From IMG/VR virus record IMGVR_UViG_3300029305_005724, positions 64,001-128,000 of that record: a DNA stretch of 64,000 nt. One strand, given 5' to 3'. The notes beneath the pieces were generated by a model. That model was not told where the DNA came from. It did not search any database and worked only from the letters and a program-made list of their open reading frames with translations. The stretch is from a virus (taxonomy: Duplodnaviria; Caudoviricetes). Of the stretch, positions 1 through 64,000 are shown one piece after another. Numbering within the stretch: the first letter of the stretch is position 1; each line of letters begins with the position of its first letter. Both the position numbers and the translations under genes were made by a program.

Positions 1-846
1 TTACTTCTTGGTATCAGGAGCAAGCTTGTTCTGAGCAAGACCAGTATTGGTATCATCAACACCAGCATACTTGTAAGTCCAGCTATTACGCTGTACCTGC
101 TTAGCATTGCTGGAGCTGTTCATCCAGTCAAGGATCTTCTTAGCACGAGCATTTACTGCTGCACCACGAATCGGGAAGCCAGAGAACTCACAAGTGAGCT
201 CCTGGAAGTTAACTTCGCCCTTAGAACCATTGTAGATCTGAAGCTCAGCAGTCGTAGGCATTGCACCAACGATGTAAGCTGCATTCTCTACGAGCAAACC
301 GGTATTATCGGTATGCATGTAAAGGAAGCTGAAGCACTCCTTATTTACGCCGGCATCCTGAGGATTAATCTGATCATTATTGAAACCAATAAGACCATTA
401 TAAGTCTTGAAGCCAGAGCTGGGGTCTCTTACAGATCTGAGGTAAAGCTCATGCATCTTAGTAAGAATAGAACCAGCCTTCTCGTAATATCTCATCGAGA
501 ACGTAGAACCACCCTGAGCCGTAGTCTTAGTAATGAGGTTAAGGCTCTGGAGACCATTAGTGATATCCTGAGTTTCACCAGTCATGTTCTCAAGACCAGA
601 ATCAAGTCCACGGAACTCGTACTCGAGAATGTGAATATAGGTATTAAGCAATCCAGCAATCTCTTCGTCACGGTCAGCCATTTTCTTAAGGAAATCAGGA
701 ACCGAAACTACTACGAGATAGGGATAACCACTCTCATACAGGTCAAACTGCTTGAGCTGAGAAAAGTCCGTAGTACCACGGAACAGCGTATAAGCAGTAA
801 GATCTCTAGGAGTTTTGAGATCGGTAAACATATTATAAGCGCCCAT
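1..846 (-). CDS. Tail tube protein
   Basis: 281 aa, directly downstream of the sheath gene; GAAAGGAG RBS; size and position typical of a myophage tube. Confidence 0.7.
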   Translation of the reverse strand: MGAYNMFTDLKTPRDLTAYTLFRGTTDFSQLKQFDLYESGYPYLVVVSVPDFLKKMADRDEEIAGLLNTYIHILEYEFRGLDSGLENMTGETQDITNGLQSLNLITKTTAQGGSTFSMRYYEKAGSILTKMHELYLRSVRDPSSGFKTYNGLIGFNNDQINPQDAGVNKECFSFLYMHTDNTGLLVENAAYIVGAMPTTAELQIYNGSKGEVNFQELTCEFSGFPIRGAAVNARAKKILDWMNSSSNAKQVQRNSWTYKYAGVDDTNTGLAQNKLAPDTKK

Positions 847-870
847 AAATCAAATTCTCCTTTCTATAAA

Positions 871-2742
871 TTACTGCTCGGTTTGAATTGCAGTAACCTT
901 GAACCACTCTGTCTGAACAAAGTTCTTGTATGCAACATTAAGGATAGCATAGAAGATCTTGTTAGCAGCGTAAGTAGCATTGCTGATATACTCAAGCTCA
1001 AGGGTAGCGAAGTTGCTTCTATAAGCATCGAGAATTTCATCAACATCTGCCTTATAATTCTCAAGATCATCGCCAGTGATGAAGGAATAACGAATAGCAG
1101 GGCACTTGGTACGGATAGCCTTAACGACTTCCTGAATACCCATTACGTTATTGATATAAGACCACTGAGTATACTTCTCCTGAGAGGTATAAAGGGTTTC
1201 GATAACAAGCTGGTTATCAATGTACGAAGCATAGTTAACACGCATGTCATCAAGGATCTCCTTCTGATTCTCCTCAGGGCAAATCGTAGGAGCAAAGGAA
1301 AGAGTTCCATATACAGCATCACCAATAACCATGCCGAACTTCATACCTGCAGAAGGAAGAATCGAACCATTGTTAAGGTGAGCAACAAGTAGTTTAGCCA
1401 AGCTATAACCAACCGTAACGGAGATCTGTCTCTTCGTATAAGGATCGATTACATCATAGGACTGGGGATAGGTTGCGCAGAACATGCTCTTAACTTCGGA
1501 CTCACACTTAGCCTCGATAAGAGAAATAGAGTTCTGGCCAAGACCCTGGTCACGGAAGTACATAAAGTCCTCACGGAATACTGCAAGGGTCTCGATAACA
1601 CGCTTAACAGCATCGGGATAGTTAGCGTCGATAATAGCGCTAATCTTATACTGCTCAACGTTAAAGATAACGGGGTCAAACTTACCGTTGAATGCAGCGG
1701 TAGCCTGCTTAACCCACTCAGTTTCGTTACCAATAGGTCTATTGCCAAACGAACCATTGTCACCGTTAAGGAGAGTAATGCCATATGCATACTGAAGATC
1801 CTCAGATCCCTCAGCAATAACAAAATTATCCATAGCGGTTCCACGATAGTCATAGCCAAAGAGAAGGTCAAGGCCATAGCCCTCACCAGCCTCAAGGCCA
1901 AGAGCATTCTCTACAGCAGCAACAAAGTTATCCATGTCCTCATCAGATGCATAGCAGGAGATCTGAGTAGCATTGGTATCGATCATTGCCTTAAGAGAAA
2001 TATTGATGTTGTACTGAATAGTACTGGGGTTGAGTGCAAACGAGAAGCTCTCAGTCTCACCGCTATCCTCAATAACTGCAAAAGTATAGTAGGTATAGCC
2101 AAGATTCTTAGAAAGCTTGTAATTAGGAACGATCTTGATTCTCTTCTTGCTAGAACCACGACCATTGTCTGCAATCATATAAATAAGGTACTCACCCTCT
2201 GCAAGATTAGCTTTAACTTTCTCATAAGCATCCTTTGCATCGGAAGCACCAACTGCAGACTCAGTGCGATAACTTACCGTGTTAACGGCAACGGACTTCT
2301 CTACCATTACAGGATAAGCGGTAACAGTGGTGACCTCAGTGGTCGTAGCTGCACCCTGCTCATCTACTTCATAGTAGAGGGGCTTTCCATCTGCATCAGT
2401 CTTCTGCTCGGTAACGGTCTTTTCCGTCGTACCCAGTTTTGCGATAATACCGATATTTGCAAGAGTTGCATCGTCAGCAACAAGTCTCTTACAAAGCAAC
2501 TCAGCACCAGCGCTAATGCTGGCAGCAGCCTGAAGCAACGGCTGACCATGGCGACTGAACGAGATAGATTTACCATACATATTAAAGAAGCTCTCACCAG
2601 AAATACGAGTCCATTTCTCAGTACCCTTATCTGATGTAAAGACCGCACAAAACAGCGGTGTATTTCTAACTTCAGTTGTTTCTACGACGACACTGGCAAT
2701 ATTACTCTGGTCCTCGTAATCAACAATAACACCAGGATACAT
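871..2742 (-). CDS. Tail sheath protein
   Basis: Starts MYPGV; C-terminal sheath-like segments (IIDANYP, RVNY, WSYINNVMG); AAGGAGG RBS. Confidence 0.85.
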   Translation of the reverse strand: MYPGVIVDYEDQSNIASVVVETTEVRNTPLFCAVFTSDKGTEKWTRISGESFFNMYGKSISFSRHGQPLLQAAASISAGAELLCKRLVADDATLANIGIIAKLGTTEKTVTEQKTDADGKPLYYEVDEQGAATTTEVTTVTAYPVMVEKSVAVNTVSYRTESAVGASDAKDAYEKVKANLAEGEYLIYMIADNGRGSSKKRIKIVPNYKLSKNLGYTYYTFAVIEDSGETESFSFALNPSTIQYNINISLKAMIDTNATQISCYASDEDMDNFVAAVENALGLEAGEGYGLDLLFGYDYRGTAMDNFVIAEGSEDLQYAYGITLLNGDNGSFGNRPIGNETEWVKQATAAFNGKFDPVIFNVEQYKISAIIDANYPDAVKRVIETLAVFREDFMYFRDQGLGQNSISLIEAKCESEVKSMFCATYPQSYDVIDPYTKRQISVTVGYSLAKLLVAHLNNGSILPSAGMKFGMVIGDAVYGTLSFAPTICPEENQKEILDDMRVNYASYIDNQLVIETLYTSQEKYTQWSYINNVMGIQEVVKAIRTKCPAIRYSFITGDDLENYKADVDEILDAYRSNFATLELEYISNATYAANKIFYAILNVAYKNFVQTEWFKVTAIQTEQ

Positions 2743-2814
2743 AACGTTTCCTCCTTTTTATAGTATAATTTGTAAATAGCTCGAATGCTTTTACGAATGG
2801 GCATTAGTAGCTTT

Positions 2815-2826
2815 TAATTCTATGTT
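2815..2826 (-). promoter_or_regulatory. Late-type promoter AACA-N6-TA (sheath/tube operon)
   Basis: AACATAGAATTA on the minus strand. Confidence 0.7.
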
Positions 2827-2838
2827 CTTTAAGACCAC

Positions 2839-3579
2839 TCAGTCATGGTTTCCCATCAACAACTTTTCCATAGGAGAATTTGTATCTGTAGGATTCATAA
2901 TTGCACCAATTACGCCCAGATCCCAGTTCTCACTACCAATAGAAGAGCTCGGAGAAATATACTTAGGTAGGTCTTTAATACTAATAGCACGATAAGACAT
3001 TTGATCTTTAAAATTAGTGTGTCTAAATGCTTTAGAAGGATCCTTGGCATCTCTACACATTTCGCTAATAACAACTCCAAACATTTGAAGCGTCATATCA
3101 TAAGAAGATCCATTTAATTCCATAGCATCTACAAAATAATTTTGCAGTTTATCATAAGGAATTGTAGTAGGAAGTTTGCCAGTTAAAAATATTCTATAGA
3201 AATCTTCAACATTAGCAATATTTTGAGGAACTTTAACTGATACTACTACAGCATCGCCCTTTTCAAAAATAAGCAATCTATAGTCCATCGGTTCTGTGGC
3301 CTCTTTTAATTTCAAATTTTTAGCCTTCTCTGTTCTAGAAGGCTTGCACAAGAAGACTGTAGGAAAGTTGAATCGTTTTAATCCTATATTTGTGCCATTT
3401 GGATTATAAATAGTATAATCAAGAATGCCAAGAAGATTAATATATTCTCCTTTAATTTGAGCATCACCTCTATCAAAATACAATTCTGGTACATAAAATA
3501 CGAACTGACCATCTTGATTGAATAGCAATGAGTCTCCATCACGTTTTAAAAATTTAGGCACATTATATGCCATATTCAC
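2839..3579 (-). CDS. RNA polymerase beta-prime C-terminal-like subunit (probably virion RNAP)
   Basis: FGVVISEMCRD and SPSSSIGSEN align by eye with HIEVIVSNQLRD and PSITVSMSYQ of the 14215 subunit and with the RpoC C-terminus; lies in a structural operon. Confidence 0.5.
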   Translation of the reverse strand: MNMAYNVPKFLKRDGDSLLFNQDGQFVFYVPELYFDRGDAQIKGEYINLLGILDYTIYNPNGTNIGLKRFNFPTVFLCKPSRTEKAKNLKLKEATEPMDYRLLIFEKGDAVVVSVKVPQNIANVEDFYRIFLTGKLPTTIPYDKLQNYFVDAMELNGSSYDMTLQMFGVVISEMCRDAKDPSKAFRHTNFKDQMSYRAISIKDLPKYISPSSSIGSENWDLGVIGAIMNPTDTNSPMEKLLMGNHD

Positions 3580-3600
3580 ACCTCCTTATTTGATTCAGAA

Positions 3601-4092
3601 TTAGTTATTGATATAAACCGTTCCTGTAATAGGATAAGAAGAAGTGATAGATACTGTAACAGATCCATTAGCGCATGTTGCAGTAGATGCAGTACAAAGA
3701 TCTGCCATAGTAAGATCAGGAATAAATATGGCTTTATCTGATGCAAGAATTCTAGCATCATCGATAGTAATAGATCCACCAGCTTCAATATAAACGTTTA
3801 CGAAAGTAAATCTAGGACGACTACCAAATTGATGCCATGCATTATCTAGATAGATATACATACATCCGCTTTCAAGAATACAATAAATCTTTCCGGGGAT
3901 AGGAGTAAGTAGAGCTGTTCGTGCAGATTCAGTAGCAAGAATAATTGTATCATAACTAATCTGTTTACGTGTTTGCTCATTTACGCTATCTACATAAAAG
4001 TTACCTGTATCCATGCAAAAGTAGATTGCCTCAGCTTCAAATGCTTTACTGGCCAATGAAGCTTCCATAGGCACATCATAAAACTTAAACAT
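3601..4092 (-). CDS. Fibre-associated structural protein
   Basis: ATG at 4092 after AAAGGTGG; IYFCMDTGNFYVD and PGKIYCI resemble the N-termini of the neighbouring fibre proteins. Confidence 0.5.
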   Translation of the reverse strand: MFKFYDVPMEASLASKAFEAEAIYFCMDTGNFYVDSVNEQTRKQISYDTIILATESARTALLTPIPGKIYCILESGCMYIYLDNAWHQFGSRPRFTFVNVYIEAGGSITIDDARILASDKAIFIPDLTMADLCTASTATCANGSVTVSITSSYPITGTVYINN

Positions 4093-4198
4093 AAATGGTA
4101 CCACCTTTCTTAAAATTATTTAATATAATGTGAATAAAAATAAAAACTAAGAAGAGGCCACGAAGGACCTCTTCTCGTTTATTTTTAAGAAACTTCTA

Positions 4199-5839
4199 TT
4201 AGAACGAAGTCTTCCAAGTAAGAGCTGCAACAGTAGCCTTCTCGGAAACAACCTTCTCATCAGAAGCAGCTGCAACAGTAGTAGCCATAGCACCATTTGC
4301 AACAACATTGGTCTTAGCAACAGCATAAGCCTCAGTATATGCAACAACACCAGCCTCGGTTGCAACGGTATTAGCATTGGGAGCAGCGCCAAAAGTAGCA
4401 CCACCGATAGCCTTACCAGAGAGAGAAGCTCCGCCATCAGCAGCAGCAATAAGAATCTGGCCAGCATTGCCAGTAGCAACCTTAGCCATCTTGCCATCAA
4501 TAGAAGTCTGGAGAGCAGATCTAATCTGTTCAACCTCGTTATCGGTTGCATAATCACTAAGAGACTCATTAATAGCAGCGATATCCTCAGCATTCTTATC
4601 AGCCTTGTCCTCTACAGCCCCAACACTTTCAACAACACCATCGATACGCTGGCCAAGAGCCGTATCAGCATTCTCAAGCGTAGTCTTAGCAGCTGCAAGA
4701 GCACCAGCAGCCGTAGCTTCAGCAGCACTCTGAGCAGCAGAAGCCTTCTCTTCAGCATACTTCTTAGCACCATAAATGGTATCTGCAGAAGAAGCATTTC
4801 CGGAAACACCAATTACTGCTGCCTTAGCAGTATCGGTATAGCCCTTAGCCTCAGTAAGCTTATTACCAGCATCGGTCTTGGTCTCATAGGTATTAGCATC
4901 AGTTGCAGCCTGAGCAGCAATCTTAGCTGCAACAGAACCAGCAGTCTCTGCATCGCCATTAAGAGTTGCAAGCGCCTTAGTATTAGCATCTACCTCACCA
5001 ACAAGCTCAGTAAACTCAGAACCATGCTCTGCAGCATAATCGATAAGCTCCTTGTAGGTATTAACAGTTCCATCATCGCTAAGCTTAGTAGCAAAGTCAT
5101 TAAGAGCATCTGCTACCTTCTTATCAACAGAACCTTCAGTAGAAGAATTACCATTAAGGACTGCAATAGCATTGGTGTTAGCACTTACTGCAGCATCATT
5201 GGCAGTCTTATAATCGCCAAGCTCTTCAGAAACAGCCTGAACCTCAGTCTTAAGAGCATGATTGGGAGCATCAGCTTCAAGAGCACCTACACGATTCTGA
5301 AGATCGGAATCATCATAAGTAGCAGCTTCCTGAGCATCTGCAATCATCTGAACAACAGTCTTGCCATCGGTTACGGTACCGATAGAATCGGTAATAGCCT
5401 TATCTGCAGCTTCGCGTGCCGACTTCTCACCAGCAACAGCATTCTCAGCCGCAGTCTTATTAGCAGCAACAGTCTGCTCAAGAGCAGTTACATTAGCCTG
5501 AGCCTTTGCAACTTCAGTAGCAACATAGTCAGCAACGGCCTTACCGGAAACAGGATCAGCACCATCGGCAGTTACTGTAGCTGCAACACCTCTGATAACC
5601 TGAGTCCATCCGGAGGTTCCATAAACATGACCAGCAAGAGTAGACTTGATCACGTAGAGTTTACCATAGGCACCAGTATCGGGCAGGCTATCAACAAGAA
5701 TAACTGCCTCGGTAAACGGAACAGTACCACGATAAATCTCCTTAGTATCACTGATAAATACAAGCATGTCATCCGTTACTTTGCCAGCAGAAACTGCAGC
5801 ATCAAAAACGGATCTTGTGACAAAATACCAGTTAAGCAT
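4199..5839 (-). CDS. Tail/head fibre protein, Ala-rich coiled coil
   Basis: ATG at 5839 after AGGAGG; AKGYTD/AKKYAE motifs; shares domains with the 6000 and 7620 proteins. Confidence 0.65.
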   Translation of the reverse strand: MLNWYFVTRSVFDAAVSAGKVTDDMLVFISDTKEIYRGTVPFTEAVILVDSLPDTGAYGKLYVIKSTLAGHVYGTSGWTQVIRGVAATVTADGADPVSGKAVADYVATEVAKAQANVTALEQTVAANKTAAENAVAGEKSAREAADKAITDSIGTVTDGKTVVQMIADAQEAATYDDSDLQNRVGALEADAPNHALKTEVQAVSEELGDYKTANDAAVSANTNAIAVLNGNSSTEGSVDKKVADALNDFATKLSDDGTVNTYKELIDYAAEHGSEFTELVGEVDANTKALATLNGDAETAGSVAAKIAAQAATDANTYETKTDAGNKLTEAKGYTDTAKAAVIGVSGNASSADTIYGAKKYAEEKASAAQSAAEATAAGALAAAKTTLENADTALGQRIDGVVESVGAVEDKADKNAEDIAAINESLSDYATDNEVEQIRSALQTSIDGKMAKVATGNAGQILIAAADGGASLSGKAIGGATFGAAPNANTVATEAGVVAYTEAYAVAKTNVVANGAMATTVAAASDEKVVSEKATVAALTWKTSF

Positions 5840-5904
5840 AAGAAAAATTCCTCCTATAAAAATATTTTTATTTAAATTTTGCTTATACAAGATAAGTCAA
5901 ATTT

Positions 5905-5916
5905 TACTACTATGTT
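5905..5916 (-). promoter_or_regulatory. Late-type promoter
   Basis: AACATAGTAGTA. Confidence 0.65.
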
Positions 5917-5950
5917 GACTTACCTTAATGAATTTGGGCTTTTGGACTTT

Positions 5951-5986
5951 AAAAAAGGCTAGAGAACCAAAGTAGCTCTCTAGCCT
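5951..5986 (-). terminator. Intrinsic terminator
   Basis: AGGCTAGAGA/TCTCTAGCCT stem plus U-tract on the minus strand. Confidence 0.75.
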
Positions 5987-5999
5987 AAATTAGTTTAAA

Positions 6000-7601
6000 T
6001 TACATCGTGGTCTTCCAAGTAAAGAGTTCCATAATGGTCTTCTCGGAAACAACCTTCTCACCAGAAGCTTCATCAACAGTAGCTGCAAGTCCGGACTGAT
6101 CAGCAACTACATTTGCCTTAGCAACTGCATTGTCATCAGTATATTCCTTTGCAGCTGCTTCAGCAGCCTGCTGAGTTGCCGTAAGCTGAGTATCAAGGCC
6201 AGTAACCTTGGTATAATCAACAGCCGAAACGGATGCTACACCCTCGTCGTTAGTAATGATAGAAGCACCATCGGGCTTAATACCACCAAGCTGGTTAACC
6301 TTAGCAGCCGGAAGCTCATATACTTTAACTTTGTCATTATCTACAGCCACATATCCATTGTCACTAGAAACAACAGACTGAACTGCAGTATCGGCAAGAG
6401 CACCCTGAGCAGCGGTAGCAAACTCTTCAACATTTTTCGATGCAGCCGTACCGAGACCCTCAATTGCTTCTTCAGTAGCATCAAGACGATCAGAAAGATC
6501 CTTTTCAGCAGCAAGAGCACGAGTTTCTTCGGCAGCAACAGCTTCTGCAATATAAGCAATAACAGTAGTAGCAGTTACACCCTCGGGAAGAGCATCGCCA
6601 AGAAGAGTACGAAGAGCACTAATATCAGTCTTGTTCTGCTGGATCTGATTATCCATAGCAATGACATCATCAGAATGCTCATTAGCCCATTCGACAAGCT
6701 CAGTAAGAGAGTCAATAGTCTCTGCTGTACCATCACCTACAAGAGCAGTAAGAATCTTATTTACAGTATGGGTCACAGATCCCTCGGTTTCAGCATTGCC
6801 ATTAAGAACTGCAATATCAGCAGTATTCTTAGCAATCTTTCCATCAAGAGCGGTATCTGCAGCCTTACGCTCAGCAACCTCAGTATCAAGATTTGCTTTA
6901 GCTTCAGCCTTATTATCGGTAACAGCCTTAGCAAGATTATCAACACTGGTCTGAACGCCAGAAACGATCGAAGTAAGTCCTTCAACAGTCGTAGAGGAAG
7001 GCTCATACCAAGCAAGTTCGTAACCATCGCCAGAAGCAGAAGCTACGACCTTAGGCTCAAGACCAGTCTTCCAACCAGTTGTAAGAACATGCTTAGCCTC
7101 AGTATTAGGAGTGAAGCTAGCATCAACAGCAGTCCAAGTAGAACCGCTAAACATATAGTACGTCTCACCAACGAGAGCATACTCTCCAGCATTAACGCCG
7201 GATGTAGGAAGCTCGTCTGCCGTAGCAAACTCACCTTCGATAACTACATCTACGGGGATATATGCATAATACTCTTTACCAAAAGCCTTAAGGCTAAGAA
7301 CGCCATTATCGCCAAGGGTAATAGTCTTATTATCTCCAAGAGTAGCGGAACCAACTTCCTTAAGAGTATTGTCAGTCTGAATGAGGTAGGTAGTGACAAC
7401 ATCATTCTCTACAACATAAAGCTGCTGACCATAGAAATATACAGATTCGGTAGAACCTGCAGGCTTAGCACTCTGAGCAGCAACATGTGCAGCATCATAA
7501 GAACCGAAGTAAACTCTCGCATCAAGCGGGAATGCAGCATCGGGGCTAAGAGCAACAGCATAGCTCAGAATATTAGCAATTTGTTCATAACTGTATGCCA
7601 T
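6000..7601 (-). CDS. Tail/head fibre protein
   Basis: 533 aa; AFPLDAR N-terminus, coiled coil, QLGGIKP motif; C-terminus paralogous to 4199. Confidence 0.65.
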   Translation of the reverse strand: MAYSYEQIANILSYAVALSPDAAFPLDARVYFGSYDAAHVAAQSAKPAGSTESVYFYGQQLYVVENDVVTTYLIQTDNTLKEVGSATLGDNKTITLGDNGVLSLKAFGKEYYAYIPVDVVIEGEFATADELPTSGVNAGEYALVGETYYMFSGSTWTAVDASFTPNTEAKHVLTTGWKTGLEPKVVASASGDGYELAWYEPSSTTVEGLTSIVSGVQTSVDNLAKAVTDNKAEAKANLDTEVAERKAADTALDGKIAKNTADIAVLNGNAETEGSVTHTVNKILTALVGDGTAETIDSLTELVEWANEHSDDVIAMDNQIQQNKTDISALRTLLGDALPEGVTATTVIAYIAEAVAAEETRALAAEKDLSDRLDATEEAIEGLGTAASKNVEEFATAAQGALADTAVQSVVSSDNGYVAVDNDKVKVYELPAAKVNQLGGIKPDGASIITNDEGVASVSAVDYTKVTGLDTQLTATQQAAEAAAKEYTDDNAVAKANVVADQSGLAATVDEASGEKVVSEKTIMELFTWKTTM

Positions 7602-7619
7602 TATATTCTACCTCCTTCC

Positions 7620-9593
7620 TTAAATAGTAACCTTATAGGTATTAGCTGCAGTAACGGCTTCAGCCCAATCCTTAACAAATACCTTATAAGCTTTAGCTTC
7701 ATAACCATTTGCACCCTCAACATCAATCTGCATAAGAGTGAAAGCAGTATTAATCTGCGCATCAGACGCATTAGCATCCTTAACAGAAGAGAGCTGATTA
7801 AGAGAAGTTGCATCAGCAGGATATGCGATAACAGCTCTCATACAGCCAACGGGAATAGGCATATTAAATGCGCTTCCAGCAGCCACAGCCTTACCGGTCT
7901 TCGTCAAGCTACGAATAAGAGCAGACGTAAGATCGGTTTTGCTAGTAAATGTACCATAGAAGCAGTTACGATATGCCGTAATAGCAGCAGTAGTCTTAGA
8001 CTTAGATCCAGCAGCAATACCGGCCTTAGAACAAGCTTTCTTAAAGTTTGTTGCAGGGGTATATGCGGATGCATCATAGGAAGCTTCTGCAGTAACCTTG
8101 TAGTTAATACCATCGGTAACCTCGATAGTACCGAAGTCTGCCGTATTGCCATCAGTAAATTCAGTACCCTTAGTATCGGAGATCTTCCAAGACTTAGCAG
8201 CAATGCCAGCCGAAGTAGAAGCTTCGAACTTGCCATCTCCATCGATTCTACCGTACTGATAGGTACCAGCACTAAGTGCAGCAGTTACAGCCACAGCAAC
8301 TTCCGTACCAGCCTCATAAGCCTTGAACTCACTATCGGAGCTACTAGAGAAACTTACAGCAGGCTGAGTAACATCAGGATCAGTATCTTCCTTTGCAGTA
8401 AGCTGATTGAGTGCCGTAGCAATATCAGTACCAGCATTTGCAATAGTAGCCTGACCATTAGTCAGCGTCTGATGAACACCGATTTTGCTAGTGGTAATCC
8501 AATCTGCAGGCAGAATGATCTTGCTAGCATCATAATCGGAATCAAATGCCTTCCACTGTTCACCATCAAACTGATAAACAGTCTTCTGAACCTTCCCGGT
8601 TGTTCCGATAGGCTCAGATACGATAGCCACATCTCCCTTAACAGGAGTATGACCAGTTACGGCCTCTTCCAGAGAAGCGCCTTCATAAACGCTAGTATTA
8701 GGAATGAGGTCTTCAAACTTCTTGCCAGAATCAACAACATTACCTTCAGCATCAAGAATAGCGATATCGCCATCAACAGCATCGGCAACCTTATCCATCT
8801 TGCCAGAAATATCAATAGGAGCTACATAGAGACCATTTTCATCGCAAGTAATCAGGTTTCCAGCAGCAGTCGAAATCTTGATAGAGCCCTTAATAACGCT
8901 TCCTTCAACAGTAAGGCTAAGTGCCTTTCCATCACCCTCAGCAGTATATGTGTCAACAAGATCTCCAACAGGAATGGTTACAGAGTCGGTCTTCTCAGCA
9001 TCGAAATAGAGAACAATGTTCTTATTCTCAGCATCATATTCACCGGCAGTAACGAAACGCTCAAGATCGAGCGAAATAGGATCGCCAATGGCATTTCCAG
9101 AAGCATCAGCAAGCTGAAGTTTGCCAGTAGCAGCCTCATAGGTAAGGGTTACACCAAGACCATCAAATACGATAGTTTCAGTATCTTTATTACCCTTAGT
9201 TACGGTAAGGAGATGCTCAGCACTATCCCAAGACAGCGAGCTTACAACACCATCCGAACCAACAGCTTTAGCAATCTCTGCAGCGACAAAAGCAGCAACT
9301 GCCTTTGCAGATACAGGATTGGTACCATCTGCAGTAACATCATCTACAACGGGCTTAATTACAGTGGTCCACTTAGAACCATCGTAAATACGACCCTCAA
9401 GAGTAGTGGAGTTAATATACAGACGATTTCTTGCAATACTGGTAGTAGGCAGTTCTGTATAAAGAACTACACTCTCAGTAAACGGTTCAGCACCACGGTA
9501 AATCTCACGAGTATCGCTCAAGAAGTACATATGACCATCCTGAGGAGTACCGGCATGATACATAGCCGAGGTGACAATATGCCACATCATCAT
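7620..9593 (-). CDS. Tail/head fibre protein with beta-rich C-terminal domain
   Basis: 657 aa; N-terminus paralogous to 4199; GDIAILDAEGNVVDSGK fibre motif. Confidence 0.65.
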   Translation of the reverse strand: MMMWHIVTSAMYHAGTPQDGHMYFLSDTREIYRGAEPFTESVVLYTELPTTSIARNRLYINSTTLEGRIYDGSKWTTVIKPVVDDVTADGTNPVSAKAVAAFVAAEIAKAVGSDGVVSSLSWDSAEHLLTVTKGNKDTETIVFDGLGVTLTYEAATGKLQLADASGNAIGDPISLDLERFVTAGEYDAENKNIVLYFDAEKTDSVTIPVGDLVDTYTAEGDGKALSLTVEGSVIKGSIKISTAAGNLITCDENGLYVAPIDISGKMDKVADAVDGDIAILDAEGNVVDSGKKFEDLIPNTSVYEGASLEEAVTGHTPVKGDVAIVSEPIGTTGKVQKTVYQFDGEQWKAFDSDYDASKIILPADWITTSKIGVHQTLTNGQATIANAGTDIATALNQLTAKEDTDPDVTQPAVSFSSSSDSEFKAYEAGTEVAVAVTAALSAGTYQYGRIDGDGKFEASTSAGIAAKSWKISDTKGTEFTDGNTADFGTIEVTDGINYKVTAEASYDASAYTPATNFKKACSKAGIAAGSKSKTTAAITAYRNCFYGTFTSKTDLTSALIRSLTKTGKAVAAGSAFNMPIPVGCMRAVIAYPADATSLNQLSSVKDANASDAQINTAFTLMQIDVEGANGYEAKAYKVFVKDWAEAVTAANTYKVTI

Positions 9594-9731
9594 AAGAGTA
9601 TAAATCCTCCTTATTATAAGATTTTAAAGCTAATTACTAGGAACCCAAATCCCTAATATTAAACCTTTACTTAATTTGTTCGATCTGAAAATTCTATCAG
9701 ATCTTATATTTTAGCATTTCACTGATGCAAT

Positions 9732-9762
9732 AAAAGAGGGGCAGAATTATAAATTCTGCCCC
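9732..9762 (-). terminator. Intrinsic terminator
   Basis: GGGGCAGAATT/AATTCTGCCCC stem. Confidence 0.75.
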
Positions 9763-9768
9763 AGTATA

Positions 9769-10857
9769 TTACATACCATCCGACCAGGAAGAAGATGCTT
9801 TAAGATCTTCAACATCTTGCTCAAGCACAGTAACAGTCTGATGAATAATTACAGTATCACCATTTTTAGCAAACCATTCTTCCTCAGTACCTTCAAATCC
9901 ATGCTCTAGTGCAAGCTCATATGCACTTTTTCCGTCAGCACCTCTAAGAGAATTTAACCATTCTTGGACAGTGCCCTCAAAGCCATTATCGCAGGCTAGT
10001 TCATAGGCACTTTTTCCATTAGTTCCTCTAAGAGAAGCAAGCCATTCAGCTTCTGTACCTTCAAATCCATGCTCTACGTCAAGTTCATAGGCACTCTTTC
10101 CAGGATTGCCATCTTCTCCAGGTTCACCCTTAAGAGATTCAAGCCATTCCTCTTCAGTACCTTCAAATCCATGATCACAAGCAATCTGGTATGCGCTCTT
10201 ACCATCTTTTCCAGGAGCTCCAGAGCCTCCACCCTCTCCACCTCCATGGAGAGATTCAAGCCACTCTTCTACAGTCCCTTCAAAGCCATAATCGCAAGCA
10301 ATTTCATAAGCACTCTTTCCAGGAGCACCCTTAAGAGATTCAAGCCACTCTTCTTCAGTGCCTTCAAATCCATTATTCACAGCAATCTGATAAGCACTAA
10401 ATCCAGGAGTTCCTTGGCACTCTTTTACCCAATCTTCACGAGTTCCTTCATAACCGCATTCGACGGCGATCTCATAATTATCTTTTCCAGGATAGCCTCT
10501 CATAGACTCTAGCCAATCAGTTACAGTTCCAACAAATCCATGTTGGAGAGCAATCTGATAAGCATCATTTGGTGTCACATCCTTAATATACTGAATCTGA
10601 TGGAAATAGATTCTTTCTTTACGACTAGAATTGTCCTCAGACCAGTCAAACAGTACATAGCTATTATGGGGCATAGCTCTATTTTGTACTACATTAACAA
10701 TCTTACCCGTACGGTTAATGCTCTTACCATTAGAAATGTAGTATATATCATAAATACCATCATCTGTAACAACGAGATTTTCAACCATACCATTTCCAAG
10801 AGTTACACAAATTCTGTAAATCTTTTTATCTACACATTCGGCAGAAATAATAGGCAT
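9769..10857 (-). CDS. Virion protein with GKSAYEIA...GFEGTEEEWL repeats
   Basis: 8 tandem repeats of ~28 aa with short collagen-like GxPGxD linkers. Confidence 0.7.
   Translation of the reverse strand: MPIISAECVDKKIYRICVTLGNGMVENLVVTDDGIYDIYYISNGKSINRTGKIVNVVQNRAMPHNSYVLFDWSEDNSSRKERIYFHQIQYIKDVTPNDAYQIALQHGFVGTVTDWLESMRGYPGKDNYEIAVECGYEGTREDWVKECQGTPGFSAYQIAVNNGFEGTEEEWLESLKGAPGKSAYEIACDYGFEGTVEEWLESLHGGGEGGGSGAPGKDGKSAYQIACDHGFEGTEEEWLESLKGEPGEDGNPGKSAYELDVEHGFEGTEAEWLASLRGTNGKSAYELACDNGFEGTVQEWLNSLRGADGKSAYELALEHGFEGTEEEWFAKNGDTVIIHQTVTVLEQDVEDLKASSSWSDGM
9860..10570 (-). repeat. 8 coding tandem repeats of ~84 bp
   Basis: Repeated GKSAY(E/Q)(I/L)AxxxGFEGTxEEWLxSLxG. Confidence 0.9.
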
Positions 10858-10901
10858 ATCTAATCTACCTCCTTAATTTATATCGATTATTAAATAGTTA
10901 C

Positions 10902-10937
10902 AAAAGGCAAACCCCTATGCCCGAAAGCATAGGGGTT
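10902..10937 (-). terminator. Intrinsic terminator
   Basis: AACCCCTATGC/GCATAGGGGTT stem. Confidence 0.7.
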
Positions 10938-10949
10938 ATTTAAGGCATT

Positions 10950-12074
10950 TTATCCAATGCCTAGATAGAACTTGACTAGATCATCAAGTGATAGATCGGT
11001 CTTAGAACCATTAACTACTAGTGATACATTATCGCCATTAATAATAGCTTTAGACCCATCTTCATACTTATATTCAAACTTCTGATTCTTATCGCAGCAT
11101 TCACAGCAATTCGGTTCAGAAGTATCTTCAATAACTCCTTCTCCATTCTCTGAAGGAGAATATACAGTACTGCATCCTCTAATCTGATCAAGCATAATGG
11201 TTTCATATCTACCTTCAAAGGTATCAGAAGTATCCATTACAATTTTCACAGGAGGTGCTGGAGGTTGTTTCATGAAATCATGCTTTGTTGTACAGCAATC
11301 ATCCTCATAACCAGCATATACAGAATTCTTTGCTCCAATATTTTCTCTAACTACGGTAGGACCGTGATGATGAGGAGCATGATCTGGATGAGGGAGCTCA
11401 GTGATTTCAGCAATCTTTGCCCTTACCTCAAATATAGTACCATTTCTAGACATGTATGTAATATCATAAATACCATCTTTTTCAAGATTTACGTATTTAA
11501 CAGCATTCTCAATACTGTCATCGAAGAACTCTAGATGAATAACAATGGCCTTAACCATTGTAGCAGAAATTCCAAGTAACAAAACTTTTGTTCCTCCTTT
11601 TGGTTTTTTATTTTGACCATTGTCACTGAGTATGTAAGATACATCTATCAAATTGGCCAGCGGAATAAAGATAATTTCAGTCTCATTATACTTACTTGTA
11701 TCAGGTGGATTAAGAACACAATTACAAGTAGGCATAGGAGGCTGATTAGTTTTCATGAATAAATGATAATCTTTGCAATTATGCTTTTTATCGCATGAAT
11801 TGCAGTTTGGCTTCTTTTTATCACTATTATGAATTGTCTTTACCTTAATTTGATCTGTAAATACGTCTAATACTAAACCAGTAATAGAACGCCTAGATCC
11901 AGTAGAAGCATCATAAAATGTAAAGTTATATTCCATATTAGTAAATACCTTTACATCTTTCATTTTTGCCCCTAAATCATTAGAAATAGTTACGTTTAAA
12001 TAGGAAAGCAGCTCAGCGTTTGTTAGCCTTGTTTGAATGAAGCTTCTTTCCAGACTGTACGTTTGTCGTCCCAT
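10950..12074 (-). CDS. Cys/His-rich hypothetical protein with domains paralogous to the 9769 N-terminus
   Basis: ATG at 12074 after AAGGAGG; KDGIYDITYMSRNG versus DDGIYDIYYISNG. Confidence 0.6.
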   Translation of the reverse strand: MGRQTYSLERSFIQTRLTNAELLSYLNVTISNDLGAKMKDVKVFTNMEYNFTFYDASTGSRRSITGLVLDVFTDQIKVKTIHNSDKKKPNCNSCDKKHNCKDYHLFMKTNQPPMPTCNCVLNPPDTSKYNETEIIFIPLANLIDVSYILSDNGQNKKPKGGTKVLLLGISATMVKAIVIHLEFFDDSIENAVKYVNLEKDGIYDITYMSRNGTIFEVRAKIAEITELPHPDHAPHHHGPTVVRENIGAKNSVYAGYEDDCCTTKHDFMKQPPAPPVKIVMDTSDTFEGRYETIMLDQIRGCSTVYSPSENGEGVIEDTSEPNCCECCDKNQKFEYKYEDGSKAIINGDNVSLVVNGSKTDLSLDDLVKFYLGIG

Positions 12075-13272
12075 AGAATTCGGCCTCCTTATTACGTATA
12101 AATGCAATCATATCGCAAATATTATTAATAAGTTCAACGCTAAAGTCTGTTTTAGCTTCCTGAGTAAGTCTGAGGACGGCAATATTCTTAACCAGATAAT
12201 ACATATATGCTGCATCGATTACATCATCAGGGTTAAGACCTCTAGTTGTAATAGTAATAAGAATACAGAATTTCTTAATGTCTACTTCTGTAACTTTAAG
12301 ATCTCTAATTTTATTATAAAGATCTACATTTGTTACAAATTCTTCTGCATTCAATACATTAATTGCAGCAGCATCATCAATAAGAATCTTTCTAAGAGCA
12401 ATGGGCATTTCTTTTGCATCTGTCATTTTAAATTGAGATTTAGAGTTGCAATAATTGTAATTATCAAGGCATCTCTTAAACTCGAGCTCATAACGACGAA
12501 CAGCTTTTCTAGTATGACTAGAATTTTCAAAGCATTCCTTAGCATAAGAGAATGTATAAGATCTCTTAAATGCATCACGAACTTTTTCAAGAGTTTCTGC
12601 CTTATCAGGAAATTCATCCTTAATTTTTTCGATCATTGCAGGAATACGAACTTCCATAGTTTCCCTTGTATGCTCGCTATAAAGGTCAGAAATGCTAGGC
12701 ATATTCAGAGCTTCATCAATAGATTTCTGGAAGTCAATAAATGCCTGCTCAACATCTGCATCTTGAACGAATTCATTCATGACAAATCTAGCCACATCTT
12801 CCTTTCTATTTACAGGAATATTGTTTGCGGCCATAAGAGCATCAATATTATCCTGGAAGAATTTAGGCAAATTATCATAAACCTTATACTTACCATCTTT
12901 CATCTTAGTTACAACTTCAAGAATCTGGTACGTATCTTCATCAGAAATATTAAAATCTCCTTTGATTTTATCAACTGCACGATTTCTAACAGCTTCTTCT
13001 ACAGCCTCTTTATTATCAACATCAAAAATGCTTACATCAGCAGCAGGAAAATGATCGATTTCTTGAGCAATAAGATCAATTTCATTTTCTTCATTGAGAG
13101 TTGCATCGACAGTTTCGGCTTCAAGAGGCGCATCGGGATTTACAGTAGTTTCTTCAGCAATTTTGCGAATATCAACTACATCCTTATCTACAGAATCTTC
13201 TGCAGCTTTAGCAAGTTCATCAACCTGCTCATCTGTTAGGGTTGTGTTTTTAATTTCATTTGTGTTTTCCAT
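12013..13272 (-). CDS. Hypothetical protein with acidic N-terminus
   Basis: 419 aa ORF with AAGGAG RBS. Confidence 0.75.
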   Translation of the reverse strand: MENTNEIKNTTLTDEQVDELAKAAEDSVDKDVVDIRKIAEETTVNPDAPLEAETVDATLNEENEIDLIAQEIDHFPAADVSIFDVDNKEAVEEAVRNRAVDKIKGDFNISDEDTYQILEVVTKMKDGKYKVYDNLPKFFQDNIDALMAANNIPVNRKEDVARFVMNEFVQDADVEQAFIDFQKSIDEALNMPSISDLYSEHTRETMEVRIPAMIEKIKDEFPDKAETLEKVRDAFKRSYTFSYAKECFENSSHTRKAVRRYELEFKRCLDNYNYCNSKSQFKMTDAKEMPIALRKILIDDAAAINVLNAEEFVTNVDLYNKIRDLKVTEVDIKKFCILITITTRGLNPDDVIDAAYMYYLVKNIAVLRLTQEAKTDFSVELINNICDMIAFIRNKEAEFYGTTNVQSGKKLHSNKANKR

Positions 13273-13284
13273 GTCATTTTCTCC

Positions 13285-14112
13285 TTAATTTTCAGAATCT
13301 GAAACTTCAGATGCCTGCATATTAGAATCTACATCAGCTGCTGTTATAGTCTGATCATGATGCATAGCTAGCTCTTGAAGCTTAAATCTAATACTAGTAA
13401 TTACATCAGCTCTGATATCACTATGCAATATACTAATATAAGCTTTTTCAAAGAAATTAGAATTAGCAGAAACAATATTTAGGAAATATCTTTTCATTTC
13501 CGAATTGTTTCCGCAGATTAGAGAAATAATAAGATGGAAAGGCATTTCCATTCCACATACTTCTGTGATAACCTTATCAATATTTGCATTGATAATTGCA
13601 AGCTTAATATCTTTATATACACGCTTGCTATAAATTGTGCTACTATCTTTATTCTTTTTAAGGTCAGTCAACCCAAGAGAATCGTAAAGATAACTACGTT
13701 CACGATAAATAAAATTAGCGAAGAAAGATACCATATTATTGGTAAATTCGCATACCATCAAGTTATAAAGATGGAAAGCTGCAGAATAAAGATCGATATC
13801 AGGATCTATAGTAAAATTCAAATCAAATTCTCTACAAATAATATCAATGATTTCTTTATACGTCTCGTTTCTTACTCTAAGAACTTCATCGCGACTATCT
13901 GCTCCATATCTTGCAATAATAGCCTTAAAGTTCTGCTCCCAAGCTCCTACGACATTTGGTTTTGTAAGTACATGGACTCCAGAAAACCTGCTTTTAAGAG
14001 CTTCATCGACAATAGTAAATACAAATTCTGAATTGTAATGAGACAATACATCTGCAAGTTCATTTTCTGTTGTAATATTAAAAGACTGCAGATTTGCATT
14101 AAAACTACTCAT
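13285..14112 (-). CDS. Hypothetical protein
   Basis: ATG at 14112 after GAAAGGAG. Confidence 0.75.
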   Translation of the reverse strand: MSSFNANLQSFNITTENELADVLSHYNSEFVFTIVDEALKSRFSGVHVLTKPNVVGAWEQNFKAIIARYGADSRDEVLRVRNETYKEIIDIICREFDLNFTIDPDIDLYSAAFHLYNLMVCEFTNNMVSFFANFIYRERSYLYDSLGLTDLKKNKDSSTIYSKRVYKDIKLAIINANIDKVITEVCGMEMPFHLIISLICGNNSEMKRYFLNIVSANSNFFEKAYISILHSDIRADVITSIRFKLQELAMHHDQTITAADVDSNMQASEVSDSEN

Positions 14113-14170
14113 AAGTATGAAATCTCCTTTCATAAATTCTTATGTTTAAGTTCGCCTAAAAATAAAGATG

Positions 14171-14209
14171 AAAAAAAAATAAAGAGGAACGATATAATCG
14201 TTCCTCTTT
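14171..14209 (-). terminator. Intrinsic terminator after the RNAP gene
   Basis: 13-bp stem AAAGAGGAACGAT plus U-tract. Confidence 0.8.
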
Positions 14210-14214
14210 TTAAT

Positions 14215-16467
14215 TTATTCATCATCACAATCATCAGGAATTGAAGCAGAGGCTGTAACCTTATCAGGATCTTCAAAGAAGATCATAGGCTCATAGAATT
14301 CTCCAGGATTTGGCTTGAATTCTTCTTCCTTAGGCGGTTCTATTCCTTGAATTGCATACTGAGGTTTTTCCATAAAGAATAGATCCATAAATGATGAACC
14401 ATTCTTTTTGAAGGTTAGCGGATTATAAAGAAGTTTTCCTACTTTTTGATAGCTCATAGATACCGTGATACTAGGATTGCAAGTCAATGCTCTGTTGAGT
14501 GACAAAATCTCATAATTAGGATCATAGAGAAACCACTTCGGCTTCTTTAAAATATCCTCAGGATCTCTTAATTGATTGGACACAATAACTTCAATATGAG
14601 TTGAAGATATTCCTAAACCACCGTCATTAGCTGTCTCCAGAAGTGCTTGAAGAAGTTGGTGGATATCCATTCCTTTAATCGTACTATTTTTATTCAGTAG
14701 ATTATTCAAGTGATTAAGAGTCTTAGAAAGTTCATTATTCTCGATAGGAACAATAAACAATGTCATTTCTGCAAGTTCAGAAAAGTCTACATGAATACAT
14801 CCATCAATAGGCTCACCTTTCTTTCTAATAACAGAATTAAATTCATTAGAAATATAAAGCTTTGCTCCTTTGTCATTGGATATATGGAATGTTTCTCCAT
14901 TCTGAATTACATCAAATTCTGTAATATATTCATTATAAATAGAAGGTCCATCATCGTCATCTCCCCCGAGATCATCGTCTTCTTCGTTTTCAAGTTCAAT
15001 GAACTCCGGATCAAGAACGAAAGTACAATTCTTAGATTCGGCATCGGAATTAATACGAATCATGTTTCCTTCAACTTCAAAGAGCTCTGCAAATTTATCA
15101 ACCCAAACAAGTTTTTCAACAAATGTTTCAAGAAGATGCTTTGCAGAAAGAAGCTTCTGAGTAAGGCTAGATGACAATGTTTCACTAGCGATACGTCCTA
15201 CATTAACACCAAAATTAATTGCAGCATCATAAACTGTATATGCAAGATCCCCATAGCATTTATAACAAATACCTTGTCCTCTTGCTGCTGATGCACAAGT
15301 AATAGGCGAACGTAATAGAATTTCTTTACCGATAAGATGCTTATCTTTAGGAGTAATAAGCATTTCAACCCCATGAGGATCTAATCTATAATATCTATTA
15401 CGAAGCATTTTTAATGTTTTAGCGTCCTTAATAGTAATTCTGACAAAATTAGGACTGCAGCAATCATAGTTGGGATCAGGATTCAAAAACGAATCCATAT
15501 TATTCAAACCAAGAAGACGTGCAAAGTGTCCAGAAGAACCAACGTTATTATATTTAATAATTTGCGCTGTTCTACCTGTAGATGATTCAATGAAATAATC
15601 AATGGGATTTGCTACACCGCCATTGATAAATGAGTTATAAATCGGAACAGGGAAAATGCCTCCATGACCATCAGGCTTGCTTCCGATATTAATTGTAAAT
15701 TCTTTAAACTGCTTCGGGTTTATTCCTTCAGAAGCTCTACAAGCATCTGCAAGACAATGATCATAACCCAAATATTGTTTTGCATTTTTCATAATATCGA
15801 TTGCTCTGTTAGCGAATTTCATACCTTCTGCTTTAACATCTTCAATCGGTACATTATGAAGATCTGCATGCATACATTCATAGAATTCAGGGCATTTCTG
15901 CATAAGCAAAACATTATCTTCAAGATTAACTGTATTTGCCAAAAAGAGTGCAAATTCATCTATATCATGAATACGATGCAGCGTATCATCAATGATATTA
16001 TTAAGCTCTTTATTAGAGAATTTTTTGCGGCTAGTATCGATAAGAAATTTATCAATATAATCTTTAATTGTATCTTTCTTTATCTCATTTGCAAAGAATA
16101 CATGCTTTGATTCTACAGGAACCCCTGTCTGAATTAGCATATCCCACATAATAAGATTTAACAAATAATCTGGAACCATCAAATCCAAAACTTTCTTATC
16201 ATAAAAATTTACGACAATAAATGATTTTTGAATTAATTCTGTTTCGATTCCATCTCTAAGAAGATTTAAGACAGAATCATAATGACTCTGCCAGTTTGCT
16301 TTTGTAATGTCTTTTGTTTTGACAAAGACTTGCTCACCATTAACTAATGGGGCATAAATACCATAATTTTCTGGGTGGCCTAATGCGGATGAGCCACAAT
16401 CCTGAACGAAATAACCCTGCTCAAGGCGCATTCGTTCAATTTTTTCGTTGATTGTTTGTTTTGCCAT
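14215..16467 (-). CDS. Multisubunit RNA polymerase beta-prime C-terminal half (probably non-virion RNAP)
   Basis: Bridge helix GSSGHFARLL, Zn site RSPITC...GICYKCYG, trigger loop VGRIASETLSSSLTQKLLSAKH, HIEVIV; early-type promoter; ATG at 16467 after AAGGAG. Confidence 0.9.
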   Translation of the reverse strand: MAKQTINEKIERMRLEQGYFVQDCGSSALGHPENYGIYAPLVNGEQVFVKTKDITKANWQSHYDSVLNLLRDGIETELIQKSFIVVNFYDKKVLDLMVPDYLLNLIMWDMLIQTGVPVESKHVFFANEIKKDTIKDYIDKFLIDTSRKKFSNKELNNIIDDTLHRIHDIDEFALFLANTVNLEDNVLLMQKCPEFYECMHADLHNVPIEDVKAEGMKFANRAIDIMKNAKQYLGYDHCLADACRASEGINPKQFKEFTINIGSKPDGHGGIFPVPIYNSFINGGVANPIDYFIESSTGRTAQIIKYNNVGSSGHFARLLGLNNMDSFLNPDPNYDCCSPNFVRITIKDAKTLKMLRNRYYRLDPHGVEMLITPKDKHLIGKEILLRSPITCASAARGQGICYKCYGDLAYTVYDAAINFGVNVGRIASETLSSSLTQKLLSAKHLLETFVEKLVWVDKFAELFEVEGNMIRINSDAESKNCTFVLDPEFIELENEEDDDLGGDDDDGPSIYNEYITEFDVIQNGETFHISNDKGAKLYISNEFNSVIRKKGEPIDGCIHVDFSELAEMTLFIVPIENNELSKTLNHLNNLLNKNSTIKGMDIHQLLQALLETANDGGLGISSTHIEVIVSNQLRDPEDILKKPKWFLYDPNYEILSLNRALTCNPSITVSMSYQKVGKLLYNPLTFKKNGSSFMDLFFMEKPQYAIQGIEPPKEEEFKPNPGEFYEPMIFFEDPDKVTASASIPDDCDDE

Positions 16468-16543
16468 TTTCATTCTCCTTTTATGTGTATTTTGCTTTTC
16501 GTTGTTATTACTTTGTTTTTGAAACATTAACAACTTATTTTTA

Positions 16544-16565
16544 TCATAATTATAATATGTATCTA
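16544..16565 (-). promoter_or_regulatory. Early-type promoter
   Basis: TAGATAC-ATATTATA-ATTATGA. Confidence 0.6.
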
Positions 16566-16663
16566 AAAAGAAATATGCGATAGTCCGAAGACTATCGCAT
16601 ACGTACTTTATTACAATGAAAGGAGATAAACAAAATGAACTTCAACCGAAAACATCTTTGTTT
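16565..16663 (-). ncRNA. Candidate anti-RBS sRNA A (~99 nt)
   Basis: Promoter AACATCTATATA (16663-16674), anti-SD/anti-AUG tract GUUCAUUUUGUUUAUCUCCUUUCAU, 12-bp cUUCGg terminator. Confidence 0.55.
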
Positions 16664-16675
16664 ATATAGATGTTA

Positions 16676-17107
16676 TTACTTTCTGAAATATTCAGGAATA
16701 GAAGCTTCAACAAATTCTTTATCGATAGCTTTCATAACAACAGCAGATTTATCGCCATATTTAGCAATGAGATCATTCATTACTCTACGTTCCTGAATAC
16801 GAAGAGATACAAGCTCATCCCAAAGGGGATCATCCTCTTCCTTTGCCATATGGCAAACTGTAGTTCTGAGAAGAGTATTCACATTACCGTCAGCAAGTCT
16901 ATCAATCATATCCTGATTGATAACTCCAGCTTCCATCATAGCTTTGGCTTCATCAGATTTAATAAATTCTTTAATCTTCGCAGAAGGAAGATTGCTCAAA
17001 GTTTCAAAAACAACTGCCTCACGAAACTGATTAGGGTTCTTGAGGGCACTTTCTAACTTGACATCAGCAGATCCAAAGATCTTGCTGTTTACCATTTCCA
17101 TAAACAT
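16676..17107 (-). CDS. Putative head protein
   Basis: 143 aa; late promoter at 17133-17144; KLES, FREA, MMEA, FVEA sites. Confidence 0.6.
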   Translation of the reverse strand: MFMEMVNSKIFGSADVKLESALKNPNQFREAVVFETLSNLPSAKIKEFIKSDEAKAMMEAGVINQDMIDRLADGNVNTLLRTTVCHMAKEEDDPLWDELVSLRIQERRVMNDLIAKYGDKSAVVMKAIDKEFVEASIPEYFRK

Positions 17108-17235
17108 ATCATGAGTCCTCCTAATTGATATTTATATAAATGTTGCTTGATTAGATATTATCATTATGAGCATAATATGAACTTTCATAATGCCAAAAAC
17201 AAAATTATAATATATTAAATGGAGGTATATTAGAA

Positions 17236-17685
17236 ATGCGAATTCCAGACACATTAACAAGACAGCAAGCAATGTATTTGCTTGAAAAATATTTATTAGA
17301 CGAAGAATCAACCCCTAATTTATCACTAGACCAGTTAACAAATGGCTATATAAAAGCAGATCTTGTGCAGCAAGTAAACTGTGATAGAGTTCATAGAATT
17401 TTATATAAGCATAGTAAAAAATATAGAAATCAATCGCCTCATAAGTCTGAGCTTTTAAATTATGAACAAGCTATAGGCAAAATAATGGGATATTTGCTTG
17501 GAGACAATTATTATATCGTAGATCCAGTAAATATGGAGCAAGGAAATTCTGTAATTGTACATGACATTTTAAAGCAATATTCTAAGCGTTATAGAAAAGA
17601 GCTTAGAGAAGAGTCTAAAATGGATACTTACTTTAGATTATTTGGCCGTACTATAATAATCAAAAAGAAGGAGAAGCGTAAATGA
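17236..17685 (+). CDS. Hypothetical protein
   Basis: GGAGG RBS; promoter at 17198-17209; ATGA overlap with the polymerase gene. Confidence 0.75.
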   Translation: MRIPDTLTRQQAMYLLEKYLLDEESTPNLSLDQLTNGYIKADLVQQVNCDRVHRILYKHSKKYRNQSPHKSELLNYEQAIGKIMGYLLGDNYYIVDPVNMEQGNSVIVHDILKQYSKRYRKELREESKMDTYFRLFGRTIIIKKKEKRK

Positions 17686-19787
17686 AAGATAATATGCGAA
17701 CTTCATTAGCAAGATATCCAGAAAGTGATATCTTGTATAATTATAAGAAAGTAGCAATGGAAATGCTACATTTTAATTTTCCGTCATTGAGTGAGGTTGA
17801 GTTAGCAGCGGCTGTTGATAACTCTATTTCTAAGCATTTTAAAGATACTGCCGTTCAGATTGATAATAATTATAAAAAGAAAACAATTGATATGACATTA
17901 AGAGGTCTTGCAGATTATATAATCTCAAGAGAACCAATTATAACCTCTTATGGAGTTCTATTTAACAGACACGGTGTATTGCCGAATCCTATATATACAA
18001 TGGTCGATGGATTTATTAATGACCGTAAGAAAATGAAAAAAGAAATGTTTAAGTATCCGAAAGGATCTGAAGATTTCGAGAAATACAATTTGCTTCAGTT
18101 ACTTTTGAAGATAGACAGTAATGGATTCTATGGCGCCACAGGCCAGTATAGTTGTATATATTATAACCTCTATACTGCATCTAGTGTAACAACTCAAGGA
18201 AGATCTTGTAACTCTGCAGCTGCTCTATTCTTTGAAAGCTTCTTAAATAATAATGTTCCTCATGCATCTATGAATGAGCTTATTACATTCATTCATAATG
18301 TGCTTAATGAGAAGCATCATTATAACAGCAATGATATTATTACCAACCATGCAACTCTTGATGAAACATTCTTCCAGTTAATGTCCACTACTGGATTCGG
18401 ATGGGTACCTTCGTATGATGAGATGTATATCGTTTGGGATATTCTTGCTAAATTAAATCAAGATGAATTAGATAGGCTTTTCTACAAGAATAATCTATTC
18501 CACTTTATCGATAATATTCCAGTAAAACAGTCTATTTTGTTTATTCTTCAGCAATTATCTGCTCCCTTCATGGATCCGAATGAGCCGCCAGAGGAAATTC
18601 AAGAAGCACTTGATGAATTTTTGGCAGTTGTTCAAGAGTATGTTTATTATGATAAACAAATTACAGATCGTATTGAGAAGATGGCATCCCTAGTTCGTTC
18701 CGTATCTATTATTCAAGACACAGACTCTGCTATCATTAGCCTTGATGGTTGGTATCAGTATGTAAGACAATTATGTGTCGGTGTGCCGATGAATATTAAG
18801 AATGAAGTTGTTGATGCTCTTGAATTTATTGAAAGCGGAGAAGTTAAAACATCTGAATCTAAACAAAAGATTATGGACTATAGCTTCTTAGACGATGATA
18901 TGATTGAAATGGATAGACTGATAGATCCTATGGTTATCACACCTCAGGATGGACTCAGATACTCTATTATCAATATTCTGGCATACTGTATTGGTAAGCT
19001 TGTCAATGATTATATGGAAAAGTATGCAAGAAATGCTCATAGTGATAATGAACGTCCTTGCCTACTTGTTCTCAAGAACGAATTCCTATTTAAGCGTGTT
19101 CTTATTACAGATGCTAAAAAGCACTATGCATCAAAGATGGAACTTCAGGAAGGAAATATTATTCCTGAAGATAAATCCCTTGATATTAAGGGCATGGATG
19201 CATTTGTTAAATCCAGTACTAATAATGCAATTAAAGAAAGATTGAAAAAGATTCTTTATGATGATATTCTTAATTCAGAATCTATAGATCAGATTAGGGT
19301 TTTAAAGGATATAGCTATCGTTGAAAAAGAAATCTTTGATTCTATCAATAATGGCGAAAAGAGATTCTTTAAACCTGTAAAGGTAAAGTCTCTTTCTTCT
19401 TATGAAAATCCTATGCGTATTCAGGGTATTGTAGCTTCCTATGCATATAATGCATTGCATGAACCTGGAACTGAAGCATTGGATATGAGCATAAGAAATT
19501 CTGTTGATATCGCAAAAGTTGATATTAATATGAAAAATATCGATCGTATTAGAGAGTCATTTCCTTATGTATATGAGAAGGCTATACAACTTATGAAGAC
19601 AAAGGAATTTTCTACAGGAATATCTTCTATAGCTATTCCTTCTAACGAGCCTGTTCCTGGATGGATTCTGCCATTTATTGAATACGCTCCCATTATTAAG
19701 GACAATGTATCAGGATTCCCGATTGAGTCTATAGGGCTATTTAGAGGTCCAGATACAAATAATTCTACTAATATAATTAAATTTTAA
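17682..19787 (+). CDS. Family B DNA polymerase, C-terminal part of a split enzyme
   Basis: Motif B KIDSNGFYG, motif C QDTDS, KKHY and IKG motifs; no exonuclease domain or motif A. Confidence 0.85.
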   Translation: MKDNMRTSLARYPESDILYNYKKVAMEMLHFNFPSLSEVELAAAVDNSISKHFKDTAVQIDNNYKKKTIDMTLRGLADYIISREPIITSYGVLFNRHGVLPNPIYTMVDGFINDRKKMKKEMFKYPKGSEDFEKYNLLQLLLKIDSNGFYGATGQYSCIYYNLYTASSVTTQGRSCNSAAALFFESFLNNNVPHASMNELITFIHNVLNEKHHYNSNDIITNHATLDETFFQLMSTTGFGWVPSYDEMYIVWDILAKLNQDELDRLFYKNNLFHFIDNIPVKQSILFILQQLSAPFMDPNEPPEEIQEALDEFLAVVQEYVYYDKQITDRIEKMASLVRSVSIIQDTDSAIISLDGWYQYVRQLCVGVPMNIKNEVVDALEFIESGEVKTSESKQKIMDYSFLDDDMIEMDRLIDPMVITPQDGLRYSIINILAYCIGKLVNDYMEKYARNAHSDNERPCLLVLKNEFLFKRVLITDAKKHYASKMELQEGNIIPEDKSLDIKGMDAFVKSSTNNAIKERLKKILYDDILNSESIDQIRVLKDIAIVEKEIFDSINNGEKRFFKPVKVKSLSSYENPMRIQGIVASYAYNALHEPGTEALDMSIRNSVDIAKVDINMKNIDRIRESFPYVYEKAIQLMKTKEFSTGISSIAIPSNEPVPGWILPFIEYAPIIKDNVSGFPIESIGLFRGPDTNNSTNIIKF

Positions 19788-19790
19788 GAA

Positions 19791-19826
19791 AATGGAGGGT
19801 AGTAATACCCTCCATTCTTTTTTTTT
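19791..19826 (+). terminator. Intrinsic terminator
   Basis: AATGGAGGGTA-GTAA-TACCCTCCATT plus T-run. Confidence 0.85.
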
Positions 19827-19843
19827 GTAATTTAAAGGTTTTT

Positions 19844-19865
19844 TAATTGTATATCATTACAATGA
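19844..19865 (+). promoter_or_regulatory. Early-type promoter
   Basis: TAATTGT-ATATCATT-ACAATGA. Confidence 0.5.
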
Positions 19866-20124
19866 GAAAGAGAAGCATTAGAATCTCTTAATCCTTTTAT
19901 TCGTAGACATCTGATCTGCGCGCAATTGGATGTCGATTCGAAGCTACTTATTCTCATATAATATGCAGGAGGTGGTGAATTCAACCATTCTCCTTATTCA
20001 AAGCCTCCTGTGGTCATGTGGGACCCGGGATCATTCTGCTACTAGCACTAGCAGTCTGACCGTTATTAACCTCGAAAGAGTTTAATATATAAAACAAAAA
20101 TTTTACGCAAAGGAGAATGGTAAA
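19863..20124 (+). promoter_or_regulatory. Long structured 5' leader with anti-RBS
   Basis: Several stems; ACCATTCTCCTT is complementary to the downstream RBS AAGGAGAATGGT. Confidence 0.55.
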
Positions 20125-20457
20125 ATGGCACACGACAATACCGGCAGCAATTTTGCAGCAGAAGAGGATCTTATGAATAAAGAGTTCAGAAAGAATAACC
20201 TCAACAACATCAACAAAAAAGAGTTTGAAAAGGATATCAATCCGGAAAATCCTGCAAGCGAAATCAATAAGAAAAATGAAGAGCTTATTGATCCCATGGC
20301 TTGCGAAGCAAGTCCTGAAGAGCTCGAAGCTAAAAAGAAGAAATGGATGGACATCTTCCAAAGATGCCCTGATTTCGCAAATTGGATTCTTGAAATCTAT
20401 GAAGGAGTCGGATCTGCCGGCCTTGATGATATCATGAATGCATATTTCCATAACTAA
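20125..20457 (+). CDS. Hypothetical acidic protein
   Basis: AAGGAG RBS; 110 aa; followed by a terminator at 20474-20509. Confidence 0.7.
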   Translation: MAHDNTGSNFAAEEDLMNKEFRKNNLNNINKKEFEKDINPENPASEINKKNEELIDPMACEASPEELEAKKKKWMDIFQRCPDFANWILEIYEGVGSAGLDDIMNAYFHN

Positions 20458-20568
20458 TTTAAATTAGTTATGGAAAAGAAAGAGCTTTATAAAGCTCTTT
20501 CTTTTTTTTAATTACCTCATGTTAGCTTTATATAGAATCTAGAACGAAATATTAAGGGGTGATGAATT

Positions 20569-22104
20569 ATGAATAAAATCGTTGTTTATCGAACTCATAT
20601 AGAAATAAACAATTATAGAAGAGGGGATTGCCCTCAATTAGAAAAAACATTCTCTGTTTATGATAGACTTTATCATAGACGATTTCCGAAAGGAATGATA
20701 TATGATGAAGAGAGAGGAGTACTCATGCTCCCTAGAGGTATTGATATCGGATATGTAGAAAGGCTTCTACAGTCCGAACCTGTTGTTGATGGAACTATAG
20801 ATCCAATAGGAGATGTGGGTCCAATTATGCTTAAATATAAACCTAGAGATACTACACAACAAGAAGCTATAAGATTTATGCTTAGTATGGATAAATATAA
20901 AAGAAATGAAAATAGCACAATGCTGTCAGTAAACTTAAATACTGGTAAAGGTAAAACATATTGTGCTATTGCAACTGCTGCATATCTGGGATATAGATCT
21001 ATAGTTATCACAGATAATATTGGTTGGTTAGAGCAGTGGAAAAATTTCTTTATTGAATACACAGATATTACAGCTGACGAGATCTATATGATTTCAGGAG
21101 CTCCTTCATTAATGAAGCTCTTTAATAGAGACATTTCAAAATATAAAGTTATTCTTTCAACTCATTCTACTATTAAGAGTATTGGAGATAAGCAAGGATG
21201 GGATAAGATTAGATCATTCTTCACTCATTGTCAGATAGGAATCAAATACTATGATGAGGCTCATTTGAATTTTGACAATATGTTTCAGATTGATTGTTAT
21301 TCAAATACATTTTTGACTTATTATTTAACAGCTACTCCTGGTAGAAGCGATGCCGGGGAAGATGCAATATTTAGTTTATATTTCAAAAATGTGCCGTCAA
21401 TCAATCTATTCAATATCGAATCAGATCCGCATACGAAATATGCTGCAATTAGATTCAATTCTAATCCGACCCCAGTTAATGCAGCTAGCTGTAAAAATAA
21501 ATATGGATTAAACAGAATTGCATATACCGATTATCTAGTTAGAAATGATAATTTTCAGCAATTACTAATTATTTTGGTCAATATGGCAATTCGAAAACCT
21601 GGAAAACATTTGTTCTATATCGGAACTAATGAAGCAATTCTTTATGTAAGAGACTTAATATATCAGAATTTTCCAGAATTGATAGGACAGATAGGAATTT
21701 ATACAAGTATAATTCCTCCTGATAAAAAGCCTAGAGAACTTGAAAAGAAGATAATATTAAGTACGACTAAAAGTGCTGGAGCCGCAATGGATATAAAAGG
21801 TCTTGTAGAAACAGTTAATCTTGCAGAGCCTTTTAAATCCAAAGTTTTGGCTCAGCAAACTCTTGGTAGAACTAGAGCAGCAAATACACTATATAAAGAT
21901 ATTGTAGACACAGGATTCTATTATACAAAGAAATTCTATGATTTTAAGAAGCCTGTATTTAAAAAATATGCATCTGAATGCGTAGAAATTAATATGAATA
22001 AAGATGATATTGATAAACGAGTTCTGGGTATAATGGATAATAGAAGCAAAATGATTCAACCAATGGAATTTGCTGATAATCCATTTAAATCCGAAGAATC
22101 GTAA
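20569..22104 (+). CDS. SF2 DNA helicase (UvsW-like)
   Basis: NTGKGKT, DEAH, TATP and QTLGR motifs. Confidence 0.9.
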   Translation: MNKIVVYRTHIEINNYRRGDCPQLEKTFSVYDRLYHRRFPKGMIYDEERGVLMLPRGIDIGYVERLLQSEPVVDGTIDPIGDVGPIMLKYKPRDTTQQEAIRFMLSMDKYKRNENSTMLSVNLNTGKGKTYCAIATAAYLGYRSIVITDNIGWLEQWKNFFIEYTDITADEIYMISGAPSLMKLFNRDISKYKVILSTHSTIKSIGDKQGWDKIRSFFTHCQIGIKYYDEAHLNFDNMFQIDCYSNTFLTYYLTATPGRSDAGEDAIFSLYFKNVPSINLFNIESDPHTKYAAIRFNSNPTPVNAASCKNKYGLNRIAYTDYLVRNDNFQQLLIILVNMAIRKPGKHLFYIGTNEAILYVRDLIYQNFPELIGQIGIYTSIIPPDKKPRELEKKIILSTTKSAGAAMDIKGLVETVNLAEPFKSKVLAQQTLGRTRAANTLYKDIVDTGFYYTKKFYDFKKPVFKKYASECVEINMNKDDIDKRVLGIMDNRSKMIQPMEFADNPFKSEES

Positions 22105-22193
22105 ATAAAGGATTCTTTAACGATATACTATAAAAGTGAATGAGAGAAGGAATAAATCCTTCTCTCATAATTTTTATAAGGAGGTACAGAATA

Positions 22194-23564
22194 ATGAAAG
22201 GAAAGGCAATTTTTAATCCTTTAGTTACGATGTACAAGTACGGAGCAGATAAAACAGCTCCACTCGCGAAAGACCGTGTAGCCGGTATTATCAATGATAA
22301 TGAGAGTGAAACCACTCGTAAAGATAATACAGCTACAACCACCACCAAAGTTGACGAAACTGTCAACGCAACAGATGTAGGAGAAGCAGCAAAGACTGCT
22401 GGCTCCGAATCCGCAGGATCTGATGGAGTCCTTGACTTTAGCATGTTTGGTGTCAAAATTGATACCGATGCAATGTCTGGAGCAGTCAGATTTGAATCGC
22501 AGGAAGAAGAGAAAGCCTGTGCAAGACGTATGGTAGACGATGCCATTCGTCGAAACGGCATCAATACAAATCCTGCGGCAAATCCCATTTTTGGTAATCA
22601 GCCTATGAACAAAGGAGCTCCTATGCAGGGTGCAAGTCAGCAGCCTGTTGTTGGAAGAGGTAGACATAAGGTTGATAACCCGACTCAGCAGAAGCCCAAG
22701 CCTCCTAAGGCAGAAGCGGATAATGTTGAGTTTACTCCCGGCGTTCTCAATATTGAAGTAGAGCCACCTAAGCCTCCTAAGACTTGGCCTGATCCTACGA
22801 ACAATGTTCTTGAGAATGCAGAGCCCATTCCCGAAACTGCTCAGTCCTTTGATAATTCTGCAGTGATTGCTCAGTTCAATCAATGTGCAGGACTTTTGAG
22901 GGATATTGAGAAGATTGCATCTGAGGTCGGAGTCCATGTCCAGATGATTTCGAAGCCCGGAAGCAATGGCCAGCCCAGTGGTTTGATCGAATGCTATGTG
23001 TATACAGGTCAGCCTACTCCGAATCCTTTCAAGGGATTCACAATCGACACCGGTGCTATCATCGATCGTCGAGTAAAGATCTTCCCTGCAATTGTTGAAG
23101 CAGGTTATGAGGATCTTCCCGCATATCCTGTAATGATTTCCAGAGATGGAAAGGAAGAATCTGACAATAAGAAGAAGGTTGTCGATGCTAAGTTGATTAA
23201 AACTCTTCTTGTCGGAGGTGCACAAATGCTTACTCCTAGCTCTATGTACACAAAAGATTATATGGAGCTTAATAAGCATGTAGCAATCATTACTATGCCT
23301 ACAAGTCACATGAATTCTGAGACTCGTAAGGCCGTTCGAGATCGCCTGCTCAATGCAATGAGATCTGGTCTCTTCGAAGAAGCAGCGAAAATCGATCAGT
23401 TCGCAAGATTCCGCTTTGTACCTAAGTCGTACAATAAGCAGACCCTTGAGTTCGAACTCTCTAGCCAGGGTGTTCCTTACAGATTCTGTGGTCCTTGCAT
23501 GAGCAAGAAAAATATCACAATCAAGTTTGGAAAAGATGGCAAGGCAACAATGTCTCATGAATAA
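22194..23564 (+). CDS. Early hypothetical protein with Pro-rich linker
   Basis: ATG at 22194 after AAGGAGG; early-type promoter at 22118-22139; terminator at 23582-23617. Confidence 0.75.
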   Translation: MKGKAIFNPLVTMYKYGADKTAPLAKDRVAGIINDNESETTRKDNTATTTTKVDETVNATDVGEAAKTAGSESAGSDGVLDFSMFGVKIDTDAMSGAVRFESQEEEKACARRMVDDAIRRNGINTNPAANPIFGNQPMNKGAPMQGASQQPVVGRGRHKVDNPTQQKPKPPKAEADNVEFTPGVLNIEVEPPKPPKTWPDPTNNVLENAEPIPETAQSFDNSAVIAQFNQCAGLLRDIEKIASEVGVHVQMISKPGSNGQPSGLIECYVYTGQPTPNPFKGFTIDTGAIIDRRVKIFPAIVEAGYEDLPAYPVMISRDGKEESDNKKKVVDAKLIKTLLVGGAQMLTPSSMYTKDYMELNKHVAIITMPTSHMNSETRKAVRDRLLNAMRSGLFEEAAKIDQFARFRFVPKSYNKQTLEFELSSQGVPYRFCGPCMSKKNITIKFGKDGKATMSHE

Positions 23565-23655
23565 TCATTGGGCATTTGCCGATCCCAGGTACCTTTTGGT
23601 ACCTGGGATTATTTTTTAATGCTTCGGCAACTTTTAAGTAACAGTTTTAAGGAGA

Positions 23656-24450
23656 ATGAAAATCATGCCGAATGAATTAATAGAACCAATGGAGTTCTTT
23701 AAAATAGATAAAGTTTCAGATGATGTTTATGCTATTGGTCCTAATGTCATTCTGAAGTTTAATGTATCTCTATCCAAAATGTCAAATGGAAAGAGATTTC
23801 ATTTTCATAAAGAATATGAATATCCGTCGAGAGGCGTTCCGGGCCTTTCGACTCTTGTAACTATAAAAAGAAGTTTTGACTATTATCTTTCGATAGAAAA
23901 TATGACAAAAGATAATAGTGGAAATAAATTATTTATAAGAATTGGTCCTCAAGAATATATGATATTTAAAAGAGGACTTGAAGAAGCTATTTCCTGGTTT
24001 ACTGATAATAAATATGCAAAACTATTTGCAAGAGATAGAGGTAAACTAATTCTGATGCCTCCAGTACCAGAATTTGTAATGCAAAATCTTCCAATGCAAA
24101 AGTATATACACATTCAGCCAATTATTATTGATAGAGGTATGGCCAATGATGATAAAGAACCCGGTATTAGATTAACACTGGGTGATAATTCGAATGTAAT
24201 TGACATTAATCTTGATAGATTGATGGGATTATACTATACAATTTCTTGCTTTAATATGTATCAAGCAGCTTTGATCATGGTCAACTATATTCAAAGACCT
24301 GAATTTGGTACAAATCGCTTTGTGATGGAGCCTTCACATCTAATGGGTCAAGAATCTGGCGTAAGGTATGGCTCATCTGGAATAGAAGGAAGATTTGTAA
24401 CTCCTCAAGGAAGTCCAGACAATATAAAAACCTTGGAAGGAGGACAATAA
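23656..24450 (+). CDS. Hypothetical protein
   Basis: 264 aa; promoter at 23629-23640; N-terminal LIEPMEFF motif. Confidence 0.75.
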   Translation: MKIMPNELIEPMEFFKIDKVSDDVYAIGPNVILKFNVSLSKMSNGKRFHFHKEYEYPSRGVPGLSTLVTIKRSFDYYLSIENMTKDNSGNKLFIRIGPQEYMIFKRGLEEAISWFTDNKYAKLFARDRGKLILMPPVPEFVMQNLPMQKYIHIQPIIIDRGMANDDKEPGIRLTLGDNSNVIDINLDRLMGLYYTISCFNMYQAALIMVNYIQRPEFGTNRFVMEPSHLMGQESGVRYGSSGIEGRFVTPQGSPDNIKTLEGGQ

Positions 24451-24452
24451 CA

Positions 24453-25088
24453 ATGTTTAATCCAAATATGCATTTATTTTTCGATAAAGATGAAAGAGAG
24501 CCTGCTCTTAGATATCTTGTTATGAAATTCTTCAACGGAATGGAAAATAAAATGGATACAAGAGCATTGGCTGCTATGATTGATATGATGTATGGTGTAA
24601 ATACAGTAAAGATGGCAAATTATCTGGCTGTAGAAACCACTATAGTTGAAAAATATGAAAAAGCAATATTAGAATATTGCTCATTCGTAGATATTGATGC
24701 TGAGATTATGTCATATAATCCAGGACAATTTGTTGTTAAGTCAATAGTCAATCAGGCTTTAAAAGGTCCAGAATCTTTTGCACCATTAATGTACTGGGAT
24801 CCTGGTAGAGAGTGGAATTTTAATAATGTGCCAAAAGAAGGAGCTTTAATGAATCCTTTAAATCATTACGTTCATTCTTCTCTTACTTTAAAGAATGTAG
24901 AATACCAAAAACTTCGCAATTTTGCTGTAAAAGCTTTACGTGAAGATTTTAAACTACTTAATAAAGCTTTTAATGATTTAGATAAGCAGAATACGAATAA
25001 AACTGCTACTCTAACAATTGAGCTTTTACCATGTGATACTTATAAAAATATAATAAATATCACAGATACATTACATTTGTATTTTTAA
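24453..25088 (+). CDS. Hypothetical protein
   Basis: GAGGA RBS, operonic. Confidence 0.75.
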   Translation: MFNPNMHLFFDKDEREPALRYLVMKFFNGMENKMDTRALAAMIDMMYGVNTVKMANYLAVETTIVEKYEKAILEYCSFVDIDAEIMSYNPGQFVVKSIVNQALKGPESFAPLMYWDPGREWNFNNVPKEGALMNPLNHYVHSSLTLKNVEYQKLRNFAVKALREDFKLLNKAFNDLDKQNTNKTATLTIELLPCDTYKNIINITDTLHLYF

Positions 25089-25102
25089 GGAGGAGAAAAA
25101 AA

Positions 25103-25465
25103 ATGGATTACTTGATAGAGCATTTTATAAGAGTTCTAGATTCTTATAAGACCTTGAGAAAGGAATATACAAGAAATAGTGATGGTAGCTATACCATTGA
25201 TATTTATGATATCCCTCCAGAACTAGATCTAGAGCTTTCTAGACTTAGCTACGATGAGGTTATAGGACAGAAAGAGACTAAAGATAAACATGGACGTGTT
25301 ATTGGAGTAGAAAAGATTACTCAAACTACAATGTGTTTTGTTGGTATCGGAGAAGGACTTAATCTTAGGCTTGTTCTCGATAAAGATACATATGCTAAAA
25401 AGATGAATCTAATAGATCCAATTCTTAGGAGATATTTTGCAGCACATCGAAACCTCGGCTTTTAA
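25103..25465 (+). CDS. Hypothetical protein
   Basis: AAGGAGG RBS. Confidence 0.75.
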   Translation: MDYLIEHFIRVLDSYKTLRKEYTRNSDGSYTIDIYDIPPELDLELSRLSYDEVIGQKETKDKHGRVIGVEKITQTTMCFVGIGEGLNLRLVLDKDTYAKKMNLIDPILRRYFAAHRNLGF

Positions 25466-25510
25466 AAATGATAAGGATAGAACGAAAATCGTTCTATCCT
25501 TATCATTTTT
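25465..25510. terminator. Bidirectional terminator
   Basis: Long inverted repeat AAAATGATAAGGATAGAACGA between convergent genes. Confidence 0.85.
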
Positions 25511-26276
25511 ATACAGTAAAGATAAGAGGCTGATGCGCATTAGCAGCAGAAACATGAGCATCATCTAGTCTTTCTATAATCTCATCTCTCTTAGAAGCCT
25601 TACTCTCAAGATCCCCAATCTTAATATCGATATTTGCAAATACAGTTTCTAATCCTTCATAATACTTTAAATTTTCATACAAGAATTTAGCTACATCTGC
25701 TTCAGCCAATTCTTCAAAAATTTCCATCATAGAAGGGGGAATAGTCATAAGATTAGGAGCATGTTTAATAAATATTTCTAATGGAAAAGAATTCATTCCT
25801 CTCGTAATGTCTGCTCCAGTAACAGTTGAAATCTTAACCATATTAGGAGGTCTATATTCTACAAAGATCTGGTTGTTGAATAGCGACATATGGTCAGCTC
25901 TCATTTGTAGGAGAGCAATATCATCTAAACCATAATTATTTGTCATAAAATCATAAGTTCCATATCCTTGTGCTTCTTGCAGCCTTAAACTATCTCTTGA
26001 AAATAGAGACCAGTCTATATCTCTTACTCCTATAACTTCAACACCCTCTGGTACATATTCATCGATAAGGTAATAGCCATCTCTTCTTCTTTGAGCTAGG
26101 CTAATTTGTATATGCATAGAATTTGGAAAATATCTACTAAAAGTATCAAGTGTTTCGTTAGCTATAACTTCTTCGGCCCAAACAGATTTGCATATATCTT
26201 CAGGAAGATTTAGCTGTTTAGTGCCAAGACGACGCTCTATTTTATTCAATAAGGCGTTCATTTTATTCATTGGCAT
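25509..26276 (-). CDS. Putative neck/head-completion protein
   Basis: N-terminal LLNKIERRLG resembles T4 gp13-type neck proteins; adjacent to the terminase gene. Confidence 0.5.
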   Translation of the reverse strand: MPMNKMNALLNKIERRLGTKQLNLPEDICKSVWAEEVIANETLDTFSRYFPNSMHIQISLAQRRRDGYYLIDEYVPEGVEVIGVRDIDWSLFSRDSLRLQEAQGYGTYDFMTNNYGLDDIALLQMRADHMSLFNNQIFVEYRPPNMVKISTVTGADITRGMNSFPLEIFIKHAPNLMTIPPSMMEIFEELAEADVAKFLYENLKYYEGLETVFANIDIKIGDLESKASKRDEIIERLDDAHVSAANAHQPLIFTV

Positions 26277-26362
26277 AATGATAACACCTCCATATAAACT
26301 TTATTTATTATAAATGTTAAACGATTAAGAGGAGCATGAACAACATGCTCCTCCAATCTATA

Positions 26363-28540
26363 TTACCAATATTTACTTAAATTACCGACATTAATAGTAT
26401 CCTTCATATACTCTTCTTCAGGATCGCTGTTAAAGTTTAAAAATACATCTGTTGGGATAGTTTGCACAGTAGTCTGTGCCTGAGGAACTACAACATGATA
26501 CCTATCAGCCAAAGTCTTCTGAACTAGTTTATCATTTAATAGTCTATCCATAGCAGCTTGATCTCTTGCTGTTTCAGACTTCATCCAATCTTCATATAAT
26601 TGACGACCAGGAGCATTTTCCAACTCTTCGAGCTGTTCATTAATCTCCTCATTATCAGAAATATCAAGAGTTTGAGTCATATCAGACTGGGGTTCACGAA
26701 TATCGGTTACGGCTTCTTCCAGATCTGCATCTGTTCTAAGCACACGTCTTGTGATACCCCAGTTGTTCATTAAGTCTCCACCTTTATAATATACATAAAG
26801 CGCCCATAGCCATGAAAATACTTGGTCGTCGTGAGTATTGGAACTGTGTTCGACTTTACCATTCTTTTTAACTTCCATGCCGCAGAGTTCTTCATATATT
26901 GTAGGTGAAATAATTTTATCTTTATGGTATTCTACACGATCTCTTAATATCTCAACGAGTTCTTCACGCTCTGCTTTTGTAGAATCAGATCCGTAAACTT
27001 TAGTTTTCTGTGTTCTCTTATGAATAGCAGATCCCATTATTCTTTCTTCAACAACCTTATCCTTAATTGTATAGAATAGATTTTTCTTGATTGAAGTTTG
27101 TAATAGGCGTGCTATAACACTAGATCCAAAACCGCCGTTACGTTCTATATTTACTACAGCATTGGGCAACCATTGAGAAACGATGTGGTGAATAACCATT
27201 GCTAATTCTGGTGTAGAAATAAAGTTGCTATTGAGTTCTGCAACTACTCTTGTACTATAAGAGTCTACTACCGTAATAGCAGATGAGTCTCTTTGATATC
27301 CTCCAGATACGTCAACACCAATAATCGGAGGATATTGAATATTGAATCTTTCAAATATCTTTAATTCATACTTGTTGAATAGAAGTATTGTATTAATCGG
27401 CTGTCTCAATAGACCTTTAATAGTATCAAGATCTTCAGCTCTAAAGGGAGAATTTTCAGAAGAATTCGACCATTCGAGAAGAACCTCGCGGCGGATATCA
27501 TCCCACTTCTTATTCATCGCCATGCAAAGCTGCTTGAACCACTGTTCAGTCTTACCAAGCTGCTGATATGTATACTTAATATATACGAATGTAGAATTCG
27601 TATTTGTCTCAATAATATTTTGAATTTGTTCCTTGCTAAGATCATACCATCTTTCGCTAAACGGAGTTGCAGCCTCTTTAAGGTTGAATGCCTCAATACC
27701 CTCATCTGTTGTAAGCATACCAGGAGTTGTTGTAATTAGCATACCATAAGGAGTTCCATTACGTCTAGCATTATTAGATGCAGTATTAAATGCAGGGACC
27801 ATGTTTGTATAAATAATCGTATTATACTGAATAAAGCCATACTCGTCTATATAAATTAAAGGCGTTGTACGACCACGCATTAGGCTGGCTGCTGCAACTT
27901 TGTTTCTTGCAGATGCTACTGTTCTAATACGGTTATTATTAACTGGGTGCTGCATAGTCTCTACGTTATTCTTTCCTCTAACCTTTACACCATCCGGTCC
28001 AAAGGCCTGGTCCATAACAAGATAACTTGGTAGCAGTTCACGTATATCTTTAATACGCTGCAAGTTTAATTTAGAGTCTTCAAATTTCTTATTTAAGAAT
28101 GTCATTTCAGCATTTGCCGTTCCAAAATTAAACAAATACAAATACCATGCAAGACTCGAAATAGTTTTACCTGTCTGACGAGGCTGCTCTAAGAAAATAT
28201 TCAAATTCATCATCAGACAGAAAAGAAGAGCTAAATTTCCACGGGTTAATTCGAATTTAACACCAGTCTTTTGACCAGAGTCTGGAATACGAACAACTTC
28301 TCTGAAAAAGTACCATGGATTATATATACATTCTCGTAAAACTTTTTGTTTCATGATCGAATTTAAATTAGGATCATGAGGATCAATTCTGGCCAAATCA
28401 GGATCTAGCAATACGAGCATAAATCTATAGTTTCCTATACCAGTTTCTTTCAAATAATTTGAAACTTCCAGGAAACTTTTATTAGTCGTACTCATATGAT
28501 AGTAGATTGTGGTCTGTGTTTTACCATACATTACGGCCAT
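26363..28540 (-). CDS. terL: Terminase large subunit
   Basis: Walker A PRQTGKT, Walker B IYIDE, nuclease GVDVSGG and HDDQV; promoter at 28586-28597. Confidence 0.92.
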   Translation of the reverse strand: MAVMYGKTQTTIYYHMSTTNKSFLEVSNYLKETGIGNYRFMLVLLDPDLARIDPHDPNLNSIMKQKVLRECIYNPWYFFREVVRIPDSGQKTGVKFELTRGNLALLFCLMMNLNIFLEQPRQTGKTISSLAWYLYLFNFGTANAEMTFLNKKFEDSKLNLQRIKDIRELLPSYLVMDQAFGPDGVKVRGKNNVETMQHPVNNNRIRTVASARNKVAAASLMRGRTTPLIYIDEYGFIQYNTIIYTNMVPAFNTASNNARRNGTPYGMLITTTPGMLTTDEGIEAFNLKEAATPFSERWYDLSKEQIQNIIETNTNSTFVYIKYTYQQLGKTEQWFKQLCMAMNKKWDDIRREVLLEWSNSSENSPFRAEDLDTIKGLLRQPINTILLFNKYELKIFERFNIQYPPIIGVDVSGGYQRDSSAITVVDSYSTRVVAELNSNFISTPELAMVIHHIVSQWLPNAVVNIERNGGFGSSVIARLLQTSIKKNLFYTIKDKVVEERIMGSAIHKRTQKTKVYGSDSTKAEREELVEILRDRVEYHKDKIISPTIYEELCGMEVKKNGKVEHSSNTHDDQVFSWLWALYVYYKGGDLMNNWGITRRVLRTDADLEEAVTDIREPQSDMTQTLDISDNEEINEQLEELENAPGRQLYEDWMKSETARDQAAMDRLLNDKLVQKTLADRYHVVVPQAQTTVQTIPTDVFLNFNSDPEEEYMKDTINVGNLSKYW

Positions 28541-28604
28541 AAGATTAGCCTCCTTTCTTATAAAATGAAAAGAGAAATTTTATATTAATTATAAGTTGGC
28601 TGCT

Positions 28605-28639
28605 AAAGAAAATATGAGGAGTCCGAAGACTCCTCATAT
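28605..28639 (-). terminator. Intrinsic terminator (cUUCGg loop)
   Basis: ATATGAGGAGTC-TTCG-GACTCCTCATAT. Confidence 0.85.
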
Positions 28640-28648
28640 CGTGTGTGT

Positions 28649-29470
28649 TTAGACCTTCTTTTTCAGACAATAATTCTGAATCTCATTTGCAATATGATTT
28701 TCGAGATTTACTATAAAAATATCTCCAGTTTTAGCTACAAGCCTAACCTGACTGCCATTATTAATAACAGTTGCAGACTCGTACAAGAAATCAATCTGAT
28801 TGATCAAAGATCTGATATTAGCAGATTCATTCTTAATATAGCTAAGCACGCTAGCATTTGTAATAGGAATAAGCAGTCCATTTTTATTCATAGATTCGAT
28901 AGGCTTATTAGCAAATCCTGCAGATTCTGTTACAAGCTTCGTAGTATATGCATGAGGATGAGAAGGATAGATAACTCTATCCCAAGTAATAACTTTAAGA
29001 TTTTGAACGACATTACGACCCTTAATAGTTTCAAGAGATCCAAGAGCTCTCAAAGACCAGCTAGGAAGAACTCCTTCTCTAAGATCCTGGTCAAATTCTT
29101 CACCAAGAGCATTATTTGTACCCTTAAAATGAGCCATAACATTATTTCCATCCATCCAAATCTTAAGGAAACGAGCTACGGTATTATTGGGATCAATAGT
29201 CTGCTGACGAATCATAGCACTATCCATAGGATGACCATTCTCGGACAGCATATTTCCCGTACTAAGCAATTCTTTTGTTCTTGCGCAATTTATTTCACGA
29301 AGAAGATCGTTATGAAGATAGCAGCGGCCATTTCTATTTTCTTCTTCTGCAGTTTGAATAATTCCTTCTCCAATTACTCTTTTGCCATTCTCAGAAATAA
29401 CCTTTGCTTCCTGAGCTTCCAAAGGAGCACTTTCGAGGATTACATATCCAATCGTTTTATTCATAGGCAT
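28649..29470 (-). CDS. Prohead core protease (T4 gp21-like)
   Basis: NRNGRCY, ENGHP, SLRALGS, TWDRVIYPS motifs; ATG at 29470 after AGGAGG; promoter at 29496-29507. Confidence 0.88.
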   Translation of the reverse strand: MPMNKTIGYVILESAPLEAQEAKVISENGKRVIGEGIIQTAEEENRNGRCYLHNDLLREINCARTKELLSTGNMLSENGHPMDSAMIRQQTIDPNNTVARFLKIWMDGNNVMAHFKGTNNALGEEFDQDLREGVLPSWSLRALGSLETIKGRNVVQNLKVITWDRVIYPSHPHAYTTKLVTESAGFANKPIESMNKNGLLIPITNASVLSYIKNESANIRSLINQIDFLYESATVINNGSQVRLVAKTGDIFIVNLENHIANEIQNYCLKKKV

Positions 29471-29562
29471 TGTATACGCACCTCCTAGTTTCATTTATCG
29501 ATATGTTGGCAGTTTAAGACTTTTTAGGCATTAAAAAGATATTACAAAGCCAACGATATAAT

Positions 29563-29916
29563 GAGAGATTATTTCGATTACGGGTATGTAAGCGTGTGGA
29601 TACAGGTGATCGATACTTTTATCAAAATGTATTTTGCATTTGATAAGAGGACATCTCTTATATAAGTTTATTAAGAACTCGAGAGCTTAATAAACTTTGG
29701 GAGGATATGAAAGCTGAAGAAGTATATTTCGTAAATATATAGACCCTAAACTATATATTTGCTATAGCGATATATACGTCTTTTCTAGATTTGGAGGTGA
29801 TGGCCCAAATCTAGAGAAAATAATGAGATGACTAATGAATGAAATGTATGTAAGGTCCCTTTATACAGGGCCCGGCCTATAGGCTGAGTCTAAGCAGCCT
29901 ATAGGTTTTACTTTTT
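29563..29916 (+). ncRNA. Candidate ~350 nt structured ncRNA
   Basis: Promoter AACGATATAATG (29552-29563), at least 6 stems, terminator CCTATAGGCTG/CAGCCTATAGG; no long ORF. Confidence 0.65.
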
Positions 29917-29933
29917 AAAAATAACATATATTT

Positions 29934-30015
29934 GAAGCTCGTGAGATTTTTTCTTTTCTGGTTTTATTCCTTTCACCCGTGTACTCAGTCCTAGAGTGCA
30001 CGGGGCTTTTATTTT
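29934..30015 (+). ncRNA. Candidate anti-RBS sRNA B (~80 nt)
   Basis: Promoter AACATATATTTG (29923-29934), pyrimidine tract with UUAUUCCUUUCA, terminator stem at 29976-30004. Confidence 0.55.
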
Positions 30016-30093
30016 ATATAATAGCTATATATTATAAAAATAAGAAGTACGAAACTTCTTAATAAAAAAAAATAAATTTTGGAGGACTACGAA

Positions 30094-30684
30094 ATGGAAC
30101 ACATTGTAAGTTTTAAGAACAACAAGAAGCATGAATGTGATTGTGGCGAAAACTGTTCTTGTAATAAAAATACAGCTGTTGCTGCAAAAATCACATATCA
30201 AGAAGTAGCTATGGGCAAGATCAATCAGCTCATGGACTATGAGCAGACTCTATTCGAAGGAGTTCTTCCTAGAATGGAAGAAGCTCAGTTTAGAATTAGT
30301 GATGAAGGATATTTTGTAAGACCTAAGAATTGCGAAGCTCCGCAGCTTGCGGCTTATTTTCCTGCAATGGCTCTTCATGGTGTTAGCCACGAACCTCATA
30401 GTTGCGCAATGACTATGATTGCTGCTACGGATAAAGGTCTTAGGTATGCACTTCCTGAAGAAGATGGTAAGATTGCAGATGGTGGGCTTGTTTGTACACC
30501 TTGTATGATTGGAAATGCTCAGAGACCTAGTGCTCTTCTTATTCCTCTTGCTCATCCTGATATTGTTAGAGATGGCGTTGAGATTGCTATGCAGATTCAT
30601 AATAATATGCTGGATCAGATTGACGCTATGAAAAATGGATTGAGCGATAATGCGGAGCATATTGCTGTAAACATTCCTGATTAA
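30094..30684 (+). CDS. Early hypothetical protein with Cys-rich N-terminus
   Basis: ATG at 30094 after GGAGG; early-type promoter at 30022-30043; HECDCGENCSC. Confidence 0.75.
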   Translation: MEHIVSFKNNKKHECDCGENCSCNKNTAVAAKITYQEVAMGKINQLMDYEQTLFEGVLPRMEEAQFRISDEGYFVRPKNCEAPQLAAYFPAMALHGVSHEPHSCAMTMIAATDKGLRYALPEEDGKIADGGLVCTPCMIGNAQRPSALLIPLAHPDIVRDGVEIAMQIHNNMLDQIDAMKNGLSDNAEHIAVNIPD

Positions 30685-30809
30685 GCTTTTATCATAAAGG
30701 CAGAAGTAGAAAAGGCTTCTGCCTTTATTTTTTTTTCTAAAGTCATTGAATTACTTTACTTGACGTCTAACTTATAAATAATCAAAAATAGAGGGAGGCG
30801 GCAACTAGC

Positions 30810-33221
30810 ATGAAACAAGCACAAGTTAAAGATATTAATAATAGATTGCATTGTCTTACCAAAATCAATAATGCTCAGTCACAGAATAAGAATCGTTCTT
30901 TTCTAGAAGGAGCACAATTTGTTTTGAAACAAAACAGACCAGGAGATATTAAGCGGCACATTGAGGCGGCCGCTTATTCAAATCGTGAAGTTCCATTTTA
31001 TGCAGTAATGGAACTATTCGATGCTTTAGCTATAAATGGGACTCCTAGCGATATTTCTAAAATGGCAAGCATTATTGCAGAAAATATTGTTCCTAAAACC
31101 AGAAATGCTAAAGAGATGCAAACTTTGATGAAACGCAAAAATACTTCTATTGCTCATAAAGTATATGCTAATTATGATCGTAAAGATGGCCATACAAGCG
31201 GAGGAATAAATTCTTCTAAAGCCGTAGCTGATCAGAAAAAAGCAGAACAAAATACTGCTGCTATCAAAGAAGGGTATCAAACCATTCTTGATGAAATCAA
31301 TATTTGTATTGCTTGCGATAGAGTTCTAGAAAACTATAATAGGATTTCGAAAAGATTTAATCTTGAGTATCTTATTAATGAAAATACAAAGCATAATGGT
31401 GTTAAAGACACCATAGTCGAATTATGCACAAGAATTGATACATATGAAATGCCAAATGCTGTAAAATTTAATACAGTTATTGAAACAGCGCTATATGGAT
31501 TCAGTCAGAATAATATTGAATTCAATAAATCTGATATTATAGAAACTGCATTGAATTACTTTGCGTTCAAGCCAAATGGTTTAAAAGAATGCGGAGAAGT
31601 TATGGATGCTACTATTTTCTATGATAAGGAATCTGATAGCAATGATAATATTAAAATGCTAATGGAAGATCAACCGGAAGATGATAGAAACGATATTCAA
31701 GAGCAGATTTCTGCATTTTATGCTGGAACAATTTCTGAATCTGTTGAATTCTCAGAATTATTCAATAAATTTAAGAAAGAAGAAGCATCTAAAGATGAAA
31801 AAACTCTTATGACTCGTTTTAAGTCATTAATTTCTAAGCTTTATGCTAGAAACGTAAATAGCGTTGTAGAAGACACCCCTGATCTTTTACAGTGGATTAG
31901 ATCTTTCTTTATTATTGGATCTGCTGCAATTCCGATCGTTGGCCCTATTTGTATGATTATAGGGTTTATTGCAGATAGATTTATTTCTATTCATATGAAT
32001 AGAGAAGAGTCTGAAAAAATGGCTAAATACTTTGCTAATGAAATAAAAGCTAGTAAAGCAAAATTGGAGAGCTCTAATAATGCTGAAGATAAGGAGAGAC
32101 TTGAAAAATATATTAAATCTCTTGAAGAAGCTCATGAAAAGATTACTATGTATTACATGGATCTTCGTGGGGATAATGAAGAGTACGAAATTCCTAGTGC
32201 TGAATCTAATAAAGATGAATTTGATTTCGATGATGATTTCTTCGATGATGAATTCGAAGATGATGATCTTTTAGAGTCGGTTTTCTTTAAGAAAAGTGCT
32301 AAATTAACAGAAGCTGTTGGAGAGTTCGTGCTCGATAATCCGCTTTCTGATTCTTCTATTTATAATCTTGCTTCAGAAGCAGATGATGAAGATCTTATAA
32401 ACCTATGTAGTCTCGCTACAATGTATCCTGATGAATTCCACAAGGATTCAATTTGCCAGGCTATTAGAGATAAATTAGTAGATATCAGATCTGATAAAAT
32501 AGTTTTCGAATCTACAATATCTAGAGTTACAAAGATTGCTGCACTATATGATGCTCTCAATATTCTTGAGTCTAATTCTATATCAACTAATGATCCACAT
32601 TCGTTGAAAGATATGATGATGAAAGTTTATTACTTTGGAGAGGCATATCAAGCAGTTGTAAGAATGAGTAATGCAATTGCTGAGAAGAATAATTCTATTC
32701 TTGAAGCATCTTTTGGTAATAGTATTAAGCTTGCATCGTTAAAACTTAAACAGGCTATGACAAAGCTAAAAGATAAGGATAAGCAAATTTCTCGAAATAT
32801 CGATATTAGCATGAATAACTTTAAGAAATCGGCAGAAAGAGCACTTACAAATGATAATAGAGAAGCCATTATCAAAGGAAGTGTATTGCCTTCTGCATCA
32901 AAGATTGTAAAGATAGCACTTGCTACTGGAATCACGGCTCTCATTAATCCCGTAATTGCAGTAATTGGCCTACTTGGATATCTCGGATGCTCTGCTAAAT
33001 TTAAAGCAAAAGAGCGTCAGATGATTATTGATGAGCTAGAGATCGAGTTGAAAATGTGTCAAAAGTATATTGATATTGCTGAGCAGAAAAATGATATGAA
33101 GGCTCTTAAACAGTTGCTTCAAACTCAGAGAGAGCTTGAGCGTCAGAAACAGCGTATTAAATATAAAATGCAAGTTGACTTTGGTCAAAAGTATTATGAT
33201 GCTAAGTCTGATGATGACTAA
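30810..33221 (+). CDS. Large head/internal virion protein
   Basis: 803 aa; late promoter at 30769-30780; ISES, LLES, LTEA, VFES, ILES, ILEA sites; two hydrophobic hairpins. Confidence 0.6.
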   Translation: MKQAQVKDINNRLHCLTKINNAQSQNKNRSFLEGAQFVLKQNRPGDIKRHIEAAAYSNREVPFYAVMELFDALAINGTPSDISKMASIIAENIVPKTRNAKEMQTLMKRKNTSIAHKVYANYDRKDGHTSGGINSSKAVADQKKAEQNTAAIKEGYQTILDEINICIACDRVLENYNRISKRFNLEYLINENTKHNGVKDTIVELCTRIDTYEMPNAVKFNTVIETALYGFSQNNIEFNKSDIIETALNYFAFKPNGLKECGEVMDATIFYDKESDSNDNIKMLMEDQPEDDRNDIQEQISAFYAGTISESVEFSELFNKFKKEEASKDEKTLMTRFKSLISKLYARNVNSVVEDTPDLLQWIRSFFIIGSAAIPIVGPICMIIGFIADRFISIHMNREESEKMAKYFANEIKASKAKLESSNNAEDKERLEKYIKSLEEAHEKITMYYMDLRGDNEEYEIPSAESNKDEFDFDDDFFDDEFEDDDLLESVFFKKSAKLTEAVGEFVLDNPLSDSSIYNLASEADDEDLINLCSLATMYPDEFHKDSICQAIRDKLVDIRSDKIVFESTISRVTKIAALYDALNILESNSISTNDPHSLKDMMMKVYYFGEAYQAVVRMSNAIAEKNNSILEASFGNSIKLASLKLKQAMTKLKDKDKQISRNIDISMNNFKKSAERALTNDNREAIIKGSVLPSASKIVKIALATGITALINPVIAVIGLLGYLGCSAKFKAKERQMIIDELEIELKMCQKYIDIAEQKNDMKALKQLLQTQRELERQKQRIKYKMQVDFGQKYYDAKSDDD

Positions 33222-33313
33222 TACAAAAGGAAGGATCTTTTTGATCCTTCCTTTTTATTTATGCTGGTTCAACATTAAATTAAATATTTTTCAGAAAAGG
33301 AGGAAAACTTTAT

Positions 33314-34036
33314 ATGGGTCTTTTCTTTCCAAGATATAAGGTAAAACCACTTAATGAAGTAGAATTAGACGGTCAATCTTCTGAAAATGAAGATGGTACT
33401 GAAGGTACTACAGACTATAGTGCTCAAGCTGAAGATGGAGACAATACTACAGCTACTACGGAAGAGCCTACCGATAATAATGATAATCCCCCTGAAGACC
33501 AAAGCACTTCTAATAATGAAGAGGATAATACTTCAGCAGATGATACTGGTTTAGGTGATGGTATGGAAAATCCAGAGGATGATTCTACAGATTATTCTGC
33601 CATGGGAGATGAGGGAAGTAATGATAATACTAATGATAATAACAGTAATAGTACACCCTCGACAAATAACGATGGCGAACAAAGTTCTATAGATGAACTT
33701 AAACGTCAAGAAGAAGAAATGTACGCAGATTTAACTCCTGAGCAATTAGATATCAAACATCGTGAACTGAAGACTCAATTCTTATCAATGTTTGATTTGA
33801 CAACTCAGATTATTGAAAGAATTAATGATGCTGCAACAACAGAAGAAAATATGCCTATTATAGAATTTGTATCTAATAAGCTCTCTTCGCTTAGAGACAT
33901 GATGACAGATTATATAAATAGTGTATATAAAACTAAGTCTTATATTGAAAATTCCATTAATTATAATAAATTTCTTGCTATTTTGAACGGAATTAATAAA
34001 ATTCTAGAGGAAATGAATCAAAAAGAAGTTAAATAA
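33314..34036 (+). CDS. Acidic scaffold/core-like head protein
   Basis: D/E/N-rich N-terminus and helical C-terminus; upstream of the capsid gene; promoter at 33271-33282. Confidence 0.55.
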   Translation: MGLFFPRYKVKPLNEVELDGQSSENEDGTEGTTDYSAQAEDGDNTTATTEEPTDNNDNPPEDQSTSNNEEDNTSADDTGLGDGMENPEDDSTDYSAMGDEGSNDNTNDNNSNSTPSTNNDGEQSSIDELKRQEEEMYADLTPEQLDIKHRELKTQFLSMFDLTTQIIERINDAATTEENMPIIEFVSNKLSSLRDMMTDYINSVYKTKSYIENSINYNKFLAILNGINKILEEMNQKEVK

Positions 34037-34060
34037 TGTTTTTCAATTCTGACTTATCAT

Positions 34061-34072
34061 AACATCATGGTA
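34061..34072 (+). promoter_or_regulatory. Late-type promoter of the capsid gene
   Basis: AACATCATGGTA. Confidence 0.7.
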
Positions 34073-34142
34073 AAAATATTGTCCGTAATCAGGGCGTATT
34101 TGAAACATCTTATATTAAGCTTAATAGAAAGGAGCATTTAAT

Positions 34143-35930
34143 ATGCCTGTAATTGGTAATCGCAGATCCACGGCTTCCATGGGCGACGGTTATATGCATG
34201 ATTCCATTTATGCATTTGCCGAGAGCTTTAGAGAAGTCGCTAAGGATATTTACAACGAAGGCGTAGATCTGTTCCTGGAGCCCTATAAGGCTCTTCAGAA
34301 CGGAGCTACCAAGAATGCACTTAAGAATTTCTATATGGAGAATTCTTTCGATGCAAACGAGTTTTCCGCAGTTAACCCTGGTCATGCAGCAGAGCTTGCT
34401 GAAGATGCTCAGGCTATGATGGAGGCTCAGTTCGAGAATGACCTCGAAGCTATCTACGAGCACACTAACGTTGGTGCTATGAACCCTGTTATCGGTATGA
34501 CGTTCCCGCTTCATAAGAATATCCTTATGAACAACGTATTCGATAAGGGCGCTATTCCGAAGTTTGTTGCTCGTGAACCTAAGTTCACCATTTCCCTTGA
34601 GCAGAGAATTCTTCAGACTCCCGATGGTCAGGAGATCGATATGTTCAAGGAGCAGTACAAGATCCATGACGCGATCGCTGCTACTGCACCCTACAAGGAA
34701 GTAGAGATGACTCTTCCTCAGACCGAGGGCGCTACTGATGTTCTTGCTGAGATCGGTGCTACCGGTGAGGATAATCTCTCTATCGAGACTCACATTTCGG
34801 CTGTTAAGGTTACTGGCGTTCATCTTGAGGCTGGTGACTACAACCCCGAGACTGGTGAGGAGATCACCACTGCTGGCGAGTACTCTTTCTGGGCACCCGT
34901 TAAGCTCGAGTTCACTCCTTCTTACGGCGAGATTGACCGCATCATCGCTTCTCAGGTAGTTATTATCGGTAAGGATGCTGCAAATGCTGGCCAGAAGAAA
35001 GAGTATAAGGACGTTATCACCGGCTTTATGCGTAACAACAAGTTCATGCTGAACGGTTCTACCGGTCTCGTAACTGCTGTTAAGCTTAACGCTCGTATCG
35101 ATACTTCTTCCGCAATGCTCAAGACCTGCAGCGTTCGTTGGAAGGTTAACACCGATATCGTTGAAATCGGTTCGGCTACTCCTATCAACACGACTGTATC
35201 TCCTGAGGAAGTTAAGGACGTTGGAGCTCTTTACAATGTAAATCAGCTCTCTAAGGTTCTCTCCCTCATGAAGACTGTTCTTGGCGAGTACAAGGATACT
35301 TCTATCAAGAATCAGCTTGATCAGTCCTTCCTCCGTATGCCCGAGACCAACAAGTTCTCGACTACGTTTGACTTCGCTCCTCGTCAGGGCTATGCTCTTG
35401 ATCACGTTGAGTGGCGTCATAAGACGTTCATGGACTACCTTGACAGTGTTTGCACTGGTCTCTTCCAGGTTCTGAACGATCCTAATATGACGGTTTCTAT
35501 CTTCGGTGCTCCTGATCTTATTCGTAAGATCACTCCTACCGAGTATACTTATCAGACTCCTTCTAACATCGGTCCTGTTGAGCTTGACTTCGTAAAGACC
35601 GTTGTTACTTCGGACAAGAGAGTATATCAGTTCATCGCATCTGATAAGCTCCGTGGTAACGCAAACCTCATCATCGTACTCTGCCCCAGAAATACGAATC
35701 GTATTGTATATCGTATTTACGACTACCAGCTGTACGTATCGAATGAGATCCGTAACATGGTTAACCCTGCACTTCCCGCTGTACATGCGTTCGAGCGTTG
35801 GAAGTTCGTAGAGTATCAGCCTGTTCAGGGTCGTATCCAGATTAAGCATCCTACCGGCCTTGCTGAGATCGCTCCTAACGAGGATCCTATCGGCGGTCGT
35901 TTCATGAATGACTTTAATCTTCTTAAGTAA
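34143..35930 (+). CDS. Major capsid protein
   Basis: 595 aa with strong high-expression codon bias; propeptide-like N-terminus; lies in the head module near protease and terminase; terminator at 35959-35996. Confidence 0.8.
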   Translation: MPVIGNRRSTASMGDGYMHDSIYAFAESFREVAKDIYNEGVDLFLEPYKALQNGATKNALKNFYMENSFDANEFSAVNPGHAAELAEDAQAMMEAQFENDLEAIYEHTNVGAMNPVIGMTFPLHKNILMNNVFDKGAIPKFVAREPKFTISLEQRILQTPDGQEIDMFKEQYKIHDAIAATAPYKEVEMTLPQTEGATDVLAEIGATGEDNLSIETHISAVKVTGVHLEAGDYNPETGEEITTAGEYSFWAPVKLEFTPSYGEIDRIIASQVVIIGKDAANAGQKKEYKDVITGFMRNNKFMLNGSTGLVTAVKLNARIDTSSAMLKTCSVRWKVNTDIVEIGSATPINTTVSPEEVKDVGALYNVNQLSKVLSLMKTVLGEYKDTSIKNQLDQSFLRMPETNKFSTTFDFAPRQGYALDHVEWRHKTFMDYLDSVCTGLFQVLNDPNMTVSIFGAPDLIRKITPTEYTYQTPSNIGPVELDFVKTVVTSDKRVYQFIASDKLRGNANLIIVLCPRNTNRIVYRIYDYQLYVSNEIRNMVNPALPAVHAFERWKFVEYQPVQGRIQIKHPTGLAEIAPNEDPIGGRFMNDFNLLK

Positions 35931-36070
35931 TTAAGAAAGATACACTCTAAATAAAAATAAGACAAGAGGGCTTCGGCTCTCTTGTCTTTTTCTTTTATTA
36001 GCTGTCAACTATTAAATAATCTTATATTTACGATATAATGAAAAATCCCAAGATTGGAGGAAACACAATC

Positions 36071-37243
36071 ATGAATAAAATAAATTATGATTTCGGTGAA
36101 TTTCATAATGTGTTCGAAAGCATGCGCACGAAATCTAATGCTACTCCCGATGAATTGAAAACTCTGAAATATGAGCTTAATAGATTCTTCGATGATTCTA
36201 CGTGTAAAGATGTACTTTATACAAATAATCTTGACAATATGTTTTTCGGTATCAAGATAATTCCTATGATCGATGCAGACGAAATTTATGAATATCTGGC
36301 AGACAATGAGAAGATTCGTATTGAGAGCTACATCGTAGAGATCGATTCCAAACTTCTTAATCCTATTATTGATCTTAATAAGTTTGAGCTTACTGCCATT
36401 CTCCTCGAAGAGGTTGCTAAGATGGTTGGCGACTCTACTCCTATGGAAAATGCTCGCAATGCTCTTACACTCTATCTCTCTTCTAATAGAACTCATATTA
36501 AGATTTCTCAGTCTGTTCATTATAAGGAACTTCTTGCTTATGGCTTGAAAGACTATTTGTCGAAGTGTACCTCGCTATTCTATAAAGATGATATTACCGA
36601 TGTTAATAGTGATGAATTTGCGATCAGTTATTGTCTCGTAGACCATCTGATTTCAGGATATAACAAGATCAAGGGTGATAATCTCAAACTATATCAGGAT
36701 AGCGAAATCAGTAAGTTTATTGTATTTAGCTGGGCTTTGAGCTTGTATAATAATATTAAAATTCATAGAGTTGGTGCTCTTAAGACATTGGCTAGATCTA
36801 AGTCTCTTACTGGTTCTAGACTTGAAAAGATGGAAATAGATAACGTTATTCGTAGAATTCAGAGAATTGATGATAGCGTTGTTCTGGAAGCTGCTGAAAC
36901 GACGAGTGGCATCCGCCTTAAGATTAAGGAAAAACTTAAGAAGGCTCGTTTGAATAATCTTCGTACTATTGACAGCACTTTTTATGAGCTGTCTATGCAG
37001 GTAAGAAATGTAGAAGATGAGCATGATGCTCTCTATCTCATGAGACAGATTAACAACTGTATTTCTATTATCGATGAGTACAAGAATCTTCAAGACTGTG
37101 ATGAGTATGAGCAAAATAAGTGGAAAGAAGCATATGATAAGTTCGTACAGCTTCGTGACAAACTTTCCAGTACTGTCGTATATAAGAATAAACACTACGG
37201 AATTTTCGTAAATTACCCGGATATTGTAGAGAATCGTTATTAA
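36071..37243 (+). CDS. Putative head protein
   Basis: ATG at 36071 after GGAGG; promoter at 36007-36018; VFES and VLEA sites. Confidence 0.6.
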   Translation: MNKINYDFGEFHNVFESMRTKSNATPDELKTLKYELNRFFDDSTCKDVLYTNNLDNMFFGIKIIPMIDADEIYEYLADNEKIRIESYIVEIDSKLLNPIIDLNKFELTAILLEEVAKMVGDSTPMENARNALTLYLSSNRTHIKISQSVHYKELLAYGLKDYLSKCTSLFYKDDITDVNSDEFAISYCLVDHLISGYNKIKGDNLKLYQDSEISKFIVFSWALSLYNNIKIHRVGALKTLARSKSLTGSRLEKMEIDNVIRRIQRIDDSVVLEAAETTSGIRLKIKEKLKKARLNNLRTIDSTFYELSMQVRNVEDEHDALYLMRQINNCISIIDEYKNLQDCDEYEQNKWKEAYDKFVQLRDKLSSTVVYKNKHYGIFVNYPDIVENRY

Positions 37244-37252
37244 CAATAAAGT

Positions 37253-37394
37253 AAAAGTTACTATCTCCCTGCCGTGATGGAACTTTGCCGTAAACCGCGT
37301 GTTTGTGTTTTCATGTTGTTGTTCGATTTTCTCCTCCGTGTAAGTTTATATTTAAAATACCAGTAGAGGCATAGCCTCTACTGGTATGATTTTT
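37253..37394 (+). ncRNA. Candidate anti-RBS sRNA C (~140 nt)
   Basis: Promoter AACAATAAAGTA (37242-37253), 5' hairpin, tract GUGUUUUCAU...UUUUCUCCUCC, terminator stem at 37357-37387. Confidence 0.5.
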
Positions 37395-37395
37395 G

Positions 37396-37767
37396 TTACT
37401 CTATATATCTTCCAATAATTTGTGGTTTAGTTATGTCCCCTCCAATAAATACAACTATCCACTTTGAGCCTGCTGGAATATAATCAGAATAATCATCAAT
37501 GCATAATGCTTTATTAAGCGGTATTTCAACATAATTACTTATAGTAATATTAGAAATTTCTAGGGCTGTCTTTTTTGTATTTCTTAAATTGCCAGGATTT
37601 TGATGAATTATATTAGATACTTTTTTAGAGTTATCTAGCGATGGCGTTAATATTGGTATAGAGAATTTAACCAATCCAGGATTGGTTTTATTTATGTCTT
37701 CCAGAGCTATAGCTATTTCTGGGTATTTCAAATCTAAATTATCATAAAAATTATTCATTGTTTGCAT
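37396..37767 (-). CDS. Baseplate spike-type OB-fold protein (gp5/GpV N-terminal-like)
   Basis: IPAGSKWIVVFIGGDITKPQIIG matches the PxxGxxVxVxFxxGDxxxPxIxG pattern. Confidence 0.65.
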   Translation of the reverse strand: MQTMNNFYDNLDLKYPEIAIALEDINKTNPGLVKFSIPILTPSLDNSKKVSNIIHQNPGNLRNTKKTALEISNITISNYVEIPLNKALCIDDYSDYIPAGSKWIVVFIGGDITKPQIIGRYIE

Positions 37768-37867
37768 ATATCCTCACCTCTCTATTAATTATAAGTTAAA
37801 GGATATTAATTTATAAGAGCCTTAACTTTAAAATAAAAATTTTATAGATTAAAGGAGAATAATAACT

Positions 37868-38899
37868 ATGATTTGCTATCATCACACGGACGCAGATGGA
37901 CATTCTGCAGCTTATAACGTACTAAGAGGATCAAAAATTGTTTGCGTACCGGATTTCTTTAAACCTACGAATTATGGTGATAAGTTTGATAAGCATAAAG
38001 ATACTGATACAGTTTATATTGTAGACGTATCATTTACTGAACCGACTTATCCTGATCTTATTAACATTTGCAAAACAGCTAGACGAGTTTATTGGATCGA
38101 TCATCATCAGTCTTCTCTTGATGTAATTGCTGCTCATAAAGATGAACTACAGAAGATGAAGAATTTGGTATACTTTGTATCTAAAGATTATTGTGGAGCA
38201 GCTCTTACTTATGCATTCTTTAAAATCAAGGACAATATTATGGATAGAGTTATTAATCGTAATATTGAAACTGATTCTTATGAAATTAAAACCATCTATG
38301 TCAACCCCAAGCATAATGAACTTATTACTGTACAAGTAGTTGTCAAGGGACCCACATCTTCAGATTATGAAATGCATAATATTGAAGTTCAGGTTCCTAA
38401 ATGGCTTCGTCATATTGATGATTATGATGCTTGGAAAAAGATCTATCCTGAAACTGAAAAGATTATTAATGGATTTAATTGTCATGAATGGAATCTTGTT
38501 AATGACGATAAATTCAATATTGATTTTTGGACTAAATTTACAACTGAAGATAATTATATTACCAATCTTTTCAATATGGGTAAAACAATCTCAATGTATA
38601 ATGAACGCAGATTTAATGAAGAATTGAGCGCAACATATGAACTTGAATACAATGGTACAAAGTTCTTATGCAAAAATGGCCATGGCAATTCTTATAACTT
38701 TGCAGACAAGATTTATAAATATGATGCTGTTATTCTTTATCATTTTGAAGGTAGCATTATGAAATATCTATATAGTGTATATTCTTCTGATGCATCATCT
38801 TTTGATTGTAAAGCATTTTGCGAAAAATTCGGTGGTGGAGGTCACTTCCACGCATCTGGCTTTTCAAATGAAAAATCTCCGCTTGAACTTCTTAAATAA
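37868..38899 (+). CDS. DHH/DHHA1 phosphoesterase
   Basis: HTDADG, IVDVS, IDHH and GGGGH motifs. Confidence 0.9.
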   Translation: MICYHHTDADGHSAAYNVLRGSKIVCVPDFFKPTNYGDKFDKHKDTDTVYIVDVSFTEPTYPDLINICKTARRVYWIDHHQSSLDVIAAHKDELQKMKNLVYFVSKDYCGAALTYAFFKIKDNIMDRVINRNIETDSYEIKTIYVNPKHNELITVQVVVKGPTSSDYEMHNIEVQVPKWLRHIDDYDAWKKIYPETEKIINGFNCHEWNLVNDDKFNIDFWTKFTTEDNYITNLFNMGKTISMYNERRFNEELSATYELEYNGTKFLCKNGHGNSYNFADKIYKYDAVILYHFEGSIMKYLYSVYSSDASSFDCKAFCEKFGGGGHFHASGFSNEKSPLELLK

Positions 38900-38988
38900 G
38901 CCTAATTTGGGCGGTTTAGGATAATTAAGAATTTACAACAACAAAAACTTATATATAATCAAAATTTAAAAATTTGGAGGACTTCAAA

Positions 38989-39798
38989 ATGGCATTTGGA
39001 AGCACTTACAACAACAATCAGCAGGCTGCTGCAAAAAGTGGACCTGAGGTAACCATTTATTCTGGTTATCGTATGAACAATGCAGAATCTAAAATCGATC
39101 CTACTTGTCTTACTTTTAGATTCTGGAAGAGCAATCTTTGTGTCGGAATTTTCCCTAAGAAGAATACCGGCAATGATGAAGTATCTTTTGATATGGACAA
39201 TGGTATTACCATTTATTTGTCTCATACAAAAGCTCGTATTCTCGCTAATGAGCTTAGGCTTTTCCTTAGCGACCCTGTATCTTATAATGCAGTTGGCGTT
39301 CCTTCTGGTTCTGCAGCTATTAGTATTTCTAATGGTAGCGAATATGGAAAGAATACCCCTGTATTGACAATTCGTAAAGTAAGCGAGACTGGTGAAGTAG
39401 TAGCAAGTTTTGCTTATGAATTTAAGACGAATTTCCATTTTGCTATTCGTAATTATGATGGAAAGAATTTTGATTCTGCATATGATGACTATAAGAATCT
39501 TGAAATTGAGCAGTTTATCACTGTTCTTGAAGAGTATGTTAAGGCATCTACTAATGCAGTAGCATTTACAGTAATGGATCAGCGTAAATATTCTCAGGCA
39601 CGTATGGAAAACAAGATTGATGCTATTGCATCTAATCTTGGAATTGATACAGCTAGATCTTCTGGTTCTTCTCGTCGTTTCAGTGGCAACACATATTTCA
39701 ATAATGCATCTGGTGGTAATTCTAGTAATTCTGGCAGCAATAATTATTCCTCGAATGTAAGCTATGGTGCTGCAACCATCGATGATCTTGAAGATTGA
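38989..39798 (+). CDS. Putative single-stranded DNA-binding protein
   Basis: Beta-rich core, G/S/N-rich linker and acidic tip IDDLED, which is SSB-like architecture; ATG at 38989. Confidence 0.5.
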   Translation: MAFGSTYNNNQQAAAKSGPEVTIYSGYRMNNAESKIDPTCLTFRFWKSNLCVGIFPKKNTGNDEVSFDMDNGITIYLSHTKARILANELRLFLSDPVSYNAVGVPSGSAAISISNGSEYGKNTPVLTIRKVSETGEVVASFAYEFKTNFHFAIRNYDGKNFDSAYDDYKNLEIEQFITVLEEYVKASTNAVAFTVMDQRKYSQARMENKIDAIASNLGIDTARSSGSSRRFSGNTYFNNASGGNSSNSGSNNYSSNVSYGAATIDDLED

Positions 39799-39866
39799 TA
39801 ATAAAGCAATTCGAGAGTTGATCTTTCATAGATCAACTCTCTTTTTATTTTAAGGAGGTATAGTCA

Positions 39867-40526
39867 ATGTCTGGAACAAATTCAGTACTATTTGATTTCT
39901 ATTCTCTTGTGGATAAAAAACTATCTGTTATTAAGTATATTGCTGGAGAATATAGAGATGCTGCTCTTAATCATTTTGATAAAGATAGAATACTATATAC
40001 ACCAAATGATACTTGGATATTTGATAGACTTTATAATCCGGAAGATGTATTCAGATCTATAATTTCCGATGTAAGTAAGAAAGATTCTTATGAAAAAATA
40101 ATGGAAATGATTATAAATAGAGATGAAGGAAACATATGGAAGAAATATGCATTCCAAACATCTTTAAATAGACTTATTACTGCTTATGCTAAAGCTGGTA
40201 ATGGTGTTATAAAAACAGCAGTTCAGTGCGAAAACGAATTGCAAAAAGAATATATCCAAAAACTATATCCAGATACTCCTATTGAACTCGGTAGTAGAGA
40301 AAATATTGATATGGAGAAATATGGTAGACTTATAGTTGGAGATTATAAGGATGCTTTAAAATATAAATTAGAAGGTCCAAAGAGTATTCTAGTTTTAAAT
40401 TTTAGAGAAAACTTTACTCCTGGAGATATTACACAATTAAACCCTGAACTTATTATTAGTTTAGGCGATATTCATGATATCGAAGTTGTATCCGCATATA
40501 CCAATGAATTTGATATCAAAGGCTAA
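39867..40526 (+). CDS. Hypothetical protein (possible degenerate HAD fold)
   Basis: AAGGAGG RBS; N-terminal VLFDFYSLVD. Confidence 0.6.
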   Translation: MSGTNSVLFDFYSLVDKKLSVIKYIAGEYRDAALNHFDKDRILYTPNDTWIFDRLYNPEDVFRSIISDVSKKDSYEKIMEMIINRDEGNIWKKYAFQTSLNRLITAYAKAGNGVIKTAVQCENELQKEYIQKLYPDTPIELGSRENIDMEKYGRLIVGDYKDALKYKLEGPKSILVLNFRENFTPGDITQLNPELIISLGDIHDIEVVSAYTNEFDIKG

Positions 40527-40549
40527 ATTTATAAAAAGGAGAACGGCAT

Positions 40550-42289
40550 ATGAAAACACTTATTATGAACAACGTAATCCCTAAAGAAAAACTGAGAGAA
40601 ATTCAGGAAAATACTCTTAACGAGCTAGCTGACATTCTCTCTAACTCTTTTGGTCCTAATGGATCTAATGCGTGTATTAAGAAAGAAAATGCTCTTTCTA
40701 GATACAGTAAAGATGGCCATACTATTATTGGCTCTCTTCATTATAATGGCATCATTGAGCAGTCTATCAAGGACGATATCGAATCTATTACTCGTCATAT
40801 TGTAAAGACTGTTGGAGATGGCACAACTTCTGCAGTTATTCTTTCATCTCTTATTTTTAAGTGCATCAAAGATGTAGAAGATTCTGGTTCTTATAAACCT
40901 GTCGAAATCGTTACAGCTCTTGAAAAGGTTGTTTCTGACCTTAAGAAGAAAATCAAATCCACTGCCAGAGAAATTACTGACAAGGATATTTATGATATTA
41001 CAATGATTTCTACAAACGGTAATGTAGATATTGCAAATATGCTTGTCGATATCTATAATGAGTTTGGAAAGACTGTATTTATCGATGTTAGCCCCTCTAC
41101 TGGTGAAGAGATGGTGATCAAGTCCTATAACGGTATGACTCTTAATACCGGATATGACGATGCTTGTTTTGTAACTGATGCTACAAAGAATATTTCTGAA
41201 GTCGATAAGCCTGAAGTATATTTCTTTGAAGACCCTATCGATACAAGAGAAATTGGAGTATATCTTGACTCTATTATTTCTCATAACTTTATTACTCCTG
41301 CTAATGCACAGAACTGGGATGCGATTAGACCTACTGTTATCTTTGCTCCCAAGATTTCTAGAGATATGTCTAGTACAATGAATAGTCTTATTTCGACAAT
41401 GGCTTCTATGCCTGTTGAAAATAGACTTCCTATTTGTATTATAACAGATCTTCATGAGACTGAACAGCTTAAAGATCTTGCAAAACTTTGTGGAGCTAAG
41501 ATGATTCATAAATATATCGATAAAGGCGTTTATGAAGCTGATGTAGCAGCCGGTAGAGCTCCCACCCCTGAAACTATTTTTAATTTTGCTGGAAGATGTG
41601 ATAAAGTTATAGCTTATTCTAGCAAGACTACATTTATCCGCCCTGCTCATATGTATAAGGAAGATGGAAGTTATAGCGAAATGTATAATAACCTCCATGC
41701 ATTCCTGAAATCTGAAATTATTCGTGAGACAGCAGATGGTGGAGATGCTAGAACTATTGGAACTTTGAAGAGAAGACTTCATTCGCTTGAGGCTAATATG
41801 GTTGAGTTGTTTGTCGGAGGCATTACTCAGGCAGATAGAGATTCTCTTAGAGATCTTGTCGAAGATGCTGTACTTAACCTTAGGTCTGCTGCTGAAAATG
41901 GAGTTGGATATGCAGCTAATATGTCGGCTGTAATTGCAATTAACTCTGTAGATATTAGTAAATACAATGATCTTGAAAGATCTATTTTTACAGCTATTGC
42001 TGAAGCATATGAGGCTCTTGTATGCAGACTCTATGAAGTGACAGAGTATGCTCGTTGTATTAAGAACGAAGGAAGCACAAATGCAGATCTTTATGCTAAT
42101 ATTGTGAATAATGCTATTAAGGATGGACTTATTTATAACATTCGTGAAGAAAAGTGGTCTGATAATGTCGTTACATCTATTATGTCCGATGTAACAATTC
42201 TTGATACAGTTTCTCGTATCATTGGAATTATGGCAACTTGTAATCAGTTCATTCTTCCCACAGCAATGCATAATGTCTATATGGACTAA
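40550..42289 (+). CDS. Phage chaperonin (GroEL/Cpn60 family)
   Basis: FGPNG, SKDG, VGDGTTS and EDAV motifs. Confidence 0.9.
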   Translation: MKTLIMNNVIPKEKLREIQENTLNELADILSNSFGPNGSNACIKKENALSRYSKDGHTIIGSLHYNGIIEQSIKDDIESITRHIVKTVGDGTTSAVILSSLIFKCIKDVEDSGSYKPVEIVTALEKVVSDLKKKIKSTAREITDKDIYDITMISTNGNVDIANMLVDIYNEFGKTVFIDVSPSTGEEMVIKSYNGMTLNTGYDDACFVTDATKNISEVDKPEVYFFEDPIDTREIGVYLDSIISHNFITPANAQNWDAIRPTVIFAPKISRDMSSTMNSLISTMASMPVENRLPICIITDLHETEQLKDLAKLCGAKMIHKYIDKGVYEADVAAGRAPTPETIFNFAGRCDKVIAYSSKTTFIRPAHMYKEDGSYSEMYNNLHAFLKSEIIRETADGGDARTIGTLKRRLHSLEANMVELFVGGITQADRDSLRDLVEDAVLNLRSAAENGVGYAANMSAVIAINSVDISKYNDLERSIFTAIAEAYEALVCRLYEVTEYARCIKNEGSTNADLYANIVNNAIKDGLIYNIREEKWSDNVVTSIMSDVTILDTVSRIIGIMATCNQFILPTAMHNVYMD

Positions 42290-42299
42290 TATAAATAGA

Positions 42300-42340
42300 A
42301 ATACCACTAGAGGAATTTTCCTCTAGTGGTATTATTTTTT
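42300..42340. terminator. Bidirectional terminator
   Basis: AATACCACTAGAGGAA/TTCCTCTAGTGGTATT between convergent genes. Confidence 0.85.
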
Positions 42341-42341
42341 T

Positions 42342-44975
42342 TTATTTAGGAATACAATAATTATCAGCAGAAATTCCTGATAAAACTGTTGTAGAAAGCT
42401 TTTGAAAATCATTATAGCCATCTGGTGTTACAGTAATGATAGCAATATTGTCATTAGCAGATGCATCAATATTGATTGGTTCTTTGCTAAGAGTCAGATG
42501 AGGAGTTTTTTCAGAAGATTCTGATTTATCACTCTTTTTCATATTGTCCAACTTAATATCACTATTCATTTCAATATCATCAACTATTTTAGCTGCAATA
42601 GCTCTAGAGCTATCTACATTCTTTTTATCGAAATTATAATTATCAGTATCTTTGTCATCAGTTAGAGTATCTTTTTCAAATTCATCAACAACAGTTTCAT
42701 CTGCTGACATAAGTTTTCTGAGATTCGTTTTAAATCTAGAAAGATTCTTAAGTTCAAATGTGCTGAAATCAACTTTAAAATATCCTCTTGTACCGACAAA
42801 GATAATGTCTTTACCTCCCCATGCTTTCTTAAGAGCCATAGGATTGGTACGAATAAGACGGAAAATACTAGAAATCGGATTTAGATTTTTCCTAAAGTCT
42901 GTTACTTCAGTATTGGGCTGAGTAGGCCATACATCTGCATCAACAGGAATAAATATAGTTTTCTTTTTGTATTGACTATCAATTTCTTTATTATTCAGCA
43001 ACCTATTAAGGAAATCAAAATAATAATTAACAGCCCTATCAAGCTTATATACATTCTTTTGTAAAAATAGTGCATGATAATATGAAAGATCTACAAAAAT
43101 ATTGTATCTCTTATACATATCAAGTTTAATATACATTCTACGGATTTCAGGGTTAAGAGTTTTGATTTGTTCATAAACCTGGAGAGTTCCTCTATTATTC
43201 TTAATACGTTCTTTGTATAAATATTTCTTAAGAGTCTGAGAATATTTATCCCCTTCTGCTTCAGAAATAAAAGCCATATCAGAAGTTACAAAAGAACTTT
43301 CTGTCATAGCAAATTCTTCATAATCAGGAGTAGGTTTCATATAATCAGGAATCTGTCTCCACATATCATTTTTAAGAACTACTGGAAGTATCAAAATATC
43401 CCTACCGTATTTATCTTCTTTATTCGTTTCCATAAATCCATTTTTCAAAGCAAGAGACTTTGAAGCGGGATTATCTTTGTGCACTGTCCAATAATAGGTA
43501 GTAAAATGATGATCTTTATGAAGATCATAGGAAAGCATTTCTTTTACCATTGAATCTGCAATGCCTTGACCTCTAAAATCGCTATGAACTGCAATGACAA
43601 TCTGAGCAAGATGAGGCTTAGAAGGGAAATGATAAACATCAAGAAATCCTGCAGCCTTAGGTCCTACGTATTTAATAATACGCTTAATAATAAATTTAGA
43701 ATCCCTATATGTATCATAAAAACTAATACGAGAGAATTCTTCTTTATTTAAACTATTGCAAACGGCAAGTACATCGGCATAATCACTAGGAATGAAAGAT
43801 TCTGTAATAGATTCTTCCTTTTTCTCTTCTTCCTTTTTATAGTATTTCTTAAATCTATTTGCTGCACTAACTTTAACATCTTTGATTTCGAACTTCTTAA
43901 TTTTGCGAATAATATTTTCAGCAAGTTCTTCTTCATCATCAGGATCGCAGTTATTAAACATACGAATTGCAGCTCTAACATGATCCTCATCGTTAAGAGG
44001 ATATTTTCTTTTATTAGGTATGCCAAATTCAGAAGGTAATAATCTTTGGCGTTCCATATAAGAGAGCTCTCCCTCAAAGAGCATAGCTCTTAAACCACCA
44101 AGAGAGGATTTAAGAATAAAATCTCTAAATACCCCAACATCAGCAGTTTCTATATATTTTCTAATGGCCCTATTACCCTTTGTATCAAGCATTCTGATTA
44201 TAGCTCTAATGAATTGATCATCAAATTCAATAGGTGTATTAGAGTATTTATATTTAGTCGTAATAATTTTATTAGACCCTATAAGTGCATATACAACTTT
44301 TCGTGTTACAAAATAATCCAAGTCAGGATTAATCTGCATAAATACATTGGTTAGTATTTCGGCAAGTACATATATAGCATATGGAAGTTTTGTATCTTTT
44401 TCATTATATACATTATAGCTTAGCAAATGCGAATATTCTCCACTACTAAATGAATATAATTTATCTTTATAAAGTTTTGTCAATTTTGTAGGAGCAGCAT
44501 TTTCAAGAGCCGATTGCGTTGGATAAACCTCAATGAATATATTTTCAGGAATGAATTTAAGCTGAAGACTGGAAGAAAAGAATTCAATAACTTTGGAATT
44601 GGCAACTTCCTCGATACGCTTTCTATTCATTAACGTAATATCTTCATTAAACTTTATCTTTGTTTTACCAGACCATGCTCTTTGTAATGCTTCAGATACA
44701 ACTTCTTCCTCTTGCTCATCAAAATCAAGATCTTCTTCTGGCATATTATCTATATATGCCATGATATTTCTATCCATATAATATGATACGAATAGGTTAG
44801 GGTTTTGAATATAAGGCAGCTTCATGAGTCTGCTTGAAATTTCCATGCTAGGTGTTAATAGCAGAATAGATGCATTTTTGCGTCTATCTTTTTCATCCAC
44901 AGGAGCATAGACTTTTTTACTAGCCGAGTATAGAAATAACGGCTTGAGTTCGTCCATCATTCTCATATATTTCAC
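42342..44975 (-). CDS. Multidomain late protein with a GNAT acetyltransferase domain
   Basis: IAVHSDFRGQGIA and DNPASKSLALKNGF GNAT motifs; FGIPNKRKYPLNDEDHVRAAIRMF module; promoter at 44991-45002. Confidence 0.75.
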   Translation of the reverse strand: MKYMRMMDELKPLFLYSASKKVYAPVDEKDRRKNASILLLTPSMEISSRLMKLPYIQNPNLFVSYYMDRNIMAYIDNMPEEDLDFDEQEEEVVSEALQRAWSGKTKIKFNEDITLMNRKRIEEVANSKVIEFFSSSLQLKFIPENIFIEVYPTQSALENAAPTKLTKLYKDKLYSFSSGEYSHLLSYNVYNEKDTKLPYAIYVLAEILTNVFMQINPDLDYFVTRKVVYALIGSNKIITTKYKYSNTPIEFDDQFIRAIIRMLDTKGNRAIRKYIETADVGVFRDFILKSSLGGLRAMLFEGELSYMERQRLLPSEFGIPNKRKYPLNDEDHVRAAIRMFNNCDPDDEEELAENIIRKIKKFEIKDVKVSAANRFKKYYKKEEEKKEESITESFIPSDYADVLAVCNSLNKEEFSRISFYDTYRDSKFIIKRIIKYVGPKAAGFLDVYHFPSKPHLAQIVIAVHSDFRGQGIADSMVKEMLSYDLHKDHHFTTYYWTVHKDNPASKSLALKNGFMETNKEDKYGRDILILPVVLKNDMWRQIPDYMKPTPDYEEFAMTESSFVTSDMAFISEAEGDKYSQTLKKYLYKERIKNNRGTLQVYEQIKTLNPEIRRMYIKLDMYKRYNIFVDLSYYHALFLQKNVYKLDRAVNYYFDFLNRLLNNKEIDSQYKKKTIFIPVDADVWPTQPNTEVTDFRKNLNPISSIFRLIRTNPMALKKAWGGKDIIFVGTRGYFKVDFSTFELKNLSRFKTNLRKLMSADETVVDEFEKDTLTDDKDTDNYNFDKKNVDSSRAIAAKIVDDIEMNSDIKLDNMKKSDKSESSEKTPHLTLSKEPINIDASANDNIAIITVTPDGYNDFQKLSTTVLSGISADNYCIPK

Positions 44976-45141
44976 ACTCCTTTTTCAGTTTATTAATAAG
45001 TTAGCCCTTTCCCATGTTAACCTTTACAGGAGCGATTACATTAAATTAAATATAATTAGCCGTATTTTAAGCACTTTAGGAATGTGTAGAAAAATATAAA
45101 AGCTACAATTATATAATCTATACGAAATATGGAGATAGATT

Positions 45142-45321
45142 ATGAAAAAAATAAAAGAGCAAAAACCGACAATTTCAAAAAGTAATTTTATAGAATTTTT
45201 AGCAAACTCTTCTCCAGAAGAAATAAATAAATTTATTTTGGAAAAGGGAAAACCTAGAAAGCTCATAGAACCAATGATCTTCTTTAAGCCTAAAGAAGAT
45301 CAAACTAAACTAGATATATGA
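45142..45321 (+). CDS. Small 59 aa protein absent from the ORF track
   Basis: GGAG RBS; MKKIKEQKPTISKSNFIEFLANSSPEEINKFILEKGKPRKLIEPMIFFKPKEDQTKLDI. Confidence 0.7.
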   Translation: MKKIKEQKPTISKSNFIEFLANSSPEEINKFILEKGKPRKLIEPMIFFKPKEDQTKLDI

Positions 45322-45385
45322 TGAGACGGCTGCAGCCTAATCATATAGAAATATAAACTAAAAGTACTTTTAGGAGGAAAACAAA

Positions 45386-45937
45386 ATGGCAGAAAACAAC
45401 ACTACTACTGCTGCTGTAACTGTTAAAGAACTTCTTGGAGAAATCTCCAATGGTCTTTCGCAGGTCAGCTCGTCTAGAAAAGACGAAGTTCGTATTATGC
45501 AGGCTATGCTTAGTGATACCACTTATGAAGTAAGCGTTTACGGAAAAGATGGAATCGAAGGCACTTATAATCCTGCAAAAGATTTCCGTGGAATGTGTGC
45601 AAGCGTAATTTCTAATGCTGCAAGAGTTCCTGTTTCTGAAGCAGTTCATCTTATGGATGGATATGCTGTTCGTAAAGCTGAAGCTGCTAGCATGGTCAAT
45701 CTTTCTAAGGAATTTGTTAACACATTCCTTCAGACTGGCCGTAAGCTTCCTCTTGGTCCTCGTGAGGCATCTGATATTTCTCTTAGTCTTAAGAAGGTAG
45801 AAGCAAGTACTCGTCTCTATCCTCAGAAGATTGGCGTAAATGATGATGGATCCGACAAGTATTCCAAGACACCCACTACGGTTCCTGCTCATGATAGCAT
45901 TCGTGTGCATGCTCCTTGCCCTCCGTGGGTAAAGTAA
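45386..45937 (+). CDS. Putative HU/IHF-like DNA-binding protein with N-terminal extension
   Basis: C-terminal FLQTGRKLPLG...LKKVEASTRLYP...TVPAHDSIRV resembles the HU beta-arm pattern. Confidence 0.5.
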   Translation: MAENNTTTAAVTVKELLGEISNGLSQVSSSRKDEVRIMQAMLSDTTYEVSVYGKDGIEGTYNPAKDFRGMCASVISNAARVPVSEAVHLMDGYAVRKAEAASMVNLSKEFVNTFLQTGRKLPLGPREASDISLSLKKVEASTRLYPQKIGVNDDGSDKYSKTPTTVPAHDSIRVHAPCPPWVK

Positions 45938-45963
45938 TAACAAAAAAAAATAAACAGAGCTGG

Positions 45964-46533
45964 TCAATCCAGCTCTGTTTCTTTCTTTGGTGCAGATGTC
46001 GGCTCTTTGATAAATAATGTGCTTTGTTCTTTTGGATATATCTTGAATCCACAATATTCAAAGATTGAGCACAGAAAATCCACATCGTCAGATTCTGTTT
46101 CATAAGTTATAAATGCATCATTTCTGTCATTTATTAGTCCTCCAATTAATTCTTGGAGTATGCTGATATCTACATCGGCATTATATGCAAAGAATTTAAT
46201 AGAATATACAAATGCATTATCTTGGCAATAATAAGAGAGTTCGCTAATATTAGCCTCTTTCATATTGCTTTTCATAAGTCCAACAGCAGCACATGTAGTA
46301 TGAATGCATAAGTTTGTATTTTTGCAATCTTGGCAATCTTTTACTATAAGATATAATGAATTTTTACATTTATAAAGGTCATCTCTAGTTAGATCTACTG
46401 AGTCCACTGGGCACCATACTGTATAATTAGTATCATTCTCAGAATCAACTCTCACCCCAAGAGATTTAATAATATTTAATAAATGAGGATAATAGTGAGT
46501 TTTGTAAGGATCCATTTTTATAATATTATACAT
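45964..46533 (-). CDS. Hypothetical protein (possible degenerate GNAT fold)
   Basis: GAAAGGAG RBS; promoter at 46556-46567; IFEYCGFK C-terminal motif. Confidence 0.6.
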   Translation of the reverse strand: MYNIIKMDPYKTHYYPHLLNIIKSLGVRVDSENDTNYTVWCPVDSVDLTRDDLYKCKNSLYLIVKDCQDCKNTNLCIHTTCAAVGLMKSNMKEANISELSYYCQDNAFVYSIKFFAYNADVDISILQELIGGLINDRNDAFITYETESDDVDFLCSIFEYCGFKIYPKEQSTLFIKEPTSAPKKETELD

Positions 46534-46609
46534 AGATAATTACTCCTTTCATTTTTAATATAAAGTTGAGACATCCCTCTAGATCTTTTATTGATCTAGA
46601 GGGATAATT

Positions 46610-47431
46610 TTATTTAAATATCATTGGTCGAATAAGCTGATTGACTATATCGAATTCTACATATGCGATACGCCTTCCATCTTCAAGATTATCTATATCT
46701 CTACTAGCGGAAATAGAATATAGATCAAAGTATCCAGTATATCGATACGTATATTCACTAAATAAATTGATATTTTCTTTTAAATATTTTCCATTACTTT
46801 TGATAATTACATAATCCCGATTCACTCCGTCATTAAATACAAGCATTATATCATCGGAAAGACTATCGTCTGTAAACACTCCTAATTTATTATACAGATT
46901 AATATCACGGATTATAATATTTAAAATAACTTGCTTATAGAATTCAGCAATCGTTGCTCTTTCATAATTTCCATGATCAGGAAGATTTTTTGATTGAATA
47001 TAATTTAAAGCCACTCTATAGCCTGCAACCTTTGTAAGTTCTCTTGCATGATCGCAAACCCAGTCATAGCTGGCTCTTTCAACATCTCCTTCAACAGAAT
47101 CTCTATATGCTGTATTTTGATTATAATTTAGCATAGATATAAGCTGATCAGCATGATGGAGTTCATGTGATAATGCCCATGCCATTACACTTACAATATA
47201 AGATTCTTTGCTTATTACAGAACTCCATTCATCTCTCCATGAATCTACAATAGTTCCTATATGAAGCATTATATATTTTGGAAAACGTATATTGGCATAT
47301 GTGTTTTTAACGAAATCATACATGTCAATATATAATTCGCATCTGCTGTTCATTTTATTGATATAGCCATTCATATAATTGAAAAGCCTAATCGCTATAT
47401 CAGAATAATAGTGGTATTCTTGATTTGTCAT
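46610..47431 (-). CDS. HExxH zinc metallopeptidase-like protein
   Basis: ALSHELHH followed by a downstream E (VEGDVE). Confidence 0.6.
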   Translation of the reverse strand: MTNQEYHYYSDIAIRLFNYMNGYINKMNSRCELYIDMYDFVKNTYANIRFPKYIMLHIGTIVDSWRDEWSSVISKESYIVSVMAWALSHELHHADQLISMLNYNQNTAYRDSVEGDVERASYDWVCDHARELTKVAGYRVALNYIQSKNLPDHGNYERATIAEFYKQVILNIIIRDINLYNKLGVFTDDSLSDDIMLVFNDGVNRDYVIIKSNGKYLKENINLFSEYTYRYTGYFDLYSISASRDIDNLEDGRRIAYVEFDIVNQLIRPMIFK

Positions 47432-47547
47432 AAATTTATCACTCTCCTTTACTTTTATATTATATCATCGAAATATAATTCATGTTATTTACAAATATAT
47501 TTAACCGTCTACAATTAAATAATTAAATATGAAAAGGAGAATTAGTT

Positions 47548-48291
47548 ATGAAATTCCCTCATAAGAAAATAATTGCTTTCGAAGGCTTAGATAATTGTTT
47601 TAAAGAAACAAATTATAAAGCTTTCATTAATAGACTAAGATATGAATACGGTTCTGAAGCCGAAATTCATATAGAATCATTTCCTAGATATGGAAATCAA
47701 AATTGTATGGCTGTTGAGAAATGGCTTGATGGCTCATATGATAGAGAAATCTGTTTAAAGAATCCAAAAGCTGTCTGTTCTTTTTATATGACAGATAGGT
47801 TTGGATACTGGTTTGAACGAGTACATGGACAAAGATCTAATGCAGAGATATTGTATAGTACAGCAGCAGGCCAGAAGAAAACTTGCTTTGTATTTGATAG
47901 ATACAATATTTCTAATGCGATATATAATCCAAGAAATGCTGGTACGCCTTCTACTTTAGACATTACATATGAAACAACTGAATGTGGAATTCCTAAAGCA
48001 GATATCGTAGTATGGATGCGTATGAGAGATTTTAATGTTCTTGAAGAACTTATTGCGAAAAAGAAAAATAAAGATAAAAATGAACTCGATCTAGATTTTC
48101 TATACAATGCATGGGTTCGTTCGGAAAACTTTTTAACAAATCATATTCTTGAAGAATGTGGAATAAAAGTAATTGTAATTGAAATTCTTGATAAAGATGG
48201 AAATATTCGTTCTAAAAAAGATCTTGCTGATGAAGTATGGAATAAGATCATGGACGAAGAATTTCAATCTGGATTAGAATTATCTTTATAA
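47548..48291 (+). CDS. tmk: Thymidylate/dNMP kinase
   Basis: IAFEGLDNCFKET (degenerate P-loop), SFPRY, FDRY, PKADIVVW. Confidence 0.8.
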   Translation: MKFPHKKIIAFEGLDNCFKETNYKAFINRLRYEYGSEAEIHIESFPRYGNQNCMAVEKWLDGSYDREICLKNPKAVCSFYMTDRFGYWFERVHGQRSNAEILYSTAAGQKKTCFVFDRYNISNAIYNPRNAGTPSTLDITYETTECGIPKADIVVWMRMRDFNVLEELIAKKKNKDKNELDLDFLYNAWVRSENFLTNHILEECGIKVIVIEILDKDGNIRSKKDLADEVWNKIMDEEFQSGLELSL

Positions 48292-48311
48292 AATATTATG
48301 GAGGAAACAAA

Positions 48312-49712
48312 ATGAACAACAATGAAAATCCCTTTGTGGAAAAATCAACTGGTATCGTAGGGAAAATACGTACAAAATTTGGAGCTAAGAAAGTCGCAGC
48401 TCCTATCGAAAATCCGAACACTGGTATTATTAGACCATATCTTGTAGGAATGAATAATTGGGCAGATGTATGCTCTGAAGCATGTGCATGCTGCTGGGAC
48501 AAAGTCGTTCCTGAAGGATTTGAGAATGTTGCTGAGTATATAGCCAAGAGAACTAGAATTGGTCATACCTCGGTAATTGAGCATAGTAATTTTGTTCTTT
48601 ATATTTCTATTGACAAATTCTATGAAGAAGATCTTATCGAATTCCTTTCATGGAATAGATATCTTGAGACGGTAACTGCAAAGTCGGATGATGGATCTAG
48701 ATGGCATCTCCTTATTGGTGGTTCATTTAGAGGGTTCTCTGATCTTTACAGAGAGGCTGAAGATCTAAATAATCCAGTTCTTAAAGCTATTACTGGCTCT
48801 ATTTATAGATATTCCCATTCTGCATTGTTTGAAGATATTATTAAACTTGGTCTTCTTGATAAAACTATGTTTAATAATGCTGAACTTGATGAGAACTTTA
48901 ATCTTCTTACTCTTGATGGAGAAATTGTAAATGATACAGATCTTTATACTATTAAAGATATTGGTGATATTAGAAAACTTTACACAAATATCTTTAATAT
49001 TGACGAAGAGTTTGCAAAGAAGCTAACTACTTATGATCTTATCAAATTTGTGACGATTACAGTTCTATTTAAGAATATGAGTAGAACGTGTACTCATCAG
49101 CTGGTAAGACATAGAAATGCTATTACACAGGAATCTCAAAGATATGTCGATTATAGCAAGGCTTGTTTCAGCAGCCCCGAGATGTTTAAGCCAGAAAAGT
49201 ATGATGGCAATCATAAATATACAATTAGATTTGGTCCTTCTTCTCAGCTTCAGATGACACTTTCTGAAATTGGTGAGGCTACTTGTAATATTTATGAAAT
49301 GCTACGCAATCCTGTCGTTGCTGGAGCAGATTATGCATTACTAAAAGAAGACGCAAGAGCATTTTTACCTAGCAATGTGCAGTGCCGCAAAATCTATGTG
49401 ACATTTACTTATAAGAATTTCATCAAATTCCTCGATCTAAGAGAAGAACCTGCAGCTCAGGCTGAGATTCGTAAATATGCATCTGCAGTTGGAGAATTCT
49501 TCAGAACTTTGACTAAGTTCGATTCTAAAGAATTAATCAAGCTCTATACAAACCCTAGACTTCTTATTGAAGATCCTTGGAAAATAGATGCGTATGAAGG
49601 AATTGTTGAAGAAACAATTGAAATGGATGAAAAAGATATTATGAAATCTGCAGGATTTGATAAAGATGTAAATCTGGATTCTTCAGATATCCCCTCTGGT
49701 AGTGAGGTTTGA
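48312..49712 (+). CDS. thyX: Flavin-dependent thymidylate synthase, extended or tandem form
   Basis: GHTSVIEH, HQLVRHR-x-QESQRY, EDARAFLP, AQAEIR. Confidence 0.9.
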   Translation: MNNNENPFVEKSTGIVGKIRTKFGAKKVAAPIENPNTGIIRPYLVGMNNWADVCSEACACCWDKVVPEGFENVAEYIAKRTRIGHTSVIEHSNFVLYISIDKFYEEDLIEFLSWNRYLETVTAKSDDGSRWHLLIGGSFRGFSDLYREAEDLNNPVLKAITGSIYRYSHSALFEDIIKLGLLDKTMFNNAELDENFNLLTLDGEIVNDTDLYTIKDIGDIRKLYTNIFNIDEEFAKKLTTYDLIKFVTITVLFKNMSRTCTHQLVRHRNAITQESQRYVDYSKACFSSPEMFKPEKYDGNHKYTIRFGPSSQLQMTLSEIGEATCNIYEMLRNPVVAGADYALLKEDARAFLPSNVQCRKIYVTFTYKNFIKFLDLREEPAAQAEIRKYASAVGEFFRTLTKFDSKELIKLYTNPRLLIEDPWKIDAYEGIVEETIEMDEKDIMKSAGFDKDVNLDSSDIPSGSEV

Positions 49713-49798
49713 AATATATAAAGGGTAGGGATTTAAATCCCTACCCTGTTTTAATTGTGCCTATTTAGCTTAACATAGGAATAAAAGGTGGTGATTTT

Positions 49799-50521
49799 AT
49801 GCGTGATCCGAATAGTATAGTGCAGAAAGCTTATGAGCTTGAAGCACCTCCCACTATTATTAAGATGAGTGAAATTCCAGAGTATGATCTTTATGATTAT
49901 GATCTTAATGATGAAAAATCATTTAAGAAATATATGCAAGCTATTGAAAGATGTGTTAGAGGATCTTTCGAATATAAAGCAATGATTCAGTACCTAAGAG
50001 AATATATGGATATGAATCAATGTGCTTTTTATCAAAATGTCAATAATACAGATACAACTAAAGTCCATATTGAAATACATCATGAACCTCTTAGCCTTTA
50101 TGATATTTGTTTAATCGTTTATAACAAGCGTGTAGCTTTTCATGAACCATTAGATGAAGAGTATGTAGCTAAAGAGGTAATGTATTTGCATTATAACTTA
50201 ATGATTGGACTTATTCCATTAGCTGAAACTGTGCATCAATTAGTTCATGCTCAATATTTATTCGTACCAACGACAGCTGTGCTTGGAAAATATAGAGAAT
50301 TTATTGATAGATATAAAGACTATATGATTCCTGAACAGCTTGAAACTATTGAGCATATTGAGCAAGCAACTTCTGTTTATAATGGTGAGGATGCCAGAAC
50401 TCTTCTTTCGACTAATTATATTTATGTCGATATGAGTGGAGCATACGAAATGCCTAGAACAGAAGATATTATAGCTCTTGTAAAGGAAAGAATTAAGGAA
50501 TTAGTCGATAAACAAGGTTAA
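49799..50521 (+). CDS. HNH-like protein, paralog of 57771
   Basis: IEIHHEPLSLYDIC...LIPLAETVHQLVH; promoter at 49772-49783. Confidence 0.55.
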   Translation: MRDPNSIVQKAYELEAPPTIIKMSEIPEYDLYDYDLNDEKSFKKYMQAIERCVRGSFEYKAMIQYLREYMDMNQCAFYQNVNNTDTTKVHIEIHHEPLSLYDICLIVYNKRVAFHEPLDEEYVAKEVMYLHYNLMIGLIPLAETVHQLVHAQYLFVPTTAVLGKYREFIDRYKDYMIPEQLETIEHIEQATSVYNGEDARTLLSTNYIYVDMSGAYEMPRTEDIIALVKERIKELVDKQG

Positions 50522-50659
50522 AACAACCCATATATTGCTAATTTCATCTAAATAACTTTTGTTTTAACAAAAACAAACCACAACATATAAATAAATTCCA
50601 GATATGATTGTGGAATTGATCAATTTCAATAAAATATATTTATAAGGAGGAATTCCCAA

Positions 50660-51235
50660 ATGTTGTTTAAGAATCCTAGAACGCTTCTTTCTGAAGCTGC
50701 AACTGCTGACCTTCTCAATCCTGAGGTTAGCGAGGAAGTAAAGGAAGTTATTAATGACCTCGAGGATGCATTGAGTAACAATGTTGAAGAGGTTAAGGAC
50801 GAGGATAAGACCACTAATGGTGGCATTCCCGTTGTTGCTGAGGCTGTTGCTCTCTTTGAGTCTGCTGCTAATTATGGTAGAGCTCGTTATCTCGTTACTC
50901 TTGAGGACGTTATTGCCGTTAAGGAGAATGAGGGTGAGGTTGCCGCTGCTGCAGATGCTGCTGAGGCAGGTTCGACTGAAGAGCCCACTCCCGAGGAGTG
51001 TGAGGCTAAGGAGCCCTGCGCTACTGATGTAGTTGCAGATATCGCTGCTAAGAATGGTGTTGAGCCCGAGCAGGTTGCTGTTGTAATCACTGCTGAGTCT
51101 GTTAAGTTCCTTGCAGAGACTGCTCTTCTTGAGGCTAAGTGCGGCAAGAAGAATGGTAAGGCTGCTAAGAAGCTTGCTAAGACTAAGAAGGCTGTTGATG
51201 AGCTTACCGGCAAGGTTCAGATGGTTAAGGCTTAA
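50660..51235 (+). CDS. Abundant Ala/Glu-rich head protein
   Basis: Promoter at 50582-50593; high-expression codons; LSEA, VAEA, LFES, LLEA sites; terminator at 51272-51309. Confidence 0.6.
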   Translation: MLFKNPRTLLSEAATADLLNPEVSEEVKEVINDLEDALSNNVEEVKDEDKTTNGGIPVVAEAVALFESAANYGRARYLVTLEDVIAVKENEGEVAAAADAAEAGSTEEPTPEECEAKEPCATDVVADIAAKNGVEPEQVAVVITAESVKFLAETALLEAKCGKKNGKAAKKLAKTKKAVDELTGKVQMVKA

Positions 51236-51389
51236 TCATTATCCTATTTAAAAATTTTAATTAAATGATTGAAGAGACGTCAGAATATCTGACGTCTCTT
51301 TTTCTTTTTATAACCCGTTTTGGTTGCATATTATATGAATGAAAACAGAAAAATAAATTAATAAAATCTAAATGAAAGGAGAAACCAAA

Positions 51390-52130
51390 ATGATAATCAA
51401 TTTATTCTGTGATGCGTCTATTGAGCTAGAGAAGAAAATTGCCTGTGGAGGCACATACATCATGGCTCAAATGGATGATGGTTCTATCCAAGAAATTGGA
51501 TTCAGAAGGGCTCTTCAGCTTCATGCTACAAATAACTCTTCTGAAATTTTAGCAATATGGCTTGGCGTTGTTGAGGCTTTAAAGCTTCGAAATATATACC
51601 CAAATGCTGTATTTCGACTATTCTCTGATTCTAAAATTTCGTTATATGGATTAAGAGATTGGATGAAGTACTGGATTGCAAATATGAAAGAAGATGGAAT
51701 ACTTATCTCATCATCTGGCAAACCAGTAATGAATCAACAAAGATTCATCGATATCTACAATATTATTGTAGAAAATAATCTGCATATTGAACTGTATCAT
51801 CAAAGAGGTCATGTCGGAGAATCTGGCAAGACTAGCTTGGATCAGGCTAGAGTGCAGTTTATTAGAGCCAATAAAGTAACCCCAGAAGCATTAGGATTGA
51901 GCATAGAATTCATTAGTCAATGTAATTCGAAAGTTGATAATTTGACTAGACAAGCGGTTCGATCTTATGTTTTTCATCATTCTATTCTACCTAATACAGA
52001 AGTAGAAAGAGTTGTACCAATGGATATGGCTATCAAGGATAATATGCTGCATCAATATATTCGATGTATCAATAAGAGTTCTCTTGAAGGCCTAACCAGA
52101 CATGATTTTAAGGGAGGCTATAATCAATGA
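51390..52130 (+). CDS. rnhA: Ribonuclease HI
   Basis: FCDAS, TNNSSE, FSDS, HQRGH, NSKVD; early-type promoter at 51321-51342. Confidence 0.85.
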   Translation: MIINLFCDASIELEKKIACGGTYIMAQMDDGSIQEIGFRRALQLHATNNSSEILAIWLGVVEALKLRNIYPNAVFRLFSDSKISLYGLRDWMKYWIANMKEDGILISSSGKPVMNQQRFIDIYNIIVENNLHIELYHQRGHVGESGKTSLDQARVQFIRANKVTPEALGLSIEFISQCNSKVDNLTRQAVRSYVFHHSILPNTEVERVVPMDMAIKDNMLHQYIRCINKSSLEGLTRHDFKGGYNQ

Positions 52131-52642
52131 ATGTAAAACTAAATAGTACAGAAGAACCTGTATTAAACAGCTTCGATTCTAGTAGCAAACCAAAGATTTA
52201 TGGCGAAATTTATTCTGCCAATTATCGAGAAAGAATTCAAGCATCTGCTAGATTCTTAAAGAATGACCCATCAGTGGAAGGAGAAAAGAATGTAATAGAA
52301 CGAAAAAATCTTATTACAGGGGCAATCTCTTCCACAATAACAAATTTGATTGTACATGCGGTAAGGCACTCGGATCCAAGTGGAGCAAGTGATATACTTA
52401 CTCTTAATCCAATTGTAACAGAAACATTTACAAATCTCAAAAAGGTAATTTATCTCATTGTGCAAAATATTGATGCGCATCATGGGGTTGTTTACGAAAG
52501 CAATATTGATGATAAGATTGAGCTCCTTAGCATCTATATTGAAAACCTTCTCGAAATTATGAATGTTAATAAAGATGCACCTCAGATTAAGGATCTTGAT
52601 ATTTGCATTAAAACCATTCATGAAGAATTCCAAATTTTCTAA
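52127..52642 (+). CDS. Hypothetical protein
   Basis: ATGA-coupled to the RNase H gene; GGAGG RBS. Confidence 0.75.
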   Translation: MNVKLNSTEEPVLNSFDSSSKPKIYGEIYSANYRERIQASARFLKNDPSVEGEKNVIERKNLITGAISSTITNLIVHAVRHSDPSGASDILTLNPIVTETFTNLKKVIYLIVQNIDAHHGVVYESNIDDKIELLSIYIENLLEIMNVNKDAPQIKDLDICIKTIHEEFQIF

Positions 52643-52697
52643 TTTAGGAGTTGATTAGATATTATATATTTGGAATAAATAGCAAAGGAGAATATTT

Positions 52698-53846
52698 ATG
52701 CTTAATATGAACAGTCCGACAGTTCAGGCAATGCTTAATAATACTCCACAAGGGTTTGGAAACATGCCCGTGTATTATGGAGCTTCCCCAGCTGTCAGTC
52801 AGCAACAAGTTTCTCAGCCTACAGGAATGCCTTACCCTTCTCCGAAGGAAATGCTTTCACAAGGCGGTGAACAAATGATTTATAGCCCAACAAGTTTTGC
52901 TCCGCAAAATATTGTTGGAGGTTACAATCCTGGTTTTCAAGCAGCATTTGCTGAATATAGTAATCCTTATTTAGACTATCAGCAAGGACTCTATGGAGGA
53001 TATCCTAGTTTTGGTGGTTATGGTGGAATATATCCATATATGCAGCCCATGGATGATGATGCAAGAGAAAGACTTGCAATGGCAATATTCAACGGATTAA
53101 CTTATGATGAGCAACTTGAGTTAGAATCCGATCTTTACAAAACGATTTCCAAAATTGTTAGTCGAAATCTCGGAAGAGATGAAAAAGAAGCACGTGAATG
53201 TGAAAAAGCATTCGATATTATCAATAAATATCCGGTTATTGAGGAAGATTTTAGTCAGCAAAAAACTTTTAAACCTTTACATGTACAAGTCATGATTGGT
53301 GATGAGGTTGTAGCAGACATGAAACCGGAGAATGTACAACTTCGTCACCAAGATTACCAGCGTAATGCTATGTATGTTGAACAGATGAAGTACAGGCATA
53401 CTTTCAATGAAACAAATATGGCTATTTATCGGAATACCTTATTTGATCAAGCTCCTGAAAGAATGTTTGATAAAACAGACATGATGAATCTCTTTAATGA
53501 TGGTATTGGTGCAATTCTAGCACAAGATAAAGTACAGGAAATGTATATTCAAAGTGCACAAAGAGCAGCTCAAGTCTATAATAGAGATTCCTTTAGAGAG
53601 AGACTTTTCAAGAATAATGGCGTAAGAACCAGATCTAAAATGAAAGCTCTTGAACGCTATGCTGGGCGTTATGGTATTATGCCAGACGGCAGACCAGTAA
53701 GTCCTGGACATGATCCTGCAGTAGCTGATAGCTTCTCGTATAATCCACAAACTGGGCAGTATACTGTTACAGCTCCAAACTTTATGCGAGATAGACTAGA
53801 ACGAGCTCGCGAATCGTTTATTAGATCTATCGATAGCAGCACATAA
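52698..53846 (+). CDS. Early protein with Q/P/G/Y low-complexity N-terminus
   Basis: Early-type promoter at 52652-52673; AAGGAG RBS. Confidence 0.75.
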   Translation: MLNMNSPTVQAMLNNTPQGFGNMPVYYGASPAVSQQQVSQPTGMPYPSPKEMLSQGGEQMIYSPTSFAPQNIVGGYNPGFQAAFAEYSNPYLDYQQGLYGGYPSFGGYGGIYPYMQPMDDDARERLAMAIFNGLTYDEQLELESDLYKTISKIVSRNLGRDEKEARECEKAFDIINKYPVIEEDFSQQKTFKPLHVQVMIGDEVVADMKPENVQLRHQDYQRNAMYVEQMKYRHTFNETNMAIYRNTLFDQAPERMFDKTDMMNLFNDGIGAILAQDKVQEMYIQSAQRAAQVYNRDSFRERLFKNNGVRTRSKMKALERYAGRYGIMPDGRPVSPGHDPAVADSFSYNPQTGQYTVTAPNFMRDRLERARESFIRSIDSST

Positions 53847-53860
53847 GGAGGTGATACGCT

Positions 53861-55315
53861 ATGGCTAAAATAGATGTATTGGACATCTTAAGAGCAAAAA
53901 AGCAATCTCCTGCTGAATTTGAATTCGATAATCTGTGGATTCCACCAATATGGAATTATTTAACACCACAAGATATCGAAAGATTAAGATCTATTGCAAC
54001 ATCTGTCAGATTATCTTCTAAAATAGAATTAAAGTATAAAATGATAGATGACATTATGAGACCTAGAGGATTTAAAAGATTCTCTGCAGGTACAAACCGA
54101 ATTGTCTATAGCTTTCTAGAAGATACAAGATTTCTAGTTAAAATAGCTGTAGATAAAGTTGGAATGCAAGACAATCCAATGGAATATCAAACTCAATTTC
54201 TGTTGAAGCCTTATGTGACGAAGATGTTTTATATTTCGCCATGTGGAACTGTAGGCTTCTCGGAACGAGTTCTGCCAATTAAGAATAAAGCAGAATTTAG
54301 AGAAATAGCCGAAGATGTGTTCGAAATATTAGTAAATAAAATCCTTGGAGAATACGTCGTAGAAGATGTTGGAACAAAGTATTTTATGAACTGGGGTATA
54401 AGAGCTGGCTTCGGGCCTGTATTATTAGATTCTCCATATGTATATAAATTAGATGGTAAGAAACTCTTTTGTACAAAAGAGGACCCCATCACACATATGC
54501 CATGTAATGGAGAAATCGATTATGATGCAGGATTCAATCATTTAGTTTGTGCTAGATGTGGGAAAATATATCTAGCAACAGATTTAAAGGATAATGACAA
54601 TACAAACAAGATTATAATCAAAGGAGGATCTGAAATGAAAGTAAGTATCAAAAGAGGAGATGAAGTAATTTATTCTTCTATTTCCACAAAAGAGGTTATC
54701 GAAAAACCCGCCTCTCCTAAGACAAGTGGTTTGATCAAGGTTTCTATCGGTGGCGGATCTAAGTCAGTTGCCGAGGAAAAAAAGATTTCCAATGAAAGTG
54801 GCATTAAAGCTACTATTGGAAAGAAGGATGAATCCTCTAATATTCAGCCTAATAGAGCTGCTAATGGAAGATTCGTATCGAAAAATACAAATAAGAACAC
54901 AGCCAAGACTACATCTTCCCCCAAGAAGGCTGAAGCAAAGACTGTAGTCGAAGAAGCTAAGGAAGAGACTGCTCAGGAGTTTATCTTTGAAGATGACACA
55001 AAGGTAAATGATGAAGTAGAAGTAGCAGTTCCCGAAGTAGCAACTGATGTTGCTACTGCTGAAGAAACTAATCTTGATTTCGAAGTTGATGAAGATGACT
55101 CTGATGAAGATGATACTTCTGATGCTGAAGAATCTAATTCCGGCACTTTTAGTTCCGATGACACTGACGATTACTCTATGTATGATGACGATGAAATGTT
55201 TGCCGGAACCCGTACTCCTATTCGTAGATCTAACAAGAGATCTTCTGATGGAGAAGGATCCAGATCTTCTTCCTATAAGAAAGGCAGCTCAAGCAAAGTT
55301 TCTAAGAAGAAGTAA
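53861..55315 (+). CDS. Protein-kinase-like domain, Zn ribbon and acidic tail
   Basis: SAGTNRIVY, LVKIA, DNPME, EDVG..MNWG, VLLD; C-x-C...CARC. Confidence 0.55.
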   Translation: MAKIDVLDILRAKKQSPAEFEFDNLWIPPIWNYLTPQDIERLRSIATSVRLSSKIELKYKMIDDIMRPRGFKRFSAGTNRIVYSFLEDTRFLVKIAVDKVGMQDNPMEYQTQFLLKPYVTKMFYISPCGTVGFSERVLPIKNKAEFREIAEDVFEILVNKILGEYVVEDVGTKYFMNWGIRAGFGPVLLDSPYVYKLDGKKLFCTKEDPITHMPCNGEIDYDAGFNHLVCARCGKIYLATDLKDNDNTNKIIIKGGSEMKVSIKRGDEVIYSSISTKEVIEKPASPKTSGLIKVSIGGGSKSVAEEKKISNESGIKATIGKKDESSNIQPNRAANGRFVSKNTNKNTAKTTSSPKKAEAKTVVEEAKEETAQEFIFEDDTKVNDEVEVAVPEVATDVATAEETNLDFEVDEDDSDEDDTSDAEESNSGTFSSDDTDDYSMYDDDEMFAGTRTPIRRSNKRSSDGEGSRSSSYKKGSSSKVSKKK

Positions 55316-55326
55316 GGAGAATCATT

Positions 55327-55983
55327 ATGGCAAATTATCCAATGAATATTTGGGTAATAAATGAAAGTGAGTTCGATAGGTTTACGTTCACCGGCGGTAA
55401 GATTGTCTATATCGCCGATGAACCAGAACCAAAATTTAGAACTCATCCGGCTATCACAACAGCCGGAGCTTTATTGCCTCCATTCGAAGCAATCCAAGCG
55501 GAACTTGATGGCAATATATTTGAATCGAATGCAATGTATCAGCAATACCTTCAAAGAGAGGATGCAGATATATATGTATCAATTTTAATAGCAGCAGCCG
55601 TTAAACAAATTCCAATTGGAATAATGTTTGGTAGAGACGAGTTGAATATGCAGTTCCCAAAAATGTTTATAGACTATCTCTATCAATTTTATGGATTGGT
55701 CCTTGGCATTGATGGTAAAGTACAGCCATATATCGAAGAGGCAGCATTGCCTTTAGATTTGGCCAAGCTTTATAATATGAATATCATTGACTATCCGGCA
55801 TTCTTAGAGAAGCATCCACCGCTTCCAATTCATCCATCCGCAATCTCGAAATTAGCATATGAGCAGAATCCTGCTATAAAACAAAAAGATTTTGAGCATT
55901 ATGCAAAATATTTTGAAGATGCAAAACAGGCGGTTTACAAAAATGGTGGAAAATTCCTCGTAGACCCGCTAGTAGGAATATGA
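55327..55983 (+). CDS. Hypothetical protein
   Basis: AAGGAG RBS, operonic. Confidence 0.75.
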   Translation: MANYPMNIWVINESEFDRFTFTGGKIVYIADEPEPKFRTHPAITTAGALLPPFEAIQAELDGNIFESNAMYQQYLQREDADIYVSILIAAAVKQIPIGIMFGRDELNMQFPKMFIDYLYQFYGLVLGIDGKVQPYIEEAALPLDLAKLYNMNIIDYPAFLEKHPPLPIHPSAISKLAYEQNPAIKQKDFEHYAKYFEDAKQAVYKNGGKFLVDPLVGI

Positions 55984-56489
55984 TAATTTTTACACCTATA
56001 CGAATTATACCTGTTGAGATGCTTGAATATAAAGGAATAAGACAGGTTGTTACGTACAACCTGTCTTCTTACTTTAGCGATGTTCCAACTCTCAATATGC
56101 TTATTCCGTCAACAGCTTATATTCCAGAGGAGAGTCTGGCTGGAGATTGTGATTTCCCAAGCTTTGATATCAGTTATCATAAGTATCTTATTGAAAATAA
56201 TAATGCATTTATGCAGCTGATGAATATCATTATACCAGCATATCAATCTCCAGAAACACTTGTTCAAATTCTTGTAAATGATTCTCCATTTAGAGAAGCG
56301 TTTCAAGAATCTCTAATCAAACTTATTCAGCAACGATATGGTTACAATGTTTGTCGAGTAAACGAGATTGAAGATTTTATTTATGCTGAAGAATCAGACT
56401 TTAGCATACCTGGATTATTTACTTTGGATCAGGATATTGCTAGATGGCATACAATGGTTCCACTAGAAAGTGGTGATCCTTATGAATGA
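55980..56489 (+). CDS. Hypothetical protein
   Basis: ATGA overlap with the previous gene. Confidence 0.75.
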   Translation: MIIFTPIRIIPVEMLEYKGIRQVVTYNLSSYFSDVPTLNMLIPSTAYIPEESLAGDCDFPSFDISYHKYLIENNNAFMQLMNIIIPAYQSPETLVQILVNDSPFREAFQESLIKLIQQRYGYNVCRVNEIEDFIYAEESDFSIPGLFTLDQDIARWHTMVPLESGDPYE

Positions 56490-57291
56490 TTTATGGCAAA
56501 AAATTAATTATCGAGCTCCTGTTCAGTATATTATAGATATGACTATACGGGAGTTCGATATAACTAAAGCAAATATTAGTGTTTTACGAGATGCTAATGT
56601 AATTACCGAAGAGTTGTATCAATATTTATACAGAGCTCCAAAACAAGAAAGATCTGTATATATTGGTAAGCTAGAAGGAAAACATCCAGAAATTGTGCCA
56701 GTTCTTAAAAGTGGAATCGAGAAAGCTAGACGAACTTTTATAGAAACTAATGGCATAGAAACTAATGAAGTTTTAGCTATAAGAAATGACGCTATTATGG
56801 TTATTGGCGATAGGCCTATTTCAAATCTCCAAATGACTGATAGAGTTGCATTTCGATTAGCAGCTGCTTATAGATCTTTTTATAAATTAGATTATATGGA
56901 TTTCTTTTATAATTATGATCTTATTACTCGTACTGAAGTTTTAGATATAAAAGGATTAAGTGATGAATCTATTAAACTTCATAAGCAATTTATGCTAGAT
57001 TTTCTAGCTGAACTTTTCTATACGGCTCAGATTGAAGACTGTAAGGGAGCTATAAGCATTTTAAACAATTTTTATAAACAATTTATCAATAAAGAATTAG
57101 ATATAGGATTCTATAGAGAGTTGAATTCTCAATCTCAATTCAGATTTGTAAATTCAATGACTTCTGTTGGTAGATTGTATTCTGACAATTGTTCAAACTA
57201 TGATAAGAAATATATAGACTTATCATGTAATGCGAATATATTAAGGCAACTAAACAGGATGTATTCTAGAGTCTATTTTAACAAAAGATGA
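56482..57291 (+). CDS. Small DNA-polymerase-palm-like protein
   Basis: REFDITKANISVL (motif A-like) and AIRNDAI (motif C-like). Confidence 0.45.
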   Translation: MNDLWQKINYRAPVQYIIDMTIREFDITKANISVLRDANVITEELYQYLYRAPKQERSVYIGKLEGKHPEIVPVLKSGIEKARRTFIETNGIETNEVLAIRNDAIMVIGDRPISNLQMTDRVAFRLAAAYRSFYKLDYMDFFYNYDLITRTEVLDIKGLSDESIKLHKQFMLDFLAELFYTAQIEDCKGAISILNNFYKQFINKELDIGFYRELNSQSQFRFVNSMTSVGRLYSDNCSNYDKKYIDLSCNANILRQLNRMYSRVYFNKR

Positions 57292-57328
57292 AGCCACAAG
57301 CTGTTTATGCTTGTGGCTTTATTTTTTT

Positions 57329-57793
57329 TTAATTTGCTTCTTCATCGGCCATAAACTTGCTGTTATGCTCAACAACATAATCCATTACCTGGATATAAAT
57401 TTTATCAGCAAGAACTTCAGCGATGTTTTCAATATTATAGAATAGAGAAATTTTATCAAGCGATGCAGAAGAGATTCTAGCAGAAACAATCTTTACAACA
57501 TCATTTCGAATTTCTATTTCACGATCTTCCTTGATATACCCTTCTTCCATCGGCTCCAAGTGTTTAATCCGATAATCTTTGAAACACTCAGAAATAATTA
57601 TGTCTAAAAGTTCTGGGATGCTCTTATCAATTTGAGAATTTACATTGATATTATATAGTGTAATTTCCTCAAGCTTTTTTCTATGTTTATTATTCAAGAG
57701 AATAACAACCGTAGCTAACGCTATCATAGTAAGTAGAAAAACTCCTACCATGATACAGATCACAATAAACTCATAATTTGGCACAATATTCAC
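57329..57793 (-). CDS. Membrane-anchored protein
   Basis: N-terminal hydrophobic helix FIVICIMVGVFLLTMIALATVVILL followed by basic residues. Confidence 0.65.
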   Translation of the reverse strand: MNIVPNYEFIVICIMVGVFLLTMIALATVVILLNNKHRKKLEEITLYNINVNSQIDKSIPELLDIIISECFKDYRIKHLEPMEEGYIKEDREIEIRNDVVKIVSARISSASLDKISLFYNIENIAEVLADKIYIQVMDYVVEHNSKFMADEEAN

Positions 57794-58439
57794 TCCATTC
57801 TTTTATTTGTTCCCTCAGTTGTAGTAGACCAGCATCATCGCTCTTGCCTTGCTCTATAGCTTTCTTTAAATAATAGAGTAACTTGAATGCAACATCCTGA
57901 GTCAATCCATATCTATATTTCTCAAGCAACCTAGGCCAGTTTCCAAAACACATGCTAGGATGTATAAAGAACTGGTTTGGATTATTATGATAAACTTGAT
58001 GTGGTGTTTTAGACAGCATTACAAGTGCAATATTATTTGCTTTATGCTCTTCTTTCAAAGCTTGAACAATATCAAATGTGGTTACATAACCTACAGTATT
58101 TAATAAATGTTCCGTAATTAGTAGACATATATCAAATAGGGTTAAAATGGCGTGATGCATTTCAATATCCACGCCTTCCATATCAGTATGAATGAAACCA
58201 TGAACTTGGCACCTATCCATTCCTAAACCAATTAAAAATCCTTTATAATTGCTATAAGTGGTAGAGTGTCTGAATCTTTGTTCGCAGTTTTTCAAGAATA
58301 CTCTATATGTATCTATATCCATTAGACTTTCTCTTGTTTGATAAAAACTGATAGAAAAGGTGCTATTCGGACTAGTTATAATAGGATTCATATTCTCTTG
58401 ATAAGATTCGATCCCAGGAAAAGGATTATAATTTTCCAT
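57771..58439 (-). CDS. HNH-like protein, paralog of 49799
   Basis: IEMHHAILTLFDIC...LVMLSKTPHQVYH; promoter at 58466-58477. Confidence 0.55.
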   Translation of the reverse strand: MENYNPFPGIESYQENMNPIITSPNSTFSISFYQTRESLMDIDTYRVFLKNCEQRFRHSTTYSNYKGFLIGLGMDRCQVHGFIHTDMEGVDIEMHHAILTLFDICLLITEHLLNTVGYVTTFDIVQALKEEHKANNIALVMLSKTPHQVYHNNPNQFFIHPSMCFGNWPRLLEKYRYGLTQDVAFKLLYYLKKAIEQGKSDDAGLLQLREQIKEWSEYCAKL

Positions 58440-58592
58440 CGGTCTAATCCCTCCTTTATATGTATTACTAAGATGTTAACCTGAAAGCTCGATACTCAAT
58501 GGAATTGGGCATATCGGCAATATAAGATGGATAAGTTTAACAGTACTGAATCCACATAATAATAAGAAATTAATTGAGAAAGGGTGAGGTAT

Positions 58593-61500
58593 ATGTCTTT
58601 CGAGATTAGTAAAATATATACAGATAACCCTTATGTCGATGAATTAGTCTATTACACTAAATTACTAGGCATTGGGACTGTTCTAAAAATGCAGGATCAA
58701 GCTGATGCTGCAGAAACTGTTAGCTCGCTTAAGAATGCCGAGCTTTATATTTCGTGCTTAGAAGGCACGGCTATAATGGAAGTATTTCCTAATGATGCAT
58801 TGGTAATGAGAGAGGCTCTGAATAAGGTTGGTATGACATCTGGCGGAGACTTTGGATCCTATGTTGCCAATAAGCAAAATTTTATTGATGACTATAGAAA
58901 AGGAAGAATCTCTAAAGAGGACTATGAAAAAGTAACTCAATATCATAGAGATTATTATATTAATAATTATGAAGAAGAAAATAATTATTATCGTATGCTT
59001 CATGGCCTTCCTAATTTTCCTGTAAAAACTCCAACAGAGTTTGATGATTATGTTGAAGATGATTTGGCAATGCTTATACCAGAAGATGTTTTCGATAATG
59101 CATTTATCACTTTTCAGCTTGAATCTTCTTTTGGAGGAGTAACAAAGCATCTCGGCCCTATTCATAGAATGAACGATTCAGAGATTGCTATATTAAACCA
59201 GTATGGTGTTATTGAAGAGATGATCAAGCTCAAGCCAACTACAAGACAGTATATGAAATATCTTGGTGATAAGAAAATTGATTATTATCTTGCTAGAAAA
59301 GCTTATAGATTTGATCCTCTTTATATACCTACTATTGAATCTGATGAAGTATATAGAATGTATAAGGATAAACTAGATTCGAACAAATTTTATGTTTTAA
59401 GAACAGTATATTCTGAGGCATTTAAATATGGATCGGATTATTATGATAACTTTATTGCAGCTCTCATTGTAATAATTACAATGGTTGATATCATTTCTAG
59501 AGTTCATGAATTTATTGCTAGAAAAGAAATCTTTGATATCAGGTCAGTTGAATATATCTTTGAATCTTATGGTGTACCATTCTTTGAAGAAATTCCGCTA
59601 AAATATCAAACTGCTATGGTTAAAAATATTCATACTCTTTTAAAGTATAAATCCACGTCTAAATGTATGATTGATATATGCTCATTATTTGGATTTGAAA
59701 ATATTCAAATCTTTAAGTATTATCTTCTTAGAGATAGAAAGACAAATCCGGATGGATCATATTTTTATTCTACTAATGAGGATGGAGATCTTACTCATGA
59801 TCCGACTGAAGAGTATGAACTAAGATTTATTAAAGTTCCGCTTGAAGATGACTTTGATCAATATAGCCAGGTATCTACAAATTATCTAGATTATGACGAA
59901 GTTGTTAATCAGGATTCTAAATGGAATGGCGGAGCTGATCATAATGAATTAGTAAAGTCTATTCTTAAAGAAGAGTTTAATGTTGTAAAAACAAAGTATA
60001 TGTCTATCGACACAGTTTATGATGTAACCAAAATGTCGGTACAGCAAAGCTACTTCTTTAATATGCTTTACGATAGTCTTAAATATGAGACATCTATCAA
60101 ACTACAAGTACCTTTTATTGATACTGCAAAAGAATTTGAAGTTGCCGATCTATTTACTTTGCTTACCGTCCTTACTTATCTTACTAATAATATAGAGGAT
60201 ATTATTATGGACACTTCTAGCAAAATTCTTTATGTAAATGGATTCAATTTCAAAGCAGATCTTGCTGCACTAGCTAGCGAAATTGCCAATAAAGAAAATT
60301 ATGGCACAAGTGAGCTATCAAGCTTTCAGAAGCCTGTAAGCTCTATTCCTTCATTCAGTAAAATGATGGATATGTATGTAAATAATATGTCTGTTAGAGA
60401 TACTCTTATTGAAGGAATGAAGAATGCAGACAATCTAACAATTTATAAAATTTATAAAGCATTATATGATTCCCTTATGACAGTTAGGTATACCACTAAT
60501 TATTTCAAGATCAATCCTGTTGAAGTTGATGTTGCAAGCGGTAAACTTATTACATCCCAGGATCGTATAATTAATCCCGTTGAAGATCCTGATCGTTTGA
60601 TAACAGATGCATCTATTATTTCTTCTATTAGAAATGGAAGTTATGCTGGCTCAGATTATTGGGAATCGAATGGTAATTACTACTATTACTACTTTGAAGA
60701 TACAGATAATGGTCGTGTTTATTATGATTATTATCGTAATGAAAAAGGAGTTTATTGTGATTATTATAGAGAAACTATAGACGGAGAAAGAGTCCCCACA
60801 TATAAAGCATATTTGGAGGCTAAAGAATTCGCTATATATGGAGTTATTGCTCAGGCATTGAGCTATACAGATGAAAACTCTAAAAATCAATATATTGCTA
60901 CTGTTATCGATAGCGTTGTTTATGCTATGGAAGAATATATCGATTCTGATCAATTCCAAGCATTATTTGCAAATCTTCCTGCAATGGGAAGCGAGTCTGT
61001 AAAAAGATATATATCTCTAGTTATTGATTTCTATAAATCCTATAAAGTAGATTTCCTTGGGCTGAATACTATTTATACCATGGATGATAAGCATGAAGGA
61101 TTAATAAAGATTATCGATGATATGAGAATAAATGCCATTTTCGATAGACCTGAATTTATTAATATTTGGGAGAAATTTGGAAATGCAATAGTTGGAACTA
61201 CAAAAGATGAGAAGCTAAAACTTCTTGAAAAGTTGTATTTTGATATCTTTACCTTTGTATACTTTGATGGCCAAGTTGGAGACAATCATAGAGATATGCT
61301 TGTTGACGATACGAGAGTGATCAAGAGAGGTAAAAATATTGGTACGACAATTGTATCTGAAAAGATACATGATATCAATATCTTCTTTGAAAAAGAAGAG
61401 GTAATAAAATTACTTACTGACAAATTTGCAAATCTTCTTGTCAGCGTCAATCCTAAATTAAGAGTCGAATTGGTTGAGGCTTTGGTAAAAGTGCTTATAA

Positions 61501-62390
61501 CTAAAAGACCTGAGGAGAATATTGATTTTGTTGAGAAATTTGTAAGAATATTAGTATCTAAATATTCAGAAGAAAATGTAGCACTATTGGATAAATTTAC
61601 AAATGTTTTGGTATCTGTCAATCCAGATATTAGGGTTAAACTTATTGAAAATTTATCAAATGTGCTTATACGTAAAAATCCTGAAGAAGATATTAATCTT
61701 AATGAATCATTTGATGATATGCATGTGGATATAAGTAAAGATGAGAATATTGAATTGCTTTCTAGCCAATTGGCCAAATTCTTAATCACAATCACTCCTA
61801 TTGAACGTGTATATCTAATGGAGAATATTGCAGAAATTATTATTAGCAAGGCTCCTGAAGAAAAGATAAGTTTCTTTGAGAAACTCTATTTTGATATTTC
61901 AACCTTTGTGTATTTCGATGGTCTACCTGGAGATAACCATAGGGATGCTCTTTCAGAATCTGTACAGCTTTTAGAGGATCTTGTTCAAATTTATTCATAT
62001 ATTGAGAAAGATGACAGTATAATGCATATAAAAGATGTATTTGCCACTCGTATAACTCATACGGCTTATAAGTCTGGACTTAAGATTACTGATAGTGTAT
62101 ATATGAGCAACGATGATATTTATGAAGAAAAGGTCAAAATTGCTGAAATGATTGCTTCTATCGGCATAAACATTCAGCTAAAAACTATCATTAATTCTTC
62201 TATAGTTGCTGCAAATGACAAGAAGGATTTGTATGATATTATGAATGACTATATCTTTGCTATTGTAAGTAGCGATCATAGAAATGATGCTATTCATTTG
62301 ATTGATTGTCTTGCAGTAAATGCTTCTTCTAAGAAATCTGATAATATAGGTATCTATGATAAGCTTTGGATTTATAACTCTATAGCTTAA
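58593..62390 (+). CDS. Large baseplate (wedge-like) structural protein
   Basis: ~1265 aa; FESYGVPFF...LLKYKST segment resembles baseplate wedge proteins; repetitive C-terminus. Confidence 0.55.
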   Translation: MSFEISKIYTDNPYVDELVYYTKLLGIGTVLKMQDQADAAETVSSLKNAELYISCLEGTAIMEVFPNDALVMREALNKVGMTSGGDFGSYVANKQNFIDDYRKGRISKEDYEKVTQYHRDYYINNYEEENNYYRMLHGLPNFPVKTPTEFDDYVEDDLAMLIPEDVFDNAFITFQLESSFGGVTKHLGPIHRMNDSEIAILNQYGVIEEMIKLKPTTRQYMKYLGDKKIDYYLARKAYRFDPLYIPTIESDEVYRMYKDKLDSNKFYVLRTVYSEAFKYGSDYYDNFIAALIVIITMVDIISRVHEFIARKEIFDIRSVEYIFESYGVPFFEEIPLKYQTAMVKNIHTLLKYKSTSKCMIDICSLFGFENIQIFKYYLLRDRKTNPDGSYFYSTNEDGDLTHDPTEEYELRFIKVPLEDDFDQYSQVSTNYLDYDEVVNQDSKWNGGADHNELVKSILKEEFNVVKTKYMSIDTVYDVTKMSVQQSYFFNMLYDSLKYETSIKLQVPFIDTAKEFEVADLFTLLTVLTYLTNNIEDIIMDTSSKILYVNGFNFKADLAALASEIANKENYGTSELSSFQKPVSSIPSFSKMMDMYVNNMSVRDTLIEGMKNADNLTIYKIYKALYDSLMTVRYTTNYFKINPVEVDVASGKLITSQDRIINPVEDPDRLITDASIISSIRNGSYAGSDYWESNGNYYYYYFEDTDNGRVYYDYYRNEKGVYCDYYRETIDGERVPTYKAYLEAKEFAIYGVIAQALSYTDENSKNQYIATVIDSVVYAMEEYIDSDQFQALFANLPAMGSESVKRYISLVIDFYKSYKVDFLGLNTIYTMDDKHEGLIKIIDDMRINAIFDRPEFINIWEKFGNAIVGTTKDEKLKLLEKLYFDIFTFVYFDGQVGDNHRDMLVDDTRVIKRGKNIGTTIVSEKIHDINIFFEKEEVIKLLTDKFANLLVSVNPKLRVELVEALVKVLITKRPEENIDFVEKFVRILVSKYSEENVALLDKFTNVLVSVNPDIRVKLIENLSNVLIRKNPEEDINLNESFDDMHVDISKDENIELLSSQLAKFLITITPIERVYLMENIAEIIISKAPEEKISFFEKLYFDISTFVYFDGLPGDNHRDALSESVQLLEDLVQIYSYIEKDDSIMHIKDVFATRITHTAYKSGLKITDSVYMSNDDIYEEKVKIAEMIASIGINIQLKTIINSSIVAANDKKDLYDIMNDYIFAIVSSDHRNDAIHLIDCLAVNASSKKSDNIGIYDKLWIYNSIA

Positions 62391-62484
62391 TTTTCTATTC
62401 TTAAAGAAGCATAATTCAAACATATAATTAAACTATTTAACGACGGTTTACAACACATGATGAAAATATAAGGAGGCTCTTGCT

Positions 62485-63360
62485 ATGAATAATACAGTGA
62501 AAAGCTTATATGATGGGTTGGATACAAGAGACCAACTCAACAGACGCCATTCAGCATTCGATACTTCTATCGATGTAAGAAATTCTGAAACTGGTGAATA
62601 TATTTTTAAAGGTTTGAGAAATAAAGTAATTCTTCCTGGTTCTGGTCTTATTGCACACAAGCTATTTGATATTTTCAATAGTGATGATACTGCTAAGCCC
62701 GAAGAGGAGATTACTGTTTCTTATGACAAGGCGATGGCTTCTATCATGAAGTATACTGGTTCCGAAACCGCTCATGATGAGGAAGACACTGTTGCAAATG
62801 CTAATAACCACAAGGTTCTTCTGTTCTGCTGTGGAACAGATGGATGTAATGGTGAAAGCTTTACCGTAAATCCTGTATCTTATAAGATGTGGACAAAGCC
62901 TGAAGCTCTTGTTCCTTTCAGATGCAGCACTGATGATATCGATAGTTCTCTTAGAGATACCTATTTTGGTCGTTGCGAGCAGACTATTGGATCTAAGAAT
63001 TATAAGACATACTACTTCAAGAAGTTTGATCAGGCTCCTGTTCTTAAGCAACAGTACGTAAATGGTGACGAAATCACTAGTTACGATTATAGCGATGCTA
63101 CTGAGCAGGAAGTTGAAACTTTTGTAGAACTTAGCCTTAAGATTACTAAGGAAGATATCAGAGAGTACTTTATTGCTACGACTGGTATTGAGGGCGCAAA
63201 GATTAATACTATTTCTCTTTGTAGCGCATATCCTGTTAAGGGAAGTGATGGTTATACTTATTATAAGGATATCCGTCCGCTTACTAAGCTTAACTTCCCC
63301 AGCGAGTCTCTTATCGATACTTCTAAGGGTATTGATATTATCTATCACATCTACATGTAA
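62485..63360 (+). CDS. Baseplate/tail-fibre attachment structural protein
   Basis: NKVILPG N-terminus and IDIIYHIY C-terminus; promoter at 62419-62430; terminator at 63369-63404. Confidence 0.55.
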   Translation: MNNTVKSLYDGLDTRDQLNRRHSAFDTSIDVRNSETGEYIFKGLRNKVILPGSGLIAHKLFDIFNSDDTAKPEEEITVSYDKAMASIMKYTGSETAHDEEDTVANANNHKVLLFCCGTDGCNGESFTVNPVSYKMWTKPEALVPFRCSTDDIDSSLRDTYFGRCEQTIGSKNYKTYYFKKFDQAPVLKQQYVNGDEITSYDYSDATEQEVETFVELSLKITKEDIREYFIATTGIEGAKINTISLCSAYPVKGSDGYTYYKDIRPLTKLNFPSESLIDTSKGIDIIYHIYM

Positions 63361-63464
63361 TATAATTTCCCAGATGAGTCGAATGGCTCATCTGGGGTTA
63401 TTTTAAGATTATATGCATACTTACATCAAGATAATATGAATTTTCAAGGAAAGGAGATTTCTTT

Positions 63465-64000
63465 ATGGGTTCATTAAATATTGAAGAAATGAGTCGAGAA
63501 GACCTTATTGAATATATAAAAATGCTAGATGCTGATTTGGATAAAGAAAAAGCTTTAAGATCTAAAGAGGCTGAAGATTATAAAGCTCTTGAAGAAGAGT
63601 ATGAAAAAGAAATAGCAGAATTGCACCGAAGTTTGACTCAAGCTAATGGAAAAATAATATCCCAGAATATCACGCTTGAGTCTTATAAAAGTAAAATGGG
63701 AATACCATTGATTATTGAGGGATCGGAAAAAGATTTGTATACAGATGAACAAAAAGAGTTTTTAATTTCTTTAGTAGCTAATGCTATGAATAGTTATGAA
63801 AAATTTACAAGACCATATAAAATATGTGAATCTATATTAAATGCAAATCACTCATCTAAACGAAAAGATGAACTTAAGGAAGCTCTCACTACTATATTTA
63901 GTTCATATGTGCGAATTGATAGTAAAGTTCATCAGGCTGTACATACATTAGGAATGAAACTAACCGATTGCGGTAATGGTCATTATAAATTATCGTTTAT
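63465..64000 (+). CDS. Coiled-coil protein, truncated by the window end
   Basis: GAAAGGAG RBS; MGSLNIEEMSREDL... stays open to the end of the window. Confidence 0.7.
   Translation, partial: MGSLNIEEMSREDLIEYIKMLDADLDKEKALRSKEAEDYKALEEEYEKEIAELHRSLTQANGKIISQNITLESYKSKMGIPLIIEGSEKDLYTDEQKEFLISLVANAMNSYEKFTRPYKICESILNANHSSKRKDELKEALTTIFSSYVRIDSKVHQAVHTLGMKLTDCGNGHYKLSF

Follow-up and report, generated by a model that had tools for sequence, protein, structure and literature searches.

What do three intergenic segments of a jumbo-phage genome encode, if each opens with a late promoter, continues into a U/C-rich tract complementary to a ribosome-binding site and closes with a strong terminator? 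The segments (A, B and C; Table 1) lie in a window of 64,000 nucleotides, i.e., the whole stretch of DNA that was analysed, from the 224-kb genome of an uncultured AR9-like jumbo phage. A preliminary description had reported three units made of an AACA-N6-T(A/G) promoter, an anti-Shine-Dalgarno (anti-SD) tract and a terminator, and all three are present at the positions it gave.

This phage encodes an AR9-like multisubunit RNA polymerase and a gp226-like specificity subunit; its sigma-like gene, the homologue of AR9 gp226, encodes the late polymerase's sigma-like subunit. In AR9, the late promoter consensus is AACA-N6-T(A/G) and transcription starts at its last base (PMC5312081). The same motif is enriched upstream of genes in the present phage (44/195, vs. 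11.4 in shuffled sequences and 1 in antisense orientation), and it heads each unit. The arrangement is more than chance would produce: the spacer between stop codon and terminator is at most 35 nt in 81 of 93 cases genome-wide, and only four longer spacers hold a late promoter (A and C among them).

Table 1. Features of units A, B and C and of candidate target regions (window coordinates).
Feature	Position	Strand	Remarks
Late promoter of A	16663..16674	-	AACA-N6-TA; predicted start site 16663; directly 3' of the stop of a 143-aa late gene (16676-17107)
Unit A	16565..16663	-	about 99 nt
A anti-AUG	16635-16637	-	inside weak 5' hairpin
A exposed anti-SD	16618-16625	-	predicted fold
A terminator	16573-16602	-	U tract adjoining
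Late promoter of B	29923..29934	+	AACA-N6-TG; predicted start site 29934
Unit B	29934..30015	+	about 82 nt; 5' hairpin
B exposed anti-SD	29967-29974	+	predicted fold
B terminator	29976-30004	+	U tract adjoining
Late promoter of C	37242..37253	+	AACA-N6-TA; predicted start site 37253; overlaps stop codon of a 390-aa late gene
Unit C	37253..37394	+	about 142 nt; 5' hairpins
C CAU	37312-37314	+	
C exposed anti-SD	37330-37337	+	predicted fold
C terminator	37357-37387		bidirectional
groEL-like start region	40534..40560	+	gene 40550-42289; putative target of C with weak support
thyX start region	48296..48332	+	gene 48312-49712; candidate target of A and C, inferred

The terminators of all three units were confirmed (z about -4.5, a value due mainly to the terminator stem), and each anti-SD is predicted to be unpaired (0.86-1.0). 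That the units form one family is true of their common design and not of their sequences, which show no homology to one another; nor did the units match any Rfam family, with either the gathering score or E up to 1 as the limit, and ARAGORN found nothing in them. Two finer marks of the supposed family fared less well. The tetranucleotide UGUA does follow the anti-SD in A, B and C, but the B copy belongs to the terminator stem, and among 26 homologous units only 8 have the motif (about 2 expected). An anti-AUG had been assigned to both A and C: that of A stands, but the CAU of C is 16 nt away from the anti-SD, a distance beyond what a simple SD/AUG register allows, and B lacks one in this genome, though most of its orthologues have one.

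The units were also said to lack a usable open reading frame on the transcribed strand. Short sense ORFs do exist, of 14, 17 and 29-30 codons in A, B and C, respectively, and could be taken to encode short hydrophobic peptides. They are neither conserved nor preceded by an SD, and they are not leaderless; among the 27 units at equivalent sites in relatives, only two carry an SD on the sense strand, three have no such ORF, and ORF position and length vary in the rest. As stop codons are scarce in U-rich RNA through composition alone, we consider coding on this strand extremely improbable.

A scan of the whole genome and of related phages, which the preliminary description had proposed, uncovered five further units of the same design, for a total of at least eight in this phage, and many of its relatives carry them as well. 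Across the 27 equivalent units, the anti-SD is kept in 26 (10.5 expected) and is joined by a correctly spaced anti-start codon in 20 (2.1 expected), with the reservation that the motif list was chosen after some units had been seen and that the lineages are related to each other. In the predicted folds of homologous units the anti-SD is more exposed than the remaining RNA (0.74 vs. 0.54, p = 7e-5), and the anti-start codon is often buried in a weak 5' stem. The promoter comes and goes with the insert, being absent at 7/7 sites from which the insert is missing. The design of A recurs in 3/8 lineages examined, with its promoter found in the G004 and L153 orthologues and gone where the insert is gone; the B promoter occupies the equivalent site in 15/15 loci examined; and the C insert is present in 14 loci and absent in G003, L057, L098 and L087, its promoter occurring in every insert-bearing orthologue and not in the insert-less G003 and L057. 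Orthologous units barely align, being too divergent for alignment, and in the distant relatives G006, G007 and G009 such units are few and do not occur at the A or B sites. Judged from these comparisons, units appear to be gained, lost and rewritten quickly between lineages, their design staying in place while the sequence diverges.

Read from the other strand, the conserved signal becomes an SD and a start codon at normal spacing in 20/27 units, and a sigma-70-like site on the + strand upstream of A precedes a 53-codon ORF. The tracts might then belong to translated micro-ORFs, an alternative that the preliminary description itself had raised, or be functionless scars of inverted gene starts. 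We regard either version as quite improbable. The mini-ORFs are not conserved: they range from 4 to 53 codons (with one of 158), encode no common peptide, and are missing from 7/27 units, the B and C copies in this genome among them. What resembles a sigma-70 site is the early promoter of the beta' gene read in reverse. The promoter and U-tract that co-occur with the insert are oriented along the U/C strand. As for scars, an exposed anti-SD near a terminator would not be expected to persist in many lineages.

Because the design is kept while the sequence diverges, the promoter is found only with the insert, the anti-SD is predicted to be exposed and the opposite-strand ORFs are not conserved, the view of these loci as late, non-coding RNA genes antisense to start regions is well supported by the comparative evidence. 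Exposure of the anti-SD, the presence of several modules per RNA in some units and the lack of a clear single target would equally suit RNAs that mimic the 3' end of 16S rRNA and act as decoys or protein-binding RNAs, e.g., by absorbing a host nuclease that cleaves the anti-SD, with no mRNA pairing. This we judge to be very improbable, since a correctly spaced anti-start codon, as in those 20/27 units, is foreign to 16S rRNA and makes sense for mRNA pairing only; the tract is also a poor fit to the 16S tail, its cores being mostly CCUUU (38, vs. 14 CCUCC).

On balance, we lean slightly toward A, B and C being members of a dispersed repertoire of small trans-acting RNAs that lower translation through pairing with start regions. 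The non-virion RNA polymerase, which is produced once early genes have been expressed, would initiate at AACA-N6-T(A/G), as the AR9 consensus suggests, and the hairpin terminator would end transcription to yield RNAs of 80-140 nt (A and C may also derive from the upstream late mRNA, as its 3' ends). The single-stranded anti-SD of the predicted fold would serve as a seed, and pairing would open the weak 5' stem that holds the anti-AUG and the adjoining U-rich part. By the precedent of csRNAs and c4, a duplex over the SD, spacer and first codons would block loading of the 30S subunit. In the last and least certain step, each RNA would have several partners, of which at least some may be the phage's own early or replication messages, including those for thyX, groEL and the sigma-like subunit of the late polymerase (a negative feedback).

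Among own targets, the best supported is this sigma-like subunit, for which the predicted pairings give modest, post hoc support (corrected p about 0.02-0.04). When start regions are ranked for the phage's own RNA pool, that of its gene falls within the top 1-8% in 4/4 whole genomes, with a Fisher p of 1.6e-4 over 110 clusters that beats 9/9 label derangements, for a statistic chosen post hoc; and unit H carries an anti-GUG, matching the GTG start of its own sigma-like gene. For A, thyX comes first or close to first among predicted own partners (rank 1 or 4 of 207), and a perfect match of 13 nt spans its AUG; for C the ranks are 4 for thyX, 6 for the sigma-like gene and 7 for groEL. Covariation between C and groEL depends on the scoring (p = 0.02 overall, 0.09 in held-out phages). 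Each of six pairs (C-groEL, C-g93, C-g94, C-g98, B-protease and B-g98) gave p = 0.006-0.04 with one scoring or subset but failed to do so with others, and so none was accepted. No robust partner of B was found; a 14-nt perfect match to the first codons of gene G000 170849 (-24 kcal/mol) was set aside, as most orthologues do not reproduce it.

Among strong pairs, own early core genes are over-represented (42 vs. 31, p = 0.018). Own start regions are not enriched overall among the best partners relative to those of relatives (35 vs. 38.6), own-genome perfect matches are, at their longest, not longer than those in relatives (11.6 vs. 11.9 nt), and a general preference for early start regions was not found, 23/31 units pairing slightly better with late-type ones. 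The early-to-late or host shut-off switch of the preliminary description remains hypothetical: support from own genes is modest and partly post hoc, no general early preference emerges and no host target was found. We advance only tentatively, as the less probable outcome, that AR9-like jumbo phages possess a genome-wide modular antisense layer silencing their own early programme, the sigma-like subunit included, in place of the RegB-type mRNA cleavage or repressor proteins of other phages; that this layer would consist of fast-evolving late RNAs with one to five anti-start-region modules each is put forward with the same reserve.

The weak own-genome signal might instead mean that the same RNAs are aimed mainly at the host, either at specific genes or as a broad brake on messages with AAAGG-type SDs that frees ribosomes for GGAGG late phage genes. 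Quick divergence would suit differing hosts, and CCUUU prevails among the anti-SD cores, in a phage where GGAGG serves 59% of late genes and AAAGG 48% of early genes. The CCUUU bias may, however, be AT drift with G-U wobble, and the implied target N-termini vary among orthologues, which argues against any single conserved host gene. A search of 185,579 species genomes with the 24-nt complement of A returned only four scattered matches in unrelated genes, which is a weak test. We consider a mainly host-directed role rather unlikely.

Related co-infecting phages offer another set of targets, in superinfection exclusion or a heteroimmunity of the c4 type. Relatives account for some of the longest matches: with the start region of the G003 major capsid gene, A forms a predicted 21-nt duplex (one G-U), and close relatives yield five matches of 16-20 nt, against none in own or distant genomes. 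A precedent is provided by c4 (PMC12197685). Yet cross comparisons outnumber own ones threefold, two of the long matches fall in the most AT-rich genome, and matches of at least 14 nt have a similar share in both sets (about 13% cross, 10% own), which leaves this explanation very hard to credit.

The preferred reading, i.e., trans-acting RNAs that pair with start regions, bears on how jumbo phages with two RNA polymerases turn off early expression and on whether base-pairing sRNAs serve lytic phages at all; should host messages be the targets, it would amount to RNA-based host shut-off. With its defined predicted RNA ends, its exposed seed and its named candidate targets, it lends itself to reporter assays in any Firmicute, and similar units are predicted in culturable AR9-like phages. 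Translation silencers for Gram-positive bacteria would also have natural templates in the modules.

As far as lytic jumbo phages and the literature searched are concerned, the claim that no such family has been described stands, but the class of mechanism is known from csRNAs and c4. AR9, phiR1-37, phiKZ and 201phi2-1 have late transcription units and orphan non-coding RNAs (PMC5312081, PMC4848604, PMC8244752, PMC11512511), so that small non-coding RNAs are known to be made by jumbo phages, in AR9 with an identical late promoter class; those RNAs differ in having no assigned mechanism, and neither these papers nor a 2026 review (PMC13282480) describes an anti-SD family or target. Like the RNAs proposed here, PreS of lambda and VpdS of VP882 are sRNAs of phages that act by pairing in the lytic cycle, with mRNAs of host and phage alike (bioRxiv 2024.10.31.621285), but they are Hfq-dependent, belong to temperate phages of Proteobacteria and use host-polymerase promoters, and PreS activates dnaN through RBS exposure (bioRxiv 2024.10.31.621285). 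The c4 RNA of P1/P7 is phage-encoded and trans-acting, pairing near a phage RBS to block translation (PMC12197685), as is proposed for the present units; c4, however, is one RNA directed at one operon in temperate immunity, as opposed to many RNAs in a lytic jumbo phage, and the Rfam C4 covariance model matched none of the units. The closest parallel is to csRNAs, the CiaR-dependent sibling sRNAs of streptococci, in which several dispersed small RNAs share one promoter class, place an anti-SD together with an anti-start codon between hairpins, and converge additively on one start region (PMC3091779, PMC4507080). The csRNAs belong to bacteria, depend on CiaR and resemble one another in sequence, whereas the present units are phage-encoded, headed by an AR9-type late promoter, mutually unrelated in sequence and fast-evolving, and no CiaR direct repeat or -10 box lies upstream of A, B or C. 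By analogy, the units probably act like streptococcal csRNAs in mechanism, yet are not csRNAs.

The record that holds the three putative small RNA units A, B and C is 223,865 bp in total. Its bases 64,001-128,000, the window, code for an RNA polymerase beta' subunit that is split, for GroEL and ThyX, for a DNA polymerase and a terminase, and for the major head protein and a head protease. Its nearest cultured phages are AR9 and PBS1 (about 30% identity), and it encodes, in an intron-interrupted gene, a homologue of gp226, the specificity subunit of the non-virion polymerase in AR9. Late promoters of AR9 read AACA-6N-TA/G, and transcription starts at the last base (PMC5312081); this pattern precedes 44 of the 195 genes here, against 11.4 in shuffles and one on the antisense strand. 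Across this genome (G000) and three related whole genomes (G002–G004), a GGAGG Shine-Dalgarno (SD) is found in 59% of late-promoter genes vs 23% of early-promoter genes, 48% of the latter have AAAGG, and early-promoter SDs are the weaker (16S pairing difference, p = 7e-9).

The preliminary description had placed A, B and C correctly, and each contains the promoter, U/C tract and terminator. None matched an Rfam family or was detected by a tRNA search, and the anti-SD is predicted to be unpaired in all three. A terminator lies at most 35 nt past the stop codon in 81 of the 93 terminator-followed genes of this genome; a late promoter occurs in only four of the longer spacers, two of which hold A and C. 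The dispersed family proposed earlier extends beyond the window, in that a genome-wide census found five more such units (D, E, F, H and M), and the census units have syntenic counterparts in G002, G003 and G004.

Positions of the units and of other elements noted in this genome (window, or whole genome G000)
Feature	Sequence	Position	Strand	Description
A	window	16565-16663	-	putative small RNA unit
B	window	29934-30015	+	putative small RNA unit
C	window	37253-37394	+	putative small RNA unit
H	G000	17655	+	late-promoter anti-start-region unit, outside window
E	G000	39060	+	as H
M	G000	56850	+	as H; five modules within closing stem
F	G000	58534	+	as H
D	G000	195412	-	as H
Structured stretch	window	29560-29915	+	ORF-less, ~350 nt, directly upstream of B and separate from it
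GC-richer stretch	window	19870-20075		gene-free, past DNA polymerase terminator
Tandem repeat	G000	~37550-37720		17-nt unit, ~8 copies, intergenic gap ahead of terminator
tRNA-like gene	G000	~212742-212820	+	candidate; CAT anticodon, late promoter in front, outside window

Loci of relatives were retrieved through flanking proteins and not by the motif. The A-type insert is present in three lineages (this genome, G004 and locus L153) and absent from five, where the terminator directly follows the stop; every one of the 15 loci examined for B has it, whereas C is present in 14 loci and missing from four. Orthologous units are barely alignable in sequence. Nevertheless, an anti-SD core is present in 26 of 27 non-redundant units, where dinucleotide shuffles predict 10.5, and in 20 of 27 it has an anti-start codon 3–12 nt upstream (2.1 predicted); because the motif list was fixed after some units had been seen and the lineages are kin, the tiny p values of this test are overstated, though the effect remains large. 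The last anti-SD precedes the terminator by a median of 12 nt, and its predicted exposure is 0.74, vs 0.54 for the remainder of the RNA (p = 7e-5). UGUA, previously regarded as a shared mark after the anti-SD, is no hallmark of the family, occurring in only 8 of 26 homologous units. A pattern test found no promoter at any of seven insert-less sites. At the level of sequence, the units are real and their design is conserved: architecture, conservation of architecture and co-occurrence of promoter and insert are established. Locus L074 has extra units (positions 7520-8000 and 9300-9480), one being a second unit at site C and another lying between the major head gene and the 390-aa gene, which shows that such units are readily gained. 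A LysM amidase or lysozyme gene lies on the opposite strand just past the C terminator in L070, L071, L075, L078 and G003, and is absent here.

Translation of small ORFs on the opposite strand would offer another explanation. SD-ATG frames do occur there (4–53 codons, one of 158), but they are not conserved, have no peptide in common and are missing from 7 of 27 units, including B and C of this genome. Sense frames are variable and without an SD; a sense-strand SD appears in only 2 of 27 non-redundant units. Judged by their reading frames, A, B and C are not coding.

The units are probably regulatory, and we regard it as likely that, whatever their aim, they are RNAs that base-pair with start regions. 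Each would be transcribed late in infection, use its anti-SD, predicted to be exposed, as a pairing seed and block translation initiation. Whether the phage's own messages are among the main targets is a closer question, which we answer with a slight yes. When 31 units from four genomes were scored against 720 start regions, own-genome regions were not enriched among top-five partners (35 vs 38.6 expected), and the longest perfect matches were no longer in the own genome than in relatives. Early phage mRNAs, among the targets originally suggested, attracted no general preference. Own core genes with early promoters were enriched among strong pairs (42 vs 31; p = 0.018, uncorrected, subset test). 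Anti-SD cores are mostly CCUUU and hence suited to AAAGG SDs, which are commoner in early genes.

Under per-gene-family scoring, the sigma-like gene (the gp226 homologue) ranked in the top 1%, 0.6%, 8% and 5% for own RNAs, one value per genome, beating all nine derangements; by a statistic picked post hoc, this gives a Fisher p of 1.6e-4 (~0.02–0.04 corrected). Its main predicted partner is H, whose anti-GUG corresponds to the gene's GTG start; C is predicted to pair with its SD and, by a 12-nt perfect match, with codons 4–7. When the 207 own genes are ranked for A, thyX comes first or fourth, its AUG lying within a predicted 13-nt perfect match, and the A orthologue in G004 likewise is predicted to prefer its own thyX. 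Among own genes, C is predicted to favor thyX (4th), the sigma-like gene (6th) and groEL (7th); the covariation of C with groEL, at p = 0.02 for all phages and 0.09 for those held out, depends on scoring. B matches a late-region gene over 14 nt, a match that its orthologues mostly lack. In three genomes, F has a predicted pairing with the cluster-49 gene of the same genome (G000 49282 here). The complement of A had four matches, all unrelated, among 185,579 prokaryote genomes, a result that is neutral on host targets. The pairings with phage genes hint that the units may target early and replication messages of the phage itself and feed back on the late polymerase; both the target set and the early-to-late timing switch are putative.

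The structured stretch upstream of B (folding z = -6.4) ends in a hairpin whose loop is TTTATACA, followed by its own terminator; this hairpin is conserved, with stem changes, in at least 10 relatives, and the stretch, without an Rfam match, is probably a distinct conserved ncRNA. The GC-richer stretch, also unmatched in Rfam, shares a core of ~25 nt and a 3' motif with the same site in L152 and is possibly a structured RNA. Variable slots of relatives hold anti-defence genes (L153 1042-1374, L071 12667-12930, L078 12675-12941), with Tad8 in the slot matching window gene 17236-17685 and Sequestin in that after the DHH gene.

Jumbo-phage transcriptome papers report small RNAs without a mechanism (PMC5312081, PMC4848604, PMC8244752, PMC11512511), and our literature search found no description of an anti-SD RNA family in these phages. 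Streptococcal csRNAs combine an anti-SD with an anti-AUG, and their effects on common targets are additive (PMC3091779, PMC4507080). The phage units would work alike in design but fall outside the csRNAs as these are defined, and they would function like c4 of P1/P7 (PMC12197685) but likewise lie outside its definition. They would represent a known sRNA mechanism, here varied and in an unexpected setting.

Follow-up and report, generated by a model that had tools for sequence, protein, structure and literature searches.

A candidate late small RNA gene of anti-start design in an AR9-like gut jumbo phage

The window, that is the whole stretch of 64,000 nucleotides analysed here, corresponds to bases 64001-128000 of a 223,865-bp virus genome (~224 kb, ~90% complete), which occurs in metagenomes from animal faeces and from the bovine gut. 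Among the genes of this genome (referred to as G000) are those for split RNA polymerase subunits, a divergent DNA polymerase of family B and a phiKZ/AR9-group major capsid protein. Its nearest cultured relatives are AR9 and PBS1 (~30% identity), and it is an AR9/PBS1-like gut jumbo phage, presumably lytic. Relatives and other sequences used for comparison are designated G001, G003, G004 and by L-numbers. The strong Shine-Dalgarno (SD) sequences and the presence of a Tad8 gene suggest a host among the Bacillota. The Tad8 gene (type II Thoeris inhibitor, PF25189; 17236-17685, plus strand) adjoins the DNA polymerase gene, and is found at the same place in several relatives.

The locus of interest, on the minus strand between two protein-coding genes, contains a putative small RNA gene (sRNA A) and its flanking elements:

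16676-17107, minus strand: gene X, upstream of sRNA A, 143 aa, conserved in the clade
16663-16674, minus strand: AR9-type late promoter motif AACA-N6-TA, identified from its sequence, its enrichment, the AR9 consensus and a similar motif in most of the relatives that carry an insert
16628-16663, minus strand: predicted 5' hairpin whose first base is the predicted +1, loop GGUU
16610-16627, minus strand: predicted single-stranded anti-SD stretch, with UCUCCUUUC at 16626-16618; unpaired probability ~0.9
16565-16602, minus strand: predicted intrinsic terminator, with a 13-bp stem, a cUUCGg loop and a U tail
16545-16558, minus strand: early-type promoter motif (ATATTAT...) of the next gene, outside sRNA A, resembling the AR9 early consensus (PMC5312081)
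14215-16467, minus strand: downstream gene, beta'-type subunit of the non-virion RNA polymerase, 750 aa

Gene X, for which a search for a family or fold match returned none, carries its own late promoter motif 37 nt before its start. The sRNA A promoter begins one base past its TAA stop codon, with a predicted +1 at 16663; an earlier reading of this DNA from its letters (the sequence-only reading) had already pointed out this closeness to the stop, and that the RNA may also derive from the 3' UTR. The motif AACA-(6N)-TA/G is that of the mapped AR9 late promoters (PMC5312081). In the genome studied here, 33 of 127 leaders carry AACA-N6-TA before the gene, versus a mean of 6.3 and a maximum of 15 in shuffles, and the enrichment is seen only with the 6-nt spacer. 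sRNA A is thus preceded by an AR9-type late promoter, AACA-N6-T(A/G), of a kind enriched in the same genome, and the phage encodes AR9-like multisubunit RNA polymerase subunits. In AR9 itself, promoters of this type require uracil in the template strand. The window also contains, at 47548-49712 (plus strand), a dTMP-kinase-like gene and thyX; their presence in a phage with AR9-type promoters implies a thymine-DNA variant of the AR9-type polymerase.

Between the predicted +1 and the terminator, the body of sRNA A is 61 nt. Its anti-AUG (CAU, 16637-16635) is caged within the predicted 5' hairpin, which taken alone is no more stable than shuffles (z 0.07); most of the folding energy comes from the terminator, which is predicted to end the gene X transcript as well. 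The exposed anti-SD stretch is, according to the fold prediction, likely a seed or toehold. The layout is that of a trans-acting small RNA: a size within 50-500 nt, a promoter and an intrinsic terminator, no conserved open reading frame, and a single-stranded seed complementary to ribosome-binding regions, which in relatives is kept as a design and not as a sequence. The Rfam covariance models (including C4 and RsaE) gave 0 matches in the window (best E 0.87, 24.6 bits versus a cut-off of 60), and a tRNA scan found nothing. A near-perfect complement of sRNA A was sought in the 224-kb genome (~90% complete) and not found, the longest exact anti-start match elsewhere being 13 nt; the same search with the G001 module in its own records was also negative. 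We therefore rejected a cis-encoded antisense RNA, which requires a long perfect complement in the same genome.

The minus strand, assigned by the sequence-only reading from the cUUCGg loop, agrees with the promoter and the U tail as well. On the plus strand, the same letters could be read as a real translation start, that of a 53-aa open reading frame antisense to gene X (16635-16796). It has a strong SD and an ATG followed by an open frame of 53 codons, and a sigma70-like site lies upstream (16527-16556, plus strand). Promoter-like sites are nevertheless no commoner than in shuffles, the peptides at this place in relatives are unrelated (8-53 aa), the reading frame has no Pfam or PHROG match, and the three strand signals all indicate the minus strand. 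A plus-strand gene is thus very improbable.

To compare the locus we used relatives whose gene X protein is 59-66% identical. The adjacency of gene X and the beta' gene is kept across the clade, and a terminator is present at this slot in nearly all relatives, with or without an insert. It directly follows the stop codon in L004, L005, L009, L011, L202, L205-L207, L224 and L225; in others an insert of 44-90 nt separates the gene X stop from the terminator. These inserts fall into six sequence types (window phage, G001/L214, L195/L204, L196/L203, L197 and L199). An anti-(SD, 5-12 nt, ATG) pattern, chosen after the sequences had been seen, is present in six of the seven inserts tested (each with a shuffle p of 0.006-0.039), and AAC(A/T)-N6-T(A/G) precedes the insert in five of the seven. 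The inserts of L214 and L204 carry the anti-start pattern too; that of L196 has neither an anti-AUG nor a clear promoter. Pairing of the anti-AUG with the 5' arm recurs in G001 and L214, where the letters differ. This retention of the design while the letters are replaced is, on comparative grounds, the strongest evidence for what appears to be selection on the anti-start feature. The module shows no more than one change in three related strains, which is weak evidence of constraint because the neighbouring coding sequence changes at a similar rate. Scans of viral sequences with patterns for the loop found also in L214 returned ordinary gene starts. As a separate observation, the beta' leaders of L196 (2090-2118), L199 and L203 contain an upstream SD and an ATG-TAA start-stop element overlapping the real SD.

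The same comparison bears on a simpler reading, in which the stretch is only a long 3' UTR and terminator of gene X, its anti-start appearance being incidental or acting on mRNA stability alone. The terminator indeed serves gene X in all relatives, many of which have no insert; the insert sequence is not conserved, and the terminator supplies most of the folding energy. This reading does not account for six unrelated sequences which, at one slot, mirror SD-spacer-AUG, mostly with a promoter motif. Moreover, long UTRs are rare in this genome (73 nt from the gene X stop to the terminator, for a genome median of 10), and units of the same design stand alone away from 3' UTRs, e.g. unit B below. 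We therefore consider it improbable.

About 20 units built in this way were identified across four genomes; sister units B and C are in the window:

29934-30015, plus strand: sister unit B, with a late promoter, a 5' hairpin, an unpaired anti-SD and a terminator
37253-37394, plus strand: sister unit C, with a late promoter overlapping a stop codon, an anti-(SD+AUG) and a terminator; partly conserved in G001

Units C and H have an identical late promoter overlapping the stop codon of the preceding gene (window 37242-37253 and G000:C1:39049-39060), an arrangement also seen in unit A. The region before unit B (29495-29930) is free of genes, has several hairpins and is possibly a further non-coding RNA; the late promoter motif at 29507 (minus strand) serves a 273-aa gene. 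In another late unit, 7 kb before the window (G000:C1:56849-57080; L129), a closing stem encloses at least three anti-(SD+AUG) modules in tandem, and no own-genome target above the null was found for this unit. Unit F (G000:C1:195266-195412, minus strand, L131; L139; G004 41888, minus strand) has the same anti-SD/anti-start core in three phages. No outstanding own-genome partner was found for unit F either, and it is a good candidate for locating a conserved host target.

The sequence-only reading had proposed that sRNA A is near-complementary to the initiation regions of thyX and RNase H. The sequence strings it quoted are all present in the window, and its gene names are right (thyX, PF02511 and TIGR02170; RNase H, PF00075). 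We ranked 194 start regions of the whole genome by their pairing with sRNA A, opening energies included:

48300-48337, plus strand: thyX start region, rank 1 of 194, -24.3 kcal/mol; not significant against start-site nulls
51371-51393, plus strand: RNase H start region, rank 2 of 194, -24.0 kcal/mol; pairs with the whole toehold; no covariation in G001

For thyX, the start string begins at 48300, not at 48301, and the 13-nt match is exact, while the GAAAA and CTTTG blocks, described as in register, align only after a 1-nt bulge. Besides, the CTTTG match is largely accounted for by the 5' hairpin of sRNA A: it is not independent evidence, since it mirrors the 5' arm, which must pair with the anti-AUG. 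For RNase H the 12-nt match is exact (51371-51382). At the start at 45386 the shared letters form an exact 10-nt match, but its energy ranks only 51 of 194.

The hypothesis built on these matches is that sRNA A specifically represses its own thyX and RNase H, perhaps with a few other DNA-metabolism mRNAs, late in infection. The first two ranks (z = -3.4 for thyX and -3.3 for RNase H) speak for it, as do two kinder nulls: shuffles keeping the SD and the ATG fixed reach the best score in only 13 of 500 cases, and of 80 queries made of foreign Clostridia start regions only 3 reach a score as high. The comparison suggested at the outset, with dinucleotide shuffles, also favours sRNA A, which resembles a translation start far more than they do (0/300); this shows only that it mirrors start sites, and says nothing specific of thyX or RNase H, dinucleotide shuffles being the wrong null for anti-start sequences.

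Queries that are themselves start-site-like often match as well. Of 187 own start regions, 27 (14%) match another start region as well as sRNA A matches thyX, and exact matches of 13 and 12 nt are reached by 16-28% of start-region queries in four phage genomes. The original claim itself came with the warning that A-rich ribosome-binding regions match easily by chance. Foreign phage starts even fit sRNA A better than its own thyX (scores of 53 in G001 and 57.5 in G003, versus 49.5), and neither of these phages has sRNA A. thyX drops to the third rank when only the seed-to-loop part is used, and its leader is a sticky match, because sister units C and M select it too.

Covariation leaves thyX with a weak hint and gives none for RNase H. 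The G001 module, with its different letters, ranks its own thyX 3rd-4th and the thyX of the phage under study 181st, which is in favour of specific targeting. A shared orthologue with a rank product of 4 or less is, however, obtained for 13% of unmatched G000/G001 unit pairs and 5% overall, so that this covariation (rank 1 here, 3-4 in G001) is a weak hint, with an empirical chance of 5-13%. On the G001 thyX leader the anti-AUG falls out of register, and the RNase H leader of that phage does not fit its module (-2.6 kcal/mol). The match to thyX and RNase H is no better than chance for a start-site-like sequence. Specific targeting is unsupported since start-site-like queries often score equally and dinucleotide shuffles are an improper null; that sRNA A curbs thyX and RNase H late in infection is not established and appears unlikely.

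None of 32 modules beats its own start-site null (lowest p 0.10), and over 20 units the best own-genome z (-3.29) equals in practice the best foreign one (-3.30; p 0.45). A preference for early over late genes, at p 0.015 when genes were crudely classed, weakened to p 0.09, and foreign units were no different.

A target close to the slot was also considered: sRNA A could restrain either the adjacent RNA polymerase beta' gene through its leader, as a feedback, or a mobile HNH endonuclease. In the phage under study the beta' leader comes 11th among the 194 start regions, but matching each module to its own adjacent beta' leader gives no diagonal signal, i.e. no covariation, over seven phages (p 0.51 and 0.84; the G001 leader is incomplete). 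The G001 module pairs best with the start of an HNH/NUMOD4 endonuclease gene lying at a distance of 2.1 kb (53-nt duplex, -34.8 kcal/mol), and HNH genes are near the slot in L196 and L199 as well. However, the modules of L196 and L199 fit their own HNH starts poorly, and the phage under study has no HNH gene near the slot, its sole homologue pairing weakly. Such local control is thus quite improbable. The endonuclease gene concerned lies at L040:18795-19595 (minus strand; also L136), and the G001 duplex is not above the best obtained with foreign genomes.

We then consider mRNAs of the host. Two degenerate patterns gave no match in GTDB or metagenomes. An exact 22-mer gave four GTDB matches, one being the nusA-like start of RUI376, a rumen Clostridiales MAG; the nusA-like starts of RUI376 and of a relative (L109, L118) match sRNA A, that of L109 over 23 nt exactly (-31 kcal/mol). 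This candidate was set aside as a probable chance match, because three of the four GTDB matches come from unrelated phyla and RUI376 offers no good match to unit C. In ~400 Clostridia genomes, searches with unit A, with the multi-module unit and with a pattern for MNFN starts returned scattered unrelated genes. Clostridia start regions selected for matching pair with sRNA A at -26 to -32 kcal/mol, i.e. more strongly than thyX; in a host, sRNA A would therefore probably find partners that equal or surpass thyX.

Taken together, these data indicate that sRNA A is a real and probably functional late anti-RBS small RNA gene, with a likely role in trans, as judged from the anatomy of the locus, the enrichment of its promoter motif and the design kept as letters turn over. 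The proposal of a small RNA complementary to translation-initiation regions thus holds, with syntenic relatives keeping the design in different letters, while the naming of thyX and RNase H as its specific targets does not, given that start-site-like nulls often give equal scores. Our preferred reading, to which we assign a probability of about 50%, is that of a late small RNA gene masking ribosome-binding sites, probably of the host or of multiple mRNAs rather than those of thyX and RNase H. It also takes in the lack of own-genome specificity. The main targets would be other mRNAs, most plausibly host mRNAs; these are favoured by elimination only, because every unit fits a foreign genome at least as well as its own. 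Several mRNAs are probably targeted, since a U-rich seed pairs with both A and G.

For this late masking RNA we propose the following mechanism. The non-virion RNA polymerase of the phage would transcribe sRNA A (~98 nt) from the promoter at the gene X stop codon; sRNA A may also be the 3' end of the gene X message. A look for RNA sequencing runs containing this stretch listed none, which speaks neither for nor against transcription. The unpaired anti-SD stretch would pair first with the SD of a target mRNA. This pairing would open the weak 5' hairpin and extend over the spacer, the AUG and the first codons, and the start site so covered would be closed to 30S loading late in infection.

A broader idea, which we regard as doubtful, is that AR9-like gut jumbo phages possess a battery of exchangeable antisense guide RNAs, placed in fixed slots between a late promoter and a terminator, each mirroring the start of a host mRNA and rewritten upon a change of host. 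RNA-based post-transcriptional control is nearly undescribed in lytic jumbo phages. If host messages are silenced, the sequences of these small RNAs would point to the host and to infection-limiting genes, and programmable antisense tools would have a natural equivalent in them. Such a battery would give a lytic phage an RNA-guided, toehold-gated way to shut off chosen host genes.

In the literature searched, there is no description of such a family of small RNAs; engineered antisense oligomers directed at phiKZ are described, and no natural equivalent of them. The c4 antisense RNA of phages P1 and P7 acts in trans and blocks translation around a ribosome-binding site through exposed segments (PMC12197685). 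sRNA A would likewise be phage-encoded and pair with RBS regions through exposed segments. However, c4 belongs to the immunity of temperate phages, acts on a defined phage target (ant mRNA) and has its Rfam model, whereas sRNA A is late, from a presumably lytic phage, one of a dispersed set, with no defined target and no Rfam match.

RsaE/RoxS and related trans-acting small RNAs of Bacillota have a C-rich seed; this exposed pyrimidine seed pairs with the G-rich SD regions of several mRNAs. They are encoded by the host and conserved in sequence; in contrast sRNA A is encoded by a phage, its seed extends to the anti-AUG and its sequence is exchanged between relatives. By analogy, sRNA A would work like c4 and the C-rich-seed small RNAs of Bacillota, and is a member of neither. 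Small RNAs of the DapZ and MicL types are 3'UTR-derived, with an internal promoter; they are enterobacterial, Hfq-dependent and transcribed by the host RNA polymerase. As in these, the promoter of sRNA A is at the end of a coding gene and its terminator is common with the mRNA, but this promoter is one for a phage-encoded multisubunit polymerase.

The closest experimental precedent comes from AR9, i.e. from the same phage group. Its late transcript starting at 75478 (minus strand) was experimentally mapped, is abundant and is filed only as 'antisense to g090' (PMC5312081, Table S3); its step height is the highest among the rows of Table S3 considered here. This transcript (L257:770-879, minus strand) is in fact intergenic and, like sRNA A, has an AACA-N6-TA promoter, then an anti-SD near its 5' end followed by a long hairpin. 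It differs from sRNA A by the absence of a caging 5' hairpin before the anti-SD, and the likeness noted is one of layout. The idea put forward here can thus be tested in a cultured relative, AR9 owning a mapped late anti-SD transcript that may serve, by analogy, as a model for the putative family of anti-RBS small RNAs.

Follow-up and report, generated by a model that had tools for sequence, protein, structure and literature searches.

What is encoded in the intergenic region to the right of the prohead protease gene in this jumbo phage? The window, a 64,000-nt stretch of viral DNA, covers 64001-128000 in a virus record of 223,865 bp. The first-pass annotation proposed a stand-alone multi-domain noncoding RNA here, transcribed on the plus strand and divergently from the protease and terminase genes, both of which do lie on the minus strand. 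The best cultured matches of the protease (22-31% identity) are found in Bacillus phage Goe21, AR9/PBS1, staphylococcal jumbo phages, LPJP1, and phiR1-37, and on this basis the window is assigned to an AR9/PBS1-like jumbo phage. More than 100 uncultured relatives encode a protease 76-84% identical, while GTDB genomes yield no relative of it. The phage's ribosome binding sites (RBSs) suggest that the host may be a Firmicute. The AR9 protease gene (L008 3428-4579) is annotated as two joined pieces, and that of Goe21 is continuous. The locus is organized as follows:

26363-28540, minus strand: large terminase, after the protease
28649-29470, minus strand: prohead protease (S77 family, 273 aa), the divergent neighbor
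29496-29507, minus strand: canonical late promoter of the protease gene, with a similar sequence before protease homologs
29552-29563, plus strand: predicted late promoter of the main RNA, a variant of AR9 AACA-N6-TA/G with a predicted start at G29563
29563-29909, plus strand: the main RNA, structured and stand-alone, bounded by a late-promoter motif of AR9 type and a terminator
29874-29916, plus strand: intrinsic terminator of the main RNA (terminator-scan prediction 29874-29907)
30094-30684, plus strand: downstream neighbor, a 196-aa protein with an early-type promoter-like motif at about 30024-30035

The major head protein gene lies further right, and tRNA genes do not adjoin the main RNA. 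The 196-aa protein has no family in PHROGs, Pfam, or Atlas; its N-terminus is short and Cys/His-rich.

The predicted transcription signals resemble the late class of AR9. In AR9, the late promoter consensus is AACA-N6-TA/G, and transcription starts at its last base (PMC5312081). A match to this motif, with the same spacing and three of the four leading bases, is found immediately 5' of the 5' helix in 14/15 sequences, where chance would give 0.0015 per position. The fourth leading base is usually T or G (G in the window and T in most homologs). The predicted start, G29563, is also where the 5' helix begins. At the other end, a terminator-type hairpin with a U-tract follows the conserved 3' hairpin in all homologs, and a sigma-70 promoter scan finds nothing at the main RNA. 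Promoter and terminator motifs together predict that the main RNA is transcribed by itself. It has no second copy elsewhere in the genome. The terminator loops in several homologs (L016, L030, L072) are 6-8-nt palindromes, probably a by-product of their long stems.

The enclosed stretch folds far better than expected, with a minimum free energy of -110.2 kcal/mol (z -6.55; 0/100 shuffles as good). Stable hairpins may equally act as DNA, for instance as an origin or pac site, in which case there would be no RNA gene. Such a reading would account for the AT-rich inverted repeats and for fold z-scores that do not differ between the strands of the window, but among the homologs the plus strand folds better in 11/11 and carries 6-19 G-U pairs against 0-7 on the minus strand. 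The fold advantage and the G-U excess argue for RNA rather than a DNA element, and the promoter and terminator motifs bracket the main RNA exactly, leaving the DNA reading extremely unlikely.

Homologs were sought in the DNA beside protease homologs and were found in 13/16 examined members of one clade. They measure 228-347 nt and are only about 40% identical to the window copy, but the architecture is kept. They open with a three-way junction at the 5' end, continue with hairpins bearing UGG(A/U)G loops and an invariant AUG, and close with a covarying 3' hairpin and a terminator. In the 3' hairpin, 94.8% of cells are paired and 4/7 pairs show two-sided changes, a result matched by 0/500 shuffles. 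Because the middle of the RNA does not align reliably when full-length sequences are run through MAFFT, no covariation statistic is claimed for the whole molecule. Each of the 17 motifs quoted in the first-pass annotation occurs once, at or adjacent to the place it was assigned, and its central proposal is borne out by the motifs, the covariation, and the lack of an Rfam family. The main RNA is almost certainly a real structured RNA gene, with these parts:

29563-29659, plus strand: 5' domain, a three-way junction whose closing helix P1 pairs 29563-29569 with 29653-29659
29574-29613 and 29619-29646, plus strand: hairpins P2 and P3 inside P1, completing the three-way junction in homologs
29664-29815, plus strand: variable middle with three long hairpins (29664-29697, 29733-29760, 29784-29815)
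29848-29853, plus strand: invariant AUG (29848-29850), then a stop codon in the window
29854-29873, plus strand: conserved 3' hairpin (7 bp, loop of 6 nt), where conservation in the main RNA is highest

The closing helix of the junction, recognized in the initial reading of the locus, is strong in the homologs but weak in the window genome, where it contributes -7.6 kcal and is missing from the centroid structure. The best partner of the 5' arm is its own RNA in 9/13 rows and otherwise mostly a sister sequence. The P2 loop displays a 10-nt motif conserved in nine loci (L016, L019, L021, L030, L057, L061, L062, L063, L072) and replaced in the window copy and in L033, L059, L069, and L070. The best site for this motif in clostridial 16S rRNA, 1204-1221, is not significant (63/300).

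The middle region varies from one to three long hairpins joined by purine-rich linkers. It contains Shine-Dalgarno (SD)-like words at 29699 and 29793; both had been described as largely unpaired, though the second lies partly inside a stem. The start- and stop-dense linker noted at first is likewise only partly conserved, in that its last AUG (29848-29850) is kept and the rest of its sequence is not. A stop codon directly follows this AUG in 9/11 non-redundant homologs, and no conserved reading frame extends from it. A role as a true start codon is not supported, as no strong SD stands in front of it (-1 to -7 kcal vs. a median of -10.2). A pseudoknot between the bases flanking the AUG and the loop of the 3' hairpin was rejected on topological grounds, since we infer that a 2-nt linker would need to span 10 bp.

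The distribution of the RNA is patchy. It was not found in 3/16 clade members, one of which is 89% complete while two were examined at the locus only, nor in more distant relatives, including Goe21 and three records at least 90% complete. A model of the 3' element gives no match in distant relatives, where several records are incomplete, and the model itself is short and trained on the clade. Pattern scans of viral contigs revealed no further homolog, and BLASTN comparison of the intergenic region with cultured phages gave chance matches only. In L032, which lacks the main RNA, a short late unit of ~150 nt is found instead (about 3560-3900, minus strand), then a longer unit resembling RNA2, the second small RNA of the window, with two anti-SD modules. 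In L059 (about 2010-2125, minus strand), additional hairpins and another terminator-like stem separate the main RNA terminator from RNA2 and may represent a third small RNA. L196 (1203-1701) and L197 (1939-2981) contain non-coding inserts, two in a row in L197, which we take to resemble group I introns.

The linkage to the protease gene is also not fixed. Inserted genes part the main RNA from the protease in three lineages (L030, L063, L069), and its position after the terminator of those genes indicates that it is a unit of its own. In L030 (3080-3832) and L063 (1677-2369), the gene lying between protease and main RNA encodes short Trp-containing repeats with a faint Myb-like match.

These observations bear on the proposal that the RNA serves head assembly or DNA packaging as a structural component, in the way that pRNA does in phi29. 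Like pRNA, it is phage-encoded and multi-helix with a three-way junction at its 5' end, and it has a late promoter, adjoins the prohead protease gene, and lies near the terminase and major head genes. However, it has no conserved complementary loop pair, since self-matches amount to 4 nt or are palindromic apart from one 6-nt match in a single sequence. It also lacks an Rfam match and belongs to a jumbo phage with a terminase. The protease linkage broken in three lineages counts against the analogy, as does the apparent absence from three clade members (one 89% complete, two seen locally) and from distant relatives, because a packaging part should be essential. A pRNA analogue, as first suggested, is thus very unlikely.

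The main RNA belongs to no family tested and is regarded as a new RNA family. Neither the window nor 12 homolog loci match an Rfam family (best score 27.7 bits vs. a threshold of 60), and an ARAGORN-type search finds no tRNA or tmRNA in the window, in line with the initial assessment. The literature searched contains no description of it, although a fragment may be listed among the 10,006 viral candidates of PMC10690425 (29-151 nt in its DNA-virus set). Other intergenic phage RNAs of several hundred nucleotides and no known function have been described, among them GOLLD, ROOL, the Kayvirus lnc001 and lnc002 (PMC9241854), and misc_4 of phiR1-37 (PMC4848604). The main RNA matches neither GOLLD nor ROOL in Rfam and is not located beside tRNA genes. 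It is also unrelated to misc_4, which lacks both a UGG(A/U)G word and a complement to 16S helix 28 (-6.8 kcal).

The most striking feature of the family is its loop motif. UGG(A/U)G occurs 26 times across homologs where 5.8 are expected (z 8.5), and 20/25 copies are unpaired. The broader UGG-N-G is enriched at z 7.3 and GG(A/U)G at z 4.0. Among the 26 loop motifs, GGU is present in 12, and N is mostly A (14/26). An A follows UGGUG in 7/12 cases, as an SD would continue. In contrast, U stands directly before GG in 26/33 loop words, compared with 27/180 real RBSs of the window phage, a preference that SD pairing does not explain.

Short motifs repeated in the loops of long, sequence-variable stems, together with a variable number of hairpins and a terminal terminator, are what would be expected of a multivalent protein decoy or scaffold. 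Several copies of a single RNA-binding protein or nuclease, of phage or host origin, may dock on the UGG(A/U)G loops, with a second protein or a stabilizer on the 3' hairpin, in the manner of CsrB or RsmZ but with a different protein. The U before GG (26/33) suits protein recognition better than SD pairing, and the proposal is independent of the borderline 16S statistic described below. It nevertheless lacks a candidate protein, as no CsrA or RegB homolog was found in the genome (the RegB search had no positive control), and it leaves the 16S complementarity as chance. We regard a protein decoy or scaffold as possible, and as a close rival, nearly as likely as a 30S-binding RNA.

The strict version of this idea, a sponge for CsrA (RsmA), was among the functions first put forward. 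The main RNA resembles CsrB, CsrC, RsmY, and RsmZ in being stand-alone, with several hairpins, a repeated GG-containing loop motif (some of the loops being GGA), and a terminator at the end. It differs in its motif, which is UGG(A/U)G and not ANGGA, in its stems of 10-18 bp, in the additional three-way junction and conserved 3' hairpin, and in the lack of an Rfam match. ANGGA is not enriched (12 vs. 10.9, z 0.3), and nearly half of the loop motifs (12/26) are GGU, which together make CsrA titration highly improbable.

A further use for the loops would be to capture tRNA. In T-box RNAs, the antiterminator bulge pairs with the NCCA end of uncharged tRNA, and UGGN loops that did likewise could buffer tRNAs or damp the stringent response. 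The enrichment of UGG-N-G (z 7.3) matches C72-N73-CCA and would account for the U before GG. Most tRNAs have A73, which calls for U at N, but N is mostly A (14/26). The T-box antiterminator context is also absent, with no Rfam T-box match, and the UGGN words sit in hairpin loops followed by G-purine. This function is accordingly quite unlikely.

The main RNA does not stand alone among late small RNAs of this genome. It is followed by RNA2 in 12 loci (the window, L016, L019, L021, L030, L033, L057, L059, L063, L069, L070, and L072), though RNA2 is not evident in L061/L062, and at least five further late pyrimidine-rich RNA units exist in the genome:

29923-30012, plus strand: RNA2, with a canonical late promoter (29923-29934), a pyrimidine-rich anti-SD core, and a terminator (29976-30004)
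G000 C1 37807-38250, 56838-57250, and 58523-58650: late units with pyrimidine-rich anti-SD/anti-AUG modules
G000 C1 195423-195255 (minus strand) and window 37242-37394: two further late units of the same kind

In most homologs, the RNA2 core is antisense to an SD, a spacer, and an AUG-CCA (Met-Pro) start. None of the window phage's own gene starts is a better target for RNA2 than shuffles, and its target may therefore be a host mRNA. The unit at G000 C1 56838 has about six modules within a closing stem. Outside the window, at about 37589-37720 of G000 C1, an intergenic array of ~7-8 exact tandem copies of a 17-bp unit sits just before a long structured late RNA. The late anti-SD/anti-AUG units suggest a family of translation-start antisense RNAs.

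Such RNAs invite the idea that the main RNA is their sponge, with SD- and start-codon-like loops titrating anti-SD/anti-AUG small RNAs of the phage itself, of a competing phage, or of the host. Its polarity is opposite to that of RNA2 and the five other late pyrimidine-rich RNAs, and RNA2 moves along with it when genes are inserted, as at L030 and L063, where the two stay together despite the inserted gene. Yet pairing of each main RNA with its own RNA2 shows no cognate advantage (p 0.48), and pairing with the six small RNAs of the phage is equal to that of shuffles. The two RNAs also occur apart, as L032 has an RNA2-like unit without the main RNA and L061 has the main RNA without an evident RNA2. 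A decoy for the phage's own anti-SD RNAs, one of the initial suggestions, thus fails both pairing comparisons, and a sponge of any of these kinds is improbable.

A different partner is suggested by the 3' hairpin, the end of whose loop and 3' arm are complementary to the neck helix of the small ribosomal subunit:

29864-29875, plus strand: 12 nt complementary to 16S rRNA 1383-1394, the 3' strand of helix 28 (h28), covering the last part of the 3' hairpin loop together with the 3' arm

Within the rRNA operon of E. coli, the best mean partner of the 12-mer is 16S 1381-1398, at -18.1 kcal vs. -11.3 for the next site. Controls score as well in 0/300 Markov rRNAs, 0/1000 column shuffles, and 0/96 phage blocks for the 12-mer, and in 8/300, 9/1000, and 1/96, respectively, for a 15-mer. 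As the match was noticed by eye before testing, the whole 40-column block was also scored to correct for the choice of segment. With stacking energies, 4/600 and 7/400 controls do as well (p 0.007 and 0.018), while simple pair scores are not significant (160/2000 and 126/600, p 0.08 and 0.21). Taking both scorings together, the corrected complementarity is suggestive only. No special rRNA partner was found for either the 5' end of the main RNA or the 5' arm of its 3' hairpin.

The details of the duplex can be read in two ways. Among 168 duplex cells between main RNA and 16S, 132 are Watson-Crick, 26 are G-U, and 10 are mismatched. The duplex (-8.7 to -22.7 kcal) is stronger than the 3' hairpin (-4.5 to -9.6). 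A comparison of 80 bacterial 16S genes shows variation in the target at 1383, 1385, 1388, and 1389. Changes from G to A in the main RNA lie opposite 1383, 1388, and 1389, positions with natural U variants in 16S, or opposite U1390. In 5 lineages, the middle of the stem keeps a C that disrupts a hairpin pair yet suits G1387. On the other hand, 3/11 sequences carry mismatches to the most common 16S type within the duplex, and independent events are few, with four of the sequences forming one clade. These substitution patterns also fit ordinary stem evolution, in which transitions are expected in any stem, and pairing of the arm within the covarying hairpin alone explains most substitutions.

The site is biologically plausible given the structure of the inactive 30S subunit. 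In inactive or immature 30S, nt 921-925 part from 1391-1397, and the latter are unpaired in the inactive state (PMC11182017). Leader and 3'-tail helices (hALT; PMC11182017), which compete with native 16S helices as the 30S subunit matures, share with the present proposal a strand exchange at helix 28 and a switch between active and inactive 30S, but they act in cis within rRNA, whereas the main RNA would be a viral RNA acting in trans. A mode of action in common is also proposed with S. aureus SprF1 and Haloferax Val-tRF, noncoding RNAs that bind ribosomes via a purine-rich sequence and compete with mRNA at initiation (PMC8938821). SprF1 is a type I antitoxin and Val-tRF a tRNA fragment, and neither is related in sequence to the main RNA. 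The review of ribosome-associated noncoding RNAs describing them (PMC8938821) makes no mention of phage.

We tentatively favor a late, stand-alone, trans-acting RNA that would bind or act on the host 30S through its SD-like loops and its helix-28 arm, each mechanistic step of which we infer. The non-virion RNA polymerase of the phage would make the main RNA late in infection. GGAG/GGUG words in hairpin loops and linkers would pair with the 3' tail of 16S rRNA, tethering the 30S subunit. The loop of the 3' hairpin would then nucleate on 16S 1391-1394, freed from helix 28 in immature or inactive 30S (PMC11182017), and the 3' arm would zip onto 1383-1390, displacing the native 923-933 strand. Until nucleation, the weak 3' hairpin would mask the arm. 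As a result, free or immature 30S would be kept from the active state, a hold that may form one arm of a late translation-control program including several anti-SD/anti-AUG small RNAs.

A ribosome decoy, as the first-pass annotation had it, draws on the enrichment of SD-like words (GG(A/U)G, z 4.0) and the borderline h28 complementarity, while the U before GG and the lack of a strong SD at the AUG do not fit it. For action on the 30S speaks the presence of several late anti-SD small RNAs in the genome; against it, a phage late in infection needs ribosomes itself. The specific step of base-pairing in trans with the conserved neck helix, by which the RNA would lock host 30S in an inactive or immature form and so serve as a naturally occurring antisense RNA that inhibits or modulates the ribosome, appears rather unlikely. 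The probability not claimed by the readings discussed here is left for functions not thought of.

At minimum, the main RNA establishes a strongly covarying new RNA family of AR9-like jumbo phages. With several further late small RNAs directed at translation starts in the same genome, this suggests that translation is controlled in part by RNA, a layer of regulation that the papers considered here on AR9, phiR1-37, and phage K do not describe. If the pairing with helix 28 is true, a viral RNA would act on the ribosome by rRNA invasion, a new kind of viral ribosome control. As the target sequence is nearly universal, such an RNA would also offer a direct tool for an old question, the role of the inactive 30S state in cells.
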